Source: Kiritimatiellia bacterium (GTDB taxonomy: Bacteria; Verrucomicrobiota; Kiritimatiellia; RFP12; JBMNHG01). From it: a stretch of DNA of 64,000 bases. A program made the translations under genes and the position numbers. Where the stretch lies: contig JBMNHG010000002.1 in NCBI GenBank assembly GCA_050950285.1, positions 62,001-126,000 on the forward strand, read 5' to 3'. Of the stretch, positions 1 through 64,000 are shown in pieces. Numbering within the stretch: position 1 is the first letter of the stretch; each line of letters opens with the position of its first letter. The notes under the pieces were generated by a model. That model did not search any database. It saw nothing but the letters and a program-made list of their open reading frames with translations, and was not told where the DNA came from.

Positions 1-816
1 TTCGTCGAGCACGCGGCCGACCTGCGCGTCGAGAAGCGAGATTTCGCCGAGGTAGCGGGCGACGGTGGGCGCCCACTCTTCCCACGGGCGTCCGTCCAGC
101 TTCCACGAGAGGAGTTGCTGCCGCTGGATGGCGGGCTTGTTTTCGAGCGGGTCGCCGAAGCTTCCCCACGGCGGGATCCGGGCGGGATCGAAGCGGGATG
201 CGTAGGGCTCGGGCACGACGTTGGGGAGGTGCGGTTCGACGGGGTCCCAGCGGAGGAGGAAGGGACGCGACGGATCGGCGGCGCGGGCGCGCAGGCGCTC
301 GATGACGGCGTCGGCCACCCAGGCGAGGCGCGACTGTCCGGGACGAATGGCTTCGTCGGTCTCGCCGAACCAGCGGTTCCGGAGGGGGCGTGGGGGAAGG
401 CCCTGCGCGGCGCGCCATGCGCCGTACCCCGCGTCCGGGAAGAAGGTGTCGAAGGCATACGCGGGATGGAGGGGATCGCGGTCGGACCGGTCGTGCCACT
501 GGCCCAGGAAATCGAGCGCATACCCGGCGTCGTGAAGGGCGCGCGACCAGGTGGGGAGTTCGTCGTCCGGGGGGCGCGGTGCTTCGGTGCCTTGGTTCGC
601 AAGGCACAGGTGGCGGCTGGGCCAGCATCCATGGAGGAGCGAATTGCGTTCCGGCACGCAGATGGGGGATGGCGTAAAGGCGCGCGTGAAATTCATGCCC
701 TCGGCGGCGAGGCGGTCGAGGTTCGGGGTGATGGGCAAAGGGTGTCCGTTCGCGCCCACGCAGTCGAAGCGATGCTGGTCGGCGTGGATGAAAAGGATGT
801 TCGGACGGTCGGGCAT
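1..816 (-). CDS. Sulfatase (formylglycine-dependent), runs off the left edge
   Basis: Hand translation from ATG at 816: MPDRPNILFIHADQHRFDCVG...TPNLDRLAAEGMNFTRAFTPSPICVPER, with the CxPxR sulfatase motif. Not in the ORF track because the stop is outside the window. Confidence 0.9.
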   Translation of the reverse strand, partial: MPDRPNILFIHADQHRFDCVGANGHPLPITPNLDRLAAEGMNFTRAFTPSPICVPERNSLLHGCWPSRHLCLANQGTEAPRPPDDELPTWSRALHDAGYALDFLGQWHDRSDRDPLHPAYAFDTFFPDAGYGAWRAAQGLPPRPLRNRWFGETDEAIRPGQSRLAWVADAVIERLRARAADPSRPFLLRWDPVEPHLPNVVPEPYASRFDPARIPPWGSFGDPLENKPAIQRQQLLSWKLDGRPWEEWAPTVARYLGEISLLDAQVGRVLDE

Positions 817-853
817 GGGAAGGCCTGCTTTCGCCGGGGTCGTTCCGGAATCC

Positions 854-1279
854 CTACGGGGCGCCGATGTTCCGCGGGGAGGAGCGGATGTTCGGGCGGC
901 GCACCGGTTCGGACCGTCGTTCGAGTTCCGGTCCGCCGGAGGCGTCGGGATCCGGCACGAAGGCGTCCGCATGGCGGGGCGATTCGAAGACGGCGCGGGA
1001 ATAGCCCTGGCTTTGGACGGCCTCCACGAGGCTGCGCATCATGCGGTCGGAAATCTCGCCCTGGGTCTTGAAGACGATGGGGGTGTCCGGCGTGGCGCCC
1101 GCCTTCTTCAGGCGGGCGGGGAGGTCGTTCATCACCACAGGCTCGCCCTCCAGCGTGATGCGCCCGTTGCTGGAGACGTACACATAGAGGACTTCGCCCG
1201 GACGCAGGCGGGTGCCGAGGCATCCCGTGGCGGCGAAACACAGCGCGAGGAGCGCGAGGCACGGCCAATGGAATCGCAT
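854..1279 (-). CDS. ExbD/TolR-like periplasmic-domain lipoprotein
   Basis: Hydrophobic N-terminus with ATGC lipobox; VYVSSNGRITLEGEPV...L...PIVFK...LVEAVQSQGYSRAVF resembles the ExbD/TolR periplasmic domain. Confidence 0.6.
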   Translation of the reverse strand: MRFHWPCLALLALCFAATGCLGTRLRPGEVLYVYVSSNGRITLEGEPVVMNDLPARLKKAGATPDTPIVFKTQGEISDRMMRSLVEAVQSQGYSRAVFESPRHADAFVPDPDASGGPELERRSEPVRRPNIRSSPRNIGAP

Positions 1280-1298
1280 GGTGTCTCCCTGGATCGGT

Positions 1299-2108
1299 TT
1301 ACAGGCTCAATTCACGGCTGCGGCGTGCCGCGGCGCGGATGGTCCGCCCGAGGACTTCGGCGAGATCGGACTCGGACATCACGTCGAGGCCCGCGGCGGT
1401 GGTGCCCTTGGGCGAGGCCACCGCCTGGATGAAGGCGGCGGGATCCTGCCCGGTTTCGAGCAGATAGCGGGCGGTGCCAAACATCGTCTGGAGGGCGAGC
1501 AGGCGGGCGGCGTCCTCGGGCAGTCCCTCCGCGACGGCGGAGGAGGCCATGTCCATCATCACCTTCGCAAAGAAGGCGGGGCCGGAACCGCTCAGTGCGG
1601 TCACCGCGTCGAAGCACGATTCCTCCAGGCGCACCACGCGACCCGAGCAGCCGAGCAGCCGCTCCGCGGCGGCGCAATCCGTCTCCGTGGCCCGCGCACC
1701 GGGGCAGTAGGCGCACATGCCGGCGCCCACCTGCACCGGCAGGTTGGGCATCACGCGCACGAGGCGCGATCGGGGGGCGAGGGCTTCGAGCCATTCCAGC
1801 CGCTTGCCGGCGGCGATGGAAAAGACGAGGTGCTCCGACGTGAGCAAGGGCGACACCGTACGCAGCAGGGCTTCGAGGTCCTGCGGCTTCACGGCGAGCA
1901 CGAGCGTGTTGCACCGTGCGGCGACAAACGCCGGATCGGCCGTGGTTTCGATGCCGTACCGCGCGGCGAGATCCGCGCGGCGCGCCTCCGCCACGTCGCA
2001 GGCGAAAACGGAGGCGGGAGCGGCGACGCCCCCGCGCAGCGCACCGGCCATCAGGGCTTCGCCCATCTTGCCGGCTCCGAGGAATCCGAGGCTGTCGAAG
2101 GCGTCCAT
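1299..2108 (-). CDS. proC: Pyrroline-5-carboxylate reductase
   Basis: GFLGAGKMG, LAVKPQ, RVMPN, TALSGSGPAF and VASPKGTT motifs. Confidence 0.96.
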   Translation of the reverse strand: MDAFDSLGFLGAGKMGEALMAGALRGGVAAPASVFACDVAEARRADLAARYGIETTADPAFVAARCNTLVLAVKPQDLEALLRTVSPLLTSEHLVFSIAAGKRLEWLEALAPRSRLVRVMPNLPVQVGAGMCAYCPGARATETDCAAAERLLGCSGRVVRLEESCFDAVTALSGSGPAFFAKVMMDMASSAVAEGLPEDAARLLALQTMFGTARYLLETGQDPAAFIQAVASPKGTTAAGLDVMSESDLAEVLGRTIRAAARRSRELSL

Positions 2109-2596
2109 CAGGCGTATCCTTGCCGTTCCAGGAGGGAGCGAAGCTGGGTCTGGAATTCACGGAGGTCCTCGTCGCTGGGACGATACCCTTCCTTCGAGGG
2201 CTGGAAGACGACACGTCCCATCTGGTCGATGCCCCAGCGCGCGGTAACGCCGTCGGGGAAGCTTGCCGAACCGCTCACCAGCATGCCAGGCAGGACCAGG
2301 CGGTCCATCTCCACGCTCACGGCGCCGCCGAGACCGTCGGGAGCAACCTCCTCGCCCATGAACCCTGCATCCTGCGCATCGCTGCCGATGGAGCCGGACG
2401 CGGCGTCGTGGGCGGGAGCCGCGGGCTCCGGCTTGTCCTGGATGGCGGCCCCGAGATCGAGCGCCATCAATCGGACGTCCATGAACGTCATGCGGACGCC
2501 GAACTCCTCCTGAAGACGTTGCTGTACCTCGGAGAGTCCTGCGCCGGCGGCAATCCATTCGCGAACCGCCTGTTGTTGAGAATCCGTCAATTCCAT
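2108..2596 (-). CDS. Conserved hypothetical protein
   Basis: GGAGG RBS upstream of ATG 2596; stop overlaps proC start; plausible composition. Confidence 0.75.
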   Translation of the reverse strand: MELTDSQQQAVREWIAAGAGLSEVQQRLQEEFGVRMTFMDVRLMALDLGAAIQDKPEPAAPAHDAASGSIGSDAQDAGFMGEEVAPDGLGGAVSVEMDRLVLPGMLVSGSASFPDGVTARWGIDQMGRVVFQPSKEGYRPSDEDLREFQTQLRSLLERQGYA

Positions 2597-2701
2597 GCTG
2601 AAAACCTCCAAAATAGAATGGAACCATCATCCCACATGCGCACCCTTCAAACAAGCACGAATCCTGACGGGCCGCGGATGCGCAGATGCGCACGCGGTCG
2701 C

Positions 2702-3883
2702 TCACAGGGCACGATAGGCGTCCAGCATCCGCCGGGCGACGTCTTCCGCGCGATAACGCCCCAGCACGAAACGCCGCCCGTTTCCGCCAATCTCCGCACG
2801 CTCTTCGTCCGAAAGGGTCATCGCAGCGTAGAGGGCGTCCGCGATGGCGGAAGCATCGACATCCACCCACCACCCGCAACGCGGGCGGACGGGCGAAGGC
2901 TCGAGTTCGGACCACGGCGCGCCTTTCGTGCAGATGACGGGCACGCCGCAGGCAAGGGCCTCGCCCGCCACAAGGCCGAAGTTTTCGGATCGACTGGGCA
3001 AGACGAAAAGATCGGCGCTCCGGAGAAGGCACCACTTCCCCTCGCCCCGAACCGGCGGGAGGAACTCGACGCCTCCCGCGCCGCGGCCATCCAACGATTT
3101 CGCCGTTGCTTCGAGCGTCGCGCGCACCCCCTGTTCGTCGGGGCCACAAATCACCAGGCGCCACCCCGGAAGCGCGGGGAGCCTTCCCCAGGCCTCGAGC
3201 AGCAAATCCAGTCCCTTGAGCGGATGGAGGCGCCCCAGCGAGAGCACCGTCCGTGGGGTGGCATGCGGCGTCGCGGATGCGGCAGGCGCGTCCATGCCGG
3301 TCTCCTCCGGCGGGAAGGAGATCGCGTTGGGGACAACGGCGACCGGCGTGGAGGCCCTGCGGCCACGATGCGACGCCATCTGCGCAAAATAGGCGTCGAT
3401 CCACTCGCGCTCGAGGTCCGATGTGGCATGGAGAAGGTTCGCGGTACGCAGGTTGTGGCGGTCGAACAGCCATCCCGCAATCCATTTCTTCCAAGCGGAA
3501 TGCTCCAGTCGCACGGGATCCAGGCAGCCGCGCGGCGACAGCACGAGCTTCTTCCTGGATCGACGCGCAAGGTGGCAGGCGTAGGCCACCGGGAAGGTCC
3601 ACATCGAATGGACGTGCACAAGGTCCGCATCGCGCACCCGATCGGGAAGATGCCGGAGCATCGCGGCGGAGAAGAAGAGCGCACGCGGCCCCGTCGCGGG
3701 GAAGCATGCCACGTGCACGCCGCCCTCATGCGCCGCGCGGGCTGCGCTGGAAAGGCGCTCCTCCACGCCGAGGGTCGCGATCGACACGTCGGCGCCAAGA
3801 CCGTGCTGCGCCAGCGCCAGCGTCGGGACGGACTCGGCGAGTCCGCCCTCTTCGAGCCCGGCGACGACATGCAGGATTTTCAT
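2702..3883 (-). CDS. Glycosyltransferase family 4 (GT-B)
   Basis: MKILHVVAG start; LGRLHPLKGLDLL; FVLPSRSENFGLVAGEALACGVPVI. Confidence 0.93.
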   Translation of the reverse strand: MKILHVVAGLEEGGLAESVPTLALAQHGLGADVSIATLGVEERLSSAARAAHEGGVHVACFPATGPRALFFSAAMLRHLPDRVRDADLVHVHSMWTFPVAYACHLARRSRKKLVLSPRGCLDPVRLEHSAWKKWIAGWLFDRHNLRTANLLHATSDLEREWIDAYFAQMASHRGRRASTPVAVVPNAISFPPEETGMDAPAASATPHATPRTVLSLGRLHPLKGLDLLLEAWGRLPALPGWRLVICGPDEQGVRATLEATAKSLDGRGAGGVEFLPPVRGEGKWCLLRSADLFVLPSRSENFGLVAGEALACGVPVICTKGAPWSELEPSPVRPRCGWWVDVDASAIADALYAAMTLSDEERAEIGGNGRRFVLGRYRAEDVARRMLDAYRAL

Positions 3884-4701
3884 GGCGTGAAACAGCGGCT
3901 CCACGGTTTTCCGGCAAAGCGCAGGGTGTCCCATCCCCCGCGAAGCAGGGCGCCGTCGAGCAGGCGCCAGAGGCGTTGCAACGCGACGCCCGACGCGGTC
4001 GCGCGCAACCCGTGCTTGTCGCCGATCCGGCGGAACTCCTCCATTTCCGCGGCACGCCGTTTTTCGTCGCCGCCCTGCGTCTTGGAGGCTTCGTGGCGAC
4101 GGAACGCCCACCCGTACCGCCTCAGCCGGCGATGGCGCGCCCCGGCGCGAAGGAAGGCGAGCCACAGGTCGTGGTCCATGGCGTAGGCGAGCGAAACATC
4201 GATTCCGCCGGCCCGCCGGTAAAGTTCGCGCGTGAAGAAGGACGACGGCCCGTACGCATGGGGCATGGCGCGGCGATAGAGGAAATCGTGCCACCTCTCG
4301 CCTTGGATGCAGCGGAGCACGCGTCCCTCCGAATCGATGTACGCCTGGTTCGCGACAATCCACTCGGGCGCGTCCGACCGGATGGCGCGGCGCGCCGCGT
4401 CCAGCATGCCCGGAAGCAGGATGTCGTCCGCATTGAGCCACGAAAGGTAACGCCCGGAGGCATGGGAAAAGCCCTTGGCAAGGGCATCGGACTGCCCGGC
4501 GTCCGGCTCGGAGCACCACCAGGCGAGTTGAGGGGCGTAGCGTTGCAGGAGTTCCGCGGAGCCGTCCCGGCTTCCCCCGTCCACCACCAGAATCTCGAGG
4601 TCGGACGCCTTCTGCGCCAGGAGCGAATCCAGGGCCTGCGGCAGGAAACGCCCCGGATTCAACGACGGGACGACGATCGAGAACAGAGGGGGTGCGGTCA
4701 T
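3880..4701 (-). CDS. Glycosyltransferase family 2
   Basis: FSIVVPSLN, VVDGGSRDGS, SEPDAGQSDA, WLNADD. Confidence 0.93.
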   Translation of the reverse strand: MTAPPLFSIVVPSLNPGRFLPQALDSLLAQKASDLEILVVDGGSRDGSAELLQRYAPQLAWWCSEPDAGQSDALAKGFSHASGRYLSWLNADDILLPGMLDAARRAIRSDAPEWIVANQAYIDSEGRVLRCIQGERWHDFLYRRAMPHAYGPSSFFTRELYRRAGGIDVSLAYAMDHDLWLAFLRAGARHRRLRRYGWAFRRHEASKTQGGDEKRRAAEMEEFRRIGDKHGLRATASGVALQRLWRLLDGALLRGGWDTLRFAGKPWSRCFTP

Positions 4702-4705
4702 GGCA

Positions 4706-5392
4706 TCACGGTGCATCGCCAGAGGCCGGAGCTCTTTTGGGAAGGTCCCGGAAGACCTTGAAGACCAGGTCGCTCTCCGGGAACACCACGACCCATGCGG
4801 TGAGGAAGACGAGGAGGCAATCCGTCCACAAGCCCACATGGTCCAGATACCACATCTCCAGGGCGCCCTTGTATGGAGCGATCTCCTTCGCGTAGCACTC
4901 GTCCGGCGGGAGCTTCGAATTCGTGATGAGGGTCTCCTCGTCGCGGAAGACAATGGATCCGATTCCCGTGAGGCCCGGCCTCACCGAATAGATGCGCGCC
5001 TTGACCTCCGGCGGATAGGGATCGAAGGTCTTGTCGACCAGCGGCCGCGGGCCGACAATCGACATGTCGCCCACGAAGATGTTGAAAAGCTGCGGAAGCT
5101 CGTTGATCTTCGTCTTTCGCAGGAAGCGCCCGAAGGGAAGCACGCGCGGGTCTCCCTTGGTCGTATGGAGGCCCCCCTCCATGTTGGGGGAATCGAGCAG
5201 CATCGTCGCGAACTTCCAGATCTTGAAACGCGCGTTGCGGTAGCCGATGCGGGTCTGTCCATAGAAGATGTAGTGCTCGCCGGTACACAGCAGCACGATC
5301 ATCACCGGCACGAGGAGGGGGGAGAGCGCCAGGATGGCCATCCCGGAGAAAAAAATGTCCAGCAGGCGTTTGAGCGGAAGGTACGGTTTCAT
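4706..5392 (-). CDS. Priming sugar transferase (Bac_transf, undecaprenyl-phosphate sugar phosphotransferase)
   Basis: KRLLDI, FKIWKFATM, GRFLRKTKINELPQLFNIFVGDMSIVGPRP, RPGLTG. Confidence 0.93.
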   Translation of the reverse strand: MKPYLPLKRLLDIFFSGMAILALSPLLVPVMIVLLCTGEHYIFYGQTRIGYRNARFKIWKFATMLLDSPNMEGGLHTTKGDPRVLPFGRFLRKTKINELPQLFNIFVGDMSIVGPRPLVDKTFDPYPPEVKARIYSVRPGLTGIGSIVFRDEETLITNSKLPPDECYAKEIAPYKGALEMWYLDHVGLWTDCLLVFLTAWVVVFPESDLVFKVFRDLPKRAPASGDAP

Positions 5393-6264
5393 GGTTGTAT
5401 CACCCGGAAGCTCTCGAGCGTGGCGCGCATGCCGTCCTCCGCCGCGACGGGCATCGACGTCCAGCCCAGCGCCGACTTCAAGGCGGCGTTGTCCACGAAG
5501 CTGTCTTCGGTGAGCTTGCCGAGGCGTTCGGAGTCGAGCGGCAGGCGCAGGATGTCGCCGGCGCGGGCGCAGAAGCGCATGAGGCCTTTGGGAAGCCGCC
5601 AGAGCCGCGGCTTGCGCCCGCACGTCTCGGCGATGAGTTCGATGAGGCGGTTCGTGGAGATCATCGTGTCGTCGGCGATGGGATAGACGCCATTCTCGCC
5701 CCGTTCGCACAGGGCTTCGACGGCCGCGCAGAGGTTCCCGACGGAGGTGAACGAACGCTGGTTCTCGAAGGCGGCGAGGGGCCAGGGGATTCCACGCCGT
5801 GCGACGCCCCAGAGCAGGTTGAGGTTCCCTTTGTTTCCGGGGCCGTGGATCATCGCCGGACGGAGCACGATGGCGCGGCCGTCGAGAAATCGCTCCGCGG
5901 CAAGCTTCGATCGGCCGTATGGCGTGTCGGCGTCGGCGGCTTTGGAGGAGGAAAAGTAGACGAAGCGCTTCGCCTTCCCCTCGCAGGCGCGGAAGATTTT
6001 CTCCGTGAGGCCCACGTTGACGTCGAAGTAGCTTTGGGGATCGGCCGTCTTCTTCACATCGTGTGCCTTGCCCGCCAGGTGGACGACGGCGTCGCAGGGC
6101 GGCAGGGAGCCGAGGTCGTCCCAGGAGAAGAAGGCCGCGTACGGGAGGTCGTCGCGGCGCGCCGCGGGGAGATCCAGCGCGTCGCACGTGTGGCCTTTTC
6201 CGGCGAGGTAGCGGCAGAGGTTCGTCCCAACGAAGCCGAAGGCGCCTGTCAGCAGCAATTTCAT
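5389..6264 (-). CDS. NAD-dependent epimerase/dehydratase
   Basis: TGAFGFVG, VVHLAGKAH, YGRSK (YxxxK). Confidence 0.92.
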   Translation of the reverse strand: MKLLLTGAFGFVGTNLCRYLAGKGHTCDALDLPAARRDDLPYAAFFSWDDLGSLPPCDAVVHLAGKAHDVKKTADPQSYFDVNVGLTEKIFRACEGKAKRFVYFSSSKAADADTPYGRSKLAAERFLDGRAIVLRPAMIHGPGNKGNLNLLWGVARRGIPWPLAAFENQRSFTSVGNLCAAVEALCERGENGVYPIADDTMISTNRLIELIAETCGRKPRLWRLPKGLMRFCARAGDILRLPLDSERLGKLTEDSFVDNAALKSALGWTSMPVAAEDGMRATLESFRVIQP

Positions 6265-6294
6265 GCGTCGATTCCGTTCCGTGCGGTCTTCCGG

Positions 6295-7530
6295 TCACAT
6301 GCGCCCGTCGAGCGACTTCCCCTTCTCGATGTGCCGGAAGTCCGGAAGGTACTCCTTCAGCACGTCGACGATGTCGGCCTTGCCGGTGTCGGGGCGGGAA
6401 AAGGCGGAACGCAAATCCGCGAAGATGGACTCCAGTTCCGCGATGGAGCGTCTCTCCGCATTTTTCACCGCGCCGAGGCGGAGAAAGGTGGTCTCGTCCC
6501 TTTCGTCGGCATCGGTGTAGAACTCTTCGAAGGTCTTTTCGCCGCTCGTGTCGCTTCCGAAGAATTCGCAGGGATAAGGGCCGAAGCGCCCGGCGGCGGC
6601 CTCGGCGGACCAGTGCGCCATCGCCGCTTTGGCCTCCGCGCTCGACGTGCAGTCCAGGCAGCCGAATCCGAGGCCGTCGAGGAGGTCGCGCACCACGGCG
6701 TCGAAGGGGATCATGTCGTTCGACGGGTCGAGGCGCGGATAGACGATGTCGCCGCTTTCCGCCATCACGGCGGCGAAGAGGCAGAGTTCGCCGGACTCGA
6801 CCGGACTCACGAAGAATCGACGGATGCCGAGGGGGCACGAAAGGGGCTGGCGTTTGGCGAGGCGATTCAGCCAGCCGATCGGCAGCGAGCCGTTGGAGAA
6901 GGCCACGTTCGCGAAGCGTGCCGTCTTGATGGGAATCCGCCCGGAGTACGCCAGGATGGTCTCTTCCATCAGCTTCTTCGTGGCGCCCATCACGTTCACG
7001 GGATTGGCCGCCTTGTCGGTCGACACGCAGAAGAAGGCCTCCGGCGGGCTGCCGAGGAGCAAGTCGAGCAGCTTCTTGGCCATGAAGACGTTCGTTTCGC
7101 ACATCGCCTCGATGGAATAGATGTCGCGTTCGGCGCGCACGTGCTTCCGGGCGGCGAAGTTGGCCACGATGTCGAAGGGGCCTCTCGCGCGGAAAAAGCG
7201 CGCGAAGAGATCCGATCCCAGATCGATCGGTTCGGTGACGTACTCTTCCGGAACGGCGAAAGCGTCGTCCGCCCGCAACTCGCGGGTGAGTTCGGTGAGG
7301 GCGTTCTCGTCGATGTCGACGACGGTCATCGACGCCGGCGCAAACCCGCGCAGGGCGGCTTTGACGAAGTTGGAGCCGATGGTCCCGGCTCCGCCGATCA
7401 CCAGCATGCGCTTCCCGTCGATGCGCCGATGCATCTCCGCGCCGTCGCGGGCGAAATCCTCCGCCAGCAGGCTTTCCGGCCGCTTCGTCATGCGGGTTCG
7501 GATGAATTCCTCGACGTCGAAATCAAGCAT
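6295..7530 (-). CDS. Polysaccharide biosynthesis protein (UDP-GlcNAc 4,6-dehydratase-like, Polysacc_synt_2)
   Basis: GGAGTIGS, FAARKHVR, VSTDKAANPVNVMGATK, RFANVAFSNGS. Confidence 0.9.
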   Translation of the reverse strand: MLDFDVEEFIRTRMTKRPESLLAEDFARDGAEMHRRIDGKRMLVIGGAGTIGSNFVKAALRGFAPASMTVVDIDENALTELTRELRADDAFAVPEEYVTEPIDLGSDLFARFFRARGPFDIVANFAARKHVRAERDIYSIEAMCETNVFMAKKLLDLLLGSPPEAFFCVSTDKAANPVNVMGATKKLMEETILAYSGRIPIKTARFANVAFSNGSLPIGWLNRLAKRQPLSCPLGIRRFFVSPVESGELCLFAAVMAESGDIVYPRLDPSNDMIPFDAVVRDLLDGLGFGCLDCTSSAEAKAAMAHWSAEAAAGRFGPYPCEFFGSDTSGEKTFEEFYTDADERDETTFLRLGAVKNAERRSIAELESIFADLRSAFSRPDTGKADIVDVLKEYLPDFRHIEKGKSLDGRM

Positions 7531-8305
7531 GGTCTCTCCTCAGCCTCGGAAGAATGAACTCCCAGATTTTGATCGCGTACTTGGGCAGCAGCATCGGGAA
7601 AATGCAAAAATAGCCGTTGGCCCGGTTCCCCTTCACGATCTCCTCGTTCAGTTTCCGGCGGGCCTCGACGTCGCGGGTGGAGACGCCTCCCGTGCGCATC
7701 ACCGTCGTGCAGACGGGCATCCAGCGCGCCTTCATGCGGTGGACGCGGAAATAGCGGATGATCAACTCGTAGTCCGCCGCAATCCGATACTCCCGGCGAT
7801 CCGGCTCGTAGCCGCCCCATCGCCCGAAGCAGTCGCGTCGGATGTACAGCCCGGGGTGTGGCGGCATGTAGCCCCACTGGAGCATCCAGGGCCTCCAGAA
7901 GCGCACGAAGCACCGGCGATGGGAGCGTCCGCCCAGTTCCTTCACAAATCGCACGCTGCCGTAGAGACACTCGAGCTCGGGATCGGCGGCACGCTCCCAC
8001 TCGGCGGCGATGCGCGCGAGCACATCCGTCCCGTCCAGCACGTCGTCCGCGTTGAGAATCCCGACAACGTCCCCCGTGGCCATGCGGATGCCCTTGTTGA
8101 GGGCGTCGTACAAGCCCCGGTCCGGCTCGGACACCCAGCGGATGCCCGGATCATACTCCCGGAGAATCTCCACGGTCCCGTCGGTGGACGCTCCGTCCAC
8201 GACGATATGCTCCACCTCGGCGCCCTTCTGAGCCTTCACGCTCTCGAGGGCGTCTCGAATGGTCTCCGCCGAATTCTTGCAGGCGGTGATGATGGAGAAT
8301 TTCAT
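7523..8305 (-). CDS. Glycosyltransferase family 2 (WcaE-like)
   Basis: MKFSIIT, VDGASTDGT, SEPDRGLYDALNKG, LNADD. Confidence 0.92.
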   Translation of the reverse strand: MKFSIITACKNSAETIRDALESVKAQKGAEVEHIVVDGASTDGTVEILREYDPGIRWVSEPDRGLYDALNKGIRMATGDVVGILNADDVLDGTDVLARIAAEWERAADPELECLYGSVRFVKELGGRSHRRCFVRFWRPWMLQWGYMPPHPGLYIRRDCFGRWGGYEPDRREYRIAADYELIIRYFRVHRMKARWMPVCTTVMRTGGVSTRDVEARRKLNEEIVKGNRANGYFCIFPMLLPKYAIKIWEFILPRLRRDHA

Positions 8306-8339
8306 GGGCGTCAATCCTAGCAGACTCCCCCATCCCGCC

Positions 8340-9128
8340 TCAACGGAAGAGTCGATAGCCCCAATATCCGACCCATTCCTTCATGAAGATTCCATTCTTG
8401 AAAGAGGAGTCCGGACTGGGGAAGAAATCGCGGAGGGAAAGCGGGCCGCTACGCGAGAGCAGCGTCTCGTAGTCCGCCGCCGCAGGCACCACCTCGAGCT
8501 CCGGCGCATACCGCTCGAACATCAGAAGCGACCGCTTCATGTGCCAGGAGGAGGTCACCAGCAAAATCTTCGGGCGGGCGGCAGGCGGCTCGTCCCCGTC
8601 CATCAGCAAATCGCGGACGAACCGCGCATTCTCCTCCGTGTTCCGCGCCTTGTCCTCGATCCGCACGGCATCGGCCGGCACGCCCAGATCGACCAGCAAC
8701 GGGAGGGTCGCGGTCCGATCGTTGGTGCCCGATGCGACCACCGTCGGCGCCTTGCCGGCCTTGTAGAGGCGGGCGGCATGCCAAACGCGGTCTGCCGCCG
8801 ACGACATCTCCGCATACGGGGAGACGTTCGTGTTCGACGCCATGCCGCCGCCCAGCACCACGATGGCGTCCGCCTGCGGAAGCGCTTCCACCGGCTGTGG
8901 CGGGAAGCCCCTCTCCAGCCGCAACCCGATCAGCCGCTCGAACGCCGGGGTCGATCCCGCCCACAGCCAGCAGGCCGCGAGCAGGCCGAGCCCTATCGCC
9001 CAGCGCCGCGCGCGACGCCCCTTCCCGCACTCGAACCGTGCGACCACAAGGCAGGACGCCACGATCAGAAGGACGCCGACGAACTCTTTGCCGATCAGAA
9101 AACCTACAAGCTTGTTGAGATGGTACAT
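8340..9128 (-). CDS. YdcF/ElyC (DUF218) family membrane protein
   Basis: AIVVLGGG, ARNTEENA, LLVTSSWHMKRS, KEWVG; two N-terminal TM segments. Confidence 0.88.
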   Translation of the reverse strand: MYHLNKLVGFLIGKEFVGVLLIVASCLVVARFECGKGRRARRWAIGLGLLAACWLWAGSTPAFERLIGLRLERGFPPQPVEALPQADAIVVLGGGMASNTNVSPYAEMSSAADRVWHAARLYKAGKAPTVVASGTNDRTATLPLLVDLGVPADAVRIEDKARNTEENARFVRDLLMDGDEPPAARPKILLVTSSWHMKRSLLMFERYAPELEVVPAAADYETLLSRSGPLSLRDFFPSPDSSFKNGIFMKEWVGYWGYRLFR

Positions 9129-9326
9129 GGAAAACACATCGCCTTGCGTTTGGCGTCCGATGATACACCGGATTCACCGATGCTGGCAATTCGAAGTCCC
9201 GCCCGTTCCGGATCCGCCGGCGAAGAACGGCTTGTTTCCTGCTTGGAGAAGCCGTATGCTTCCATTGGGCATCGCCCTTTCCACGCACCCTCCCCCATCC
9301 ACAACCCCCAACAGGAGAATCCACCC

Positions 9327-10289
9327 ATGCGCAAGCCACTCGTCGCGACCACCCTGGCGCTCGCTCTCGCCGCCGGCGGCCTCTTCGCCGCCGAAACCGT
9401 CAAGATCGGCGTTTCCATCCCCACCGCAGACCACGGCTGGACCGGCGGCATCGTCTCCTGGGCGAAAACGGCCATCGAGGATTGGAAGCAGAAGGACCCC
9501 GACATCGAATTCTACCTCGTTACCGCCGAATCCTCCGCCAAGCAGGTCTCGGACATCGAAGACCTCATGAGCAAGGGCATCCAGGCGCTGGTCGTGCTCG
9601 CCCACGAATCCGCCCCCCTTACGCCCATCGTCGAGAAGGTCGCCGAAAAGGGCATCTTCGTGGTGTCCGTGGACCGCGGCCTCACCAAGCCCGTCGAAGA
9701 CGTCTACATCGCCGGCGACAACCCCGGCCTCGGACGCGTCTCCGCCGAATGGCTCGCCGGGAAACTCGAAGGCAAGGGCGACATCGTCGTGCTCGAAGGG
9801 ACGCCCTGCGTCATCAACACCGAACGCGTGGAGGCCTTCATGGAGGTCATGCGGAAGTTCCCCGGCATCAGGGTGCTCGACTCGCAACCCACCGACTGGC
9901 AGACCGCGAAGGGGCTCGCCGTGATGGAGAACTACCTCCAGAAGCACCGGAAGATCGACGCCGTGTGGGCGCAGGACGACGACGTCCTCAAGGGCGTCCT
10001 CCAGGCCTATCGCGAGTCCGGCCGCAAGGACATTCGCTTCTTCCTCGGCGGCGCCGGCTCGAAGGAGATGATCAAGAAGGTCATGGACGGCGACCCGCTC
10101 GTCCAGGCCGACGTGACCTACCCGCCCTCGATGATTGCGTCCGGCATCAGCCTGGCCGTGAAGGCGATGCGCGGCGAGCCGCTCGACGGCTTCTACCAGA
10201 AGAAGATTCCCTCCCGCATCATCCTGGCGGCCGAGCTCGTCACCCCCGAGAACGCCAAGGACTACTACTTCCCCGAATCGAACTACTAG
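9327..10289 (+). CDS. Sugar ABC transporter substrate-binding protein (RbsB-like)
   Basis: AGGAG RBS; signal peptide; KIGVSIP, Q..DIEDL, VSVDRG, IAGDN, ER..AF, VWAQDD. No permease or ATPase genes adjacent. Confidence 0.9.
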   Translation: MRKPLVATTLALALAAGGLFAAETVKIGVSIPTADHGWTGGIVSWAKTAIEDWKQKDPDIEFYLVTAESSAKQVSDIEDLMSKGIQALVVLAHESAPLTPIVEKVAEKGIFVVSVDRGLTKPVEDVYIAGDNPGLGRVSAEWLAGKLEGKGDIVVLEGTPCVINTERVEAFMEVMRKFPGIRVLDSQPTDWQTAKGLAVMENYLQKHRKIDAVWAQDDDVLKGVLQAYRESGRKDIRFFLGGAGSKEMIKKVMDGDPLVQADVTYPPSMIASGISLAVKAMRGEPLDGFYQKKIPSRIILAAELVTPENAKDYYFPESNY

Positions 10290-10306
10290 GCGGTTCCGGT
10301 CCGCCG

Positions 10307-10339
10307 CGGCGCGCCGCGAAAAAAACGGCGCGCCGTTTT
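10307..10339 (+). terminator. Putative intrinsic terminator
   Basis: CGGCGCGCCG-9 nt loop-CGGCGCGCCG (self-complementary arms) followed by TTTT, 18 nt after the SBP stop. Confidence 0.5.
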
Positions 10340-10360
10340 CCTGCCTTCGAAGCGCGATCG

Positions 10361-11560
10361 ATGCGAATCCTCCTCGTCAGCGGAATCGGCCGCCTCGGCG
10401 GCGCCGAGCGCAGCCTGCTCGACTGGAGCGGTGCCGCGCAAGGGGTCCGTTTCCATGCCGCGGTTCCGCCCGGCGACCTCGCGGAAGCCTTCGTCCGCCG
10501 CAGCGTGCCGGTGGATTCGCTCCCCACGCTCCGCCTCCATCGCTTTCGCGGGAATCCGTTCCGGCTCGCGGCGGACCTGTCCCGGCTCGCCCGGGCGATC
10601 GCGGTGCTCCGCCGCGCGCTCCGCCGCGCGCCGGCCGATCGCATCGTCGCGAACTCCCTCCCCGCCGCACTGGCGGCGGTTCTCGCCTCCGCGGGGAAGC
10701 CTCCCGTCGTCTGGCACGTGCGGGACCTGCGCTTCCCGGCCGGCGCGGCCCGTTTCGCGGCACGCCGCTGCACGCACCTGGTGGCCATCTCCCGCGCGGT
10801 GGACGCCCGCTTGCGCGAAGCACTTCCCGTCGGATGGCACTCCCGCATTTCGTGCATCCCGAACGGCATCGACTTCGGCGACCTCGATTCCCGGCGCACG
10901 GACCGGGCGACGGCGCGCAGCGCGCTCGGGCTTCCCGCGGACGCACGAATCGTCGGGATGCTCGCCCAGTCCGTCCCGTGGAAACGCCACGACCTCTTCC
11001 TGGCGATGGCCCTGCGCCTCGCCGGACGCCACCCCGGCCTCCGCTTCGCGATCGCCGGCGCCGGCACGGAAGCGCTCTCCGTCCCTGGCGCCTTGCGCCC
11101 GCGCCTCGCGACGCTGGGCGATGTGGACGGAATCGCCTTTCTGCAAGCCGTGGACATCCTGGTCCATCCCGCCGAAGACGAGCCCTTCGGACGCTGCCTC
11201 TGCGAGGCGATCGCGCTCGGCACGCCCGTGGTCGCAGTCGATTCCGCCGGCCCATCGGAAATCGTGGCTTCCGCAGGCGCGGGAATCCTCGTGCCGCCGT
11301 CCGATGCCGTGCCGGAATCCCTGGCATCGGCCGTCGATCGGCTTCTGGAGGACGCCCCGTCCCATACGGAGGCCATCGCCGAAGCGCAAAAACGCGTGCG
11401 CACGATCTTCGACGCCCGCCGCGTCGCAACGTCCATGCTGGCCTTGCTCCGCGGCGACACCGTCGCGGGCGAAAGCGCGACCGCCCCGCAAAACCCGCCC
11501 CACCCTTCGGGCAAACCGCAACAGGGCATCTTCCCATGGCCCGATCCACCTTCGCCTTGA
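10361..11560 (+). CDS. Glycosyltransferase family 4
   Basis: MRILLVS..GGAERSL, VWHVRD, IPNGID, EPFGRCLCEAIALGTPVV. Confidence 0.88.
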   Translation: MRILLVSGIGRLGGAERSLLDWSGAAQGVRFHAAVPPGDLAEAFVRRSVPVDSLPTLRLHRFRGNPFRLAADLSRLARAIAVLRRALRRAPADRIVANSLPAALAAVLASAGKPPVVWHVRDLRFPAGAARFAARRCTHLVAISRAVDARLREALPVGWHSRISCIPNGIDFGDLDSRRTDRATARSALGLPADARIVGMLAQSVPWKRHDLFLAMALRLAGRHPGLRFAIAGAGTEALSVPGALRPRLATLGDVDGIAFLQAVDILVHPAEDEPFGRCLCEAIALGTPVVAVDSAGPSEIVASAGAGILVPPSDAVPESLASAVDRLLEDAPSHTEAIAEAQKRVRTIFDARRVATSMLALLRGDTVAGESATAPQNPPHPSGKPQQGIFPWPDPPSP

Positions 11561-12429
11561 ACCTGCTCCTCTTCGCGGCCGCCTCCGCATGCGCCACGAA
11601 CCTCCTCCATCGCGCCGGTTCCCCCATCGTGATGGACGGGCGTCTCATCGAGCCTTGCTGGTCGAATGCGGCGGCGCGCGCAGTCCATGTGGTCCACGGC
11701 ACGAAAGGCGTCACGAACGACGCGCCCCCCATGCTCGTGCGCGCCACGTGGGACGATCGTTTCTACTACATCGGCTACGAATTCTTCGACACGAACATCA
11801 CCGCGTACGGGACGGGCGTCTTCGAAGGCCCTGCGGACCGTCCGCGCGAGTGCGCCCGCATCTCCCCGGGCGCGGATGCCCCGGGCTGCGACGTCGCGGA
11901 GTTCTTCCTCTCCTGGGGCTCGCCCGCCTTCTTCTGGGAGCTGCACCACAACGCGTCGAACTGCTTCTCCGACGTCTGGTGCGCGGTCCTCCCGGAGTCC
12001 CATCCCGACGCCGGCGCCCCGCCCTTCGCCTATGGCATCTATTTCGGCCGCGAAGCGACGCTTCGGGATGAAGGCGCGAATCGCCTGGAGAGCGCCGTGC
12101 ACCTCCTCCCGCGCGCGGACGGCCACCCCTCGACGATCAACGACGCCTCGGATGTCGACACCGGCTACTCCGCCGAAATCCGCATCCCCTGGGGCGCCTT
12201 CGCGCCACGCTCGCTGGCCCGCTTCCAGGGTCGCGGGGAGCCTCCGGCCTGGCATCCCTCCGGCGCCACCCTCTGGATGCTCTCGGTCTGCCAGAACCCG
12301 GACACCGGCCATCGCTACCACCACGATTCCCCTTCCTTCCCGGGCGGATGGTTCCACCACGGCGCGAAGTTCTGGCCCCGCTACCGATTGGTGGATCCCG
12401 CGGAAGAATCCGAAACGAGCAACCCATGA
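11536..12429 (+). CDS. Secreted CBM9/DOMON-like carbohydrate-binding protein
   Basis: Signal peptide; IVMDGRLIEPCW..A, VRATWDD..YYIG, DVAEFF, GYSAEIRIPW pattern of CBM9-like domains. Confidence 0.65.
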   Translation: MARSTFALNLLLFAAASACATNLLHRAGSPIVMDGRLIEPCWSNAAARAVHVVHGTKGVTNDAPPMLVRATWDDRFYYIGYEFFDTNITAYGTGVFEGPADRPRECARISPGADAPGCDVAEFFLSWGSPAFFWELHHNASNCFSDVWCAVLPESHPDAGAPPFAYGIYFGREATLRDEGANRLESAVHLLPRADGHPSTINDASDVDTGYSAEIRIPWGAFAPRSLARFQGRGEPPAWHPSGATLWMLSVCQNPDTGHRYHHDSPSFPGGWFHHGAKFWPRYRLVDPAEESETSNP

Positions 12430-13646
12430 GCATCGCCGTCACTCCAACCCATCTCGAAAAGGCGCAGGCGCTGGTTGACGAAGCCCATGCGCATGGCGGG
12501 CTCGCGCCGATGGACCTCGACGCCTTCTGGGAAGACGACGCCCGCGCCCGCGCAGACCCCTTCTCGCCCGATGCGCCGCAAGTCGCGCTTGGCATCGGCA
12601 TGTCGCACGAATGCCTCTTTGCGGAACTGGATGTCCCCGAGGACTGGTTCCGCTATCACCATGATCCCGCCTGGCTGCGCGAACTCGCCAAGGAGTACAA
12701 CGACCGCGCCGAGCGGATTGTCGGCCGCCGCCTGCTGGACGAGGCGCCCCTTCCCCCGCCGGAGGATCGCTGGCCCACGCCGCGCGGCCTCGATGAAATC
12801 TTCGAGGCGGAGACCGTCTTCCACCATGAATCGTTCTGGCTGATGCAACGGGTTTCCACGCCTGCGGAGCTCTCGGCGTTGCTCGACCGCGTGGAGCGCC
12901 GTCTCGACCGCCTTCGCGAGTTCCTCCTCCCGCCCGAATGGGACCGCGCGAAGGCGCGCCTCGAACGCCGCGGCATCCCCTCCCCCATCTACCGGGGGCA
13001 ACGCGGCCCCGTCACCTTCGCCTGCTCCCTCTTCGGCGCGGAGAACCTCATCTTCCTTCTCTTGGACGAACCCGCCCTCGCGGCGCGCTTCCGCGATGTC
13101 ATCCTTCGGGCCATCCTCGAACGGGCGCGCATCCTGGACATCGAAAGGGGCTGGACGAATCCGGCCGACGCCCGGCATGGCTGGGGATGGGCGGACGACA
13201 ACTGCTGCTTGCTCAACAAGGAACTCTACGACGTTTTCGCGAAACCCATCCTGCAGGCGGTGTTCGACCGGTATAGCCCGGATCCCGGCGATTCGCGCTA
13301 CCAGCACTCCGATTCCGCGATGGCGCAACACCTCCCCACCCTCGCCGAACTGGGATTGAACGGCTGCAACTTCGGTCCCACCCTCACCGTGGAGGAAATC
13401 CGCGCACACTTTCCGCACGCCGTGATTGACGGACAGATTGCGCCGTTCACCTTCAGCCGGAACGACGAGGTGAACCTTGTGGCGGAAGCCATCCGCGACT
13501 GCGAAATGGCGAAACCCGCCCGCGGGCTGCGACTGGGGACGGCCGGCTCGATCAACAACGGGTCTCGCCTTACGGGGCTTCGCCTCGTCATGGCCGCCAT
13601 CCAGCGCCACGGGCGCTACGATTCCGGACGGGAGGAGAAGGCATGA
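12426..13646 (+). CDS. Uroporphyrinogen decarboxylase (URO-D/MtaA) family protein
   Basis: GPVTFACSLFG, ADDNCCLL..ELY..F..P, HSDS; C-terminal GTAGSI barrel motif. Confidence 0.75.
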   Translation: MSIAVTPTHLEKAQALVDEAHAHGGLAPMDLDAFWEDDARARADPFSPDAPQVALGIGMSHECLFAELDVPEDWFRYHHDPAWLRELAKEYNDRAERIVGRRLLDEAPLPPPEDRWPTPRGLDEIFEAETVFHHESFWLMQRVSTPAELSALLDRVERRLDRLREFLLPPEWDRAKARLERRGIPSPIYRGQRGPVTFACSLFGAENLIFLLLDEPALAARFRDVILRAILERARILDIERGWTNPADARHGWGWADDNCCLLNKELYDVFAKPILQAVFDRYSPDPGDSRYQHSDSAMAQHLPTLAELGLNGCNFGPTLTVEEIRAHFPHAVIDGQIAPFTFSRNDEVNLVAEAIRDCEMAKPARGLRLGTAGSINNGSRLTGLRLVMAAIQRHGRYDSGREEKA

Positions 13647-15721
13647 GGCGTTTCGCGGCAAGCGGAACGGCGCGCCGCGCCTGCTTCCTCGCGCTGGCCA
13701 TGCTCGCGACGGGATGGGTGCGGGCGCAGGAGTTCCCCATCGAGCCGGGCGAAGCGCCGCTCGCCATCCCCGCGCCATCCCCGGCAATCCACCCCGGAGT
13801 GGCGATGGTCCGCCTCTGGCCCTGGGAAGCCACCCCCGGCGGCGCCCGCCTTGCGGCCTCGACACCCGAAGGCGAGCCGCGCGGATGCCTCGCCGCGGCC
13901 TGGGAAGCCGACGGGCCGCTGGACCTTCTCGTGGAACTTCGCGAAGGGGATTCCCGCCTGCATGTGACGGTCGCGCCCGACGCCGCGCCCATCTCCTTCG
14001 AGCCCGCGCCCGACGCCTGGACGCCGCAGGCCGGGCTCGTCCTGGAGACCCGCCCCTTCCCGGCCGGACTGGAAGCGCCCGGCGGCATCGAGGCGATGCG
14101 CACGGCCTGGAACAACAGCGGCGCGCCGCCTTTCGGGCGTTCGCTGGTGCCGAACATCTTCCACGGCATCCATCCCAACGGACCCGCACAGGCGCTGCTC
14201 GCCCGCTATGCGGGATGGTTCCGGACGGACACCCCCGGCGCCTACGCCTTCGCCGTATTGTCCGACGACGCCTCGTTCCTGCTCGTGGACGGCGCGCCGC
14301 TCGCCGAATGGCCGGGATGGCACGGACTCGACGATTCGGGACGACGAGGGGAGCGCAACGGCTCGATCGAGCTTGCGCCGGGCTGTCATTCGCTTGAACT
14401 CCTCAATGCGCAGAACGATGCGGGATTCTCCGTGGCGGCTGCCTGGAAACGCCCGGGCGACGAGCACTTTTCCATCATCCCGCCCGAGGCCATTCCCTCC
14501 CCCGTTGTCTACCATGCGTCCGTCGACGAAACCACCGCGCACGCCCCGGCGGCGTTCGGGTGGGAGATTGCGGAACACGCCATGGTGAATCCGTCCCTGG
14601 GCCTCGTCGGGGTGCGCTTCGCGGCGCTCGAGCCGCGCGACGACTGCTACTACCGCTGGTACTTCGACGATGGGGCGGCGGCCGAGGGATACGACGTGCG
14701 GCACGTCTTCTCCGCGCCGGGGGCGGTGCGCGTCCGCTTCGAGGTGCGCACGACGTCCCACGAGCCCGTCGCATCGCTCGAACGGACCGTCTCCGTCCAC
14801 CCCCGATGGCTCCAGCGGCACGAATGCCCGGACGACGCCTATGCGCGACTGCGGGACGAAATCCGCGCGGAGGGGCCGGCCCCGCGCACTCCGGCGTCCC
14901 TCGCGCAATTGGTCGGGATTGCGGAGGCGCAGCAGGATTCCGACTTCCTGGCCGACCTCGCGGAAGCCTGCCACGGCCGCCGCGCGGAATTCACGGGTGC
15001 GGAGGCCGAGGCCCTGCTGCGGCTCGGCTTCTTCGCCCAGCATCCTTCCTTTCGACGCTATGCGTGGGTCGGGGATTTCTGGCGGGCGCTCCTGGACGCG
15101 GAGCCCGCGCCGGACGACGGCGTCCTCGCGCGATGCCGCCTGCATCTCGCCGGCTTCCTCATCCACACCGGCGAAGCCTTCGACGAAGCGGCCCGCCTCC
15201 TTGCGGGGATTCCGGAGGATGCGCTTTCCGAAAGCGACGGGCGGCTGCGCCTGATCTTCACGGCGGACATTCACGCGATGCGCGGCGAACGCGAGGCCGC
15301 CACGGCCCTCTACCGCCAGGCGGGCACGGTGGTCGACTCGGACAACACGGCCTATCACGTTCGCCGTCTCGCGCGCCTCGAGGCCGCCCGGCACTACCTG
15401 CGGGATGCCGATTTCGACGCTGCCGAAGCCGTCGCCCGCGAAATCGAATGGGAATGCCCGCTGGAACGGCTCGGCCTCGAAACGGGGCTCATCCTCGTGG
15501 AGTCCTTCCGCGGACGCGGCGAAATCCCCTTCGCGCTGGCGGAATGCCGCCGCATGCTCCGTTCGGCCGGGGATGCGCCGCGACGTCCGGAACTGCTGCT
15601 CGCCGCCGCGCGCCTGTGCCGGGAAACGGGGGCTGCCGAAGAGATGGGACGGCTTCTCGCCGACCTGTACGGCGACTATCCCTACAGCGAATCCGCCGCC
15701 ATCGCGCGCGACGAGTTCTGA
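13643..15721 (+). CDS. Secreted PA14 + PKD + TPR-like domain protein
   Basis: Signal peptide; RYAGWF....GAYAFAVLSDDASFLLVDG (PA14); YRWYFDDG....G..VRHVFSAPG (PKD); helical C-terminus ending YPYSE.A. Confidence 0.75.
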   Translation: MRRFAASGTARRACFLALAMLATGWVRAQEFPIEPGEAPLAIPAPSPAIHPGVAMVRLWPWEATPGGARLAASTPEGEPRGCLAAAWEADGPLDLLVELREGDSRLHVTVAPDAAPISFEPAPDAWTPQAGLVLETRPFPAGLEAPGGIEAMRTAWNNSGAPPFGRSLVPNIFHGIHPNGPAQALLARYAGWFRTDTPGAYAFAVLSDDASFLLVDGAPLAEWPGWHGLDDSGRRGERNGSIELAPGCHSLELLNAQNDAGFSVAAAWKRPGDEHFSIIPPEAIPSPVVYHASVDETTAHAPAAFGWEIAEHAMVNPSLGLVGVRFAALEPRDDCYYRWYFDDGAAAEGYDVRHVFSAPGAVRVRFEVRTTSHEPVASLERTVSVHPRWLQRHECPDDAYARLRDEIRAEGPAPRTPASLAQLVGIAEAQQDSDFLADLAEACHGRRAEFTGAEAEALLRLGFFAQHPSFRRYAWVGDFWRALLDAEPAPDDGVLARCRLHLAGFLIHTGEAFDEAARLLAGIPEDALSESDGRLRLIFTADIHAMRGEREAATALYRQAGTVVDSDNTAYHVRRLARLEAARHYLRDADFDAAEAVAREIEWECPLERLGLETGLILVESFRGRGEIPFALAECRRMLRSAGDAPRRPELLLAAARLCRETGAAEEMGRLLADLYGDYPYSESAAIARDEF

Positions 15722-15755
15722 ACCCGCCTGCGCAAACGCAGGGGGCGTCCCGCGC

Positions 15756-16733
15756 TCATTCCCCCGGTTCCGGGACGGCTTCGGCCGGCGTGGCCGCGCG
15801 TCCCCGGACCATGGCGGCGGCCTCTTCGAAACAGAGGTCGAGGTAGTCGGGGGAAAAGGCGGAGGCGTGCGGGTAGAGGAAGCAGTTCGGCGCGGCGCGC
15901 AGCGGGGAGTCCGCAGGCAGAGGCTCCTCCTGGAAGACATCGAGGACGGCGCCGCCGAGGGCGTTCTGCCGCAGCGCGGCGGCCAACGCCGCCTCGTCGA
16001 CGAGGTTTCCCCGTCCGAAGTTGTAGAGGAAGGCGGAGGGCTTCAGAAGCGCGATCCGCCGCGCATCGAGGAGGTTCGTCGTTTCGGGGCCCGACGGCAG
16101 GAAGCAAACGAGATGGTCGGCCGACGGAAGCACGGCGTCGAGTTCGTCCGCGCCCACGACGCGATCCGCCGCCGCAGGGTCCGGCGCGGGGGAACGGCGG
16201 ACGCCGACGACGACGGCGCCCAGGGGCTTCACCAGGGCGCCGAAGGCCCGGCCGATGTGGCCGAAGCCCAGGACGACGACCGTCTGGCCCGACAATCGCC
16301 TCGCGTGCGGCACCATCTCCTGCCGGGGCCAGACGATTCCGTAGCCGTCCTGGCGCATCGCGTTCGCGAAGGGGAGCAGGCCGTGCGAACAGGCGAGGAC
16401 CGCCCCCAGCGCGGCCTCCGCCATGATGGCGCCATGGAAGGTGCCGTAATGGACCGTGACCTCCGGCGGCGGAGAAACGCGGAAGTAGTCGCGTCCGGCG
16501 GCGGGGGTGCAGAGGTGCCGGAGTTTCGGCGCTCGCCCGAACCATTCCTGGCGGAAGCGCCACACGAACACGGCGGAGGCCTCCGGAAGCATGGCCAGGA
16601 ACTCCTCTTCCGTCCGGCAGAGGTGCGCGGGAACGCCGTCGGCGCAAAGCGCCTCGAAGCGTCGCACCTGTCCGTCCGTCGGCTGGAAGCAGGAAAGGGA
16701 GTTGGGGAGGTAGATGAGCCGCATGTGTGTCAT
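15756..16733 (-). CDS. D-2-hydroxyacid dehydrogenase (NAD-binding)
   Basis: GFGHIG, NFGRGNLVDE, LDVFQEEPLP, YPHAS. Confidence 0.92.
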   Translation of the reverse strand: MTHMRLIYLPNSLSCFQPTDGQVRRFEALCADGVPAHLCRTEEEFLAMLPEASAVFVWRFRQEWFGRAPKLRHLCTPAAGRDYFRVSPPPEVTVHYGTFHGAIMAEAALGAVLACSHGLLPFANAMRQDGYGIVWPRQEMVPHARRLSGQTVVVLGFGHIGRAFGALVKPLGAVVVGVRRSPAPDPAAADRVVGADELDAVLPSADHLVCFLPSGPETTNLLDARRIALLKPSAFLYNFGRGNLVDEAALAAALRQNALGGAVLDVFQEEPLPADSPLRAAPNCFLYPHASAFSPDYLDLCFEEAAAMVRGRAATPAEAVPEPGE

Positions 16734-16843
16734 GTCCCAAACCATAGCACTCGCAAACGAATTCGTCCATCCCGCTACGGGCGGAAGCCGCGGAGCACGC
16801 GCCCACCCTGCCGGGATGGCGGCGGGGAGGCGAAGGCGATGCT

Positions 16844-19075
16844 TCAGACGAAATCGGGGAGGTCGCTTCCGGCGAAATCCTCTTCCGGTGGCGATTCGGA
16901 CGGGATGGCGGAGAAGATCCCGGGCGGCAAGGGCGGAGAAACCGCGCCGGCAGCGGCGGAAGAAGGGGTGTCCGGGACGGTCGTGGGGTTCTTTTCAACC
17001 GGGACGTCCGCCTGGGGCGGAGGGATGAGGCCGCGCCGCTCGATTTCGGCGCGGAGGACCTTCTCGCGCGCGGGCCAGCGAGCGTCGGGACGCTGCAGCG
17101 TCTTGATCCGCATGGTGAGTTCCAGGCGGCGGATGTCGTTTTCCGGAGTGGCCGGTTGCGCATCGATGCGGTCGCGTTCCGCGGAGAGTTCGTCGGCCCA
17201 GATGCGCACGACGAGATCCTGCATCGCCTCTTCCGGGGTCGACTCCTGGGCGCGCATCACGCGCGATTCGCTCCGGACGAGCGCGGCGACGAGGCCGGCG
17301 AGCGATCCGGTGGCGGACGCTGCCAGTTCGGCGAGGCGATCCACGCCGGTGAGGCGGGTTTCAAGGGCGGCGGCGACCACGGCCCGGGCGTCGGGATGGT
17401 CGATGAGATCCAGCGGAAGATAGGACTGGAGGATGGTGGCGGGCGCTTCCGCCGACTCGTGGTGCATCAGCAGCTCGCAGATGCCGTAGGCCGCCTTGGG
17501 AATGGGCTTCGGGCGGGGGGGCGCGGGAGGGCGCGAGGCGGGGAAGTCGTCTTCTCGCGGCTGGATGACGTCGTCGGAGAAGGGGAGGTCAAAGGGGATC
17601 GGGTCGTCCGAAAACGGCGGGGCATCCTCCTCTTCGGGGATCTCGGGGGGGGCGTCGCCGCGGATGTCCTGGACGGCAGAGGCGCGGATGGGGGCGATGG
17701 CGACGGGCTTCGCACGGGCGGAGCCGTCGGGGAAGCGGGCCTTCCGCCCGGCGTAGCGCGCCCGTTCGGCGCGAAGGGATTCGAGATCCTCCTCGAGGGC
17801 GGAGACGGGCAGGTGGAGCTCGTCCGCGGCGTTCTGGAGGAGGCTCGAACGAAGGACGGCCGTGGAGCAACCCGCGATGAGGTCGAGGGCGGAACGCGCG
17901 ATGCGCGAGAGGACGTTCACGGCGTCCGGGTCCGTTTCCCGGGCGCGAAGCGCGCGGATTTGGAAGGTGGTGAGCGAGACGGCGGCGTCGAGGGCGTCGC
18001 GGAAGGCCGCCGGACCCCGCGTGCGGAGGAACGAGTCGGGATCCTCGCCGGGAGGGAGGGCGGCCACGCGGACGGGAAGGTCCTGCTCGAGCAGGATGGC
18101 GCCGGTTCGTATGGCGGCGTTGATCCCGGCGCCGTCTCCGTCGAAGACGAGCGTGACGCTGTCGGCGGAGCGCTTGAGAATCTCGGCGTGTTCGACGGTG
18201 AAGGCGGTTCCCTGCGCGGCCACGGCCGTCGGGAAACCGCACGCATGGCATCGGATGACGTCGATCTGCCCTTCGCAAAGGATGGCCTCGCGGCGCACAT
18301 CTTTCAGGATGCTGGCGCGGGCCTTGTCGAGGGCATAGAGGGTCCGGCTCTTCCGGAAGATGGGCGTCTCCGGGCTGTTGACGTACTTGCCGGTGTTCTT
18401 CCTGTCGCGGAGGAGCCGCCCGCTGAAGGCCACCACGCGCCCCTGCGTGTCGCGGATGGGGAACATGAGGCGGCCGCGGAAGCGGTCGAAGTAGTCATCG
18501 TCGCGGCCGGGCTGGTTGGGAGGGGCGAGGAGGCCGGCGGAGACGAGCGTTTCGGGGTCGTAGCCATGCTTTTCGCCCCAGCGGACGAGCGCGTTGCGGG
18601 CGTTGGGCGCGTACCCGATGCCGAAGTCGCGGCGGACGGTCTCGTCGAGGGCGCGCGAGTCGAGGTAGTCGCGGGCGATTTTCGCTTCGGCGGTTTGGGC
18701 GAGGCAGCGCTGGTAGAAGGCGGCGAGTTCGGAGTGGACTTCGTAGAGCTTCGCGCGGGCCATGGCGTCGAAGTCGGTTTCGGTATCGACCTTCACCCCC
18801 GCCTTTTCGGCGAGCCGGCGCACGGCCTCGGGAAAGGGGAGGCCGTCGGAACGCATCACGAAATCGAAGAGGTTCCCGTGCGCGCCGCAGCCGAAGCAGT
18901 GGAAGGTCTGCCGGGCGGGGTTCACATGGAACGAAGGGGTCTTCTCGTTGTGGAAGGGGCAGCAGGCCTTGTAGGAGCTTCCGGCGCGTTTGAGGGACAT
19001 GCGCGACCCGATCAGCTCGACGATGTCGATTCGCTGCCGGATTTCCTCGAGGACCTGATCGCTGATGCGTGCCAT
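16844..19075 (-). CDS. dnaG: DNA primase
   Basis: CPFHNEKTPSF zinc finger, FHCFGCG, DRFRGRLMFPI, KYVNSPET, EGQIDVI, FDGDGAG, DPD (TOPRIM). Confidence 0.97.
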   Translation of the reverse strand: MARISDQVLEEIRQRIDIVELIGSRMSLKRAGSSYKACCPFHNEKTPSFHVNPARQTFHCFGCGAHGNLFDFVMRSDGLPFPEAVRRLAEKAGVKVDTETDFDAMARAKLYEVHSELAAFYQRCLAQTAEAKIARDYLDSRALDETVRRDFGIGYAPNARNALVRWGEKHGYDPETLVSAGLLAPPNQPGRDDDYFDRFRGRLMFPIRDTQGRVVAFSGRLLRDRKNTGKYVNSPETPIFRKSRTLYALDKARASILKDVRREAILCEGQIDVIRCHACGFPTAVAAQGTAFTVEHAEILKRSADSVTLVFDGDGAGINAAIRTGAILLEQDLPVRVAALPPGEDPDSFLRTRGPAAFRDALDAAVSLTTFQIRALRARETDPDAVNVLSRIARSALDLIAGCSTAVLRSSLLQNAADELHLPVSALEEDLESLRAERARYAGRKARFPDGSARAKPVAIAPIRASAVQDIRGDAPPEIPEEEDAPPFSDDPIPFDLPFSDDVIQPREDDFPASRPPAPPRPKPIPKAAYGICELLMHHESAEAPATILQSYLPLDLIDHPDARAVVAAALETRLTGVDRLAELAASATGSLAGLVAALVRSESRVMRAQESTPEEAMQDLVVRIWADELSAERDRIDAQPATPENDIRRLELTMRIKTLQRPDARWPAREKVLRAEIERRGLIPPPQADVPVEKNPTTVPDTPSSAAAGAVSPPLPPGIFSAIPSESPPEEDFAGSDLPDFV

Positions 19076-19093
19076 GGGTGCGGACCGAGGGAG

Positions 19094-19609
19094 CTACCGC
19101 GATGGTTTGCCGCCGTCGGGAAGAACGTGGTGGAGGCAGGCCGAAGAGAAACGTCCGAGGACGGACTTCTCGAAAACGGTCTTGCGCGCGTCGCCAAGCG
19201 GCAGGACAAAGACAACCGCGAAGACCACGAAGCAGAGGAGAAGCCCGCGGACGAGGCCCGCCAGAAAGCCCAGGATGGCATCGACAGGCTGGCGGATGGT
19301 GGCGTGTGCGATCTTCCCGAAGAGGAGCCGCAGGAGAAGGAAAAGGAGGGCCGACAGGAGGGCGGCAAGCAACACGGCGAAGACCGTGGACAGAAGAGGG
19401 GTGGCCTTGATCGAGCCGCCGGCGAAGACGCCTCGGAGATGCGGATAGAACCAGATTCCGGCGGCGACCGACGCCAGGGCGGCGAACAGGGAGGCAAGTT
19501 GGCCGGAAAGGCCTCGGCAGGATCCGGCGATCGCGACCAGAAGCAGGACAAGTCCTGCGGCGATGTCGATCCATTCGCCGGGTTCGATGGACTGGAGGAA
19601 AGCGGTCAT
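19094..19609 (-). CDS. CvpA (colicin V production) family membrane protein
   Basis: WIDI...RGL...; VDAILGFLAGLVRG; four TM segments; S.L.. tail. Confidence 0.8.
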   Translation of the reverse strand: MTAFLQSIEPGEWIDIAAGLVLLLVAIAGSCRGLSGQLASLFAALASVAAGIWFYPHLRGVFAGGSIKATPLLSTVFAVLLAALLSALLFLLLRLLFGKIAHATIRQPVDAILGFLAGLVRGLLLCFVVFAVVFVLPLGDARKTVFEKSVLGRFSSACLHHVLPDGGKPSR

Positions 19610-19624
19610 GGGGCCGATACGCGC

Positions 19625-20770
19625 CTAGAAGCTGCGGAGCCAGTCCGCGAAGGTGTCGCGCTCGGCGGACGGCTCGGCGATCGCGATGAAGTATTCGCCA
19701 TAGTCATGGGCCTCCTCCATCCGGCCCTGCCGGACACGCACGTAGGACATCAACTGGAAGAACTTCGCGTCGCGCGGGTGCTCGGTGATGGCGGCGTCGA
19801 GCGTCTGCGAGGCCTGGTCGTAGTCGGCGCTGGAGTAGAGGATCAGCGCAAGGTCGTAGAGGGCGGAGGCGTCGTCGGGACGGATGTTCACGGCCTGCTG
19901 GAAGGCCTGGATGGCCGGGGCGGGATCGTTGAGGTCGCGATAGGCGCGCCCGAGTCCCTGGGCCGCCTCGAAGTGGAGCGGATCGGCGCGGAGGGCGCGG
20001 GAGAATCCGGCGCAGGCTTCGCGGATCTTGTTGTTCTTGCGGGCCTTCACGGCGGCTTCGTATTCGAGCCTCGCCCTGCCGGGCTCCCGCAGGAGGGAAT
20101 CCGGGGATGGCGCCGTGGATTGTCCCACGCCGGATGCACGGAGAAGTTCGATCGCCTCGGCGGCGACGCTGCGGCGCGGATCGTTCGGAGGCGCCAAGGC
20201 AAGGAACTTCGTGAACTGGTCGAGGGCTTTGTCGGGCATGTGCATGTTGCGTCGGTACAACTGGCCCAGATTGAAGTAGGCGACGGGGTTGTCCGGCTGG
20301 TTGCGCAGAGCCTGGAGGATTCGGAGCCGCGCGACGTCCGGACGCCCGGCGCCGACCTCGGCGAGGGACATGGCCAGGAAGGATTCCGTGGGGTCGTCGG
20401 CGATCTGGGCGGCCTTGCGGAAGGCGTCCCGGGCTTCCGGCCACTGCTCCAGGGCAAGCCGCGCATGGCCCAGGAAGAGGAGCGTGTCGCCCTCGTCGGG
20501 TTCGAGCGTCAACGAGGCCTCGAACGCCTTCGCGGCCTCTTCCATGCGCCCGAGCCGATAGAGCGCGACGCCGCGGTTGTACTGGATGGATCCGGAGGGG
20601 GGGAGTTTCTTTGCGGCGGCGTCCAATTCTTTGATCGCGGACTTCGACTCTCCGGATCGCAAGGCGTCGAGGCCACGCTGCAACCGCTCTTCGGGCCGTG
20701 CGCACCCCAGCGCAAACAAGACGAAAACAAACCCCAGGGCGGGGAAGCAAGAGGATGGGAAAGGCTTCAT
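19625..20770 (-). CDS. TPR-repeat lipoprotein
   Basis: ALGC lipobox; multiple TPRs (YNRGVALYRLGR..EA..AF, AYFNLGQLY). Confidence 0.85.
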   Translation of the reverse strand: MKPFPSSCFPALGFVFVLFALGCARPEERLQRGLDALRSGESKSAIKELDAAAKKLPPSGSIQYNRGVALYRLGRMEEAAKAFEASLTLEPDEGDTLLFLGHARLALEQWPEARDAFRKAAQIADDPTESFLAMSLAEVGAGRPDVARLRILQALRNQPDNPVAYFNLGQLYRRNMHMPDKALDQFTKFLALAPPNDPRRSVAAEAIELLRASGVGQSTAPSPDSLLREPGRARLEYEAAVKARKNNKIREACAGFSRALRADPLHFEAAQGLGRAYRDLNDPAPAIQAFQQAVNIRPDDASALYDLALILYSSADYDQASQTLDAAITEHPRDAKFFQLMSYVRVRQGRMEEAHDYGEYFIAIAEPSAERDTFADWLRSF

Positions 20771-20971
20771 GAAGTGAAAGTATACTGCGGAATCCCGGCG
20801 GGAGACAAGAGCGAACGAACCGCGAAAAACGGGGGGACCCGCCCCGGCCTCGCATCTGGAATTGGCGGACAGTCATGATCCCCCAGGGGAGGCAGTCCTG
20901 CGCAGGGGAAGGCCATGGGGAAGGACGTCGGAAGGGAATAGCGGTGGCTCTGGCCGCCGGGCGAGGGCGGG

Positions 20972-21913
20972 CTATTCCTGGATCGTGACGGGCGTGCCTT
21001 CGGGAACGATCAGGTACAACTCCTCGACATCGCTGTTGCTCATGCGTATGCACCCGGCGCTGGACTGCCGGCCGAGGGACTCCGGCTCCCAGGTCCCGTG
21101 GATGCCGTAGCCGGAGGCGGGCATCGTGTCGCCCGTGGCCTCGATGGCCATCCAGCGGGTGCCGAGGATGTTTTCCTTGTCGCCATAGGGAATCTGGCGA
21201 CCGTCGATGTACCAGATGGGTTCGACCGCCTTCACGGTGATCTTGAAGGTGCCCACGGGGGTGCGTCCGTACTTCCCGGTGCTCACGGTGTAGCGCTTCA
21301 CGAACTTGCCGTCCATCGTAAGAAGCAGGTCGTTGGCGCCCTTCCGAACGACGATGGCGAAGGCGGGATTGTCCAGCAAGCGGAGGCGGTCGCCCACCTG
21401 GATGACGTCCGGGTTGCGAAGCTGGTTGGCCTTGCAGACGAGCTCGATGGTCATGCCGTGCTTGCGGGCGATGGAACGGATCTGGTCGCCGGCGGCAATG
21501 GCGTACTCCACCTTCCCGGGCATGGGGCGGGGGGTGGTCAGCAATTCGATGGAGATCTCGCCCAGGCGCTCCTCGATCTGCTTGCGGGCGGCTGCGGCGC
21601 CGGGATTGTCGAGAAGCGCGAGAAGGGCGTCGCGGGCTTCGACGAGCGCATCGTCGTCCGCGAGACGAAAGGCTTCGTCCAGCCGTGCGCGATGTTCGTC
21701 GGAAAGGGGGGGGGCGGGCGTGGCCACGACCTCCGAAGCGGTTTCGGGATCGCCTTCGGGAGGAGCTTCCTCGCCGGGGACGGATGCGGAAGGGCGCTTG
21801 AGGTAGAGCCAGACGCCACCGGCGAGAACCAGGAGGATCAACACGACCCAAGGCCACCTGGGGCGACCCCGGTAGTCCTTCGCATCGCGTGTCATGATGC
21901 CGTAGTTGGCCAT
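20972..21913 (-). CDS. LysM-containing L,D-transpeptidase (YkuD family)
   Basis: TM anchor, LysM (Y.I.AGD...IARKHG...N.L.NPD.IQVG), YGIHGT....LG..SSAGCIRM. Confidence 0.93.
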   Translation of the reverse strand: MANYGIMTRDAKDYRGRPRWPWVVLILLVLAGGVWLYLKRPSASVPGEEAPPEGDPETASEVVATPAPPLSDEHRARLDEAFRLADDDALVEARDALLALLDNPGAAAARKQIEERLGEISIELLTTPRPMPGKVEYAIAAGDQIRSIARKHGMTIELVCKANQLRNPDVIQVGDRLRLLDNPAFAIVVRKGANDLLLTMDGKFVKRYTVSTGKYGRTPVGTFKITVKAVEPIWYIDGRQIPYGDKENILGTRWMAIEATGDTMPASGYGIHGTWEPESLGRQSSAGCIRMSNSDVEELYLIVPEGTPVTIQE

Positions 21914-22062
21914 AAGGTTCTCCTTTCATCCGCCGGAAGGCGCGCCGGCGCCCCCTGAAACGCACGCGAAGGCGCGCCAGGGTCCCGGTGCGCCTTCGTG
22001 TTTGGATGGACTCGCCATCCTCCGAAAAACAGTCCCCGACGTTGCAGGAAGGCCAAGGTACG

Positions 22063-22971
22063 TCAAGGCGTCGCAGGAGCTGCGGGGGCCTCCGCCACGG
22101 GAACGTTCGAGGCGACCGTCGGGGCGGAAAGGGTGACCGAGCCGCTGATCGCATAGATCGAGGCGGAGGTCTTGCCCACGTAGGTGCCTTCCATCAGGCG
22201 GTTCGAGAGCGTGCCCTGTCCCGCAGTGCCGGTGCCGGACCAGTCGCCCGTGAAGGTGCCTACGAGCTTGACGCTGCCGGAAGAGGCCTCGAAGCTCAAC
22301 CGGATGCTTCCGGACTGCGTTGTGTCGGAGGGGACGTTCGCGGCGGTGATCTGGCCGGAATACGTCACGCCGTTGCTGTCCGCGATGGTAAGCTTGTTGC
22401 CGCTCTGGGAGACGTGGAAGCTGTAGATCATCACGTTGGCTTTGCTGCTGCTCGTGCCGGCGCCGGCGGATCCCTGGATTTCGTAGGTGTAGGCGGCCGT
22501 CACCAGCTCAAGGTTGAAATTGTTGACATTGATCGTCCATGCGCCCGTACCATAGTTGACGGTACCGTTGGCGCCATACGTAGTGTCGCTGGAAACAAGC
22601 ACGCCGGATCCGTTGTCCGTAAAGGAGAGGGTGGCGGGCGTCTGGAACTTGTCGTTCTGCTTGCCTTTGGCGAAAACAGTCACGGAACCTGCGACGGGCG
22701 GATGGCCCAATGTGCCGGAGCGCGAAACGCCGTGGTTTTCATTGCCGACCTTGGCCGTGGAGGTGCCGCCGGGTGCCGTGGCGGTGGCCCCGGGGGAATT
22801 CTGGTTCACGATGGTCCCGCCGCTCGGGCTGCGGTAGGTCCCCGTAAAATCCGCCCAGCTGTAGGAATCGTTCCACGATCCCTCGTCGCCGGACCCGCTC
22901 CAATCACAACCACAGAGAGTAGCAACCGCTGCCAGACCAACCGCAAAGTACAAACCACGCATGGGTGTCAT
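22063..22971 (-). CDS. Ser/Thr/Gly-rich beta-strand lipoprotein, function unknown
   Basis: LCGC lipobox after hydrophobic stretch. The longer ORF-track start overlaps the tRNA and is rejected. Confidence 0.75.
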   Translation of the reverse strand: MTPMRGLYFAVGLAAVATLCGCDWSGSGDEGSWNDSYSWADFTGTYRSPSGGTIVNQNSPGATATAPGGTSTAKVGNENHGVSRSGTLGHPPVAGSVTVFAKGKQNDKFQTPATLSFTDNGSGVLVSSDTTYGANGTVNYGTGAWTINVNNFNLELVTAAYTYEIQGSAGAGTSSSKANVMIYSFHVSQSGNKLTIADSNGVTYSGQITAANVPSDTTQSGSIRLSFEASSGSVKLVGTFTGDWSGTGTAGQGTLSNRLMEGTYVGKTSASIYAISGSVTLSAPTVASNVPVAEAPAAPATP

Positions 22972-23041
22972 CCTTTCGCCCCACGTGTCGAACGCAAACG
23001 CACGTCCGGCAAAATGGAGCTCTGTTTTCGTGTTGAGTGCA

Positions 23042-23071
23042 ACCATATCATGCCACGCCTCGCTGTTGCAA
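23042..23071 (-). promoter_or_regulatory. Putative sigma70 promoter for the lipoprotein gene
   Basis: Minus strand TTGCAA-18 nt-TATGGT with TG extended -10. Confidence 0.4.
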
Positions 23072-23175
23072 GTGGACTTTTCGCTTTCAACCTCGTCGAA
23101 TATCCACCTCGAAAATGGAAATCGGATGGAAATCGGAGCAACGTTGTGGTACGCTTTGAAAAACATCCTTCCCAG

Positions 23176-23251
<76 letters not shown>

Positions 23252-23291
23252 AATCCCCCCTTCCACTTTTTTTCACGTAAGGAGAGCGTCA

Positions 23292-23687
23292 ATGGTTTAC
23301 GAGATGACGGGCACCATGAAGCTGATCATGGAGCCGATGACCTTCAACAGCGGATTCACCAAGCGCGAGTTCGTTCTTCGTGTGGAAGACGGGCGCTATC
23401 CCCAGGAAATCAAGTTCCAGTGCGTGCGCGACCACGTCCATGCTCTCGACGCCTACAAGCCCGGCGACACCGTCCGCGTGCAATTCGAAGTGCGCGGAAA
23501 AGCCTGGAACGAGAAATATTTCGTCGACCTCGAAGCAGTCGCGATGGAGAAGCTCGACGGCGATGGATCCAGCGTAACGATGGACGGGCCTGTTCCCCCG
23601 TCGGACGACGACATGCCCGCGGCCGATGCGCCCGTGGACCCCGTGGACCCCGTGGACAACTTCGCGGACGACGACCTGCCCTTCTGA
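23292..23687 (+). CDS. DUF3127 family OB-fold (SSB-like) protein
   Basis: GFTKREFVL...YPQ.IKF......V.V.F.VRG..WN.KYF..L; acidic DDDLPF tail. Confidence 0.88.
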   Translation: MVYEMTGTMKLIMEPMTFNSGFTKREFVLRVEDGRYPQEIKFQCVRDHVHALDAYKPGDTVRVQFEVRGKAWNEKYFVDLEAVAMEKLDGDGSSVTMDGPVPPSDDDMPAADAPVDPVDPVDNFADDDLPF

Positions 23688-23761
23688 CGTGTGGCGGCAG
23701 CGGGGTGCGCCCTGTCCCCGGACGGGGTTCGACGCGCCCTCCTTCCCGCCGTGAAATCCGC

Positions 23762-24631
23762 ATGGCCGCTCGCGTGAATGAGCTGGGCGACGTAGTCGCC
23801 GCCGCCGTCGGCTATCTCGCCCGCCGCGGCATCGAAGATGCGCGTGTGGCCAGCGAATGGCTCGTGGCGGAGCGGTGCAGCATCCCGAGGCTCGAACTCC
23901 CGCTCCACCGGGCGCAGGTGCTTTCCGACGCCTTGCTCGACCGCCTCCGTGACGACGTCCTTCGTCTGGGACGAGGCGAGCCGTTGCAATATCTCCTCGG
24001 TTCCGCCAGCTTCCGCGGCCATGTCTTCCGCTGCGACCCCCGCGCCCTCATCCCGCGTCCGGAAACCGAGGAGCTCGTCCAGCTCTGCCTCGACGAGCCG
24101 TCTTTGCGCGAACTCGCCGCCCCGCGTTTCGCGGACATCGGCACCGGCACGGGCTGCATTGCGGCGAGCCTCGTCCTGGAGTGTCCCGATGCGCACTGCG
24201 TGGCGGTGGACTGCAGTGCCGACGCCCTCGACCTCGCCCGTAAAAACGCCGCGGCGCTCGGTGTCTCCGGCCGCATCGAGTTTCGGATCGGCATCGGTGC
24301 CGCCGGACTGCCCGCGGGTTCGTGCGACGCCATCGTCTCCAACCCCCCCTACATCCCGAGCGGCGCCATCCCCGGCCTTCCGCGAAACGTCCGGGACCAC
24401 GAGCCCCGTCTTGCGCTTGACGGCGGCGCGGATGGCCTGGACGTCGCACGCGACATCGCGCGCGACGCGGTCATCGCCCTGCGCAAGGGAGGATGGCTCT
24501 TCTTCGAACTCGGCGAAGACCAACCCCGGCCCATGCTCGACATCCTCGAAGACCTGGGGTTCGACGCCCGTTCCGCCCATCGCGACCTGTCGGGCGTGGA
24601 ACGTTTCGTGAAGGCGCGTTTCCCCGGATAG
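23762..24631 (+). CDS. prmC: Release factor glutamine methyltransferase
   Basis: GEPLQYLLG, LIPRPETEELV, DIGTGTGCIA, VSNPPYI, ALDGGADGL. Confidence 0.95.
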   Translation: MAARVNELGDVVAAAVGYLARRGIEDARVASEWLVAERCSIPRLELPLHRAQVLSDALLDRLRDDVLRLGRGEPLQYLLGSASFRGHVFRCDPRALIPRPETEELVQLCLDEPSLRELAAPRFADIGTGTGCIAASLVLECPDAHCVAVDCSADALDLARKNAAALGVSGRIEFRIGIGAAGLPAGSCDAIVSNPPYIPSGAIPGLPRNVRDHEPRLALDGGADGLDVARDIARDAVIALRKGGWLFFELGEDQPRPMLDILEDLGFDARSAHRDLSGVERFVKARFPG

Positions 24632-24642
24632 GCGCAAAGGCC

Positions 24643-25521
24643 ATGCAACCCTGGATCCCCCTCATCCTTTCCTCGGCCTTCCTGCTCTCGGTCTACGACA
24701 TCGCGAAGAAGCGCGGCGTCACGGGCAACAGCGTCTTCCCCGTGCTCTTCATCTCCACCGGAAGCGGCTTCGTGGCGCTATGCATCGCGTTGCTCGCCCG
24801 CGGAACGTTCGTCGCCACCGTCTGCATCGAGCCGGCCCGAATCGGAGCGATCCTCTGCAAGTCGCTCGTGCTCCTCGTTTCCTGGACCAGCACCTTTCTC
24901 GCGCTGAAGGCCCTGCCCATCTCCATCGTGGCCCCGATCCGATCGACCTCGCCGCTCTGGACCTTCCTCGGGGCTTTGCTGCTCTACCGCGAACGCCCCT
25001 CCCCCGCGCAATACGCGGGCATCGCGCTCACCCTTGCGGGGTGCTGGCTCTTCTCGCTCGCCGGAAAGGCGGAAGGCCTCTCCGTCTTCCGCGACCGTCG
25101 CGTGGCCCATGCCTTTGTGGCGGCGATTTCGGGCGCGGTCTCGGCACTGCTCGACAAGTGGCTCCTGCAGCATCTCGGGCTCCAGCCGGAAACCGTGCTT
25201 TTCTGGTACATGGGCGGCCTCGCCGTCGCCTACGGCGTGCTCTGCATCGGGCGCCACGCCCTGCACATGGGCCGCACGCGCTTCGAGTGGCGCTGGGTGA
25301 TCCCCTGCATCGGCGTTCTGCTGGTGCTGTCGGACGGGCTCTTCTTCCAGGCCCTCTCCGCACCCGGCACACCCATCTCCATCCTGTCGCCAATCCGCCG
25401 TTCCAGCGTGATCTTCACCTTCCTCGTCGGCGGCGCCATCTTCAACGAGACCAACCTCCGACGGAAAGGCATCGCCCTGGCCTTCATCCTCGCGGGCGTA
25501 CTGCTGCTCTGCCTTTCGTAG
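24643..25521 (+). CDS. EamA/DMT family transporter
   Basis: About 10 TM segments in two repeats; ALKALPISIVAPI, ISILSPIRRSSV. Confidence 0.85.
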   Translation: MQPWIPLILSSAFLLSVYDIAKKRGVTGNSVFPVLFISTGSGFVALCIALLARGTFVATVCIEPARIGAILCKSLVLLVSWTSTFLALKALPISIVAPIRSTSPLWTFLGALLLYRERPSPAQYAGIALTLAGCWLFSLAGKAEGLSVFRDRRVAHAFVAAISGAVSALLDKWLLQHLGLQPETVLFWYMGGLAVAYGVLCIGRHALHMGRTRFEWRWVIPCIGVLLVLSDGLFFQALSAPGTPISILSPIRRSSVIFTFLVGGAIFNETNLRRKGIALAFILAGVLLLCLS

Positions 25522-25873
25522 GAGAGTGCCTCCACGCTTCTCCTTGCGCAGCGCAAAGCGTCTGGCGAACGAAGGGGCTGGAGACCGACACCGGAGTTCC
25601 GCGTTGCCCCGTGCGCGCTACCGCATGAAAAGGATGGTTCCGGGAGGCGGAACCGCCAGCCCGCTCACGCGCACTTCGTTGGCCTCCTTGTCCACGGCGA
25701 CCACGCCGCCACGCCATTCGCTGGCGCCATAGTCCAGCACGAAAAAATCAACGGCGAAGCAGAGGCTGCCTCTTTCCGCTTGCCCCCATCCCCCCGAAGG
25801 ACTACCCTATGGCCAACGGCATCTGCTTCTTGCCGCGATGCTCAATCACACCGTTGCCCACAGGAGATGAGAA

Positions 25874-26299
25874 GTGAAGAGAATAGGCTGTCTGGCTTGT
25901 GCAGTTGCTCTCTGGGCTGCCCAGGGCTGTGTCGTTATTAGTGGGCCGTTTTCGGAAGAAACCCATTTAAAGTATACAAATGAGCGCTTGGGTTTTGTTA
26001 CGAGGGATCTGTGGGACAAGACCGATGCAAAGGAGCGCATCTGCATTGATGCCGGCACGACAACAGAGGAAGACCTCCAAGAACGGGGTGTTGATTACCA
26101 GGTTTACGAGAGTCCGTTCGGCAAAACATATCTGATCGAGAAAACAGCCTACGAAAAGATGAAAAATTATTCGCTCAGGACGTTGGGCACTCCCTTTACT
26201 CTTGCGGCGGATGCGACTATTTGTGTTGTCGTAGCGACTGTCGACCAGTTGGACGATATTTTGTTTGAGCTGTTGCTCGGCTGTCTTCGACCTCATTGA
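25874..26299 (+). CDS. Hypothetical lipoprotein (low GC)
   Basis: GTG start, AQGC lipobox; TPFTLAAD C-terminal motif; visibly lower GC than flanks. Confidence 0.6.
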   Translation: MKRIGCLACAVALWAAQGCVVISGPFSEETHLKYTNERLGFVTRDLWDKTDAKERICIDAGTTTEEDLQERGVDYQVYESPFGKTYLIEKTAYEKMKNYSLRTLGTPFTLAADATICVVVATVDQLDDILFELLLGCLRPH

Positions 26300-26502
26300 T
26301 ACGGCCCGAGAGGCGGCACCGCTACGACGCACGGTGTGCGCTGCGGGCCGTCCGCACGAAACATCCCGATAAAGAAGAAAGCGTGTCGTTCGAACCATGA
26401 CGACACCAAGGACAGCACACCGCCCGCCCGGACAGAACAGGACTTCCCCGGGAAAGTCCCGGATCGTTGAAGAGTTCCGCATCCCGTTCTATACTACTCG
26501 AC

Positions 26503-27678
26503 ATGAACATCCCCTTTTCCTCCCGCCAGACGCAAGTCATCACAACCTCCGTCACCATCGTGCTGCTTCTTCTCGCGCTGGCGTCCGGATGGTTCATCCT
26601 CACCCGGCTCATCGCTTTCCTCGGCAAACACTCGAACGTCCTGCTGCCCCCCGTCGTCGCCATCGTGCTCGCGATGGTCCTCAAGCCGCTTTATCTCTGG
26701 ATGGAACGCTTCTTCCGCGGACATCGCATCCCGGCCGTCACAGCCACCATCATCGTCGCCTTCATTCCCGTAGTGCTCTTCCTCTGGCTTTGCGGGAATC
26801 TCCTCGCCAACCAAGGTCTCCGCTTCCTCGAATACCTTCCGACCCTCCAGGCAAACGTCGAGAACTTCTTCGCCAGACGCTTTCCCGAAGTCAACGCTTT
26901 CATCGAAGCCAACGGCTATCGCGCCTTCTTTCTCAAGTTTCTCAACCTGCAGGAATGGATCGGCGTCCTCCGTCCGGCCGGCGGCACCGCCATGACCATC
27001 GGCTCCCATGTCCTCCGCACCGTCTCCTCCTTCCTCGGATGGATCGTCCTCCCGGTCTATACCGCCTGCTTCCTCGCCACGAGCCCTCTGGGCGGCAAGG
27101 ATGTCAGCCGCCTCCTGGCCTTCATCTCCGACTCCGCCATCCGCAGCCGCATCGCCTATCTCGTCGACACCTTCCTGGAGTGCATCGTCGTCTTCTTCCG
27201 CGGACAGATTCTCGTCGCGTTCATCCAGGGAGTCCTTTTCGGCATCGGTTTCCAGGTCGTCGGTCTCTCCTATGGCTTCTTTGTCGGCTTCCTGCTCGGA
27301 ATCCTCAACATCGTCCCGTACCTCGGCAACATTCTGGGGCTGTCCATCACCATTCCCCTCGCCTGGATCGGCCCCGGCGGCAGTTTCCTCCTGGTCCTAA
27401 AAGTCATCGCCGTCTTCTGCGCCGTCCAGATGCTCGAAAGCTACGTCATCACGCCGCGCGTCATGGGCAACCGGACCGGACTCTCCAGTGCCGGGATCAT
27501 CTTCTCCCTGTTCTTCTGGAGCTCTGTCATCGGAGGCATCCTCGGCGTGATCCTCGCCATTCCCCTGAGCGCGTTTCTGGTCGCCGTCTGGCGAACCCTT
27601 TTTGGACGCAACATGGCTCCGCCTCCTGAATCCGGCGACCGTCCCCCGGCCGGCGACGCCCCGGACGCTTCCGCCTAG
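26503..27678 (+). CDS. AI-2E (PerM/TqsA) family transporter
   Basis: Multiple TMs; FFRGQILVA, LNIVPYLG, VQMLESYVITPRVMG, GGILGVILAIP. Confidence 0.92.
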   Translation: MNIPFSSRQTQVITTSVTIVLLLLALASGWFILTRLIAFLGKHSNVLLPPVVAIVLAMVLKPLYLWMERFFRGHRIPAVTATIIVAFIPVVLFLWLCGNLLANQGLRFLEYLPTLQANVENFFARRFPEVNAFIEANGYRAFFLKFLNLQEWIGVLRPAGGTAMTIGSHVLRTVSSFLGWIVLPVYTACFLATSPLGGKDVSRLLAFISDSAIRSRIAYLVDTFLECIVVFFRGQILVAFIQGVLFGIGFQVVGLSYGFFVGFLLGILNIVPYLGNILGLSITIPLAWIGPGGSFLLVLKVIAVFCAVQMLESYVITPRVMGNRTGLSSAGIIFSLFFWSSVIGGILGVILAIPLSAFLVAVWRTLFGRNMAPPPESGDRPPAGDAPDASA

Positions 27679-27809
27679 CTGCGCCCGCGAACTTGCCCGC
27701 ATCGGCTTCGGCGGACATGCCGCCGGCGGCGCGAGTGCCGGCGGACCCGGACCCCCGATGCGGAACGCATTGCCCGGGAGAACGGGTTTTGATATGGTTT
27801 GCGAACGTC

Positions 27810-28643
27810 ATGAAGACCTCCCCCCTCGATGAGTTCCACCTTGTCCTTGCCTCGAAAGACGGCTATGCCTCTCCCGGACAGGCCCGTCCGCCCCGGCGTC
27901 CGCGCGGGGCATGGGTCTCGTTGCGCTTCCACCTCGGAGGAACGGTCCGCACCTCCATCCTGGGCGGCAAGGAGGCAATCCTCCGCCGCCTGACCCCCCG
28001 CCGGGTCGCGGAAATCTCCCTCGGAATGCTCCGCGCCCTCGAACGGCAAGGCGTGCGCTTCCGCATCGAGGGGTTCGACCGGCTCGCCAACGCCCCGGGC
28101 CCGCGCGTCTACGTGGCGAACCACATGAGCCTTGTCGAGACCATGATCCTCCCGTCCGTGCTGCTCGCCTTTGGCGACCTGTCCGTCGTAGCCAAGAAAA
28201 GCCTGGCGAAATACCCCTTCTTCGGGCAGGCCATGAAGGGCGTGGGGGCCATCCTGGTCTCCCGAGAAAACCCCAAGCGGGACTTGCACGACGTCCTGGA
28301 GCAAGGTACGGCGTTCCTGAAAGAAGGACGCAGCGTGCTGCTTTTCCCCCAGGCCAAGCGAGCCATTGTCTTCCAGCCAAAGGAATTCAATTCGCTCGGC
28401 GTGAAACTCGCCCGGAAGGCGGGCGTCCTGCTCACCCCGATCGCCTTGCGGACGGATGTCGCGCCCCCTGGAAAAACCGCCCTGCTGCGCGACTTCGGCC
28501 CCGTGGACCTGTCGAACGAAGTCCGCTTCCGGTGCGGCCCGGATCTCGATCCGGCTTCCGCTTCGCCCGGAGAAGTGCTCGACGCCGCGCGCGACTTCAT
28601 TTCGTCCACGCTTTCGGGCTGGGGGCTTCCGGTCGGAGAGTGA
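27810..28643 (+). CDS. Lysophospholipid acyltransferase (PlsC family)
   Basis: ANHMSLVET, VAKKSL.KYPFFG, LLFPQAKR. Confidence 0.85.
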   Translation: MKTSPLDEFHLVLASKDGYASPGQARPPRRPRGAWVSLRFHLGGTVRTSILGGKEAILRRLTPRRVAEISLGMLRALERQGVRFRIEGFDRLANAPGPRVYVANHMSLVETMILPSVLLAFGDLSVVAKKSLAKYPFFGQAMKGVGAILVSRENPKRDLHDVLEQGTAFLKEGRSVLLFPQAKRAIVFQPKEFNSLGVKLARKAGVLLTPIALRTDVAPPGKTALLRDFGPVDLSNEVRFRCGPDLDPASASPGEVLDAARDFISSTLSGWGLPVGE

Positions 28644-28647
28644 CGCG

Positions 28648-29730
28648 ATGGCCCGCCTCCGTCCTGCGTTCCTTGGCCTCCTGGCAGTCCTTCTCGCCGG
28701 AGTGGCGTGGCGGGCCGACGAAACGTCGCGGCGGCTTCGGGCCGAACGCGACCGGATCGGCGGCGAGCCCGGCGCGGCCGCCGTCTCCCGCCCCTCCATC
28801 CTCGCCTCCTACGTGACGGTCGGCCTCGCCGGCTTCCGCGGCATCGTAGCCGAAGCGCTCTGGCTGCGCGCGGCGTGGCTCCAGGACCGCGGGCGCTACC
28901 TCGAACTCGTGCAGCTCGCCGAATGGATCTGCGCCCTCGACCCCAAGTCGGCAGACGCCTGGACCTTCCAAGCCTGGAATCTCGCCTACAACGTGAGCTC
29001 CGTGCTTCCCCGCGCCCGCGACCGCTGGCGCTGGGTGGAACACGGCGTGTCGCTCCTGCGCGACCGCGCCATCCCGATGAATCCGGACGATCCCCGCCTC
29101 TACCGCGAACTGGGCTGGCTCTTCCAGAACAAGATCGGCTCCTACGACCTCGACCGCGCCCACGCCACCTACAAGCTCTCCCTGCTTGCCCAGGTCGCGC
29201 CGTTCCTGGATCCGGACGGTTCGGCGCCCGCCGCCGGATCGGCGCAGGAGACCGGACTCCGCGACACGCTGCGCCTCGACGCCGCCTCCATGCGCACCCT
29301 CGAGGAACGCTACGGCCCGATCGACTGGCGCATCCCCGAATCGCACGCCCTCTACTGGGCGACGAAGGCCCTCGCCCTCGCCCCCGCCCGCAGTTTCGAG
29401 GAACAGGCCGCCCTCCGCATGATCCACCAATCCCTCGTCGCGCTGGTCGGCCGCGGCTCGTTCTGCGGCGACCTCTCGAAAGGCCGCTGGGAGGCCCGCG
29501 CGAACTTCGCGCTGATCCCCGGCACCTGCGCCGCATTCGAGAAGGAGATCGCCGGGCGGCCTGCCTCGGGGAACCAAACCGCCTACGCGGCCTTCCTCCT
29601 GGATGCGGCGCGCCACCTCAAGCCCGTCAACGAGAATGCGGCGCGCCTCTACTACAGCCGGATCCAGTCGCTCGATCTGCCGGATCTCCCCATCCCGCCA
29701 TTCGAGTCGCTTGGCCGGGACGAGCCATGA
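28648..29730 (+). CDS. Conserved hypothetical helical protein with N-terminal membrane anchor
   Basis: GFRGIVA..LW, W.FQAWNLAYNVS, LYRELGW.FQNKIG; codon usage typical of real genes here. Confidence 0.7.
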   Translation: MARLRPAFLGLLAVLLAGVAWRADETSRRLRAERDRIGGEPGAAAVSRPSILASYVTVGLAGFRGIVAEALWLRAAWLQDRGRYLELVQLAEWICALDPKSADAWTFQAWNLAYNVSSVLPRARDRWRWVEHGVSLLRDRAIPMNPDDPRLYRELGWLFQNKIGSYDLDRAHATYKLSLLAQVAPFLDPDGSAPAAGSAQETGLRDTLRLDAASMRTLEERYGPIDWRIPESHALYWATKALALAPARSFEEQAALRMIHQSLVALVGRGSFCGDLSKGRWEARANFALIPGTCAAFEKEIAGRPASGNQTAYAAFLLDAARHLKPVNENAARLYYSRIQSLDLPDLPIPPFESLGRDEP

Positions 29731-29867
29731 CCCGGCCATGGCGCGGCCGTCCATCCTCCCGCGAACGCCCCGACGAACGCCAACGTCCGCTCCCGCAACA
29801 CCGCCCGCGAATTCCTTGACGGCCCCGTGGCGGCCGTGGGCCGCCCCCGCGTGCCGGGCTCCTTCCG

Positions 29868-31925
29868 CTAGCGGCGGACGGTTCCGGAACGCCGTTCCCG
29901 AGGCGGCGCGGGTGCCGTCATCCCGAGTCGCAGCACGGGCAGGATCTCCTGCTCGAGGGTTGCATCGAGGTCGAAGAGCACGAAGCCCGGCAGCCCCGCC
30001 CCTCGCGCCAGGTTGACCTGCCCGATCACGGCGGAGGCGTCGAGGCGGCTTTCCTCCGCCGTCACGCCGACGCCCGAAAGCGTACGGTTCCGCAGACGCG
30101 AATTGCGCGACTGGTTCGCCAGCAGCGTCCCCAGCAGGCCCATGTCCTCGGTATAGTTCATCGGTATCGCGTAGTCGATCAACCCCAGTTCGATCCAGCG
30201 CTCCCAGTCCTGTCCCACCGCTTCGACACAGGACGGATGCTTCCCGAAAACCGCCGCCGTGAGCCATGTCCCCGGGGACTCCTTGCGGAGCTGCGTCCGA
30301 ACGCCGGCGACCAGCGCCGTGACCTGGCGGGTTCGCCAGGCCATGAATTCCCGTCGCGCGGCGCCGCCCTGCTCCACCGAAAGCGGCCAGACGGAAATCG
30401 CCTTCCCGCGTGCCGCCTCGAAGGCGGAACGGCTGTGCGCGCCCAGCGCGGAGGGGAAATCGGGATACCGCACGAAATCGAGGTGCAGCCCGTCGACGGG
30501 ATAGCGACGCACGATGTCCGCATAAGCCGCCACGAGGTGCGCACGGGCCTCGGGATTGCCGGGGTCGATCCAGAGACGTTCCTTTCCGGCGGCGTCCCGG
30601 AGGATCCATCCCCTCCCCCGGAGATCGGCCAGATACGCGGGGGAGGAGGACTCCAGGCTGTAGGCCAAGACCCACGCATGGACCCGGATGCCCAGTGGAT
30701 GCGCCGCCGCGAGGCAGTCCGCCAGCGTGTCCACGCCGGACAGGAGCAGGGGCGACGGCGGGATGCCGTTCGCCCGGCAATGGGATTGCCCCGCGCCCCC
30801 GACATTCACGAACAGGTCGGTCATGCCCGACCGGTGCAGCATCCGGCAGGTCTTGGGCCAGTCGCCGGGATAGAGGCCTTGCCCCGAATAATCCCACACG
30901 CCGCGGATCTCCCCCCCGCGCGGAAGCTGCGCGCAGCCGTGGATGCGGAGGAGCAGGTTCCGCCAGTCTTCCGCGACCGACCAGGCCTCCGCCGCATTCC
31001 CTTCCTCCAGAAGCGACTTGGCGGAGGCCTCCAGCTCCGCGGCGAGCCGCGCCGTGGCCTGCGCCTCCCGGCGCCGCTCCGGATCGACGATGGCATCGGC
31101 CGCACGGAAGGCGCCCGCCGTGCCGTGGAAGGGGGGCATCGCGGAAATCGCGGCGAGCCGCTCGGACGCGGCGACCTGCCACAACGACGGGTCGCAGGCC
31201 GCAAAGAGCGCGAGAAGAAGCTGCCCCTTCGCACGGGCGTCGCCATCCGCAAGGAGCACGTGCGTCATCCAATACCCTGCGGGCGTTTCGACCCACGCGG
31301 CCTCGCCGGAGCGTTGTCCCTCCCGATCCTCCCACCACGCCAGGACGCGCGAGGCGCGGGAGCGCGGGACGACCGGAAACAGGTTGGGCGAACTTTGCCG
31401 GATGACCTCGGGGACGTTCACGGGGCGGTCCGCCCGAAAGCGCATCTGCGTCCATCGGCCCCCCGCCGGGTCGCGAACGTACGACCCGAGGGAAACGTCC
31501 ATCAGGGAGGCCAGCTCGGGAGACGACGAATAGCAGACGACCAGTCTCCCGCCGCCTGCCACGAAGGCGCGGAGCGCCTGGATCGGAGCGGCGTGGACGG
31601 GGTTGCAGCAGACCAGCATCGCGATCCGGCGCCCCTCCAGGGAATCCGCAAGCCGGCGGTCGTCAACCAGGTCGGCCGCCAGCCCCGCATCGCGCAGCCA
31701 GCGGACCGCATGCCGCGAAAGCGACCTCGCGAACGCGCGCTCCCCCTCGCCCGGAAGCGAGTCGTGGCCCGTCACGATCACGGGACGCGGGGCCTCCACG
31801 CTCGAAGCCGATGCTGCCGGAGCCGCGAAAGCGGTCAAAAGAAAAGCACACGCTCCCCACGACAACGCCTTGCGGGCGAGGGGCAACCTGGGGAAGGACG
31901 GGGTTCGAAGTGGAGTCGGGTTCAC
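29868..31925 (-). CDS. Secreted glycoside hydrolase-like protein (GHL10/DUF187 family) with N-terminal GATase-like domain
   Basis: EIRGVW, AHPLGIRVHAW, WIDPGNPEAR, RYPVDGLHLDFVRYP, GQDW..W...GLIDY..PMNY. Start is approximate. Confidence 0.82.
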   Translation of the reverse strand: MNPTPLRTPSFPRLPLARKALSWGACAFLLTAFAAPAASASSVEAPRPVIVTGHDSLPGEGERAFARSLSRHAVRWLRDAGLAADLVDDRRLADSLEGRRIAMLVCCNPVHAAPIQALRAFVAGGGRLVVCYSSSPELASLMDVSLGSYVRDPAGGRWTQMRFRADRPVNVPEVIRQSSPNLFPVVPRSRASRVLAWWEDREGQRSGEAAWVETPAGYWMTHVLLADGDARAKGQLLLALFAACDPSLWQVAASERLAAISAMPPFHGTAGAFRAADAIVDPERRREAQATARLAAELEASAKSLLEEGNAAEAWSVAEDWRNLLLRIHGCAQLPRGGEIRGVWDYSGQGLYPGDWPKTCRMLHRSGMTDLFVNVGGAGQSHCRANGIPPSPLLLSGVDTLADCLAAAHPLGIRVHAWVLAYSLESSSPAYLADLRGRGWILRDAAGKERLWIDPGNPEARAHLVAAYADIVRRYPVDGLHLDFVRYPDFPSALGAHSRSAFEAARGKAISVWPLSVEQGGAARREFMAWRTRQVTALVAGVRTQLRKESPGTWLTAAVFGKHPSCVEAVGQDWERWIELGLIDYAIPMNYTEDMGLLGTLLANQSRNSRLRNRTLSGVGVTAEESRLDASAVIGQVNLARGAGLPGFVLFDLDATLEQEILPVLRLGMTAPAPPRERRSGTVRR

Positions 31926-32229
31926 GTCGTCGCTCGCGAAAAAAAAGCGGTTCGCCCTCCGGAACGCGGACGGCTTCCGCCGCCCTCCCCGGGGCTCTGG
32001 AAGCGTCTCCACGGGGCGCGCGCGGGAGGCGAATGGATGGAGGAACGGTAGCGGAAGGGGCCACCAGACGTCAAACACATTGGTCCGATGCGGATGGATT
32101 CGCGTCGCCGTAAGGAAGACGGGCGGAATCGGGGTGCATCCACAGGGGACATGACCCCGGCCGAAATCGGTGCACCCGGCGGACGCTGTTTTTTGGCATG
32201 GAATCCCGAAGACATGCTATACTTGGAGG

Positions 32230-33024
32230 ATGAATTCGATTGCCACACCCAAACGCGGCGTCATTTGCGACATGGACGGCGTGCTGTACCATGGGAACCA
32301 CCTTCTCCCTGGAGCCCGCGAATTCATCGAATGGCTCGAGGCGGAGGGGATGCGGTTTCTCTTCCTCACGAACAGCAGCGAACGCTCGCCCCGCGAATTG
32401 AGCGAGAAGCTGCACCGCCTCGGTCTCGACGTGGCCGAAGAGCACTTCCTCACCAGCGCGATGGCCACCGCGAGCTTTCTTGCCTCGCAGCGGCCCGGGG
32501 GAACGGCCTATGTGATCGGGCAGCCGGCGCTCATCAACGCCATCTACGAGGCCGGGTACTCCATGAACGAAGTCAACCCCGATTACGTGGTGGTGGGCGA
32601 GACGCCTTCGTACACCTACGCTTCGATGAAGAAGGCCGTGAACCTCCTGCTGGGCGGCGCGCGCCTGATCGGCACCAATCCCGACGTGACGGGACCGGTG
32701 GAAAACGGCATCGTGCCCGCCTGCGGCTCGCTCGTCGCCCCCATCGAGATGGCCGCCGGCGTCAAGGCCTACTTCGTCGGCAAGCCCAACCCCATCATCA
32801 TGCGGGCGGGATTGCAGCTTCTGGGATGCCGCCGCGAAGAGACGCTGGTGGTGGGCGATCGCATGGATACCGACATCGTGGCCGGCGTGGAGTCCGGAAT
32901 CGAAACCGTGCTTGTGCTTTCGGGGGTCACCTCCGAATCCGACGTCCGACACTTCGGCTACGGACCCTCCCGCATCGTTCCCGGCATCGGCGACGTCCCC
33001 TCGCTGGTGACCGTCGCAAAGTGA
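32230..33024 (+). CDS. HAD-IIA family hydrolase (NagD-like)
   Basis: DMDGVL, LTNSS, GTNPD, VGKPNP, VGDRMDTDI..G. Confidence 0.93.
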   Translation: MNSIATPKRGVICDMDGVLYHGNHLLPGAREFIEWLEAEGMRFLFLTNSSERSPRELSEKLHRLGLDVAEEHFLTSAMATASFLASQRPGGTAYVIGQPALINAIYEAGYSMNEVNPDYVVVGETPSYTYASMKKAVNLLLGGARLIGTNPDVTGPVENGIVPACGSLVAPIEMAAGVKAYFVGKPNPIIMRAGLQLLGCRREETLVVGDRMDTDIVAGVESGIETVLVLSGVTSESDVRHFGYGPSRIVPGIGDVPSLVTVAK

Positions 33025-33070
33025 GTCCTCGTCTTTCCCGTCGTTGCCGGCCACCCTCCTTCCTCCCGTC

Positions 33071-35971
33071 ATGAACACCCCACTGGACACGCAGGCGTCG
33101 GACCATAAGGCCGACAACGCGCGAAGCGGCGCAACCGTCCGCCTGGAACCTCCTGCGCCTCCGTCCGCGGAGGGCATCGAGGAAAGCGTGATGATCGAAG
33201 GGCTGCTCTCGCAGTATTCGATCGTGGACAAGGTCGGCGATGGCGGCATGGGCGTGGTCTACCTCGCGCGGGACCGCAAGCTCGGCCGCTTCGTGGCGAT
33301 CAAGCGGCTCACTTCGGCGATGCAGACGGTGCCCGCCGTGCGCCGCCGTTTCCTGCACGAGGCGAAGGCGGTCGCCGCGCTCAACCACATCCACATCGTG
33401 CACGTCTACGGCCTCGGCGAGGACGAGGATGGCCCGTACATCGTGATGGAGTACGTGGCCGGTCCCGCCGCGCCGACCTACGAAGACCGTCCGAGCCCGG
33501 CGCTCTCGCTCGAACAGCACGTGGAGGCGTCCGGCCAGATGTCGGTGAACGACGCGATCGACCTCCTCCTCAAGATCGGCAAAGCCATCTCCTACGCCCA
33601 CTCCCGCGGGGTCATCCATCGCGACCTCAAGCCCAGCAACATCCTGCTCGATCCGCAGGGCGAACCCAAGGTGGTGGATTTCGGCCTGGCCCGCCTGAAA
33701 ACCGGGGAGGAGAGCCACCTCACCGTTCCGGGCGAAAAGCTGCTCTCGCTGGGCTACGGAGCACCCGAACAGGAGCAGGACGCCAGCGTCTCCGACGAGC
33801 GCGCCGACGTCTACGGTCTCGGGGCGCTGCTCTATTTTGCCATTACCGGCCGGAATCCCCGGTATTTCCGCGAGCAGGACATCCCGGTGGCCTTGCGCGA
33901 AGTGCTCGTGAAGGCTCTTGCGACCGACCGTGAACGCCGCTGGTCTACCGCCGCGGAATTCACCGAGGCGCTCGCCGCCGTGCAATCGCGCACCCGCATC
34001 GAAGTGCCCACGGTGAAGACCACCTGGCGCTGCAAATGGTGCGACACCGTGAACCCCTTCACCATCCGCTACTGCGCCGAATGCGGCTGGGACGGCGGCG
34101 AAACCTGCCCCGAATGCAGGGTCGATTCCTTCTTCGGCGTGCAGTACTGCTCTTCCTGCGGGGCGGACACCCGTGCCTACGAAAGCGAAATCGGGCTGAT
34201 CCGCCGCGCACAGGCGAACTTCGACGCCTGCAATTTCGAAAAGGCGCTCGCCTATTCCACGCGGGCCCAAAGCTTCGAACCCGCCGGGCCCACGGGGCGG
34301 AAGCTGGTGAAATCCGCGCAGGAACTGTGCACCCGCTGCGAGCGCGCCATCGCCCGGCGCGACGCATTGCGCGACCTCGTCGCCCAGGAGACGCGCGCCG
34401 AGAACTACGAACGGGCCCAGACGTTCATCCTCGAGCTCCGCAAGCTGAGCGCGGACAACGGGCTTTTCGCGGTGGAAGAGCGGCAGATCCCGAAACTCAT
34501 CGTCCAGCGCGACCTCGCGCGCGCCCGGCGGGCGATCGGCGACGGCGACTGGCGCACCGCGGCACGGCTCGTGGAAAAGATTCTCCACGACTTCGACGCC
34601 AACGACCCGGAAGCCCGCTCCCTCCTCCGCCGGATTCGCCGCCATCGCGTCGCCCGGGCAGCCCTCTCCTGGGGCGCGCTGGTGTTCGTCCTCTTCCTCG
34701 CGTACGTCCTGACCCCCGCGGCGATCGTCGCCCCCGGGCGCTCCCTCCCCCGCGGCATCGCGGCCGTCTTCCGCCCCGTCGCCGCGATGCAGGCATCGGG
34801 TCCGCTTTCCACCCCGCTTCGCCTCTATGCGTCGTGGCTCGGCGTGGACGATCTGGGCGCGGCGCTCGCCGCGGCCTCCGTCAAGCCGGATGCACCCCCC
34901 ATCGCCTCGGCGGACGACTCGGGAATGCCCGGAGAGCTTCGCACCCTCCACGACGATTTCCAGCGCCAGCTCGCCGGACTCAAGAGCGACCAGGGGCGCT
35001 TCGCGGAGTCATGGCCCGCCGAATACCAGCGGGAGCTGGACGCCCTGGCCGAGCGCCGCCAGGCCGCAGGCGACTACCAGCCGCTGATGAGCACCCTCGC
35101 CGAACGGAAGCACTTCGACGAACACCAGGACATCGGCGACCCGTCGCCGAACGACTTCCCCGAGCTCGCGGCACTGAAGCAGCAGTTCCGCCTGCTTCGC
35201 GCCAGTTCGCGCGTGGACTACTCGCGACGACTCGTCAGCCTCGGCACGAAGTACCAGAACGAACTGGCCGCCCTGCTCAAGACCTTCACGATGGACAATC
35301 GCATCGCCGACGCAGGCCTCGTGAACCAGGAGATCCTCCGGTTGCAGCAGGATCCCGATCTCATCGGCGCCAAGGCCGTCGTGGCCGACTACGTCCCGCC
35401 CGGCGGGGACGAACCCGCCACCGTGCTCCCCATCGCGTCCGTCACCATCGCCACAACCCCTGCGGCCGAGGAACTCGACTCCCTGCGCAAGCAATTCGAA
35501 TCGCAGCTGGCCGGCCTCGGCGCCGATTTCGCCCACAACCTGGAGCTCTGGCCGCAGCAATACATGCTGGCGCTCCGCAACATCCTGGCGGACTACCGCG
35601 CCAAGGGCGACTACAACGGTTCCATCGCCGTCAAAAACGAAATCGACCGCTTCGAGTTCTACGGCTCCATCCGCGAACGCGATTCCGTGGGCCTCCCCGA
35701 CGATGTCGTCGCCCTCCAGATCCAGTTCCTCCAGCAATACCACCAGTATCAGGTCGACCACGCGCACGCCGTGGTCGATCTCGCGGAGCGGCACCTCGCC
35801 GTTCTCAAGCAGAAACAGGCCGAGTATGTGAAGGCGGACGACATGGATTCCGCCGGACAAGTCGAGGCCGAAATCCGCCAGGTCCGCGCACGGCAGGAAC
35901 TCGCCGAGGCCAACCAGGTGCTCCACCCGGCGCCGGAAGAGGCGATCGAAGCCATCGACCCCCAGCCCTGA
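33071..35971 (+). CDS. Hanks-type Ser/Thr protein kinase with double zinc ribbon, TM segment and duplicated helical C-terminal region
   Basis: GDGGMGVVY, VAIK, HRDLKPSNIL, DFGLAR, APE, DVYGLG; four CxxC pairs; TM WGALVFVLFLAYVL. Confidence 0.92.
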   Translation: MNTPLDTQASDHKADNARSGATVRLEPPAPPSAEGIEESVMIEGLLSQYSIVDKVGDGGMGVVYLARDRKLGRFVAIKRLTSAMQTVPAVRRRFLHEAKAVAALNHIHIVHVYGLGEDEDGPYIVMEYVAGPAAPTYEDRPSPALSLEQHVEASGQMSVNDAIDLLLKIGKAISYAHSRGVIHRDLKPSNILLDPQGEPKVVDFGLARLKTGEESHLTVPGEKLLSLGYGAPEQEQDASVSDERADVYGLGALLYFAITGRNPRYFREQDIPVALREVLVKALATDRERRWSTAAEFTEALAAVQSRTRIEVPTVKTTWRCKWCDTVNPFTIRYCAECGWDGGETCPECRVDSFFGVQYCSSCGADTRAYESEIGLIRRAQANFDACNFEKALAYSTRAQSFEPAGPTGRKLVKSAQELCTRCERAIARRDALRDLVAQETRAENYERAQTFILELRKLSADNGLFAVEERQIPKLIVQRDLARARRAIGDGDWRTAARLVEKILHDFDANDPEARSLLRRIRRHRVARAALSWGALVFVLFLAYVLTPAAIVAPGRSLPRGIAAVFRPVAAMQASGPLSTPLRLYASWLGVDDLGAALAAASVKPDAPPIASADDSGMPGELRTLHDDFQRQLAGLKSDQGRFAESWPAEYQRELDALAERRQAAGDYQPLMSTLAERKHFDEHQDIGDPSPNDFPELAALKQQFRLLRASSRVDYSRRLVSLGTKYQNELAALLKTFTMDNRIADAGLVNQEILRLQQDPDLIGAKAVVADYVPPGGDEPATVLPIASVTIATTPAAEELDSLRKQFESQLAGLGADFAHNLELWPQQYMLALRNILADYRAKGDYNGSIAVKNEIDRFEFYGSIRERDSVGLPDDVVALQIQFLQQYHQYQVDHAHAVVDLAERHLAVLKQKQAEYVKADDMDSAGQVEAEIRQVRARQELAEANQVLHPAPEEAIEAIDPQP

Positions 35972-35981
35972 GGATCCCGCC

Positions 35982-37076
35982 ATGCCGACCCCCTCCCTCA
36001 TGCCCTTGGATCGAATCCCGGACTGGGACCGGCGCCTCGCACGGCAGGATGCCTTCTGGGACCACGCCGTGCTCGACCGCCCGATGGTCTCGATGTCCGC
36101 ACCCAAGAAGAGCGGCCTCGTCCCCTGGCCTGCGCCGAAAGCCTGGCCCTCCCTGCGCGACCGCTGGTTCGACGCCGGATATTGCGCCGAGTGCGCCGTG
36201 GCCAGAACGCTGAACACCAACTTCTGGGGAGACGCCCTCCCCTGCGCCTGGCCCAACCTCGGCCCCGAAGTCATCAGCGCCTTCCTGGGCTCCGAACTCG
36301 AATACGGCGAGTCCACCGCCTGGTCCATCCCCATGCCGGACGACTGGGACGAGGTCTTCGCACGCGTCCGGTTCGACGAAGCCAACCCCTACTGGCAGGC
36401 CGTCCGGACGATGACCGACGCCCTGCTCGAACGCGGCCGGGGCCTCTACTACGTGGGCATCACCGACTGCCATCCCGGCGGAGACGCCATCGCCGCATTC
36501 CGCGACCCCATGCAGCTGAACATCGACCTGCTCGAATCGCCGGACGAGGTCAAGCGGCTCCTCCGCCGGACGGCTTCGCTCTACCTGGACCTCTTCGAGC
36601 GCATGTGGACCTACCTCCAAGCGCATCGCCAGGCCTGCTGCACCTGGTGCGGCATCGTCGGTTCGCGGAAGTGGTACGTTCCCTCGAACGACTTCTCCTG
36701 CATGATTTCGAAGGAGATGTTCGACGAATTCTTCCTTCCCGGCATCGCGGAGGAATGCCGCTTCTACGGCCGTTCGGTCTACCACCTCGACGGTCCCGGC
36801 GCCCTCCGCCATCTGCCAAGCCTGCTCTCCATCCCCGAACTGAACGCCATCCAGTGGGTCCCGGGCGAGGGCCATGGCCCCCTCACCGACTGGATTCCCG
36901 TGTACAAGCAATGCCAGGCCGCAGGCAAAGGCATCCAGCTCTTCAACATCGGCCTCGACGAACTCGAAACCGTCTTCTCCGAACTCCGCCCCGAAGGCGT
37001 CTGGCTCGCCGTGGGCGGCGTCGAGGACGAAGAAACCGCCCAGGCCGTGATCCGGCGCGTCTCGACGTGGAAGTAA
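35982..37076 (+). CDS. URO-D/MtaA-like family protein
   Basis: PNLGP, NDFSCMIS.EMF.EF.LP, YHLDGPGA.RHL, IQWVPG.G. Confidence 0.72.
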   Translation: MPTPSLMPLDRIPDWDRRLARQDAFWDHAVLDRPMVSMSAPKKSGLVPWPAPKAWPSLRDRWFDAGYCAECAVARTLNTNFWGDALPCAWPNLGPEVISAFLGSELEYGESTAWSIPMPDDWDEVFARVRFDEANPYWQAVRTMTDALLERGRGLYYVGITDCHPGGDAIAAFRDPMQLNIDLLESPDEVKRLLRRTASLYLDLFERMWTYLQAHRQACCTWCGIVGSRKWYVPSNDFSCMISKEMFDEFFLPGIAEECRFYGRSVYHLDGPGALRHLPSLLSIPELNAIQWVPGEGHGPLTDWIPVYKQCQAAGKGIQLFNIGLDELETVFSELRPEGVWLAVGGVEDEETAQAVIRRVSTWK

Positions 37077-37100
37077 ACAATCCCAACCCCACCCATCCTC

Positions 37101-38360
37101 ATGTCGACTCCCATGAACAACAACGAACCCATCGACACCCTTTCCGACTGGTACTGCGGCATCGACGGCCGGCGCATCGGCCCGATGCACCTGGACGGCC
37201 TGCGCGCGCTCGTCGCCCGCGGCGCCATGCGCCCTTTCGACCTCGTGTGGCATCCGTCCTTCGGCGAAAACTGGCGGAAGGCCATCGACGTGCCGGAGCT
37301 GGAATTCCCTCCTCCCGGCGGCATGCCCCCTCCCCTGCCCTTCCCCAAGCCGGAGCCCGTCCAGGCACCCACGACACCCCTCTGCGGCGTGCAAGGCAAT
37401 CGCCCGTCCGCCGTCGAAACGGGAGCGCGCGCCTGGCGCCGCATGAAGGCGATCCTCTTCCATCCCTTCTCGTTTGTCCGCTGGTGCGGCATCGCGCTGG
37501 CCGCTTTCTTCGCTTCGGTCGGCGGCGGCGGAAGCATCAACATCAAGGGCGACCCCCTCACGCTCGCCCGGCAACTCCAATCCATCCATCTCTCCGAACT
37601 CACCACGCAAGACCTCGTCAACTTCGCCCGCGACGCCCTCAGCACCGACCCCGCCACAGCCATCATCTCCCTCCCTCTTTCCATTGCCTTTTCGCTGCTC
37701 TTCCTGCTGCTCTTCTGCTGGGTGCGCGCGAACGGCACCTTCATGCTGCTGCACAAACTCCATCGCCCCGACGCATTCTGGGGCGAAGCCTGGCGAGTCG
37801 GACGCCCGGGCGGAATCGTAAAATCGCTCTTCCTCTGGCGCGTGGCCATCGGCGCCGTCGTTTCCGTCGCGACACTCCTCGTCATCGGCGGAGGCGCCTT
37901 GTTTGGATACAAGACGATCGGCGGCTCGGACGAACCCCTCGCCTGGCTGTCCCTGATCGTGGCCGTCGGCAGCATCCTGGCGGCCCTGGGCGCGATATAC
38001 TCGTTGGTCCTTTCGCTCACGGACCAGTTCCTCGTACCCATCATGTACTGGCGGCAGGTCGCCGTGCGCAAGGCCTGGAAGACCTTCTGCGAGCTCTGCG
38101 CGCAATACGGAGGCGCCATCGTCCGCTACTACCTTTTGCTTTTCGTGTGGAAAATCGCTGCGGGCTTCGCCTTGCTTGGCATCATGCTGATCACCCTCGG
38201 CGCATACTTCTTCCTGCTGCTCATCCCGTTCGTCAGCGCCCTCGCACTTCTTCCCGTGACGGTCTTCTTCCGCTCGACCGGCATGGAGTTCCTGCGGCAG
38301 TGGCGTCCGGATCTCCTCCCTCCCAACCTCGACAAGGTGGCGCCGGGCCGTACCCGCTAG
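37101..38360 (+). CDS. GYF_2 (DUF4339) domain membrane protein
   Basis: WY...GRRIGP.....L......LVW.....W.....VPEL, then Pro-rich linker and several TM helices. Confidence 0.8.
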   Translation: MSTPMNNNEPIDTLSDWYCGIDGRRIGPMHLDGLRALVARGAMRPFDLVWHPSFGENWRKAIDVPELEFPPPGGMPPPLPFPKPEPVQAPTTPLCGVQGNRPSAVETGARAWRRMKAILFHPFSFVRWCGIALAAFFASVGGGGSINIKGDPLTLARQLQSIHLSELTTQDLVNFARDALSTDPATAIISLPLSIAFSLLFLLLFCWVRANGTFMLLHKLHRPDAFWGEAWRVGRPGGIVKSLFLWRVAIGAVVSVATLLVIGGGALFGYKTIGGSDEPLAWLSLIVAVGSILAALGAIYSLVLSLTDQFLVPIMYWRQVAVRKAWKTFCELCAQYGGAIVRYYLLLFVWKIAAGFALLGIMLITLGAYFFLLLIPFVSALALLPVTVFFRSTGMEFLRQWRPDLLPPNLDKVAPGRTR

Positions 38361-38376
38361 ACCGGAGGCATCGCCC

Positions 38377-39510
38377 ATGGACACACGGATCCCCCGCGAG
38401 CGGATGAGCCCCATCGCCCGCAAGTACCGAGACGCCTACGCCCGCGTCCCGCGCGCCCCGTTCGTCCAGAAGACCTTCGGGCTCTGGATGGCGCTGGACG
38501 CATGGAGGGCCGATGGACTCCCCGACGTCGACCTGGACGAATTCTTCCAGTACGACCCGCCCGGCAAGGTCCATCTCGGCGGGCTGGGATGGTGCGAGGC
38601 GGCCTTCCATCCCGCCTTCGAGACGAAATGCCTCGAGGATCGCGGCGACTACGAACTCGTCCAGGACGGGGCGGGACGCGGCGTGCTGTATTTCAAAGGC
38701 CGGCGCGACGGCTTCATGCCCGAGTACGTGACCCACCCCGTCACCGGTTTCCCCACCTGGGAAAGGGATGTGAAATGGCGGCTTTCACCTTCCGCCCCCG
38801 GCCGTCTGGAGGCGCTGGAAGCCGCCTTGCCCGAAGCCCGCAAAGGCGCGGCGGAAGGGCAGATGGTCACCCAGACCTGCATCGGCGGCTACATGTACCT
38901 CCGAAGCCTCATCGGCCCCGAAGCGCTCCTCTACGCCTTCCACGACCAGCCAGACCTCATCCATGCCTGCATGCGGCAGTGGCTCGAGCTCGCCGAGTTC
39001 GTGTGCGAATTCCACCAGCGCGAATTCACCTTGGACGAGTTCTACATCGGCGAGGACATCTGCTACAACCATGGCCCGCTCATCTCCCCCGCCATGATCC
39101 GCGAGTTCCTCTTCCCCTACTACGGCGAACTCATCCAGGACATCCGGAAACGCCAGCGCGACAAGTCCCGCCACCTCTACATCCAGCTCGACACCGACGG
39201 CGACGCCCGCCCCGTGATCCCGCTCTATCGCGAGCTGGGCTTCGACGTCTTCTCGCCCTTCGAAGTCGCCTCCGGTTGCGACGTGGTGGCCATCGCGAAG
39301 CAATACCCCGGCCTCGTCCTGCAAGGCGGCTTCGACAAGCGCATCCTCGCGGCGGGCCGCGACGCCATCGACCGCGAGGTCGACCGCATCTTCCCCGTCC
39401 TGTACGAGCGCGGCGGCTACATCCCGACCTGCGACCATGGCGTCCCCGCCGAAGTGGACTGGCGCGACTACCTCCACTTCCGCAAGCGGTGCCTGGAGTT
39501 CAACCGCTAG
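38377..39510 (+). CDS. Uroporphyrinogen decarboxylase family protein
   Basis: EDICYNHGPLISP.M.REF..PYY, DTDGD, PFEVASG.D, GGFDK, GGYIPTCDH.VP. Confidence 0.85.
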   Translation: MDTRIPRERMSPIARKYRDAYARVPRAPFVQKTFGLWMALDAWRADGLPDVDLDEFFQYDPPGKVHLGGLGWCEAAFHPAFETKCLEDRGDYELVQDGAGRGVLYFKGRRDGFMPEYVTHPVTGFPTWERDVKWRLSPSAPGRLEALEAALPEARKGAAEGQMVTQTCIGGYMYLRSLIGPEALLYAFHDQPDLIHACMRQWLELAEFVCEFHQREFTLDEFYIGEDICYNHGPLISPAMIREFLFPYYGELIQDIRKRQRDKSRHLYIQLDTDGDARPVIPLYRELGFDVFSPFEVASGCDVVAIAKQYPGLVLQGGFDKRILAAGRDAIDREVDRIFPVLYERGGYIPTCDHGVPAEVDWRDYLHFRKRCLEFNR

Positions 39511-39536
39511 CGCCCCCCCCACCCGTCCCGCCCGTC

Positions 39537-40550
39537 ATGAAGCCATCCGCATCGCATCCGGATCCCCGCATGGAGGAATCGCCTCCTCCCTGCGCGCCGA
39601 TCCTGCTGGTCGGCTTCAACCGCCCCGATTTCCTGCGCGAGCAACTCCGCGCCATCGCGCCCGCGAAACCCGGCCGAGTCTTTCTCGCCGTCGACGGGCC
39701 GCGCCCCGATCGTCCAGGCGAAGCGGCGCGCTGCGAAGCGTCGCGCAACGCCGTCCACGCGATCGATTGGCCCTGCCAGGTCCAAACCCTCTTCCACCCG
39801 GAGAACCTGGGGTGCAAATACGGCCCGCCCGCAGCCATCACCTGGTTCTTCTCCCACGTGGCCGCGGGGATCATCCTCGAGGACGACTGCCGCCCGACCC
39901 TGGACTTCCTGCGCTTCGCCAGCGAGTTGCTTGCGCGGTATGCAGAGGATTCCCGTGTCGGGATGATCTCCGGCAACAACCACTACGGCTTCCAGACCAA
40001 CCCCGTCGATTCCTACCGTTTCTCGCGGGACGTCTCCATCTGGGGATGGGCCTCGTGGCGCCGCGCGTGGGCCGCGTACGAGGTGGAGCCGGAGTGCTAC
40101 CGGGACGAAATCGACGCCCTGCTGGAGCGTTCGATGCAAACGCGGCGGGGCCGCCGCCTGAAGCGCGCCTTTTTCAACCGCGTGCTCGCGACAAAAAACA
40201 CATGGGACATCCAGTGGAACCTGTCGCTCGTGCGGGAGAACCTGCTCGTTGTGGCGCCCCGCGCGAACCTCGTCCGGAATACGGGATTCATCGCGGCGAG
40301 TACGCACACGGGCGGCTTCTGCGCGGATCAGCCGTGCTACGAACGCACCGGAACGCTCGCGTGGCCGCTCGTCCATCCCGCCGAGGTCCGCCTGGACGCG
40401 AAGGCGGACCGTCTCCACGAGCTTCGGGCGACCGGACGGCTCCCGCGCCTCCTCACCGTCCTCGGCACGAAGGGCGGGCGCCCGGGACGCGCCGTCGCGC
40501 GCCTTCTTGCGAAGTGCGAGCCGTACGCCCCCGGGTTGTTCCGCCTCTGA
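39537..40550 (+). CDS. GT-A fold nucleotide-diphospho-sugar transferase
   Basis: FNRPD, VDGPR, NLGC...AITWFF, IILEDD, WGWASWRRAW, NLVRNTGF. Confidence 0.88.
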   Translation: MKPSASHPDPRMEESPPPCAPILLVGFNRPDFLREQLRAIAPAKPGRVFLAVDGPRPDRPGEAARCEASRNAVHAIDWPCQVQTLFHPENLGCKYGPPAAITWFFSHVAAGIILEDDCRPTLDFLRFASELLARYAEDSRVGMISGNNHYGFQTNPVDSYRFSRDVSIWGWASWRRAWAAYEVEPECYRDEIDALLERSMQTRRGRRLKRAFFNRVLATKNTWDIQWNLSLVRENLLVVAPRANLVRNTGFIAASTHTGGFCADQPCYERTGTLAWPLVHPAEVRLDAKADRLHELRATGRLPRLLTVLGTKGGRPGRAVARLLAKCEPYAPGLFRL

Positions 40551-40634
40551 CGCGCCGCCCGGAAGGACTGCGCCGCCACGCGCGGCGCGGCCGCCCGCCC
40601 GCATCAGCCCCGCACCCCGGGGGAAGCGAGCGGA

Positions 40635-43600
40635 TCACCGGAGCTCGAGGATCAACGTGCGGTTGCGGGGATGATCGAGCCTGCGGTTCATCTCGAGGAG
40701 GACGGGATACTCCTCGGGAGGGAGGATGGCCGGCACGCGCCGGAAGTCGCTCCGGAAACGCAGCACGAGGCGTCCATCGGCATGCCGCGATTCCTCCGAC
40801 GAAACGCGCAGTTCCCCCAGGCCGCACGGAAGCGTCCACGCGAGTTCCGGCGGACGCGCCGCCACTGCGGTCGTGCCGGCGGGAAGGGTCACGGTGCAAT
40901 CCCACGCGGCGTCGATGCGCCCGCCGCAAAGAAGCGGCAGCTTGCGGGTGTCGGCGCGCAGGTTCGCCACCTTCCCGCCCGCGCCGGGCACCAGCAGCGT
41001 CAGGGTCGAACCGGCGCGCGCCGCGTAGTTGGAGGCCATCGCGGTGTAGACGAGCCGGCCGGGGTAGCCGTCCAGGTCGAGCTCCAGCGGCCCCGCAGGC
41101 AGGGCCGCATGGGACAGGCCGCCCAGCAGCGACTGGTGGTGGCGATCCCGCTCCTCCGGCGGCATCTCGCGATAGGTCCGGCGGAAGCCCGCGCAGGCCG
41201 CGCCGAAGAATTCGTTGGTGACCGCGATGAACGCCGTGCCGTCGCCATCCACTTCGAGACCGTACGAGGAGGTTTCCCGGGAGCGGATTTCCTCCGGCAG
41301 CAGCAGCGGAGCCCGGCTGCCGTCTCGCGACAAGAGGCGGGAATGCTCCAGCCCGCAGGCGCCGAGTTCGGCGTACTGGTCGGTATCGTTCAGGTAGATG
41401 GGATCGTCCGGGGCGACGCCACGCGCGAGGGCGGGACGGGCGGTCAACCCGAGAAAGCCGCGCTTCGCGCGAACCGCCACGAGCGCGACATTGTAGGCGT
41501 CGGGGGCGGGAAACCTCTCGTGTTCGTCCGCCCAGGACGTGTCGGCGCCGGGGCTCGCGAGCTGCGGACGGGCGTCGAATCCCGCAGCCCGGAGCATCGT
41601 CGCAAGCAGGAGCGCACGGTCGGCGGAATGGCCATACCCATCCGCAAGCGTCGTGTCCGGCTCGGAGAAGTCGAGAGGGAGGTCCGTGAAGTTGGGACCG
41701 GCCAAACGGACGTTGCGCACCACGTGGTCGCGAATCGCACGGACTTTGTCGACGGGCGAATCCAGGGGTTCCACGAGTTCGCGGGCGAGGGCTTCCGCCT
41801 TGCGCGATCCGCCCCGGGCCGATCGTTCGAAGGCGTCGTGGATGAGGCCGGCGTATTCCGCCCAGTCGCCGAAGGAGACGGACAGCGAAGGAAGATAGGT
41901 CCACGAGGGAGGGCGCGAATCCTCGGGGGGAACGGGAGGGGAGTTCTCGACCCTCCAACGCAATTCGACGCCGCCGTCCGCGAGCGGGGTGCGGACGAAG
42001 GTCACGGGCTTGCCGGGATGGCGGATGAGGGGGTCGGGCATGTCCCGTGGAATGCGGATGGCCACTTCCTTGCGATCGATGGGTTCGGTGCCCTGGAAGA
42101 CGGCTGAAAGGTGGAAGAACGGCCGGTCGCGATGGAGCGCGCGGGTGGAGATGCGCAGCACGCTGCCGGTCTGGACCCCGGGGAGGCTCGCCACGAAGAT
42201 CCGCCCGGCGGGGTAGCGCGGGGCGTTCGCGGCCCAAGGGGCATCCATCAGGTTGAGTTCTTCGGGGCGTACCGTGCGCACGGAGCCGTCGGGGTTTTCA
42301 ACCCAAGCGGAAACCAGCTCGAAGTCCGTCCAGGCGGGGTTGAAGGCCACTTTGAATTCCGAAGCGTCCTTCACGCCGGCGTAGGTGAGCACCTCGCGGG
42401 CGGTGCGGCGTTCGATCGACCACGACGTCGGGGAGAGCAACGTGACAGACGTTTCGTCCGAGAGAACGCGGAGGTCGGGAAGGACGGGCGGATGGGCTTC
42501 GAAGAGTGGGCGCTGGCGGGCGACGCGCTCCGATTCCGCGAGAATCTCGCGCAGGCGCACGTACTCGTCGGGGGAGAGTTCGGGCTGGCGCACGAGCAGG
42601 GTGCGCGAGACGCGAAGGGTGTCGTCTTCGATCGCGACGCTTCGATGGAGGCGGATGCCGTCCGCGTCGATGTCAAGCGGATCAGGCAGGGTGCGGGGGG
42701 CGCCGAGGGCGCCGTGAAGGACGATTCCGATGGTCTCCTCCGTACCGCAGGCCACTTCGGTCTCCAAGGGGAAACGCCGTTTGCGAAGGCCGGTGTCGCC
42801 GAGAATCCAGTTCACGTATCCGACGCTCCCGCTGAAGAGCGGCAGCTCGACGGCATCGAGACCTTCGCCGCGCAGCGGCCAGTCGCGCACGCGGCAGGCG
42901 AGCGTGGCGGAGAGGGGCTGCTCCGTGTCGCGCAGGTCGTCGGGGAGGAGCTCGAAGCGCAAGACCTCCGCTCCAGGGAGGCGATGCTTGACCAGCCCCT
43001 CGAAGAAGGTCCGGCGCTGCTCCGGCTTGATGCGCGAGAAAAAGTTCCGGTACACGGAGTCGTTCACGCCCTCGAAGTCGAATCGCGTCTCAAGGGAAAG
43101 CGTGTCGTCCGGCGCGAGGTCGCCCGTGGTGGCCACGCGGACCAGATTGTCCTCGGCAGGCGGAACGGGCGAGACGGCAAGCGTCTCGCCGTTCGGATGG
43201 GCCACGAGATAACTGCGGTTGCAAAGGTAGGCGGGGAGAAGGTCGCGGGTGTTTTCATCGGTGGGATCCATCAGCTGATACCCGCCATCGGGAAGGGCCA
43301 CGGCGGCAATCGCATGGTTGAAATAGGGGAGCGGAACCTCCGGATCCATCTTCGCGCCGGCGTGGATCAACACGGGGAAGGCCTCGAGGTCCGCGAGGCG
43401 GAGCATGGCCACGAGCAATGCGGCCTTGTCGCGGCAGACGCCATAGCGGTTGTGGAAGGTCGTCGAGACATCGTGAGGTTCGTAGCCGGGGGCGACCTCC
43501 TCGGTGGTGATGCCCATGTAGCGGACGTTCTGGGAAACCCAGGCGAAGATGCGGCGAACCTTTTCCGCATCCGACGAAGCGCCCTCCACGAGCGCCGCGA

Positions 43601-44477
43601 CCGTCTCGCGCATTTCGTCGGTGACCGACTCCAGGCGCGGCAGGCAGAGGTTCCAGTACCACCGGGACAGAGCCGGCCAATCCTCGGAGGTGCTGGAGAG
43701 GATGCGCATCACCTGCGTGTGAAGCGGCGGCATGTTCGGCTCGGGGAAGGCCTGCGGGACGTCGCGGAAGCGCCAGCGGTGGAGCGTCGGGCCGTCCGGA
43801 AGCGACTCGGTGGAGGACTCGACCGTTCCTTCCACCGGATCGCGCAGGACGACATGACGCAGCGGACGATCCGCCGGCGCGATGATTTCATAGGTGAAGG
43901 CCTTCACGGGCGCGGTGGATTCGAAGATCATGTAGTCGGCCCAGGCGTCGGGAACGCGCGCCTTCGTCGTGGCGCGGAGGCAGAGGATGTGGCAGGTGTC
44001 GCCCACTTCAAGCCCGGGGACCGAAAGGGCAAGGGTTTTATCGTTCGGATCGTAGATGTTCGAACCCATCCCCCTGGCATCCGTGACAAGGGTGCAGTTG
44101 CGGTCCAGATCCACGGGGATGCAACGGCCGTCGGGCTTGAGGATTTCCGCGCGCGCGACGATGGCGGTGCCGTAGACCACATTGAAGCCGAAATGACGCG
44201 TGAGGTGCTCGCGCCGCCCCTTCTCGGTGAGGACCTTGTAGTATTCGTCATCGAGCATCAGCGCCGTGCCGTCGGGGAGATAGCGCTCGCGCACCAGATC
44301 GTCCACCAGCACATCGTCGGCATCGGGATAGCGTTCGACCGTGACCTCTGCGGCGGAGGCAGCGACGGCGTCCCGATCCAGCAAGTCGCCCAGCACGTCG
44401 AAGGGCGCAGGCAGTCCCGCCGCGAACAGGGAAGACGACAAAAGGAGCGCGGCGGAAAAAAGAAGCAGGCGTTTCAT
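40635..44477 (-). CDS. Secreted tandem DUF3857 + transglutaminase-like protein
   Basis: MKRLLLFSAALLLSSSLFA signal; PGLEVGD; WVSQNVRY; YGVCRDKA..L..ML; FNHAI; MDPT; second degenerate module. Confidence 0.88.
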   Translation of the reverse strand: MKRLLLFSAALLLSSSLFAAGLPAPFDVLGDLLDRDAVAASAAEVTVERYPDADDVLVDDLVRERYLPDGTALMLDDEYYKVLTEKGRREHLTRHFGFNVVYGTAIVARAEILKPDGRCIPVDLDRNCTLVTDARGMGSNIYDPNDKTLALSVPGLEVGDTCHILCLRATTKARVPDAWADYMIFESTAPVKAFTYEIIAPADRPLRHVVLRDPVEGTVESSTESLPDGPTLHRWRFRDVPQAFPEPNMPPLHTQVMRILSSTSEDWPALSRWYWNLCLPRLESVTDEMRETVAALVEGASSDAEKVRRIFAWVSQNVRYMGITTEEVAPGYEPHDVSTTFHNRYGVCRDKAALLVAMLRLADLEAFPVLIHAGAKMDPEVPLPYFNHAIAAVALPDGGYQLMDPTDENTRDLLPAYLCNRSYLVAHPNGETLAVSPVPPAEDNLVRVATTGDLAPDDTLSLETRFDFEGVNDSVYRNFFSRIKPEQRRTFFEGLVKHRLPGAEVLRFELLPDDLRDTEQPLSATLACRVRDWPLRGEGLDAVELPLFSGSVGYVNWILGDTGLRKRRFPLETEVACGTEETIGIVLHGALGAPRTLPDPLDIDADGIRLHRSVAIEDDTLRVSRTLLVRQPELSPDEYVRLREILAESERVARQRPLFEAHPPVLPDLRVLSDETSVTLLSPTSWSIERRTAREVLTYAGVKDASEFKVAFNPAWTDFELVSAWVENPDGSVRTVRPEELNLMDAPWAANAPRYPAGRIFVASLPGVQTGSVLRISTRALHRDRPFFHLSAVFQGTEPIDRKEVAIRIPRDMPDPLIRHPGKPVTFVRTPLADGGVELRWRVENSPPVPPEDSRPPSWTYLPSLSVSFGDWAEYAGLIHDAFERSARGGSRKAEALARELVEPLDSPVDKVRAIRDHVVRNVRLAGPNFTDLPLDFSEPDTTLADGYGHSADRALLLATMLRAAGFDARPQLASPGADTSWADEHERFPAPDAYNVALVAVRAKRGFLGLTARPALARGVAPDDPIYLNDTDQYAELGACGLEHSRLLSRDGSRAPLLLPEEIRSRETSSYGLEVDGDGTAFIAVTNEFFGAACAGFRRTYREMPPEERDRHHQSLLGGLSHAALPAGPLELDLDGYPGRLVYTAMASNYAARAGSTLTLLVPGAGGKVANLRADTRKLPLLCGGRIDAAWDCTVTLPAGTTAVAARPPELAWTLPCGLGELRVSSEESRHADGRLVLRFRSDFRRVPAILPPEEYPVLLEMNRRLDHPRNRTLILELR

Positions 44478-44769
44478 GAAGACATTGTCCACATCCACAG
44501 CGAAGGTGGAAACAAAATTCGAGACCCGTCCGGAATCGGCTGGTGGCGGGTGTGCGCCAAAGGGGGGGCACGAGGGACGGGCGTCCGCTCGCCCGCAATC
44601 CGGAATGGCGGGCGGGGACGCTCCCGCCCCGCCCCCACATCCCTGTCGCCGGCCGATGGCGTTTTGAGCTTGACGCCTTTCCACCTCCTTCGCATCATGG
44701 CGGCATGGATGGGGGGTCGGCTCGTCCCGCCGCCCCCGGCATGCGGCAACGGTCTTTGCGGGAGTCTCC

Positions 44770-47700
44770 ATGGCGGATTGTTTCCGAAGATTGCACACGC
44801 TCCGCTCCGCGCGGCCCGCCGCGGATCCGGCCATCCTGGTCGTCCTGGCCGCGGCCCCCCTGCTCCATGCCGCGGAAGCGCCGGACGACCCCCAGTGGCG
44901 GCAGGCCGCCGATCTGTATGGCAAGCGGCACTGGGCCGACGCCGAAAAGGCTTTCCTGGCCTATGCCAGGCGCTTCCCCGCCCCTCCGCGCCGCGCGGAC
45001 GCGCTGGTCGGGGCGGGCGCATGCAGCCTGATGCTGCACGACGCCCCCGCCGCCCGCCGCCACTTCGAGAAGGCGGCCTACGACGAGGATGCCCGGCGCA
45101 AGTCCCCCAAGGCCGTCGCGGAGGCCTTCGACCGGCTCCACGCGCTGCTTCTGGAGGAAGGGGCTTCGGCCGCCCGGCGCGCCCGCGTGCTCGACGACTG
45201 CCGCCGGCGCCTTCCGGACTGTGCCGCGCTCCCGCGGATGCAGGAGCGCGAGGGCGACGCGCTGCTGGCCGCCGGCCTCCACCGCCAGGCGGCGGACCGC
45301 TACGTGTCGGCCGGCGCCGGGCTCTCCCCCGGCGGCACGAACACCCTCCGCCTGCTCCGCGGTTGCTTTTCCGTCAGCCCGCCGCCGCTCGACGGGGCGG
45401 ACGCCGCGCGGCTTGCCGAGGCGGTCCGGGCCAAGCCCGCCTGTTCCGCCGCCCTGTGCGGCCTGCTGTCCGGGCGCCGCGAAGGCTGGCTGGCCGAGGA
45501 CGTCCGGGCGCGGCATCTGCTGGACTCCGGGAAGGCCTCCGAGGCCGCCGCCGCGTGGGAGGCCATGCTCCGCCGCCGCCGCGGCCCGCCCGACCGCATC
45601 GCCTTCGCGCGCTGCGAGGCGCTGGCCGCCTGGAAGCCGGGGAAGGGCATCGAGGCGCTGGAGGAGTGGCTGGAGCGCTACAAGGACTCGCCGCTGCGCG
45701 AGCGCGCCGCCGCCTGCCACGCCCTGCTGCCGGCCCGCCATGGCGACCCGGCCGAGGCGGCATCCCGCCTCGGGGCCTTCCTCGGGGAATACCCCGGCAG
45801 CCGCTTCGCGCCCGAGGCCCGGCAGGCGCTGGCCAGGGCGCGCGGCGCATCGGACCGGCTGGAACAGCTCCGGGCGGCGCAGGCCGCCAAGGAGGAGAGG
45901 CGCCGGCGCGACCCGGCGTCGGCCGACCTCGAACGCGCCGAGTCGCTCCTCTCCCAGGGACGCCACGCCGACGCCGAAAAGGCCTTCCTGTCCTTCCGCG
46001 ACCGCCGCCGCCATCCGCTGTGGGGGCGCGCCTGGCATGGCCTCGGCAAAGCCCGCCACGCCCGGGGCGACACGCAGGGCGCTCTCGCCGCCTGGGACGA
46101 CCTCTGGCGGCGCTCGCTGGCCGACACCAACGTCCTGTGCGCCGCCCGGGCCCGCCGCGCGGCGGGCGACGCCTGGCTCGAGGATCTCGGCGAGCCGGCC
46201 CGCGCCCTGAAGGCCTACGACGAAGCCGCGTCACGCACCGACTTTTCCGACCCCGCCTTCGACCTCAACCGCGGGCTCGCCCTGCTGATGCTCGGGCGCG
46301 CCCCGGAGGCCGCGGCCGTCTTCACCCGCCGCCGCGACGCGTCCGCCGGCGACAAGGCCGAGTTCCTGCGCTGGGACCGCCTCGCGAAGGAGTGCGCCGC
46401 CGGACGCCTGGCGCCGCCCCCGCGCGGCCTGCTCCCCGACCAGCGCCGCGCCCGTACCGACCTGGCGATGGCCGACGCCCTCCTCGCGGCCGGCGAGCCG
46501 GCCCGCGCCCTGAGGCTCTACCGCCGCGCGTCCGCCCCCCTGGCGGGCCACGAGGGGGCCGACCGGTGCGACCTGGGCATGGCGCTCGCCCTGGCCGCCC
46601 TCGGCCGGCCGAAGGAGGCGCTCGCCCTCTACGGGCGTTTCACGGGCGAACACGGGCGCAGCCCGCTGGCCGCCGGAGCCCTGCTCCGCGCCGGCACGCT
46701 CTGCGCATTGCCCCGCGTGAACGACTTCAAAGGCGCCTGCCAGTGGTTCGCCCGGGTCGTCGAAAACCACCCCGGCACGCGCGAGGCCGAGGCGGCGGAG
46801 TTCTATGCCGCCACCCTCGCCTGGCGCGGGCGCAAGTGGGCCGAGGCCGAAAAACTCCACAAGGCCTTCGCCGCCAACCATCCCGGCTCCCCGCTGGCGC
46901 GCGTGGCCCTCGACGAGCGCCTCCCCGCCATCGCCAGGAAATCGCTGGAGGTGCCGACAGGCGGAGGGATCGACCGCACAAACACGGTCTACGTGGCTCC
47001 CGGCAGCCGCAAGCGCTCGGCCTTTCCGATCGTCAAGGAGGGCGTCTATAACGCCTGCCTGGATATCCGCAGCGAACGGGCGTTCAAGGAGTCGCACGTC
47101 GAGGATGTCGACCCGCGCGACGGCACCGCGCTCTGGACCGGGCCCACCGTGAAAAGCCCGTCCTGGCACCGCTACCACCTCTCCGACGCCTACTCCAGCC
47201 AGGAGTACGTGATGGTGCGGGGGACTTTCGCGGAGCCGTCCGGCCGAGGCGGCGGCGCCGGCGGCGGCCTGCCGCCCTTCCGCGTCACCGTTCCGTCGGT
47301 CGACGTCGACTGGGCGGGCTTTGCCGGTCCGGCGGACGAAAACGGGGAGGAGGCCCGCTTCGTCGTCGTGCCGCTCAACACCAACAAGGCGGACGACATC
47401 CGCGGGATCAAGCTCCACGACCCCTTCGACGACGACCAGCGAAACGACCGTCCCCGATTCCCGCATGGCAAGCCCGTCCATCCCGACATCACGCTCCATT
47501 GGGAGGCGGGGAACCCGCTCGCCCTGCTCGGGGGAACCACGGTTTACACGGACAAAATCGAGATCGACGCCGGGGAGGTCGACTGGCCCCTGGATTACGC
47601 CGTCATCCCGCGTCATTCGGCCATTTCCTTCGCCATCGCCGCCGAGGGCCAGGCCGCCGAGGGCGGCAAGGCGGTGGACATCGTCCACGGGCGCATCGTC

Positions 47701-49508
47701 GACGTGGACATCGACGTCGACGCCAACTATGACGGCAAAATTGATGACGCCGACGAGCCTTTGGAGGTGGACCCCGGCGGCTATGTGTGCGTCGGAACCA
47801 ACAACCTGACGCCGGTCACGCTCAAGTTGGAGCCCGTCGGTCTGCCCGGCAAACTGACCCTCTCGGCGACGATGGGAGGGGACCGAATCCGCATCTGGAA
47901 AGACGCCGGGCGCGCGGTCGAGGTGGTATTGACCAATGGCTGCGCCCAGGTGGCTCCCGGCACGCTCTACGTCGAGGGGGTCACCAACAGCGCCGCCCTC
48001 CGCGACGTGGAACTCCGCATCGAGTACGACGAGAACCCACAGGGCCAGGACAATCCCCCTCTTCAAGTGCGAGGACAGGGTGCGGCTGACGGTCGTGAAG
48101 GTGGATCTGGATGTGGATGCGAACAACGACGACGAAATCAACGACGACGACGATCCGCTGGAAGAGGATCCCGGCGGACTGGCCTGCGTCTGCACGAACC
48201 ACCTGGCACCGGTCAAGCTGGCACTCAAGCCCGACGGTCTGACCGGCAAACTGACCCTCTCGGCGACGATGGGAGGGGACCGAATCCGCGTCTGGCGGGA
48301 CGCCGGGCGCATGATCGAAGTGCCACTGACCACCGGCGTCGTCTGGAACGCCGGCGCGGCGGTTCCCGGCACGCTCTACGTCGAGGGGGTCACCAACAGC
48401 GCCGCCCTCCGCGACGTGGAGCTGCGCCTCGAGTACGACGAGAACCCGCCGGGCCAGAGCAACCCCCTCTTCAAGTGCGAGGACAGGGTGCGGCTGACGG
48501 TACTCTCTGTCGATTTGGCTGCAACCGATCTTGATGGAACTGTTACCGACGCCGTTGAGGACACGCCCGGTGCCTTCGTCCATTGGAACTTGGACAATGA
48601 TGATTCCAGTAACAACTCCGTTGGATCCCCGAAGCGTTCAGGGGCGGATTACCTGCAAGCAGGGGCGGCGAAGGTTGCCGGCGAGAACGATTTGAAGTCC
48701 CTTGCAATGTCACTGCAACCGAATCTGAATCAAGGTTCTGTTGTCCTGAACATCGCCAACGCCAAAGCGGCGATCTGGAAAGACGCTGAAAAGGGCAGTG
48801 CGAATCTCGTTCTTGCCGGACCGGGTGACAAGACATGGAATCTTTCGGACGCCGGACAGAAGGCGGATTTCCTCAGTCTATGTTCAAGCCTTCTGGTCGA
48901 GGGGGTGGATGGCGGCACATGCGATATCAAGCTCAGCTACAAGGACACCTTCGGCACCGAAATCTGCTCCGACAAGGTCAAGTACACCTTCATCGCCGCC
49001 GATTGCGGACGGCAGCCAACAACCACTGCTACTCCTAGTCAAAGGGTTCGATTTGAAGGGGTATTCCCAAAACTGGAGCGTTGCGAGTGGAGTATCACGG
49101 ACAACAACTTCCCGAACCGCACGTACAACTGCATCGCCTGGTCTGTCGGAGAGTCGGGGATATGGTACAACCCGGACTATATAGACCAAGTATTTGGTGA
49201 TAATGACGGTATCTTCGAGAACAGCGACATGGACGCCTTCTACAATGCCAAAAAAGGCTGGCATCCGACGGCATCGGGGAGCATCTGATGCGGAAGCCAT
49301 ATACTATCCCTATCCCGGAAATTGGGACTATTTGCATACTCCACCGCCTGAGACTGGCTACCACGGTGCAAAGAAAAAGGGGTGCACATGCGGTGCTGGG
49401 AAGTGGATCATGTTTGAGAGCAAGTGCGGATCATGGGAAAAGATCGAACACGTGTGGGATCAACTCAATGGTTCGAGCTATGGCTCTGCAGGACGGTTCT
49501 ATAAGTAG
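44770..49508 (+). CDS. Putative full-length polymorphic toxin: signal-like N-terminus, TPR carrier, Asp-rich Ig-like repeats, papain-like CT1. Two +1 frameshifts (about 48055-48059 and 49276-49279); about 1578 aa if corrected
   Basis: ORF-track pieces 44770-48534, 47936-49288 and 49194-49508 join by successive +1 shifts. First shift shown by comparison with sister repeats (AAT CCC C CTC TTC vs AAC CCC CTC TTC). TPR-like motifs (F..EYPGSRFAPEA, VVENHPGTREAEAA). Confidence 0.75.
47177..48095 (+). repeat. Constant region copy 1 (about 0.9 kb; other copies at about 50317-51235, 55475-56350, 59300-60163)
   Basis: Near-identical DNA encoding GGLPPFRVTVPSVDVDW...DIVHGR.VDVD.DVDAN.DG...TLYVEG...RDVELR.EYDENP....PLFKC.D.V.LTV. 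Confidence 0.95.
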
Positions 49509-49519
49509 GAGTTTCGATT

Positions 49520-50218
49520 ATGAAGACCTTTAAGACTGGGCTTTGCGTTGGCATTCTTCTCGCTCTTGGATCTTTTTGGTGCCGTGGTTCCGACGAGCAG
49601 GTGCATAGATTGTTCGAGGAACGTTACGCAGCGTGGAGGACGTGGGTAAAAGAACACCCGTATTCGTCAACATACATGGCAAACAAGGAGTTTTATGCCA
49701 TAGTCAACCTTGGTGTACCCGCGATTCCATTGATCGTTGAGAAGATCGAGCAGAACCCTGAGGATTTTCACTTGGGCAGTGCGATCAGCATTATTTCAAA
49801 ACGGAGGTTCGCGAAGTCGGATTGGCCCCAAGACAAACTTGGCGACTCTATAACGGCGGCAAGCATGTATGTGCAATGGTGGAAGGAAGGCCGTTTTAAG
49901 ACGGGAGAGCGGTTTGTGGAACTGTATGGCGAATGGAAGTCATTGAAGGCGGGGAAGAAGGACAAAGAGGCGGAGGAAACATACCGGCGGATTATTGATC
50001 TTGGTATTCCGGCCTTGCCCTACCTCATTGAGAAGGTTGAGCAACAACCCGAGTTTGTGCAGGGTATCTCGAGGTTGTCCGATGGAGCGTTGCCCCCAAC
50101 GGCGACGGGTGCCGATTGCAGACAATGGTGGGAAAAGAACAAGCAGAAGTTTGAACTGCCGCCCCAATCTGAATCGAAGCAGAGTTTCGAGAAGAATGAA
50201 TCGTTGATCTGCCGATAA
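49520..50218 (+). CDS. Putative immunity protein for CT1 (exported, internal two-fold helical repeat)
   Basis: Directly after toxin stop (TAGGAG SD); signal peptide; low GC; repeated (I/V)xLG(V/I)PA(I/L)P..(V/I)EK..Q.PE ... QWW. Confidence 0.7.
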   Translation: MKTFKTGLCVGILLALGSFWCRGSDEQVHRLFEERYAAWRTWVKEHPYSSTYMANKEFYAIVNLGVPAIPLIVEKIEQNPEDFHLGSAISIISKRRFAKSDWPQDKLGDSITAASMYVQWWKEGRFKTGERFVELYGEWKSLKAGKKDKEAEETYRRIIDLGIPALPYLIEKVEQQPEFVQGISRLSDGALPPTATGADCRQWWEKNKQKFELPPQSESKQSFEKNESLICR

Positions 50219-50349
50219 CTTCTCCAGGGGCTTAAGGGGTCAGGAAAAATGTGTCTGGTCGACCATGATTCGCTCGGCGCGGGCGTTCTCTGGACCGGCC
50301 CGGACCCCGAAACTCTCACCTCTCCGACGCCTACTCCAGCCAGGAGTAC

Positions 50350-52461
50350 GTGATGGTGCGGGGGACTTTCGCGGAGCCGTCCGGCCGAGGCGGCGGCGCC
50401 GGCGGCGGCCTGCCGCCCTTCCGCGTCACCGTTCCGTCGGTCGACGTCGACTGGGCGGGCTTTGCCGGTCCGGCGGACGAAAACGGGGAGGAGGCCCGCT
50501 TCGTCGTCGTGCCGCTCAACACCAACAAGGCGGACGACATCCGCGGGATCAAGCTCCACGACCCCTTCGACGAGGACCAGCGAAACGGACGCCCCCGATT
50601 CCCGCATGGCAAGCCCGTCCATCCCGACATCACGCTCCATTGGGAGGCGGGGAACCCGCTCGCCCTGCTCGGGGGAACCACGGTTTACACGAACAAAATC
50701 GAGATCGACGCCAGGGAGGTCGACTGGCCCCTGGATTACGCCGTCATCCCGCGTCATTCGGCCATTCCCTTCGCCATCGCCGCCGAGGGCCAGGCCGCCG
50801 AGGGCGGCAAGGCGGTGGACATCGTCCACGGGCGCATCGTCGACGTCGACCTCGACGTTGACGCCAACCACGACGGTGCCATCACCGGCGCCGACGAGCC
50901 CTTGGAGATGGACCCCGGCGGACTGGCCTGCGTCTGCACGAACCACCTGACGCCGATCAAGCTCACGCTTCAGCCCGCCGGACTGACCGGCAGGCTGACC
51001 CTCTCGGCGACGATGGGAGGCCAGCGCATCAAGGTGTGGAGGAACGCCAACCGGACCGGCCAGATCGATCTGTCCCAACGCGGCAATGTGGCGCCCGGCA
51101 CGCTCTACGTCGAGGGGGTCACCAACAGCGCCGCCCTCCGCGACGTGGAACTGCGCCTGGAATACGACGAGAATCCGCAAGGCCAGAACAACCCCCTCTT
51201 CAAATGCGCCGATGTGGTGCGGCTGACCGTCATAAAGGTAGACTTGAAAGAAGTCTCCTTCAGCGGGACGAAATACCACACCGTCAAGAAAGACGACGGG
51301 AGTCAGGACTACACAGCCCCTCACTGGCAGGACAATTCCTCGCCGCTTGATGGAGATGCCGACGACGCGGGCGACAAGAAATATCCGATCTGCTTCACGC
51401 GAAACACCAAGATGAAAGTGTCGGCGAAGTGGCGGATTGAACCGTCCGGTCTTGGTGTCACGATCAAGATCAAAGGAGACGGTCCCGGCAACCTCGACTT
51501 CCCGGAGACAACAGCGGCGATCAGCGGTAATGACTTGACCATCACGGATGTGGAATGCTCGAACCCATTCGCCAACGAGATTGATTTCTTTGATCCAATG
51601 TCTATCTCGTGGAGTTATTCGATGGACGGCGGCTCGACGTGGTGCAGTGCCGGAACAAGCGCCAATCAAACCTACGTGACGCTTGGCGATCCATTGACCA
51701 CGGTCTATCACACGCTGGTTCATCTTGGATGCAAGAACGCTGACGGGGAGAATACGGCAACAAACTGCACCTCGAGGATATGGATCGAATTCACTGACCG
51801 GGACGTCCGTCGTGTAGATGGCGTCCAGCTTACCTATTACGCATCCTACACGTGCGGCAACGTTACGACGGCTAGCCTTCTTGCCAATGGTGACGGGCAG
51901 TGCGGTGCCTGGGCGAGTCTGTTTATTGACATGCGAAAAGTACAAGGTATTGATGACACGGACGAGTACGTTATCTTTCGCCCGATCACGCCATATGGAA
52001 TTCCACAAAGCTATGTCGGATTCTTGGTTAAGAACTGGACGTTCACAGGAGCAGGAACAAGCGGCTTCGCCACCCATCCGTATATGAACATACCTGATTT
52101 TCCATTGGTTGGAGGAGACAGCTACAACTGGAAGTTCTCGGAAGTTGACGATGCGACGGGGATTCCGGGGCAAGGGAATGCAAACCCAGCATCTCTGTTC
52201 AACAATCATCAAGTTGTCATTAGCGGAGAATACTATGATCCCTCGTGTGGGATAAAGCACAGCAGACTGCAGGATATAGACGACAATGCCATTGATGGCT
52301 ACTACATCGGGCCGATTTCTTATCCTGTCGATGAGCCAGCAGTGAACCTTGACTTGAATGGCGATGGAGACAAGACAGATCTACAGGTGGATACTGGTGT
52401 TTACCTGATACAAAAGAATGCTGCAGGCTTGGATATTTGGGAACAAAGGTTTGACTGGTAG
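50350..52461 (+). CDS. Orphan toxin cassette 2: constant region plus transglutaminase-like CT2
   Basis: Intact 703-aa ORF beginning inside the repeat; GDGQCGAWASLF ... FNNHQVV ... YYDPS (Cys-His-Asp). Confidence 0.75.
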   Translation: MMVRGTFAEPSGRGGGAGGGLPPFRVTVPSVDVDWAGFAGPADENGEEARFVVVPLNTNKADDIRGIKLHDPFDEDQRNGRPRFPHGKPVHPDITLHWEAGNPLALLGGTTVYTNKIEIDAREVDWPLDYAVIPRHSAIPFAIAAEGQAAEGGKAVDIVHGRIVDVDLDVDANHDGAITGADEPLEMDPGGLACVCTNHLTPIKLTLQPAGLTGRLTLSATMGGQRIKVWRNANRTGQIDLSQRGNVAPGTLYVEGVTNSAALRDVELRLEYDENPQGQNNPLFKCADVVRLTVIKVDLKEVSFSGTKYHTVKKDDGSQDYTAPHWQDNSSPLDGDADDAGDKKYPICFTRNTKMKVSAKWRIEPSGLGVTIKIKGDGPGNLDFPETTAAISGNDLTITDVECSNPFANEIDFFDPMSISWSYSMDGGSTWCSAGTSANQTYVTLGDPLTTVYHTLVHLGCKNADGENTATNCTSRIWIEFTDRDVRRVDGVQLTYYASYTCGNVTTASLLANGDGQCGAWASLFIDMRKVQGIDDTDEYVIFRPITPYGIPQSYVGFLVKNWTFTGAGTSGFATHPYMNIPDFPLVGGDSYNWKFSEVDDATGIPGQGNANPASLFNNHQVVISGEYYDPSCGIKHSRLQDIDDNAIDGYYIGPISYPVDEPAVNLDLNGDGDKTDLQVDTGVYLIQKNAAGLDIWEQRFDW

Positions 52462-52470
52462 GAGACGATT

Positions 52471-53181
52471 ATGAGCACAATTCAATTCAAACAGTTGATC
52501 GCAAGGATGCTCCTTATGAGCTTTTCGTTGTTGAGCTATGGGCAAGAACTCCAGTCTTTGCAAGAGCTAATACGTGAAGCGACTCCGGAGTTGCCTGGGG
52601 CAAAGGTGCCTAATGGTAATGATGCGTCTCGCATTGCTCAAAAGGCGTATGTGGAAAAGATGCGGAGCCTTTCTGCGTTTGAAGGATGGATGCAACCAAA
52701 GCTTGTTGAACTTGGTTTTGAAATCAACGATTTTGCCGAAGTAGGTGATGCCGTATGGGAAGTTCGTTTTACCAATCTGAACTCAAAGGGACACCAAGCG
52801 CTTCGCGCCGTTTTATGGGTTCACGCTGAGACAAAGGTTGTCCACTTTGTCTGTGGGCCGTGGGACACCGCAGGGAAAGCCGCAAAGCCGTTGCAGATTG
52901 AAGGAACCAAGGTCTCGGCACAAGCAGATGCGAAGCGCATCGCGTTTGAGGCATACGCGAAGAAAATGCGCGCCGAGGTGCTTGCCAATGAGGGCGTGCA
53001 AGACATTTCTGTTGTCACGCTGGGCTATGACGTACCCGGCTTTGCCACAGAAGGTGAGCGTATCTGGGAAGCTCGCGTCCTGACCATTGAGGGAAAACTG
53101 CGAGCAATCATATGGGTTAATCCCCGTTCAGAGGATGTGCACTTTGTTTGCGGTTCGTGGGAAGAGAAAACATCGGAATAG
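52471..53181 (+). CDS. Putative immunity protein for CT2 (exported, tandem duplicated domain)
   Basis: TAGGAG SD overlapping the toxin stop; signal peptide; two copies of RIA..AY..KMR...LG.....FA..G...WE.R...LRA..WV......VHFVCG.W. Confidence 0.72.
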   Translation: MSTIQFKQLIARMLLMSFSLLSYGQELQSLQELIREATPELPGAKVPNGNDASRIAQKAYVEKMRSLSAFEGWMQPKLVELGFEINDFAEVGDAVWEVRFTNLNSKGHQALRAVLWVHAETKVVHFVCGPWDTAGKAAKPLQIEGTKVSAQADAKRIAFEAYAKKMRAEVLANEGVQDISVVTLGYDVPGFATEGERIWEARVLTIEGKLRAIIWVNPRSEDVHFVCGSWEEKTSE

Positions 53182-53417
53182 CTCTGTTCATCCCCGTCGT
53201 GCCCCGATCCGCGCCCGTACACGAAAAATGCGGGGCATTTTTTGCGCCGGTTGCTCCGCTGATGCGGTGCGCCGCCGGTCGAGCGTTGCCATGAATGTGA
53301 TCGTGATGACCGGAGGTGCTTAATCCGAAGTTCCAGCGATTCCCAACAGCCTGCTCATTCGCAAACCCTTGCAGGCAAGCATTCTACGCGCTTTCTGGCG
53401 CCATTTTCCCGTTCCGC

Positions 53418-55160
53418 TTACATGGAAACGCCCTTGTTGTTCCGCCAGCAGGCGTGGTCCGCCTCGAGCAGTTGGAAGGCTTTGGCCTGGAAGGCGTTCG
53501 GCATCGTGTCGCGGGTAAAGCGCACGGCGGTTCTGCCTTCTCCGAAACAGCATGTGTTGCGCACCTGTGTCGATAGCGCGCCAAGCAGCCCGTCCCAGCG
53601 CCGGAGCCGCAGTCCGTCAGTGGTGCGTTTCCGGGCGCGCTTGCGCTTGAGGTTTTCCGAGGGCTGCGCCTTGGCGACGGGATCGCGGCTGGCGCGGGCG
53701 GCTTCCAGTTCCTCGTCGGCGTAGAGCAGCGGGGCCAGGGCCTGGCGCATGTGCCATTCCACGTAATAGGCGAGCATGCACAGCAGCACGTGCGCGCGCA
53801 CGCGGTCCTCCAGGCGGTGGTAGATCGGGCGGACGAGCAGGTCGACGCCCTTGAATGTTCTGAAGGCCTGCTCGACGTCGCCCAGGCTCTTGTAGGCGCG
53901 CACCGCGTCCTCTGCGGAAAGCGACTCGGGCGTCTCGCTGGTGCGCACGACGTAGATGCCGTCCAGGGCGGCCTCGCGGGCGATGGATTCCGTGTCGCGC
54001 TCCCAGCCGAAGTGGTTGTCGGCGATGTCCAGCCTGAAGTGCTTGGCGACCTTGTAGCGGTTGATCACGCGTCCCGCCCTGACGCCGATCTCGGCTGCCG
54101 TCAGGGGTTTCCTCCTCCGGCGCCCCACATGGTCGCGCAGCTTGACGAGATCCTTCTCGGTGGACTCCAGCAGCTCGCCGCGCATGCGGGCGCGGTCCAT
54201 CGCCAGCAGCGGGTTGTAGCAGGCCACCAGCCGTTCGCCGGGGAAGTCGGGATGGATGATCTCGGCCAGGTTGCCCTGCGTGAACAGCGGCGCACCGGAG
54301 GGATCGCGTGTCTCCAGCAGCCTGCGGATGTCCGAGCTTCGCAGGCAGGATATCCAGCCGCAGCCCTCCTGCTGCCGCAGGCGGTCGATCTGCGTGTTCG
54401 TCAGCATGCCGCGGTCACCCACGAAGACGAACCGCGCTATGCCGAAGCCCCCGCGCAGCCGGTCGATCTGGTCCGGCACCGTCACCGGGTCGGCGGTGTC
54501 GCCGGGATACACCCGCACCGCGACCGGCCTGCCGTCGGTATCGGTCATAAGCCCGTAGACGATGCCGGGCAGCTTGAGGCCGTCGCGGTTGTATCCGCGC
54601 TTTGCCAGGGGGCATTGCTTGCCGTAGTAGGAGCTGCTCGATACGTCGTACAGGACTGTCGCCCCCTCGGCAAGGTGCCGCCCGGCCAGCTTGCGCTCGA
54701 TGAAGGGCTGGCGGGCCGCGAGCCAGTCCATCGCCGCATAAAGGTCGTTCTCGTCCACGTCCTGCACGCCGAACTCCTGCGCGAGCGTGGAGTCCCCGAA
54801 CAGGGAGACCGTCTCCAGCTTCGAGCCCGGCTCTATTATGCGCTGGGCTATCATCGCCAGCACGATGTCGCGCTCCGGGCAGGGCTTGGACGACACCAGA
54901 TCCCGCATGCCGAGCCGGCTCATTGCCGTGCGGACGGCCCTGACGTGGCCGCATGGCAGGGATCGCTCGATCTCGAAAAGGCTGTCGGCCTCCACAAGAT
55001 GCTCGCCCTTGAGCGCGGCGCGCAGCGCCGCCACCGCCTCGGGCGGCAGCATCGACAGGTTGGCAAGCGTGCGCTTGACGGTGCGCCCGCCCTCGCGGCA
55101 GCTCTCGCGCAGCAGGACTGCGGGCGGGGATTTGCGGTTCGGCACGATGTCAATGTACAT
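53418..55160 (-). CDS. IS1634-family DDE transposase
   Basis: LLRES.REG..VK.TLANLS, LY.AMDWL, LYDVSSSY, VGDRGM, YK.L..VEQAFR..K...L.VRPIYHR...RVRAHV..CMLAYY. Confidence 0.94.
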   Translation of the reverse strand: MYIDIVPNRKSPPAVLLRESCREGGRTVKRTLANLSMLPPEAVAALRAALKGEHLVEADSLFEIERSLPCGHVRAVRTAMSRLGMRDLVSSKPCPERDIVLAMIAQRIIEPGSKLETVSLFGDSTLAQEFGVQDVDENDLYAAMDWLAARQPFIERKLAGRHLAEGATVLYDVSSSSYYGKQCPLAKRGYNRDGLKLPGIVYGLMTDTDGRPVAVRVYPGDTADPVTVPDQIDRLRGGFGIARFVFVGDRGMLTNTQIDRLRQQEGCGWISCLRSSDIRRLLETRDPSGAPLFTQGNLAEIIHPDFPGERLVACYNPLLAMDRARMRGELLESTEKDLVKLRDHVGRRRRKPLTAAEIGVRAGRVINRYKVAKHFRLDIADNHFGWERDTESIAREAALDGIYVVRTSETPESLSAEDAVRAYKSLGDVEQAFRTFKGVDLLVRPIYHRLEDRVRAHVLLCMLAYYVEWHMRQALAPLLYADEELEAARASRDPVAKAQPSENLKRKRARKRTTDGLRLRRWDGLLGALSTQVRNTCCFGEGRTAVRFTRDTMPNAFQAKAFQLLEADHACWRNNKGVSM

Positions 55161-55166
55161 GGGCTC

Positions 55167-55195
55167 AATTTAGCAGACCTTTCAGTCTCATGCAA
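55167..55195 (-). promoter_or_regulatory. Transposase sigma70 promoter, probably leaderless
   Basis: Minus strand TTGCAT-17 nt-(TGC)TAAATT-6 nt-ATG. Confidence 0.55.
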
Positions 55196-55345
55196 GCGTA
55201 AAAATGGTGTTTCGTCAAAAAAGTTATTAACAATTACATGGGCGCAAATGGAACGGATTTTGCTGCCTTAGGGGTGCCGGAATGCCGCTAAATCAAGAAA
55301 ATATGGCCGTTTCGGGCATGAAAGAGCCGCTGGAACTTCGGCTTA

Positions 55346-57504
55346 ATGTTCGTTGTATCGCCTACGCGGTATGTTACGCCGCAAGCGGAGCATGCGTCGC
55401 GCCTACCGCTCCAGCGAATGCTCCGTTACGCGCGTCGAAAGGGCTACAAGGCTCACGCCTCGACATTTGACAAACGGGGAACGTTCGAGGAGCCGACCGG
55501 CAGCGGCGGCGCCGGCGGCGGCCTGCCGCCCTTCCGCGTCACCGTTCCGTCGGTCGACGTCGACTGGGCGGGCTTTGCCGGTCCGGCGGACGAAAACGGG
55601 GAGGAGGCCCGCTTCGTCGTCGTGCCGCTCAACACCAACAAGGCGGACGACATCCGCGGGATCAAGCTCCACGACCCCTTCGACGAGGACCAGCGAAACG
55701 ACCGTCCCCGATTCCCGCATGGCAAGCCCGTCCATCCCGACATCACGCTCCATTGGGAGGCGGGGAACCCGCTCGCCCTGCTCGGGGGAACCACGGTTTA
55801 CACGAACAAAATCGAGATCGACGCCGGGGAGGTCGACTGGCCCCTGGATTACGCCGTCATCCCGCGTCATTCGGCCATTTCCTTCGCCATCGCCGCCGAG
55901 GGCCAGGCCGCCGAGGGCGGCAAGGCGGTGGACATCGTCCACGGGCGCGTCGTCGACGTGGACCTCGATGTCGACGCCAACCACGACGGCAAAATTGATG
56001 ACGCCGACGAGCCTTTGGAGATGGACCCCGGCGGCTACGTCGGCGTCTGCACGAACAAACTGACCCCGATCACGCTGACGCTGAAGCCTGCCGGCCTGCC
56101 CGGCAAACTGACCCTCTCGGCGACGATGGGAGGGGACCGAATCCGCATCTGGAAAGACGCCGGGCGCGCGGTCGAGGTGGTATTGCCCAATGGCTGCGCC
56201 CAGGTGGCGCCCGGCACGCTCTACGTCGAGGGCATTGCCTCCAGCGCGACCGCCCGCGACGTGGAACTCCGCATCGAGTACGACGAGAACCCGCCGAACC
56301 AGAGCAACCCCCTCTTCAAGTGCGAGGACAGGGTGAAGCTGACCGTACTACTAACCCGGCCACAAATAGCGTTGCTCACGGAGATTCAGGCATTGGGAGC
56401 TGGAATTTGGAGTTGGGAAAGGGGCATGGACATTCCTGTCCGTGTCACGGGTTGGAAAACCCGTTCCCCTGTTTTGCAGTATGAATTGTGGCCGAGTTAG
56501 TAAGAGTGAATATCACGGCCTACCGTCCGACGACCGAATTACCTGCCTACGGGAATCCATTCCTGCGACACGAAGTGCCCGACGACCTGGAAGAATCGCC
56601 GGGGGCAGGAATCCGGGTCAATGGGGACACGGAATCGTCGGCGAACGAGAACGACTTGATAGAGGTGCAGCTCGACGTTGCACCGTTCCCCATTCCATCG
56701 GGGCTGACCTACATTCTCAAGCGGAACAACTCGAATATCAGGGTATGGGACAGCCAGACCATGGGCTCCGCGTTGCTCGATTCCGGTACGGAAGCGACGA
56801 TCACGACAAGCAGTTCGCCCATGTCGGTCTGGGTCGAGAATCCAAGCGGCGGCAGTGCCGACCTTGAGCTAATCGCCCGGTCTGGGACGACGGATGTCTG
56901 CTCCGACAAGATACACTTCTATCCCTGCTCAAGCGTGGTGGTTCTCTTCGAGGGTGAGTTCGGTGCCCCATCTGATCCGCCAGGAAGTGGTATCAGCACG
57001 CTGGCACTCGCCGCTTACACGAACGGGTATGATGTTCACGTCTATGCCGAGCCGGACCTTTTTGAAACGCCAAATACGGAAGAGGCGGCCTTTGCTGAAA
57101 TCGACAGTGCCGTTGAGAATCGAGGCGTAACAGCGGTTGCTATCATTGGCTACAGCCACGGCGGGGGCTCGACTTACAACGTCTCCGTGCGGCTAGATGC
57201 CGACGCCACGGCTTTCAACCTGGCTTTTACCGCATATATTGATGCGATTTCGCAACCGCTTGCCAATATAACTGCGGAAAACCGTCGTCCGGTCGGTTCC
57301 ACTTTTCACGTCAATTACCATCAAGTCGCGCAGATGAATGATGCGCCACTTTTCTTGGATGGCGCTCCAAGCACACCTGCAGGCGCTGGCTTTGAGGATA
57401 ATGTCGATGACCCGACAATAACGGAATCCCATACAACGATTGATGACGCACCGGTCGTCCAGGACGGGATTCGTACTCGCCTGTTTCAGCAGGTGAATCG
57501 CTAA
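55346..57504 (+). pseudogene. Orphan toxin cassette 3: constant region plus alpha/beta-hydrolase (lipase-like) CT3, split by a MITE into ORFs 55346-56500 and 56488-57504
   Basis: VAIIGYSHGGG nucleophile elbow, YIDAI, ESHTTIDD. Removing 152 nt gives one 668-aa ORF (...LTVL-RVNITAY...). Confidence 0.78.
56351..56500. mobile_element. 150-bp MITE with 15-bp TIRs and TA target duplication (IS630/Tc1-like)
   Basis: TA|CTAACCCGGCCACAA ... TTGTGGCCGAGTTAG|TA (one mismatch); no transposase inside. Confidence 0.85.
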
Positions 57505-57517
57505 AGAGAGGATTCTT

Positions 57518-58366
57518 ATGAACTGTAGATTATTGCTTTGGTTTCTCGGTCTTAGCTCTATTGTGTCGATGCTTTCATTCGGGGCTGATATCCAGTCCGA
57601 AAACCGACCGGCAGAGGTAATCCCTCTTGCCCCAGACATTCAACAAGAGATCGTGCGGGTAGTTACGGCGCTTTCGGCAGGCGACATGCCAGAAGAGGCC
57701 GTTTGGAAAATCGTGCGGGATTTCAAAGGTTTCAAAAACAAGCCGCCCGAGGAACTGCTTCTTCAGGTTTTGGCGGTATACGGCGGCAAGGATGAATACC
57801 GAACCAATCCGCAAGCGGAGAAGGCGAAACGTCTCCTGTTTTCGAGTCTTCTTCAGGAAATGACGCCCTCGAACATCGTCCTGGCCGTGGCTCCGAAATA
57901 TGAGCAAGCATCTGATCCGAAATTGGAGTACAGCCTTCGTCAAGCCCTTGGCATGGCGACATTGAGAGGCGGTCGCGTCGATGTAATGAATCCGAATTTC
58001 GATGCGTTTTCGGCCTACATTGCTCAACGCAAAGAGCAGCCGCCGGGGAAGCTTGTTGGCTTTATGTATGGCCACAACCCGCAAGCTGCTGTGTTGTCGA
58101 TGGCCCGCGTATACGGCGACAAAGCCGTCGAAACGGAACTTGCCGAACAACTCAAGGGCGATCCGAAGGCCATGCTTCAATCCCTTGCTACCCGGCCCGA
58201 ATGGTGGGTGCGGTTGTATGTCGTCGAGATGTTGAAAAAGAATCCCCAGTTGCACGATAAGGCCGTCCTCAAGAAACTTGAGCAGGATGCTGATCCGCTG
58301 GTTCGCGAACAAGCCGACAAGGTGCTTTCCGGAAGGGGAAACAGGGGAGAGTCCCTTGAAAACTAA
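57518..58366 (+). CDS. Putative immunity protein for CT3 (exported, helical/HEAT-like)
   Basis: GAGG SD 13 nt after the lipase stop; signal peptide; WWVRLYV.E.L...L.KLEQDADPLVREQA. Confidence 0.7.
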   Translation: MNCRLLLWFLGLSSIVSMLSFGADIQSENRPAEVIPLAPDIQQEIVRVVTALSAGDMPEEAVWKIVRDFKGFKNKPPEELLLQVLAVYGGKDEYRTNPQAEKAKRLLFSSLLQEMTPSNIVLAVAPKYEQASDPKLEYSLRQALGMATLRGGRVDVMNPNFDAFSAYIAQRKEQPPGKLVGFMYGHNPQAAVLSMARVYGDKAVETELAEQLKGDPKAMLQSLATRPEWWVRLYVVEMLKKNPQLHDKAVLKKLEQDADPLVREQADKVLSGRGNRGESLEN

Positions 58367-58405
58367 GGGCGACCCCCAACGCCTGCTTGCCTGTGCAAAA
58401 AAGCA

Positions 58406-58996
58406 TTGGCTTTTCACAGGGGCTTTGTTTTCATGTGTTTTGCTACGGCAGACTGTGTGTTGGCGGACCCCATGAAGTGTGATCGGTCTTTCCTCTCTAC
58501 GAGACGGGAGGCCGCGAAGATCAAAGAGAAGAAGAGGATGGAGCTTTCGTCCGAAACGCTACCACAGAAAACGGAAGAAGCCCTCTCAACGCTTCAGGAT
58601 AACGGGTCCACGCCAGCCGACCGCAACAAGGCTGTTCTTGCCCTCGGGAACTCAGGCGACGAGACAGCTATACCGGCCCTGCTTGCAGAACTGGCGAGCG
58701 TGAGTGACCCAGTCGTGAAGCAGAATACGATCACGATGCTTGGCAGACTCCGCGCGAAGCAAGCCGTGCCCGATCTCCTGAAAATTCTGGATACCCCTGT
58801 AACTGGAAACGTATCCGACGAGGGAGAGTGGGAAGCGATCTTTCGCAGGGAAGCGACAAAGGCGCTTGGCCGTATTGGCGATCCCTCAGCCCTGGTGACG
58901 CTGGGGAAGGCCATGGACGCTTCCCACGAATACCAGAGCGTCCGGGATGCTGCCAGGACTGCGATACGGATGATCGAGAAACCGCTTGAACAGTGA
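58406..58996 (+). CDS. HEAT-repeat protein (second putative immunity or accessory gene); start uncertain
   Basis: RNKAVLALGNSGDETAIPALL, LGRLRAKQAVPDLLKIL, REATKALGRIGDPSAL..L. Confidence 0.75.
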   Translation: MAFHRGFVFMCFATADCVLADPMKCDRSFLSTRREAAKIKEKKRMELSSETLPQKTEEALSTLQDNGSTPADRNKAVLALGNSGDETAIPALLAELASVSDPVVKQNTITMLGRLRAKQAVPDLLKILDTPVTGNVSDEGEWEAIFRREATKALGRIGDPSALVTLGKAMDASHEYQSVRDAARTAIRMIEKPLEQ

Positions 58997-59062
58997 CATC
59001 ATCCCTCCTTCCGGCACTACGCCTGCTTACGCGGGCTCATGCCGTTGCCCTACGCTCCGCAA

Positions 59063-61037
59063 CCGTACACGAAAAATGCGGGGCATTTTTTGCGCCGGTT
59101 GCTCCGCTGATGCGGTGCGCCGCCGGTCGAGCGTTGCCATGAATGTGATCGTGATGACCGGAGGTGCTTAATGTTCGTTGTATCGCCTACGCGGTATGTT
59201 ACGCCGCAAGCGGAGCATGCGTCGCGCCTACCGCTCCAGCGAATGCTCCGTTACGCGCGTCGAAAGGGCTGCAAGGCTCACGCCTCGACATTTGACAAAC
59301 GGGGAACGTTCGAGGAGCCGACCGGCGGCGGCGGCGGCCTGCCGCCCTTCCGCGTCACCGTTCCGTCGGTCGACGTCGACTGGGCGGGCTTTGCCGGTCC
59401 GGCGGACGAAAACGGGGAGGAGGCCCGCTTCGTCGTCGTGCCGCTCAACACCAACAAGGCGGACGACATCCGCGGGATCAAGCTCCACGACCCCTTCGAC
59501 GACGACCAGCGAAACGACCGTCCCCGATTCCCGCATGGCAAGCCCGTCCATCCCGACATCACGCTCCATTGGGAGGCGGGGAACCCGCTCGCCCTGCTCG
59601 GGGGAACCACGGTTTACACGGACAAAATCGAGATCGACGCCGGGGAGGTCGACTGGCCCCTGGATTACGCCGTCATCCCGCGTCATTCGGCCATTTCCTT
59701 CGCCATCGCCGCCGAGGGCCAGGCCGCCGAGGGCGGCAAGGCGGTGGACATCGTCCACGGGCGCGTCGTCGACGTGGATCTCGATGTGGACGCCAACCAC
59801 GACGGCAAAATTGATGACGCCGACGAGCCTTTGGAGGTGGACCCCGGCGGCTATGTGTGCGTCTGCACGAACCACCTGACGCCAATCAAGCTGACGCTGA
59901 AGCCTGCCGGCCTGCCCGGCAAACTGACCCTCTCGGCGACGATGGGCGGCCAGCGCATTAGAGTCTGGCGGAACGCCAACCGCACCGGCCAGATCGATCT
60001 GTCCCAACGCGGCAATGTGGCGCCCGGCACGCTCTATGTCGAGGGCATTGCCTCCAGCGCGACCGCCCGCGACGTGGAGCTGCGCCTCGAATACGACGAG
60101 AACCCGCCGGGCCAGAATAACAGCCTCTTCAAGTGCGAGGACAGGGTGAAGCTGACCGTACTACTAACCCGGCCACAAATAGCGTTGCTCACGGAGATTC
60201 AGGCATTGGGAGCTGGAATTTGGAGTTGGGAAAGGGGCATGGACATTCCTGTCCGTGTCACGGGTTGGAAAACCCGTGCCCCTGTTTTGCAGTATGAATT
60301 GTAGCCGAGTTAGTAAGAGTGAATATCACGGCCTACCGTCCCACGACCGAATTACCTGCCTACGGGAATCCATTCCAGCGACACGAAGTGCCCGACGACC
60401 TGGAAGAATCGCCGGGGGCAGGAATCCGGGTCAATGGGGACACGGAATCGTCGGCGAACGAGAACGACTTGATAGAGGTGCAGCTCGACGTTGCACCGTT
60501 CCCCATTCCATCGGGGCTGACCTACGTTCTCAAGCGGAACAACTCGAATATCAAGGTATGGGACAGCCAGACCATGGGCTCCGCGTTGCTCGATTCCGGT
60601 ACGGAAGCGACGATCACGACAAGCAGTTCGCCCATGTCGGTCTGGGTCGAGAATCCAAGCGGCGGCAGTGCCGACCTTGAGCTAATCGCCCGGTCTGGGA
60701 CGACGGATGTCTGCTCCGACAAGATACACTTCTATCCCTGCTCAAGCGTGGTGGTTCTCTTCGAGGGTGAGTTCGGTGCCCCATCTGATCCGCCAGGAAG
60801 TGGTATCAGCACGCTGGCACTCGCCGCTTACACGAACGGGTATGATGTTCACGTCTATGCCGAGCCGGACCTTTTTGAAACGCCAAATACGGAAGAGGCG
60901 GCCTTTGCTGAAATCGACAGTGCCGTTGAGAATCGAGGCGTAACAGCGGTTGCTATCATTGGCTACAGCCACGGCGGGGGCTCGACTTACAACGTCTCCG
61001 TGCGGCTAGATGCCGACGCCACGGCTTTCAACCTGGC
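59063..61037 (+). repeat. Direct repeat copy B of 53215-57224
   Basis: Near-identical to copy A but lacks the IS1634 element. Confidence 0.92.
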
Positions 61038-61068
61038 GGGCCCCCATAATCGACGGAGAAAACCATGA
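59171..61068 (+). pseudogene. Orphan toxin cassette 4: constant region, MITE, 3'-truncated lipase CT (ORFs 59171-60304 and 60319-61068)
   Basis: GGAGG-6 nt-ATG start; same MITE; identity with CT3 stops at 61037, losing the predicted Asp/His region. Confidence 0.78.
60164..60313. mobile_element. Second copy of the 150-bp MITE
   Basis: TA|CTAACCCGGCCACAA ... TTGTAGCCGAGTTAG|TA; same insertion base as in cassette 3. Confidence 0.85.
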
Positions 61069-61775
61069 GAACGTTCATTTGCCTTGCAGTGATGTGTGCG
61101 ACAACGGGCTTGTGCGCAAGTGGGATTGCGGATGATGTTACCACGAACAAAACGACGACCGGTACAACAACCCCGCAGTTATCGAACATGCCGGAATCTG
61201 TACATGCGATGATTTCTCGCCTTAGCCAATTGGAGCGGGCGGCGGCTATGGGCTCCGGGAATCATGCTGAACGCGAGAAATTGAGAGAAGAAATCGACAA
61301 GGCGGGCATCGATATGACGAATAGCAATGGGGCCAATACAGTCGTTTCGACGAGGCGCGCCGAACTCCTCTCAACGCTTGCGAGTCTGTACGCAGAAAAT
61401 GGTCGTGGCGTCGGGAGTGCGGTCAATCCCACGCCCAAACAGAAACAGGCCATTGCCCGGATAAGGGAGGTGCGAAAGGACTTGGCGGAAGCGATGTCAA
61501 TCCCCGTTTGGGAGGGAGACAAGTGGATAGATGGCCGTTCTCTTGCGTTCAACAACATCGATCTGCCGAATCATGTCAAGAATGCGTTGGTACAATTGAA
61601 TTTCTGGGAGCAGAACTATGGCAGCCTTTCGATCCCTGAGGAGTTGCAGGGTGTAGTGGCAGAATCAGGTGAAGTGTCCGCTGCCATTTCCACATTCAAG
61701 AAGGAAATAGAACGGGCGGGTTTTGGTCTGGAGTTGGATCGATCTCTTTGCATTTGGAAGATAAGAAAAGATTGA
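61065..61775 (+). CDS. Exported hypothetical protein, putative orphan immunity protein
   Basis: GGAG SD; signal peptide MRTFICLAVMCATTGLCASGIA; low GC; follows cassette 4; no visible similarity to the CT3 partner. Confidence 0.65.
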   Translation: MRTFICLAVMCATTGLCASGIADDVTTNKTTTGTTTPQLSNMPESVHAMISRLSQLERAAAMGSGNHAEREKLREEIDKAGIDMTNSNGANTVVSTRRAELLSTLASLYAENGRGVGSAVNPTPKQKQAIARIREVRKDLAEAMSIPVWEGDKWIDGRSLAFNNIDLPNHVKNALVQLNFWEQNYGSLSIPEELQGVVAESGEVSAAISTFKKEIERAGFGLELDRSLCIWKIRKD

Positions 61776-61838
61776 GCAGAATTACAAGTAGGCCTGTGCC
61801 GCGAGCGATCAAGACGGTTCTTGAAGCACTACAAAAAA

Positions 61839-61850
61839 CTGGAACTTCGG
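61839..61850 (+). mobile_element. Solo IS1634-type terminal repeat
   Basis: CTGGAACTTCGG is identical to the terminal 12 nt of the IS at 55330-55341. Confidence 0.45.
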
Positions 61851-61887
61851 TTTAGACGACGATCATTCGCCGCTTCAAGGTCACACA

Positions 61888-63351
61888 TCAAGGGATTGGA
61901 CAAAATAGAGACGTACCAGATTTCCCGAAGCAGTTTCGCGGCTCAACAGTCGCCATCAGTGTGTGACCGATTGGTAACTCATTAACGCCAAGCAAGCACT
62001 CCCCGTTGTCGCTAGCCCGAGATTCAGGGAGATAATAGCCAGGATCAAGAACATAAGACCGCAATATTTCGTGCCCTGAAGAATACACCTTGACAACATA
62101 GTCGAAGGCCCTCGAAGCTCCGACACCACCGGCATGCGGGAATGAAAGCCGCACACAGGGTTTCCCCTTCAAACCCGGGCCGACACACACGGAATCTTCC
62201 CTACAGATCACCGCCGACAGCTTCGCACCCTGCGGAAATTTCGGTGCCTCACTGTGATAATGCCGACGAGCAAAGCTGTACTCACCATTCGAACTGACGG
62301 GAACAAGAATCGTCCAATCATCACCCAGCGGCTCATCAAAGGCCAACGAATGCCTCTTGACAACGAGATGATCGTGATAGACCTCGACGAACAGGCACCC
62401 GCGTCCATCATTCCCTACTTGCGGCGGACATTTCATACGCTGCTGTGCATATTCAACCGCATACGGCGCACCACCGTTGTCATACCGGACGTTCACATAG
62501 CAGGGCCCCGCCTCGGCCAACGAACCGCATCCGATCGACGTATAACGCCCTTGCCACACAGAACGTTCATCGCAAAGTGAATTATGTGAATGTCCGGACA
62601 AAGCGACTGCATTGGGGAATGATGATAAAGCGATGTTTGAGAACTCCTCTTCGATTGCACCACCGGCCTCACAATAGCATGAATGAGCCGGATGCGCATG
62701 CTGGACATAGAAAAAAGGAAGATCTTCAGGAATATCTCGCGCGAGTCTGTGAATTTCAGATTCTATTAACAGCCGTTGCGAGTCATCTACGGGGAACTGT
62801 CGTCCAATAAAAGCAATACCTTTGATGGTCCGGCGCCACATCGGCTGGTACTCTTCATGAAAGATTCGCCTCCAAGTGGCTTTCATGTGCGCCTCATCGT
62901 AATCGAAGCGAATCTGTTTCAATTCATCCACCCCGTAGCCGTTCCAGAGCCCAGGCCATTGCCCAACCTCATGATTCCCCGTCACCAACAGTCGCTCGAC
63001 ATGGCGACCATCAGCCGCACGGCGGTCTGGGAAGACACGCTCCCACACCTCCGCCAGAAGCTCAAGTTCGGCGATGCGTCCTGTGTGAGTCATGTCGCCA
63101 GGGAAAACGACCGCGTCGGCTTTCAGCGAATCGAACCACCGCAGGGCCTTCTCAAGATATTCCGGCTGCCGATCCAGATCACGGCAGTTTCCATCTCGCC
63201 ATCCACACAAAAGATGAATATCGCTTGCGACGCCAAACATGAGGAGTGGTTTCTCTCGATCAGGTTCAATCAGCGTCTTACGCCCATTCAGCATAGGCAT
63301 GCATACGCACCCTACAGTCCCACGCAGGAAGTTCAATCGGGATGTTCTCAC
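61888..63351 (-). CDS. Calcineurin-like metallophosphoesterase with Tat-like signal
   Basis: SDIH, GDMT, GNHE, HAH, GHSH motifs; AGGAG then GTG at 63351 giving MRTSRLNFLRG. Confidence 0.88.
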   Translation of the reverse strand: MRTSRLNFLRGTVGCVCMPMLNGRKTLIEPDREKPLLMFGVASDIHLLCGWRDGNCRDLDRQPEYLEKALRWFDSLKADAVVFPGDMTHTGRIAELELLAEVWERVFPDRRAADGRHVERLLVTGNHEVGQWPGLWNGYGVDELKQIRFDYDEAHMKATWRRIFHEEYQPMWRRTIKGIAFIGRQFPVDDSQRLLIESEIHRLARDIPEDLPFFYVQHAHPAHSCYCEAGGAIEEEFSNIALSSFPNAVALSGHSHNSLCDERSVWQGRYTSIGCGSLAEAGPCYVNVRYDNGGAPYAVEYAQQRMKCPPQVGNDGRGCLFVEVYHDHLVVKRHSLAFDEPLGDDWTILVPVSSNGEYSFARRHYHSEAPKFPQGAKLSAVICREDSVCVGPGLKGKPCVRLSFPHAGGVGASRAFDYVVKVYSSGHEILRSYVLDPGYYLPESRASDNGECLLGVNELPIGHTLMATVEPRNCFGKSGTSLFCPIP

Positions 63352-63352
63352 A

Positions 63353-64000
63353 TCACTCCTGTCTGCGAGGTAGTCCATACCAGGCACACTCAGCCATGAA
63401 GAATTCACTGATGTTCAAAGTGCGGTAGTCGTAATGGCGAATGACACGAGACACTATCTCGCGATACTTCTCGTCACCGGAGAGGCCCAGTATCATTGCA
63501 TGCGAAAGAGGCTTTGTCATCTGGCTTCTTTCGTAGCCCTTACGAAATCCGAGTATATTCGGATCACCCGAGGAAGCGACACGCTCCGCGATTTTCTGTG
63601 TGGTCTGCCTCTCCCATTTATAGCCCGTTCGCCAATTGCCATACTTGAACGGCATTTCGACAACCGTGTTGTCATAACCAAGGCGTGACGGAATATTCAA
63701 AGCGGCGTGCTCGGCATTGCGCAAAAGGCCACGACGATAACGCGCCTTCAGAAACGGATCGCTCTCCATGCGAACAAGTTCAGCCAGGCACCCCTGGGCA
63801 CAGACGTAAATCCACAGACCGGCATCCTCAACCGGGAATGACGGCATATCAAGGACATAGCCTTCCTCGCAAACCCTCCATCGCGGCAAAATCGTTCCCG
63901 GAGTCTTTTCGTCCTTCGCATGAATATATTTCGCCAACCATCCTGAATACGGATCAATCTCATCCAGCATGCGAAGCAAATAGAGGTAATGAGACGCATT
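63353..64000 (-). CDS. Hypothetical protein, C-terminal part (starts beyond the right edge)
   Basis: Open frame to the window edge; stop abuts the next gene start. Confidence 0.65.
   Translation of the reverse strand, partial: NASHYLYLLRMLDEIDPYSGWLAKYIHAKDEKTPGTILPRWRVCEEGYVLDMPSFPVEDAGLWIYVCAQGCLAELVRMESDPFLKARYRRGLLRNAEHAALNIPSRLGYDNTVVEMPFKYGNWRTGYKWERQTTQKIAERVASSGDPNILGFRKGYERSQMTKPLSHAMILGLSGDEKYREIVSRVIRHYDYRTLNISEFFMAECAWYGLPRRQE

Follow-up and report, generated by a model that had tools for sequence, protein, structure and literature searches.

The array at positions 44770-61775 of the window (the whole stretch of 64,000 nucleotides that was analysed), from an uncultured Kiritimatiellia bacterium whose habitat is anaerobic digesters, is probably a polymorphic toxin-immunity system that depends on Sec and uses a TPR/Ig-like carrier specific to its lineage. 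The carrier and most of the tips are uncatalogued, and the system class itself is already known: the excerpts of PMC3482391 (Zhang et al. 2012) used here describe polymorphic toxins that are Sec-dependent, contain TPR repeats and have N-terminal domains specific to their lineage. A preliminary description had called the system a candidate new one and its carrier and delivery route possibly undescribed; the part on the carrier holds, and the part on the kind of system, as far as these excerpts go, does not. The toxin-immunity interpretation made there is supported, since each structural hallmark it inferred is found, also beyond the window. The observations behind this reading are the architecture of the array, the mosaicism of its constant region, the diversity of its tips, the linkage between tips and partner genes, and the folds of two parts.

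Architecture of the array

The features of the array are the following.

44770..49508, + strand: full-length carrier-toxin gene, putative; three frames in the assembly
44770..44880, + strand: signal-peptide-like N-terminus MADCFRRLHTLRSARPAADPAILVVLAAAPLLHAAEA (heuristic, read from the translation)
44900..46950, + strand: TPR-type helical repeats, about 700 aa (Pfam, NCBIfam)
47176..48102, + strand: constant region, i.e. domain A and Asp-rich domain B (homology common to the cassettes)
48101..48501, + strand: diverged second domain B copy, 81% identical to 47704-48093
49115..49505, + strand: DUF7689 tip of the full-length gene (Pfam; two frames)
49520..50218, + strand: small gene with signal peptide (232 aa, GC 0.50), candidate for immunity to the DUF7689 tip
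50317..52461, + strand: cassette 1, with constant region 50317-51239 and predicted transglutaminase-fold tip 51241-52458
52471..53181, + strand: small gene with signal peptide (236 aa), candidate for immunity to the cassette 1 tip
53200..53324, + strand: 127-nt spacer before 'MFVVSPTRY'-class cassettes
53320..55346, - strand: insertion sequence (IS), DDE transposase at 53418-55160
55346..57504, + strand: cassette 2, with constant ORF 55346-56500, tip ORF 56488-57504 and a MITE between them
56348..56502, + strand: 155-nt MITE-like repeat at the constant-region/tip boundary of cassette 2
57518..58366, + strand: small gene with signal peptide and a weak HEAT match (282 aa), candidate for immunity to the hydrolase tip
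58434..59172, + strand: 3' fragment of a further HEAT-repeat partner gene and the spacer; C8:165862-166600 matches it at 99% identity
59171..61068, + strand: cassette 3, a duplicate of cassette 2; MITE at 60161-60315
61065..61775, + strand: array-end small signal-peptide gene, 236 aa, its own toxin missing

The carrier had been presented as one long gene with a signal peptide, TPR-like helices, Asp-rich repeats and a low-GC tip. All these parts are present, yet they do not form a single open frame in the assembly, where the gene is read as 44770-48534, 47936-49288 and a third frame to 49508. The break between the first two frames comes from an additional base in a run of C near 48055; a second additional base lies in a run of G at 49276. 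The 49276 base is absent in four of four metagenome runs; position 48055 is covered by only one of these, run X9, in which one contig lacks the base (depth 6 of 12.6). Without the 49276 base, the tip frame extends to the stop at 49506-49508, and the split DUF7689 tip, of which profile positions 7-50 match 49115-49261 and 77-118 match 49362-49505 in another frame, becomes one.

Pfam TPR matches span residues 329-628 of the carrier (TPR_16, 1.5e-14, and other TPR families), and YbgF-like and BamD-like TPR matches of NCBIfam lie below the cut-off. GC content is 0.75-0.80 in the TPR part, 0.65-0.70 in the constant region and 0.45-0.58 in the tips and small genes, in line with the low GC earlier attributed to the latter. 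A small gene had also been placed within about 15 nt of every tip, which is so for the cassettes (9 nt from 52461 to 52471, 13 nt from 57504 to 57518, and a 4-nt overlap at 61068/61065); for the main gene the gap to the small gene at 49520 is 232 nt as assembled and 11 nt without the 49276 base.

Cassettes 1 and 2 are separated by the IS, which has TTAA at both ends and 19-nt inverted ends (53320-53338 and 55328-55346), adjoins the start codon of cassette 2 and encodes a transposase matching Pfam DDE_Tnp_1 (2.9e-11). The MITE-like repeat, with terminal inverted repeats and a fold z-score of -4.6, has 55 genome copies of at least 138 nt (89-100% identity), and divides cassettes 2 and 3 into two ORFs each. 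The 127-nt spacer is also found at 59046-59172 and twice in the array of contig C8.

The IS, the two MITE insertions, a truncated tip and the two frameshifts in the main gene as assembled could indicate a non-functional relic, i.e., segmental duplications driven by IS and MITE combined with assembly errors in a metagenome-derived genome, and at least one homopolymer error is indeed shown by the four runs. This explanation is highly improbable, as the frameshifts fall within homopolymers and disagree with independent runs, and an intact paralogue with its partner exists on contig C4 (a 1517-codon open frame, 98.8% identical to the window gene over the TPR part). Moreover, other genera preserve this architecture, with protein identities of 46-64%. 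In the relative L018 the layout is a TPR-encoding open frame of 1368 codons, then a small gene, an orphan cassette and a second small gene; in the relative L019 it is an open frame of 1886 codons, a gene with a signal peptide and a HEAT-like end, and an orphan tip fragment.

Constant region and recombination

The constant region recurs in cassette 1 (50317-51239, 89.8% over 929 nt), cassette 2 (55475-56343, 94.0% over 873 nt) and cassette 3 (59323-60156, 90.5% over 839 nt), with a 300-nt block that is 98-100% identical across all four copies. The three near-verbatim repeats of about 0.9 kb reported earlier are thus present at 90-94%, but their tips are not all different: cassettes 2 (55341-57224) and 3 (59166-61037) match at 96.2% over 1886 nt and have one common tip. 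The repeat architecture of the preliminary description is therefore confirmed as to the repeats, and neither as to intactness in the assembly nor as to three distinct tips.

The four copies group differently along their length. At the 5' end the main gene goes with cassette 1 and cassette 2 with cassette 3 (100% and 99% within groups, 55% between), while in alignment columns 776-925 the main gene goes with cassette 2 (95-97%) and cassette 1 with cassette 3 (83-97%), with 71-77% between groups; the core of about 450 nt between these stretches is 95-100% identical. The orphan cassettes are joined via a mosaic, recombining constant region. No recombinant allele with a cassette tip on the main carrier was found, although contigs would not be able to reveal one.

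One expressed gene upstream of silent partial copies with a recombining constant region would also be expected from silent-cassette variation of a surface protein, either antigenic or as a phage receptor, with no toxin delivery. There is very little to be said for this possibility, since what varies at the end is an entire enzyme domain, unrelated from one tip to the next and with its catalytic residues conserved, and each such end has its own partner gene, which variation does not need.

By structure prediction, which had been proposed earlier as a check, the constant region resembles the Ig-like domains of peptidylarginine deiminases (PADs), and the cassette 1 tip a transglutaminase fold. 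The AlphaFold2 model of the constant region has a pLDDT of 74, and its best Foldseek matches are the N-terminal Ig-like domains of PAD2, PAD3, PAD4 and PADI6 (E 8e-8 to 6e-6), which are moderate matches (TMq 0.40-0.51) among 270 at E<=0.001, Ig-like folds being common.

Diversity of tips and their partner genes

Within the searched genome, which is 99.35% complete, the constant region has 25 matches, distributed among five arrays and remnants. Full-length TPR carriers head two of the five arrays, in the window and on C4, whose upstream genes differ; the other three are headed by genes without the hydrophobic core of a signal peptide and without all or part of the TPR region. Tabulating the C-termini attached to constant-region homologues, another check proposed earlier, shows that the ends vary: the 14 tip-bearing ORFs form 12 groups (all-against-all BLASTP, one genome), and DUF7689 is the sole Pfam family among them at E<=0.01. 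Relatives of the carrier likewise have different ends, among them a GDSL lipase and a toxin deaminase.

A small ORF with a signal-like N-terminus follows all 12 tip ORFs checked (four in the window, one on C4, three in the second C2 array, three of four on C8, two on C11), signal peptides being assigned by visual inspection and a crude rule on hydrophobicity; no partner was identified after the last, partial tip ORF of C8. Domains found in partner genes are HEAT_2 (3.8e-14 and 2.2e-6), two weak HEAT matches below the cut-off, and ankyrin (1e-18). The excerpts of PMC3482391 name both HEAT and ankyrin among immunity types.

In the window, cassette 1 has neither signal peptide nor TPR part, and its partner contains an internal tandem duplication. 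The cassette 2 tip is alpha/beta-hydrolase-like, with the motif GYSHGG, and that of cassette 3 is cut off near 61037. The product of 49520-50218 has no Pfam or NCBIfam family, and the gene at 61065-61775 has no second copy in the genome. ORF 58406-58996 matches Pfam HEAT_2 (4.7e-15), and a 739-nt stretch of partner gene is shared by the window and the C8 array at 99% identity. L016, from another genus, has the tip and partner of the C11 array with 94.6% identity across 2406 nt, against 76-79% in the adjoining constant region.

The AlphaFold2 model of the cassette 1 tip has a pLDDT of 95.6. Across 30 sequences C221 never varies, and H323 and D333 hardly do. Foldseek matches it to transglutaminases 3 and 2 and factor XIII (E 6e-6 to 1e-3), and the Z scores are 7.7 and 7.6 for VIA, 6.4 for TglA, 6.0 for LapG and 5.1 for protein glutaminase. 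These values suggest a transglutaminase-fold Cys-His-Asp enzyme, the fold matches being moderate, with Z below 8. The family is found across phyla. Among the 48 metagenome loci with enough downstream sequence, 37 (29 of 40 unique) have a signal-like ORF starting from -40 to +50 nt after the tip gene, compared with 31 of 182 control ORFs of the same loci. Homologues of the 52471-53181 partner itself lie directly downstream of a tip homologue in 8 of 54 metagenome loci, the closest ones only.

The 103 longer homologues of this tip carry adhesin-type modules (TSP3, LTD, Calx-beta, TIG, fn3, two RTX), and none of the 103 has RHS, PAAR or LXG; hence the family could be an ordinary exported enzyme with its inhibitor. 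More generally, the arrays could be duplicated, decaying paralogues of enzymes, exported or at the surface, that serve in feeding or in remodelling the envelope and whose different hydrolase domains sit on a common TPR/Ig-like scaffold, the small exported partner being a dedicated inhibitor or chaperone that guards the producer during periplasmic transit. The hydrolase-like nature of the tips (transglutaminase/peptidase fold, alpha/beta hydrolase, and GDSL lipase in two carrier relatives, P0075 and P0374), the adhesin-like exported homologues without toxin-delivery domains and the many broken copies agree with such a function. It is nevertheless rather unlikely, because cassettes without signal peptide or TPR still keep a near-identical recombination core, tip and partner modules travel between genera as units, and low-GC tips beside a high-GC carrier suggest foreign, exchangeable modules. 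Twelve unrelated enzymes with private exported partners would also be unexpected, and a classical toxin deaminase forms the end of one domain-B protein (a relative of 2941 aa with 11 domain B stretches; Pfam Toxin-deaminase, 8.9e-17).

Proposed mechanism

As a toxin-immunity system, the expressed gene would encode a signal peptide, about 700 aa of TPR, the constant module and a variable C-terminal enzyme domain, here DUF7689. The constant module would comprise two or three Ig-like beta-sandwich domains bearing calcium sites, like the N-terminal half of PADs. The downstream cassettes, promoterless or export-less, would hold the constant module with another enzyme tip and a small signal-peptide gene, and a stored tip and partner could be moved onto the expressed carrier by homologous recombination in the near-identical constant module; we infer both the direction and the frequency of this swapping. 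The toxin would pass the inner membrane by Sec, probably leave the cell through a type II-like pathway or at its surface, and attack envelope targets of competing cells (peptide or lipid bonds), while the exported partner would block the matching tip within the producer's periplasm. Toxicity and neutralisation, as well as the export and entry route, are what we infer for this system. No known toxin-trafficking domain was found with Pfam and NCBIfam, and receptor uptake would be pure conjecture.

Comparison with known systems

As in Rhs and CdiA loci, orphan tip-immunity modules homologous to a full-length gene come after it, and recombination would exchange tips. In contrast, there are no YD/RHS or FHA repeats and no TPS domain, PAAR, VgrG or VENN motif in Pfam, the homology block is a predicted folded Ig-like module and not a repeat shell, and neither T6SS sheath nor Hcp is found in the 99.35% complete genome. 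The preliminary description had recognised no Rhs, FHA, PAAR, LXG or MafB domain; none of these, nor TPS, appeared in Pfam or NCBIfam.

The T6SS Tae/Tai amidases and Tle/Tli lipases, as well as colicin M and pesticin, are periplasm-acting toxins with periplasmic immunity; in colicin M and pesticin, N-terminal uptake and binding parts precede the C-terminal killing domain. The array similarly pairs putative peptidase- and lipase-type toxins with signal-peptide immunity candidates, but has no T6SS, no detected sequence relation to these pairs and no lysis or SOS-type gene seen.

PAD enzymes likewise have Asp-rich calcium-type motifs ahead of a C-terminal catalytic domain. Sequence identity to the constant region is about 10-16%, without a Pfam PAD_N or PAD_M match, and the catalytic part is here variable and not a deiminase. 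With transglutaminase-like and papain-fold enzymes (TG2, TG3, factor XIII, TglA, LapG, protein glutaminase, and Tox-TGase in the excerpts of PMC3482391), the cassette 1 tip shares a beta-sandwich ahead of a Cys-His-Asp core whose residues come in the order C, H, D, although the tip itself has no Pfam Transglut_core match and its Z scores remain below 8.

Sec-dependent ('T2SS') toxins, e.g. Neisseria MafB with MAFB-N, differ in that no MAFB-N, MicroscillaN or APD domain is found here in Pfam or NCBIfam and no MafA-like gene lies upstream of the window and C4 arrays; the carrier is built of TPR and PAD-like Ig domains, and the partner proteins all appear exported. Going by the excerpts of PMC3482391, which list TPR repeats, Imm-HEAT, Imm-Ank and Tox-TGase for the Sec-dependent class, both have only a signal peptide ahead of an N-terminal part that is conserved and restricted to a lineage, then polymorphic toxin domains at the C-terminus and an immunity gene downstream (both putative in this array), and orphan cassettes.

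Repeat architecture and mobile elements

The constant region of the main carrier gene, i.e., domain A followed by the Asp-rich domain B, is copied in three downstream cassettes, each of which ends in a tip (the variable C-terminal domain). The features of the locus are as follows.

Features of the locus in the window
44770 to 49508, + strand: main carrier gene, start 44770, signal-like N-terminus MADCFRRLHTLRSARPAADPAILVVLAAAPLLHAAEA, tip DUF7689
47176 to 48102: constant region within the main carrier gene
50317 to 52461: cassette 1
53320 to 55346, − strand: IS with a DDE transposase (53418 to 55160, 580 aa), 19-nt inverted ends and TTAA on both sides
55346 to 57504: cassette 2
56348 to 56502: 155-nt MITE-like element, terminal inverted repeats, very stable fold (z −4.6)
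59171 to 61068: cassette 3
60161 to 60315: second copy of the 155-nt element, terminal inverted repeats, fold z −4.6

The preliminary description held that about 0.9 kb from the middle of the long gene recurs in the three cassettes, and the alignments bear this out: the copies lie at 50317-51239 (89.8% identity over 929 nt), 55475-56343 (94.0% over 873 nt) and 59323-60156 (90.5% over 839 nt), and a 300-nt block is 98-100% identical across all four copies. GC falls from 0.75-0.80 in the TPR part to 0.65-0.70 in the repeat and 0.45-0.58 in the tips and small genes. Given these identities and the drop in GC, the repeat architecture is real and far beyond chance. The same description gave each cassette a different tip, which is true of cassette 1 only, since cassettes 2 and 3 carry the same one. 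These two are 96.2% identical over 1886 nt, and the tip of cassette 3 ends prematurely near 61037.

Cassettes 2 and 3 are each split into two ORFs by the 155-nt element, exactly where the constant region meets the tip. The element has 55 copies of at least 138 nt across the genome, on both strands and with 89-100% identity, and is a MITE. A split gene or translational coupling was considered for these cassettes and is ruled out, because the interruption is this repeat. It matches no Rfam family, and Rfam over 44000-64000 returned one chance match only (mir-4928, 30 bits against a threshold of 100). Sub-units of about 121 or about 66 nt stand in tandem at some places; examples of other sites are C6:189003-189762 and C2:967486-968164, on contigs of the same genome.

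The IS adjoins the start codon of cassette 2. A 127-nt spacer was also noted at 53200-53324, 59046-59172, C8:166474-166600 and C8:170359-170485 (95-98% identity), always directly upstream of cassettes with the leader 'MFVVSPTRY...'. Possible roles of this spacer are to mark the cassette boundary, to act as a promoter or to serve as a site of recombination.

Main carrier gene

The window lies on contig C2 of a 4.05-Mb genome (66% GC, 12 contigs, 99.35% complete). Behind the signal-like N-terminus of the main gene come about 700 aa of TPR repeats (Pfam TPR_16, 1.5e-14); NCBIfam gave a YbgF/BamD-type TPR under its cut-off. The long gene starting at 44770 was thus rightly described as to its signal-like start and repeats, but it is not a single open frame in the assembly, where two extra bases shift the frame, one in a C run near 48055 and one in a G run at 49276.

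The stretch 46500-50300 was compared with contigs from four public runs, each of a different study. The base at 49276 is absent in all four runs, and that at 48055 is absent in one contig of the metagenome run X9 (depth 6 of 12.6), the other three runs having no contig there. When the 49276 base is removed, the tip reads to a stop at 49506-49508, 11 nt upstream of the small gene at 49520, and the two halves of DUF7689 (positions 7-50 and 77-118), which lie in two frames in the assembly, unite. The tip, with its match split over two frames, exceeds the gathering cut-off of this family (Pfam PF24738; 23.0 to 25.1 bits against 22.6). A programmed frameshift was set aside, since both shifts fall in homopolymer runs and the public runs lack the extra bases (four of four at 49276, one contig at 48055); the shifts are likely assembly errors in homopolymers or strain differences, not biology. 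Other genes of this genome may hold similar artefacts. A search for literature under the name DUF7689 found none.

The divergent neighbour on the minus strand (40635-44924) encodes about 1400 aa and contains two DUF3857 and two transglutaminase-core stretches. The longest call for this ORF extends about 150 nt past the carrier start, and the ORF therefore probably begins further inside. This ORF is not found beside the array on C4.

Arrays elsewhere in the genome

The constant region has 25 matches in the genome, which form five arrays and one remnant.

Constant-region arrays and remnant
Window: array
C4, 142.5-150 kb: array
C2, 288-298 kb: array
C8, 160-171 kb: array
C11, 296-302 kb: array
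C2, 458 kb: remnant

The head gene of the C4 array is intact, an open frame of 1517 codons whose TPR part is 98.8% identical to that of the window, and its stop is followed after about 17 nt by a 169-codon open frame for a signal-peptide protein. The heads of the other three arrays (C2:288-298 kb, C8 and C11) keep the same 5' region; in them the signal peptide is without its hydrophobic core and the TPR region is partly or wholly missing. At one C8 locus (L003, C8:166539-168176) the constant region continues straight into a signal-peptide protein with no tip between, which looks like a deletion fusing a carrier remnant to a partner gene.

Tips and partner genes

The 14 ORFs that bear a tip behind the constant region sort into 12 groups, and some of them have only a further Ig-like pre-tip domain in common. 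Tip sequences suggest two HExxH enzymes (HEMLH and HEEKH), several Cys-type enzymes and one GxSxG hydrolase. Among the 16 window ORFs and 21 ORFs of the other arrays that were scanned, Pfam names no tip besides DUF7689; with Pfam and NCBIfam together, the carriers, tips and partners yield TPR, HEAT, ankyrin, DDE transposase and DUF7689 only. A sequence search of three tips against solved structures returned nothing useful (best E 0.055, an unrelated protein), and the C4 tip gave no lead in the protein Atlas (scores up to 0.76). The tip of cassettes 2 and 3, a possible alpha/beta hydrolase, contains GYSHGG, a candidate GxSxG nucleophile elbow read from the sequence, and has no Pfam match; as a lead only, its Atlas model has TM 0.44-0.50 to thioesterase, VirJ, cutinase and lipase clusters.

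Behind every one of the 12 tip ORFs checked comes a small ORF whose start is signal-like. By place, the tip ORFs with such a partner are four in the window, one on C4, three in the second C2 array, three of four on C8 and two on C11. The small signal-peptide gene close behind each tip, already reported for the window, is therefore confirmed, with gaps of −4 to +17 nt (49276 base removed). Several partners contain HEAT repeats and one contains ankyrin repeats.

Predicted folds

The constant region was modelled from an 11-sequence alignment (pLDDT 74, pTM 0.71). The model is all-beta, and in Foldseek it comes closest to the Ig-like N-terminal halves of PAD2, PAD3, PAD4 and PADI6 (E 8e-8 to 6e-6, TMq 0.40-0.51). 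The predicted resemblance to PAD N-terminal domains is moderate, with many other Ig-like matches; unlike in the PADs, there is no match to their sequence family in Pfam and no deiminase domain follows.

The cassette 1 tip (30-sequence alignment, pLDDT 95.6) was modelled as a beta-sandwich with a transglutaminase-type core. Foldseek matched TG3, TG2 and factor XIII at E 6e-6 to 1e-3, and VIA gave Z 7.7 and 7.6, followed by TglA (6.4), LapG (6.0) and protein glutaminase (5.1). Transglutaminases top both lists, with Z below 8. Across the 30 sequences Cys221 is invariant, while His323 and Asp333 are at least 90% conserved. By this Cys-His-Asp triad and the core fold, the modelled tip fits the transglutaminase-like (papain-fold) enzymes.

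Of the homologues of the cassette 1 tip (51241-52458), 238 are similar to it in length and 103 are longer; they belong to Elusimicrobiota, Phycisphaerae, Planctomycetes, Acidobacteria and others. In none of them does Pfam have a family for the tip domain itself. Homologues are joined to PKD, cadherin-like, TSP3, LTD, Calx-beta, TIG, fn3 or RTX modules, and no RHS, PAAR or LXG fusion was found among them. The family stands at the end of adhesin-like exported proteins from many phyla, and the following gene is usually small, exported or lipoprotein-like and of varying family. A metagenome scan with a 9-sequence alignment gave 54 loci (L026-L079). At least 450 nt follow the tip gene in 48 of them. 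By a crude signal rule, 37 of these 48 (29 of 40 unique) have an ORF that opens with a signal-like stretch −40 to +50 nt after the tip gene, against 31 of 182 control ORFs from the same loci. In 8 of the 54, namely those with the closest tips, the next gene is a homologue of the partner of cassette 1 in the window (52471-53181).

Signs of cassette exchange

Copies of the constant region in the window switch partners along their length. At the 5' end the main gene and cassette 1 are identical (100%), cassettes 2 and 3 nearly so (99%), and identity across the two pairs is 55%; a core of about 450 nt is 95-100% identical in all four; further 3', the main gene pairs with cassette 2 (95-97%) and cassette 3 with cassette 1 (83-97%), and identity across the pairs is 71-77%. 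The stretch 58434-59172 (739 nt), which comprises the 3' end of a HEAT partner gene and the 127-nt spacer, is 99% identical to the C8 array. At L016, a locus of another genus, tip and partner are 94.6% identical to those of the C11 array over 2406 nt, against 76-79% in the adjoining constant region. Judged from these alignments, the partner-switching copies, the piece shared with C8 and the L016 module are marks of cassette exchange within and between genomes. Public contigs that diverge from the constant region at 48094-48105 into letters missing from this genome may be further tips in related strains, or other species, and are a hint only.

Relatives and distribution

Related loci occur in MAGs of Kiritimatiellae and "Lentisphaerae bacterium" from digesters and sheep omasum, and the window's stretch is present in public runs of 16 studies. 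The whole constant region was found in 11 of 41 sampled genomes of the order, including the window's own, and was not matched in the one other genome of the genus. Domain A alone, the first half of the region, occurs in 2 of 401 sampled genomes of the phylum, again counting the window's own. Two loci of other genera (L018 and L019) have a head gene, a small signal-peptide gene and an orphan cassette or fragment.

Against 1.84 billion representatives, the constant region matched 269 proteins at E<=1e-3 and 37 at E<=1e-30. Domain B, which starts VDxDxDANxDGxIDDxDEPLE, also forms tandem repeats in giant proteins. In the 35 matches scanned with Pfam, one library protein (P0015, 2941 aa, with a signal peptide) has 11 domain B stretches and a C-terminal Toxin-deaminase (8.9e-17), and another protein, with TPR and domain A, has a GDSL lipase as its C-terminus. 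Domain B seems to act as a stalk in other toxin-like proteins. Relatives of the TPR carrier number only 8 in 5.8 billion clusters, within the length range searched, and two of these end in a GDSL lipase; the sole named relative of its TPR part is a "tetratricopeptide repeat protein". The claim that C-termini vary behind the constant region agrees with both sets, given the 12 tip groups here and the GDSL lipase or deaminase ends in relatives.

Interpretation

Layout, tip diversity, tip-partner linkage and mosaicism fit a polymorphic toxin-immunity system, in which the toxin and immunity roles are putative. The cell envelope is the probable site of the targets, since signal peptides occur in all partners and those tips that can be recognised resemble peptidases or lipases. 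In this respect the system would presumably resemble T6SS effectors active in the periplasm or bacteriocins of the colicin M type.

A broader reading, which we put forward tentatively as possible, would join several elements. The TPR part and the PAD-like Ig module would together form a means of delivery, so far undescribed, for diffusible toxins of the PVC group that resemble bacteriocins: after Sec/type II export, the carrier would dock on competitors and carry periplasm-acting enzymes in, drawing its tip-immunity cassettes from a pan-genus pool. Most tips would be uncatalogued toxin families, one of them a transglutaminase-fold toxin with exported immunity proteins in many phyla. The main rival to the toxin-immunity interpretation takes the same exported tips and their linked partners to be exported enzymes of one family, each with an inhibitor of its own; we regard this rival as unlikely.

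Most known interbacterial toxin systems come from Proteobacteria, Firmicutes and Bacteroidota. Kiritimatiellia are common in digesters, landfills and guts, and to our knowledge almost nothing has been described of such systems in them. The literature searched yielded no such system in Kiritimatiellia, and that on polymorphic toxins and Lentisphaerae, judged from its listing, contained none on this system. The locus offers a carrier without a catalogued family and about a dozen candidate toxin domains, only one of which has a Pfam family (DUF7689, of unknown function), and the tips come with matched, exported candidate antidotes. It also brings to light a widespread, confidently folded and hitherto unnamed transglutaminase-type family with an exported partner. 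If toxicity is true, polymorphic toxins would reach a new lineage, and new envelope-targeting enzymes and inhibitors would be added.

Comparison with known toxin systems

The array ORFs contain no Rhs/YD, FHA, PAAR/VgrG, LXG or MafB domain by Pfam and NCBIfam, and the 20 upstream window ORFs scanned are housekeeping; on both points, including the lack of secretion genes nearby, the preliminary description was right. Rhs/YD toxins have a YD/RHS shell, often with PAAR or VgrG, whereas Pfam finds none of these in the 16 window and 21 other-array ORFs. Delivery by a T6SS is rejected for this genome, because neither VipB/TssC nor Hcp is present in it. CdiA and other two-partner systems have a TPS domain, FHA repeats and a CdiB gene, whereas the carrier here has only TPR in Pfam and NCBIfam. 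MafB has MAFB-N (DUF1020) after its signal peptide and an upstream mafA; here there is no DUF1020 match, and the genes upstream differ between arrays. Six secretin matches lie elsewhere in the genome, and no route is indicated by them.

The closest likeness is to the Sec-dependent class of polymorphic toxins. In the portions of Zhang et al. 2012 (PMC3482391) drawn on here, members of this class have signal peptides only, TPR among their repeats and lineage-specific N-terminal domains such as MAFB-N, and Imm-HEAT, Imm-Ank and Tox-TGase belong to it. Measured against the features given in those portions, the paralogues have a conserved N-terminal and central part with unrelated, exchangeable C-terminal domains; each toxin-like domain has a small downstream gene that moves with it (gaps of −4 to +17 nt, and the 94.6% module); and orphan tip-immunity cassettes homologous to the full-length gene occur together with signs of recombination. 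Hence, as far as these portions of the source go, the locus fits the Sec-dependent class, which is itself already defined (PMC3482391), as a new lineage-specific variant.
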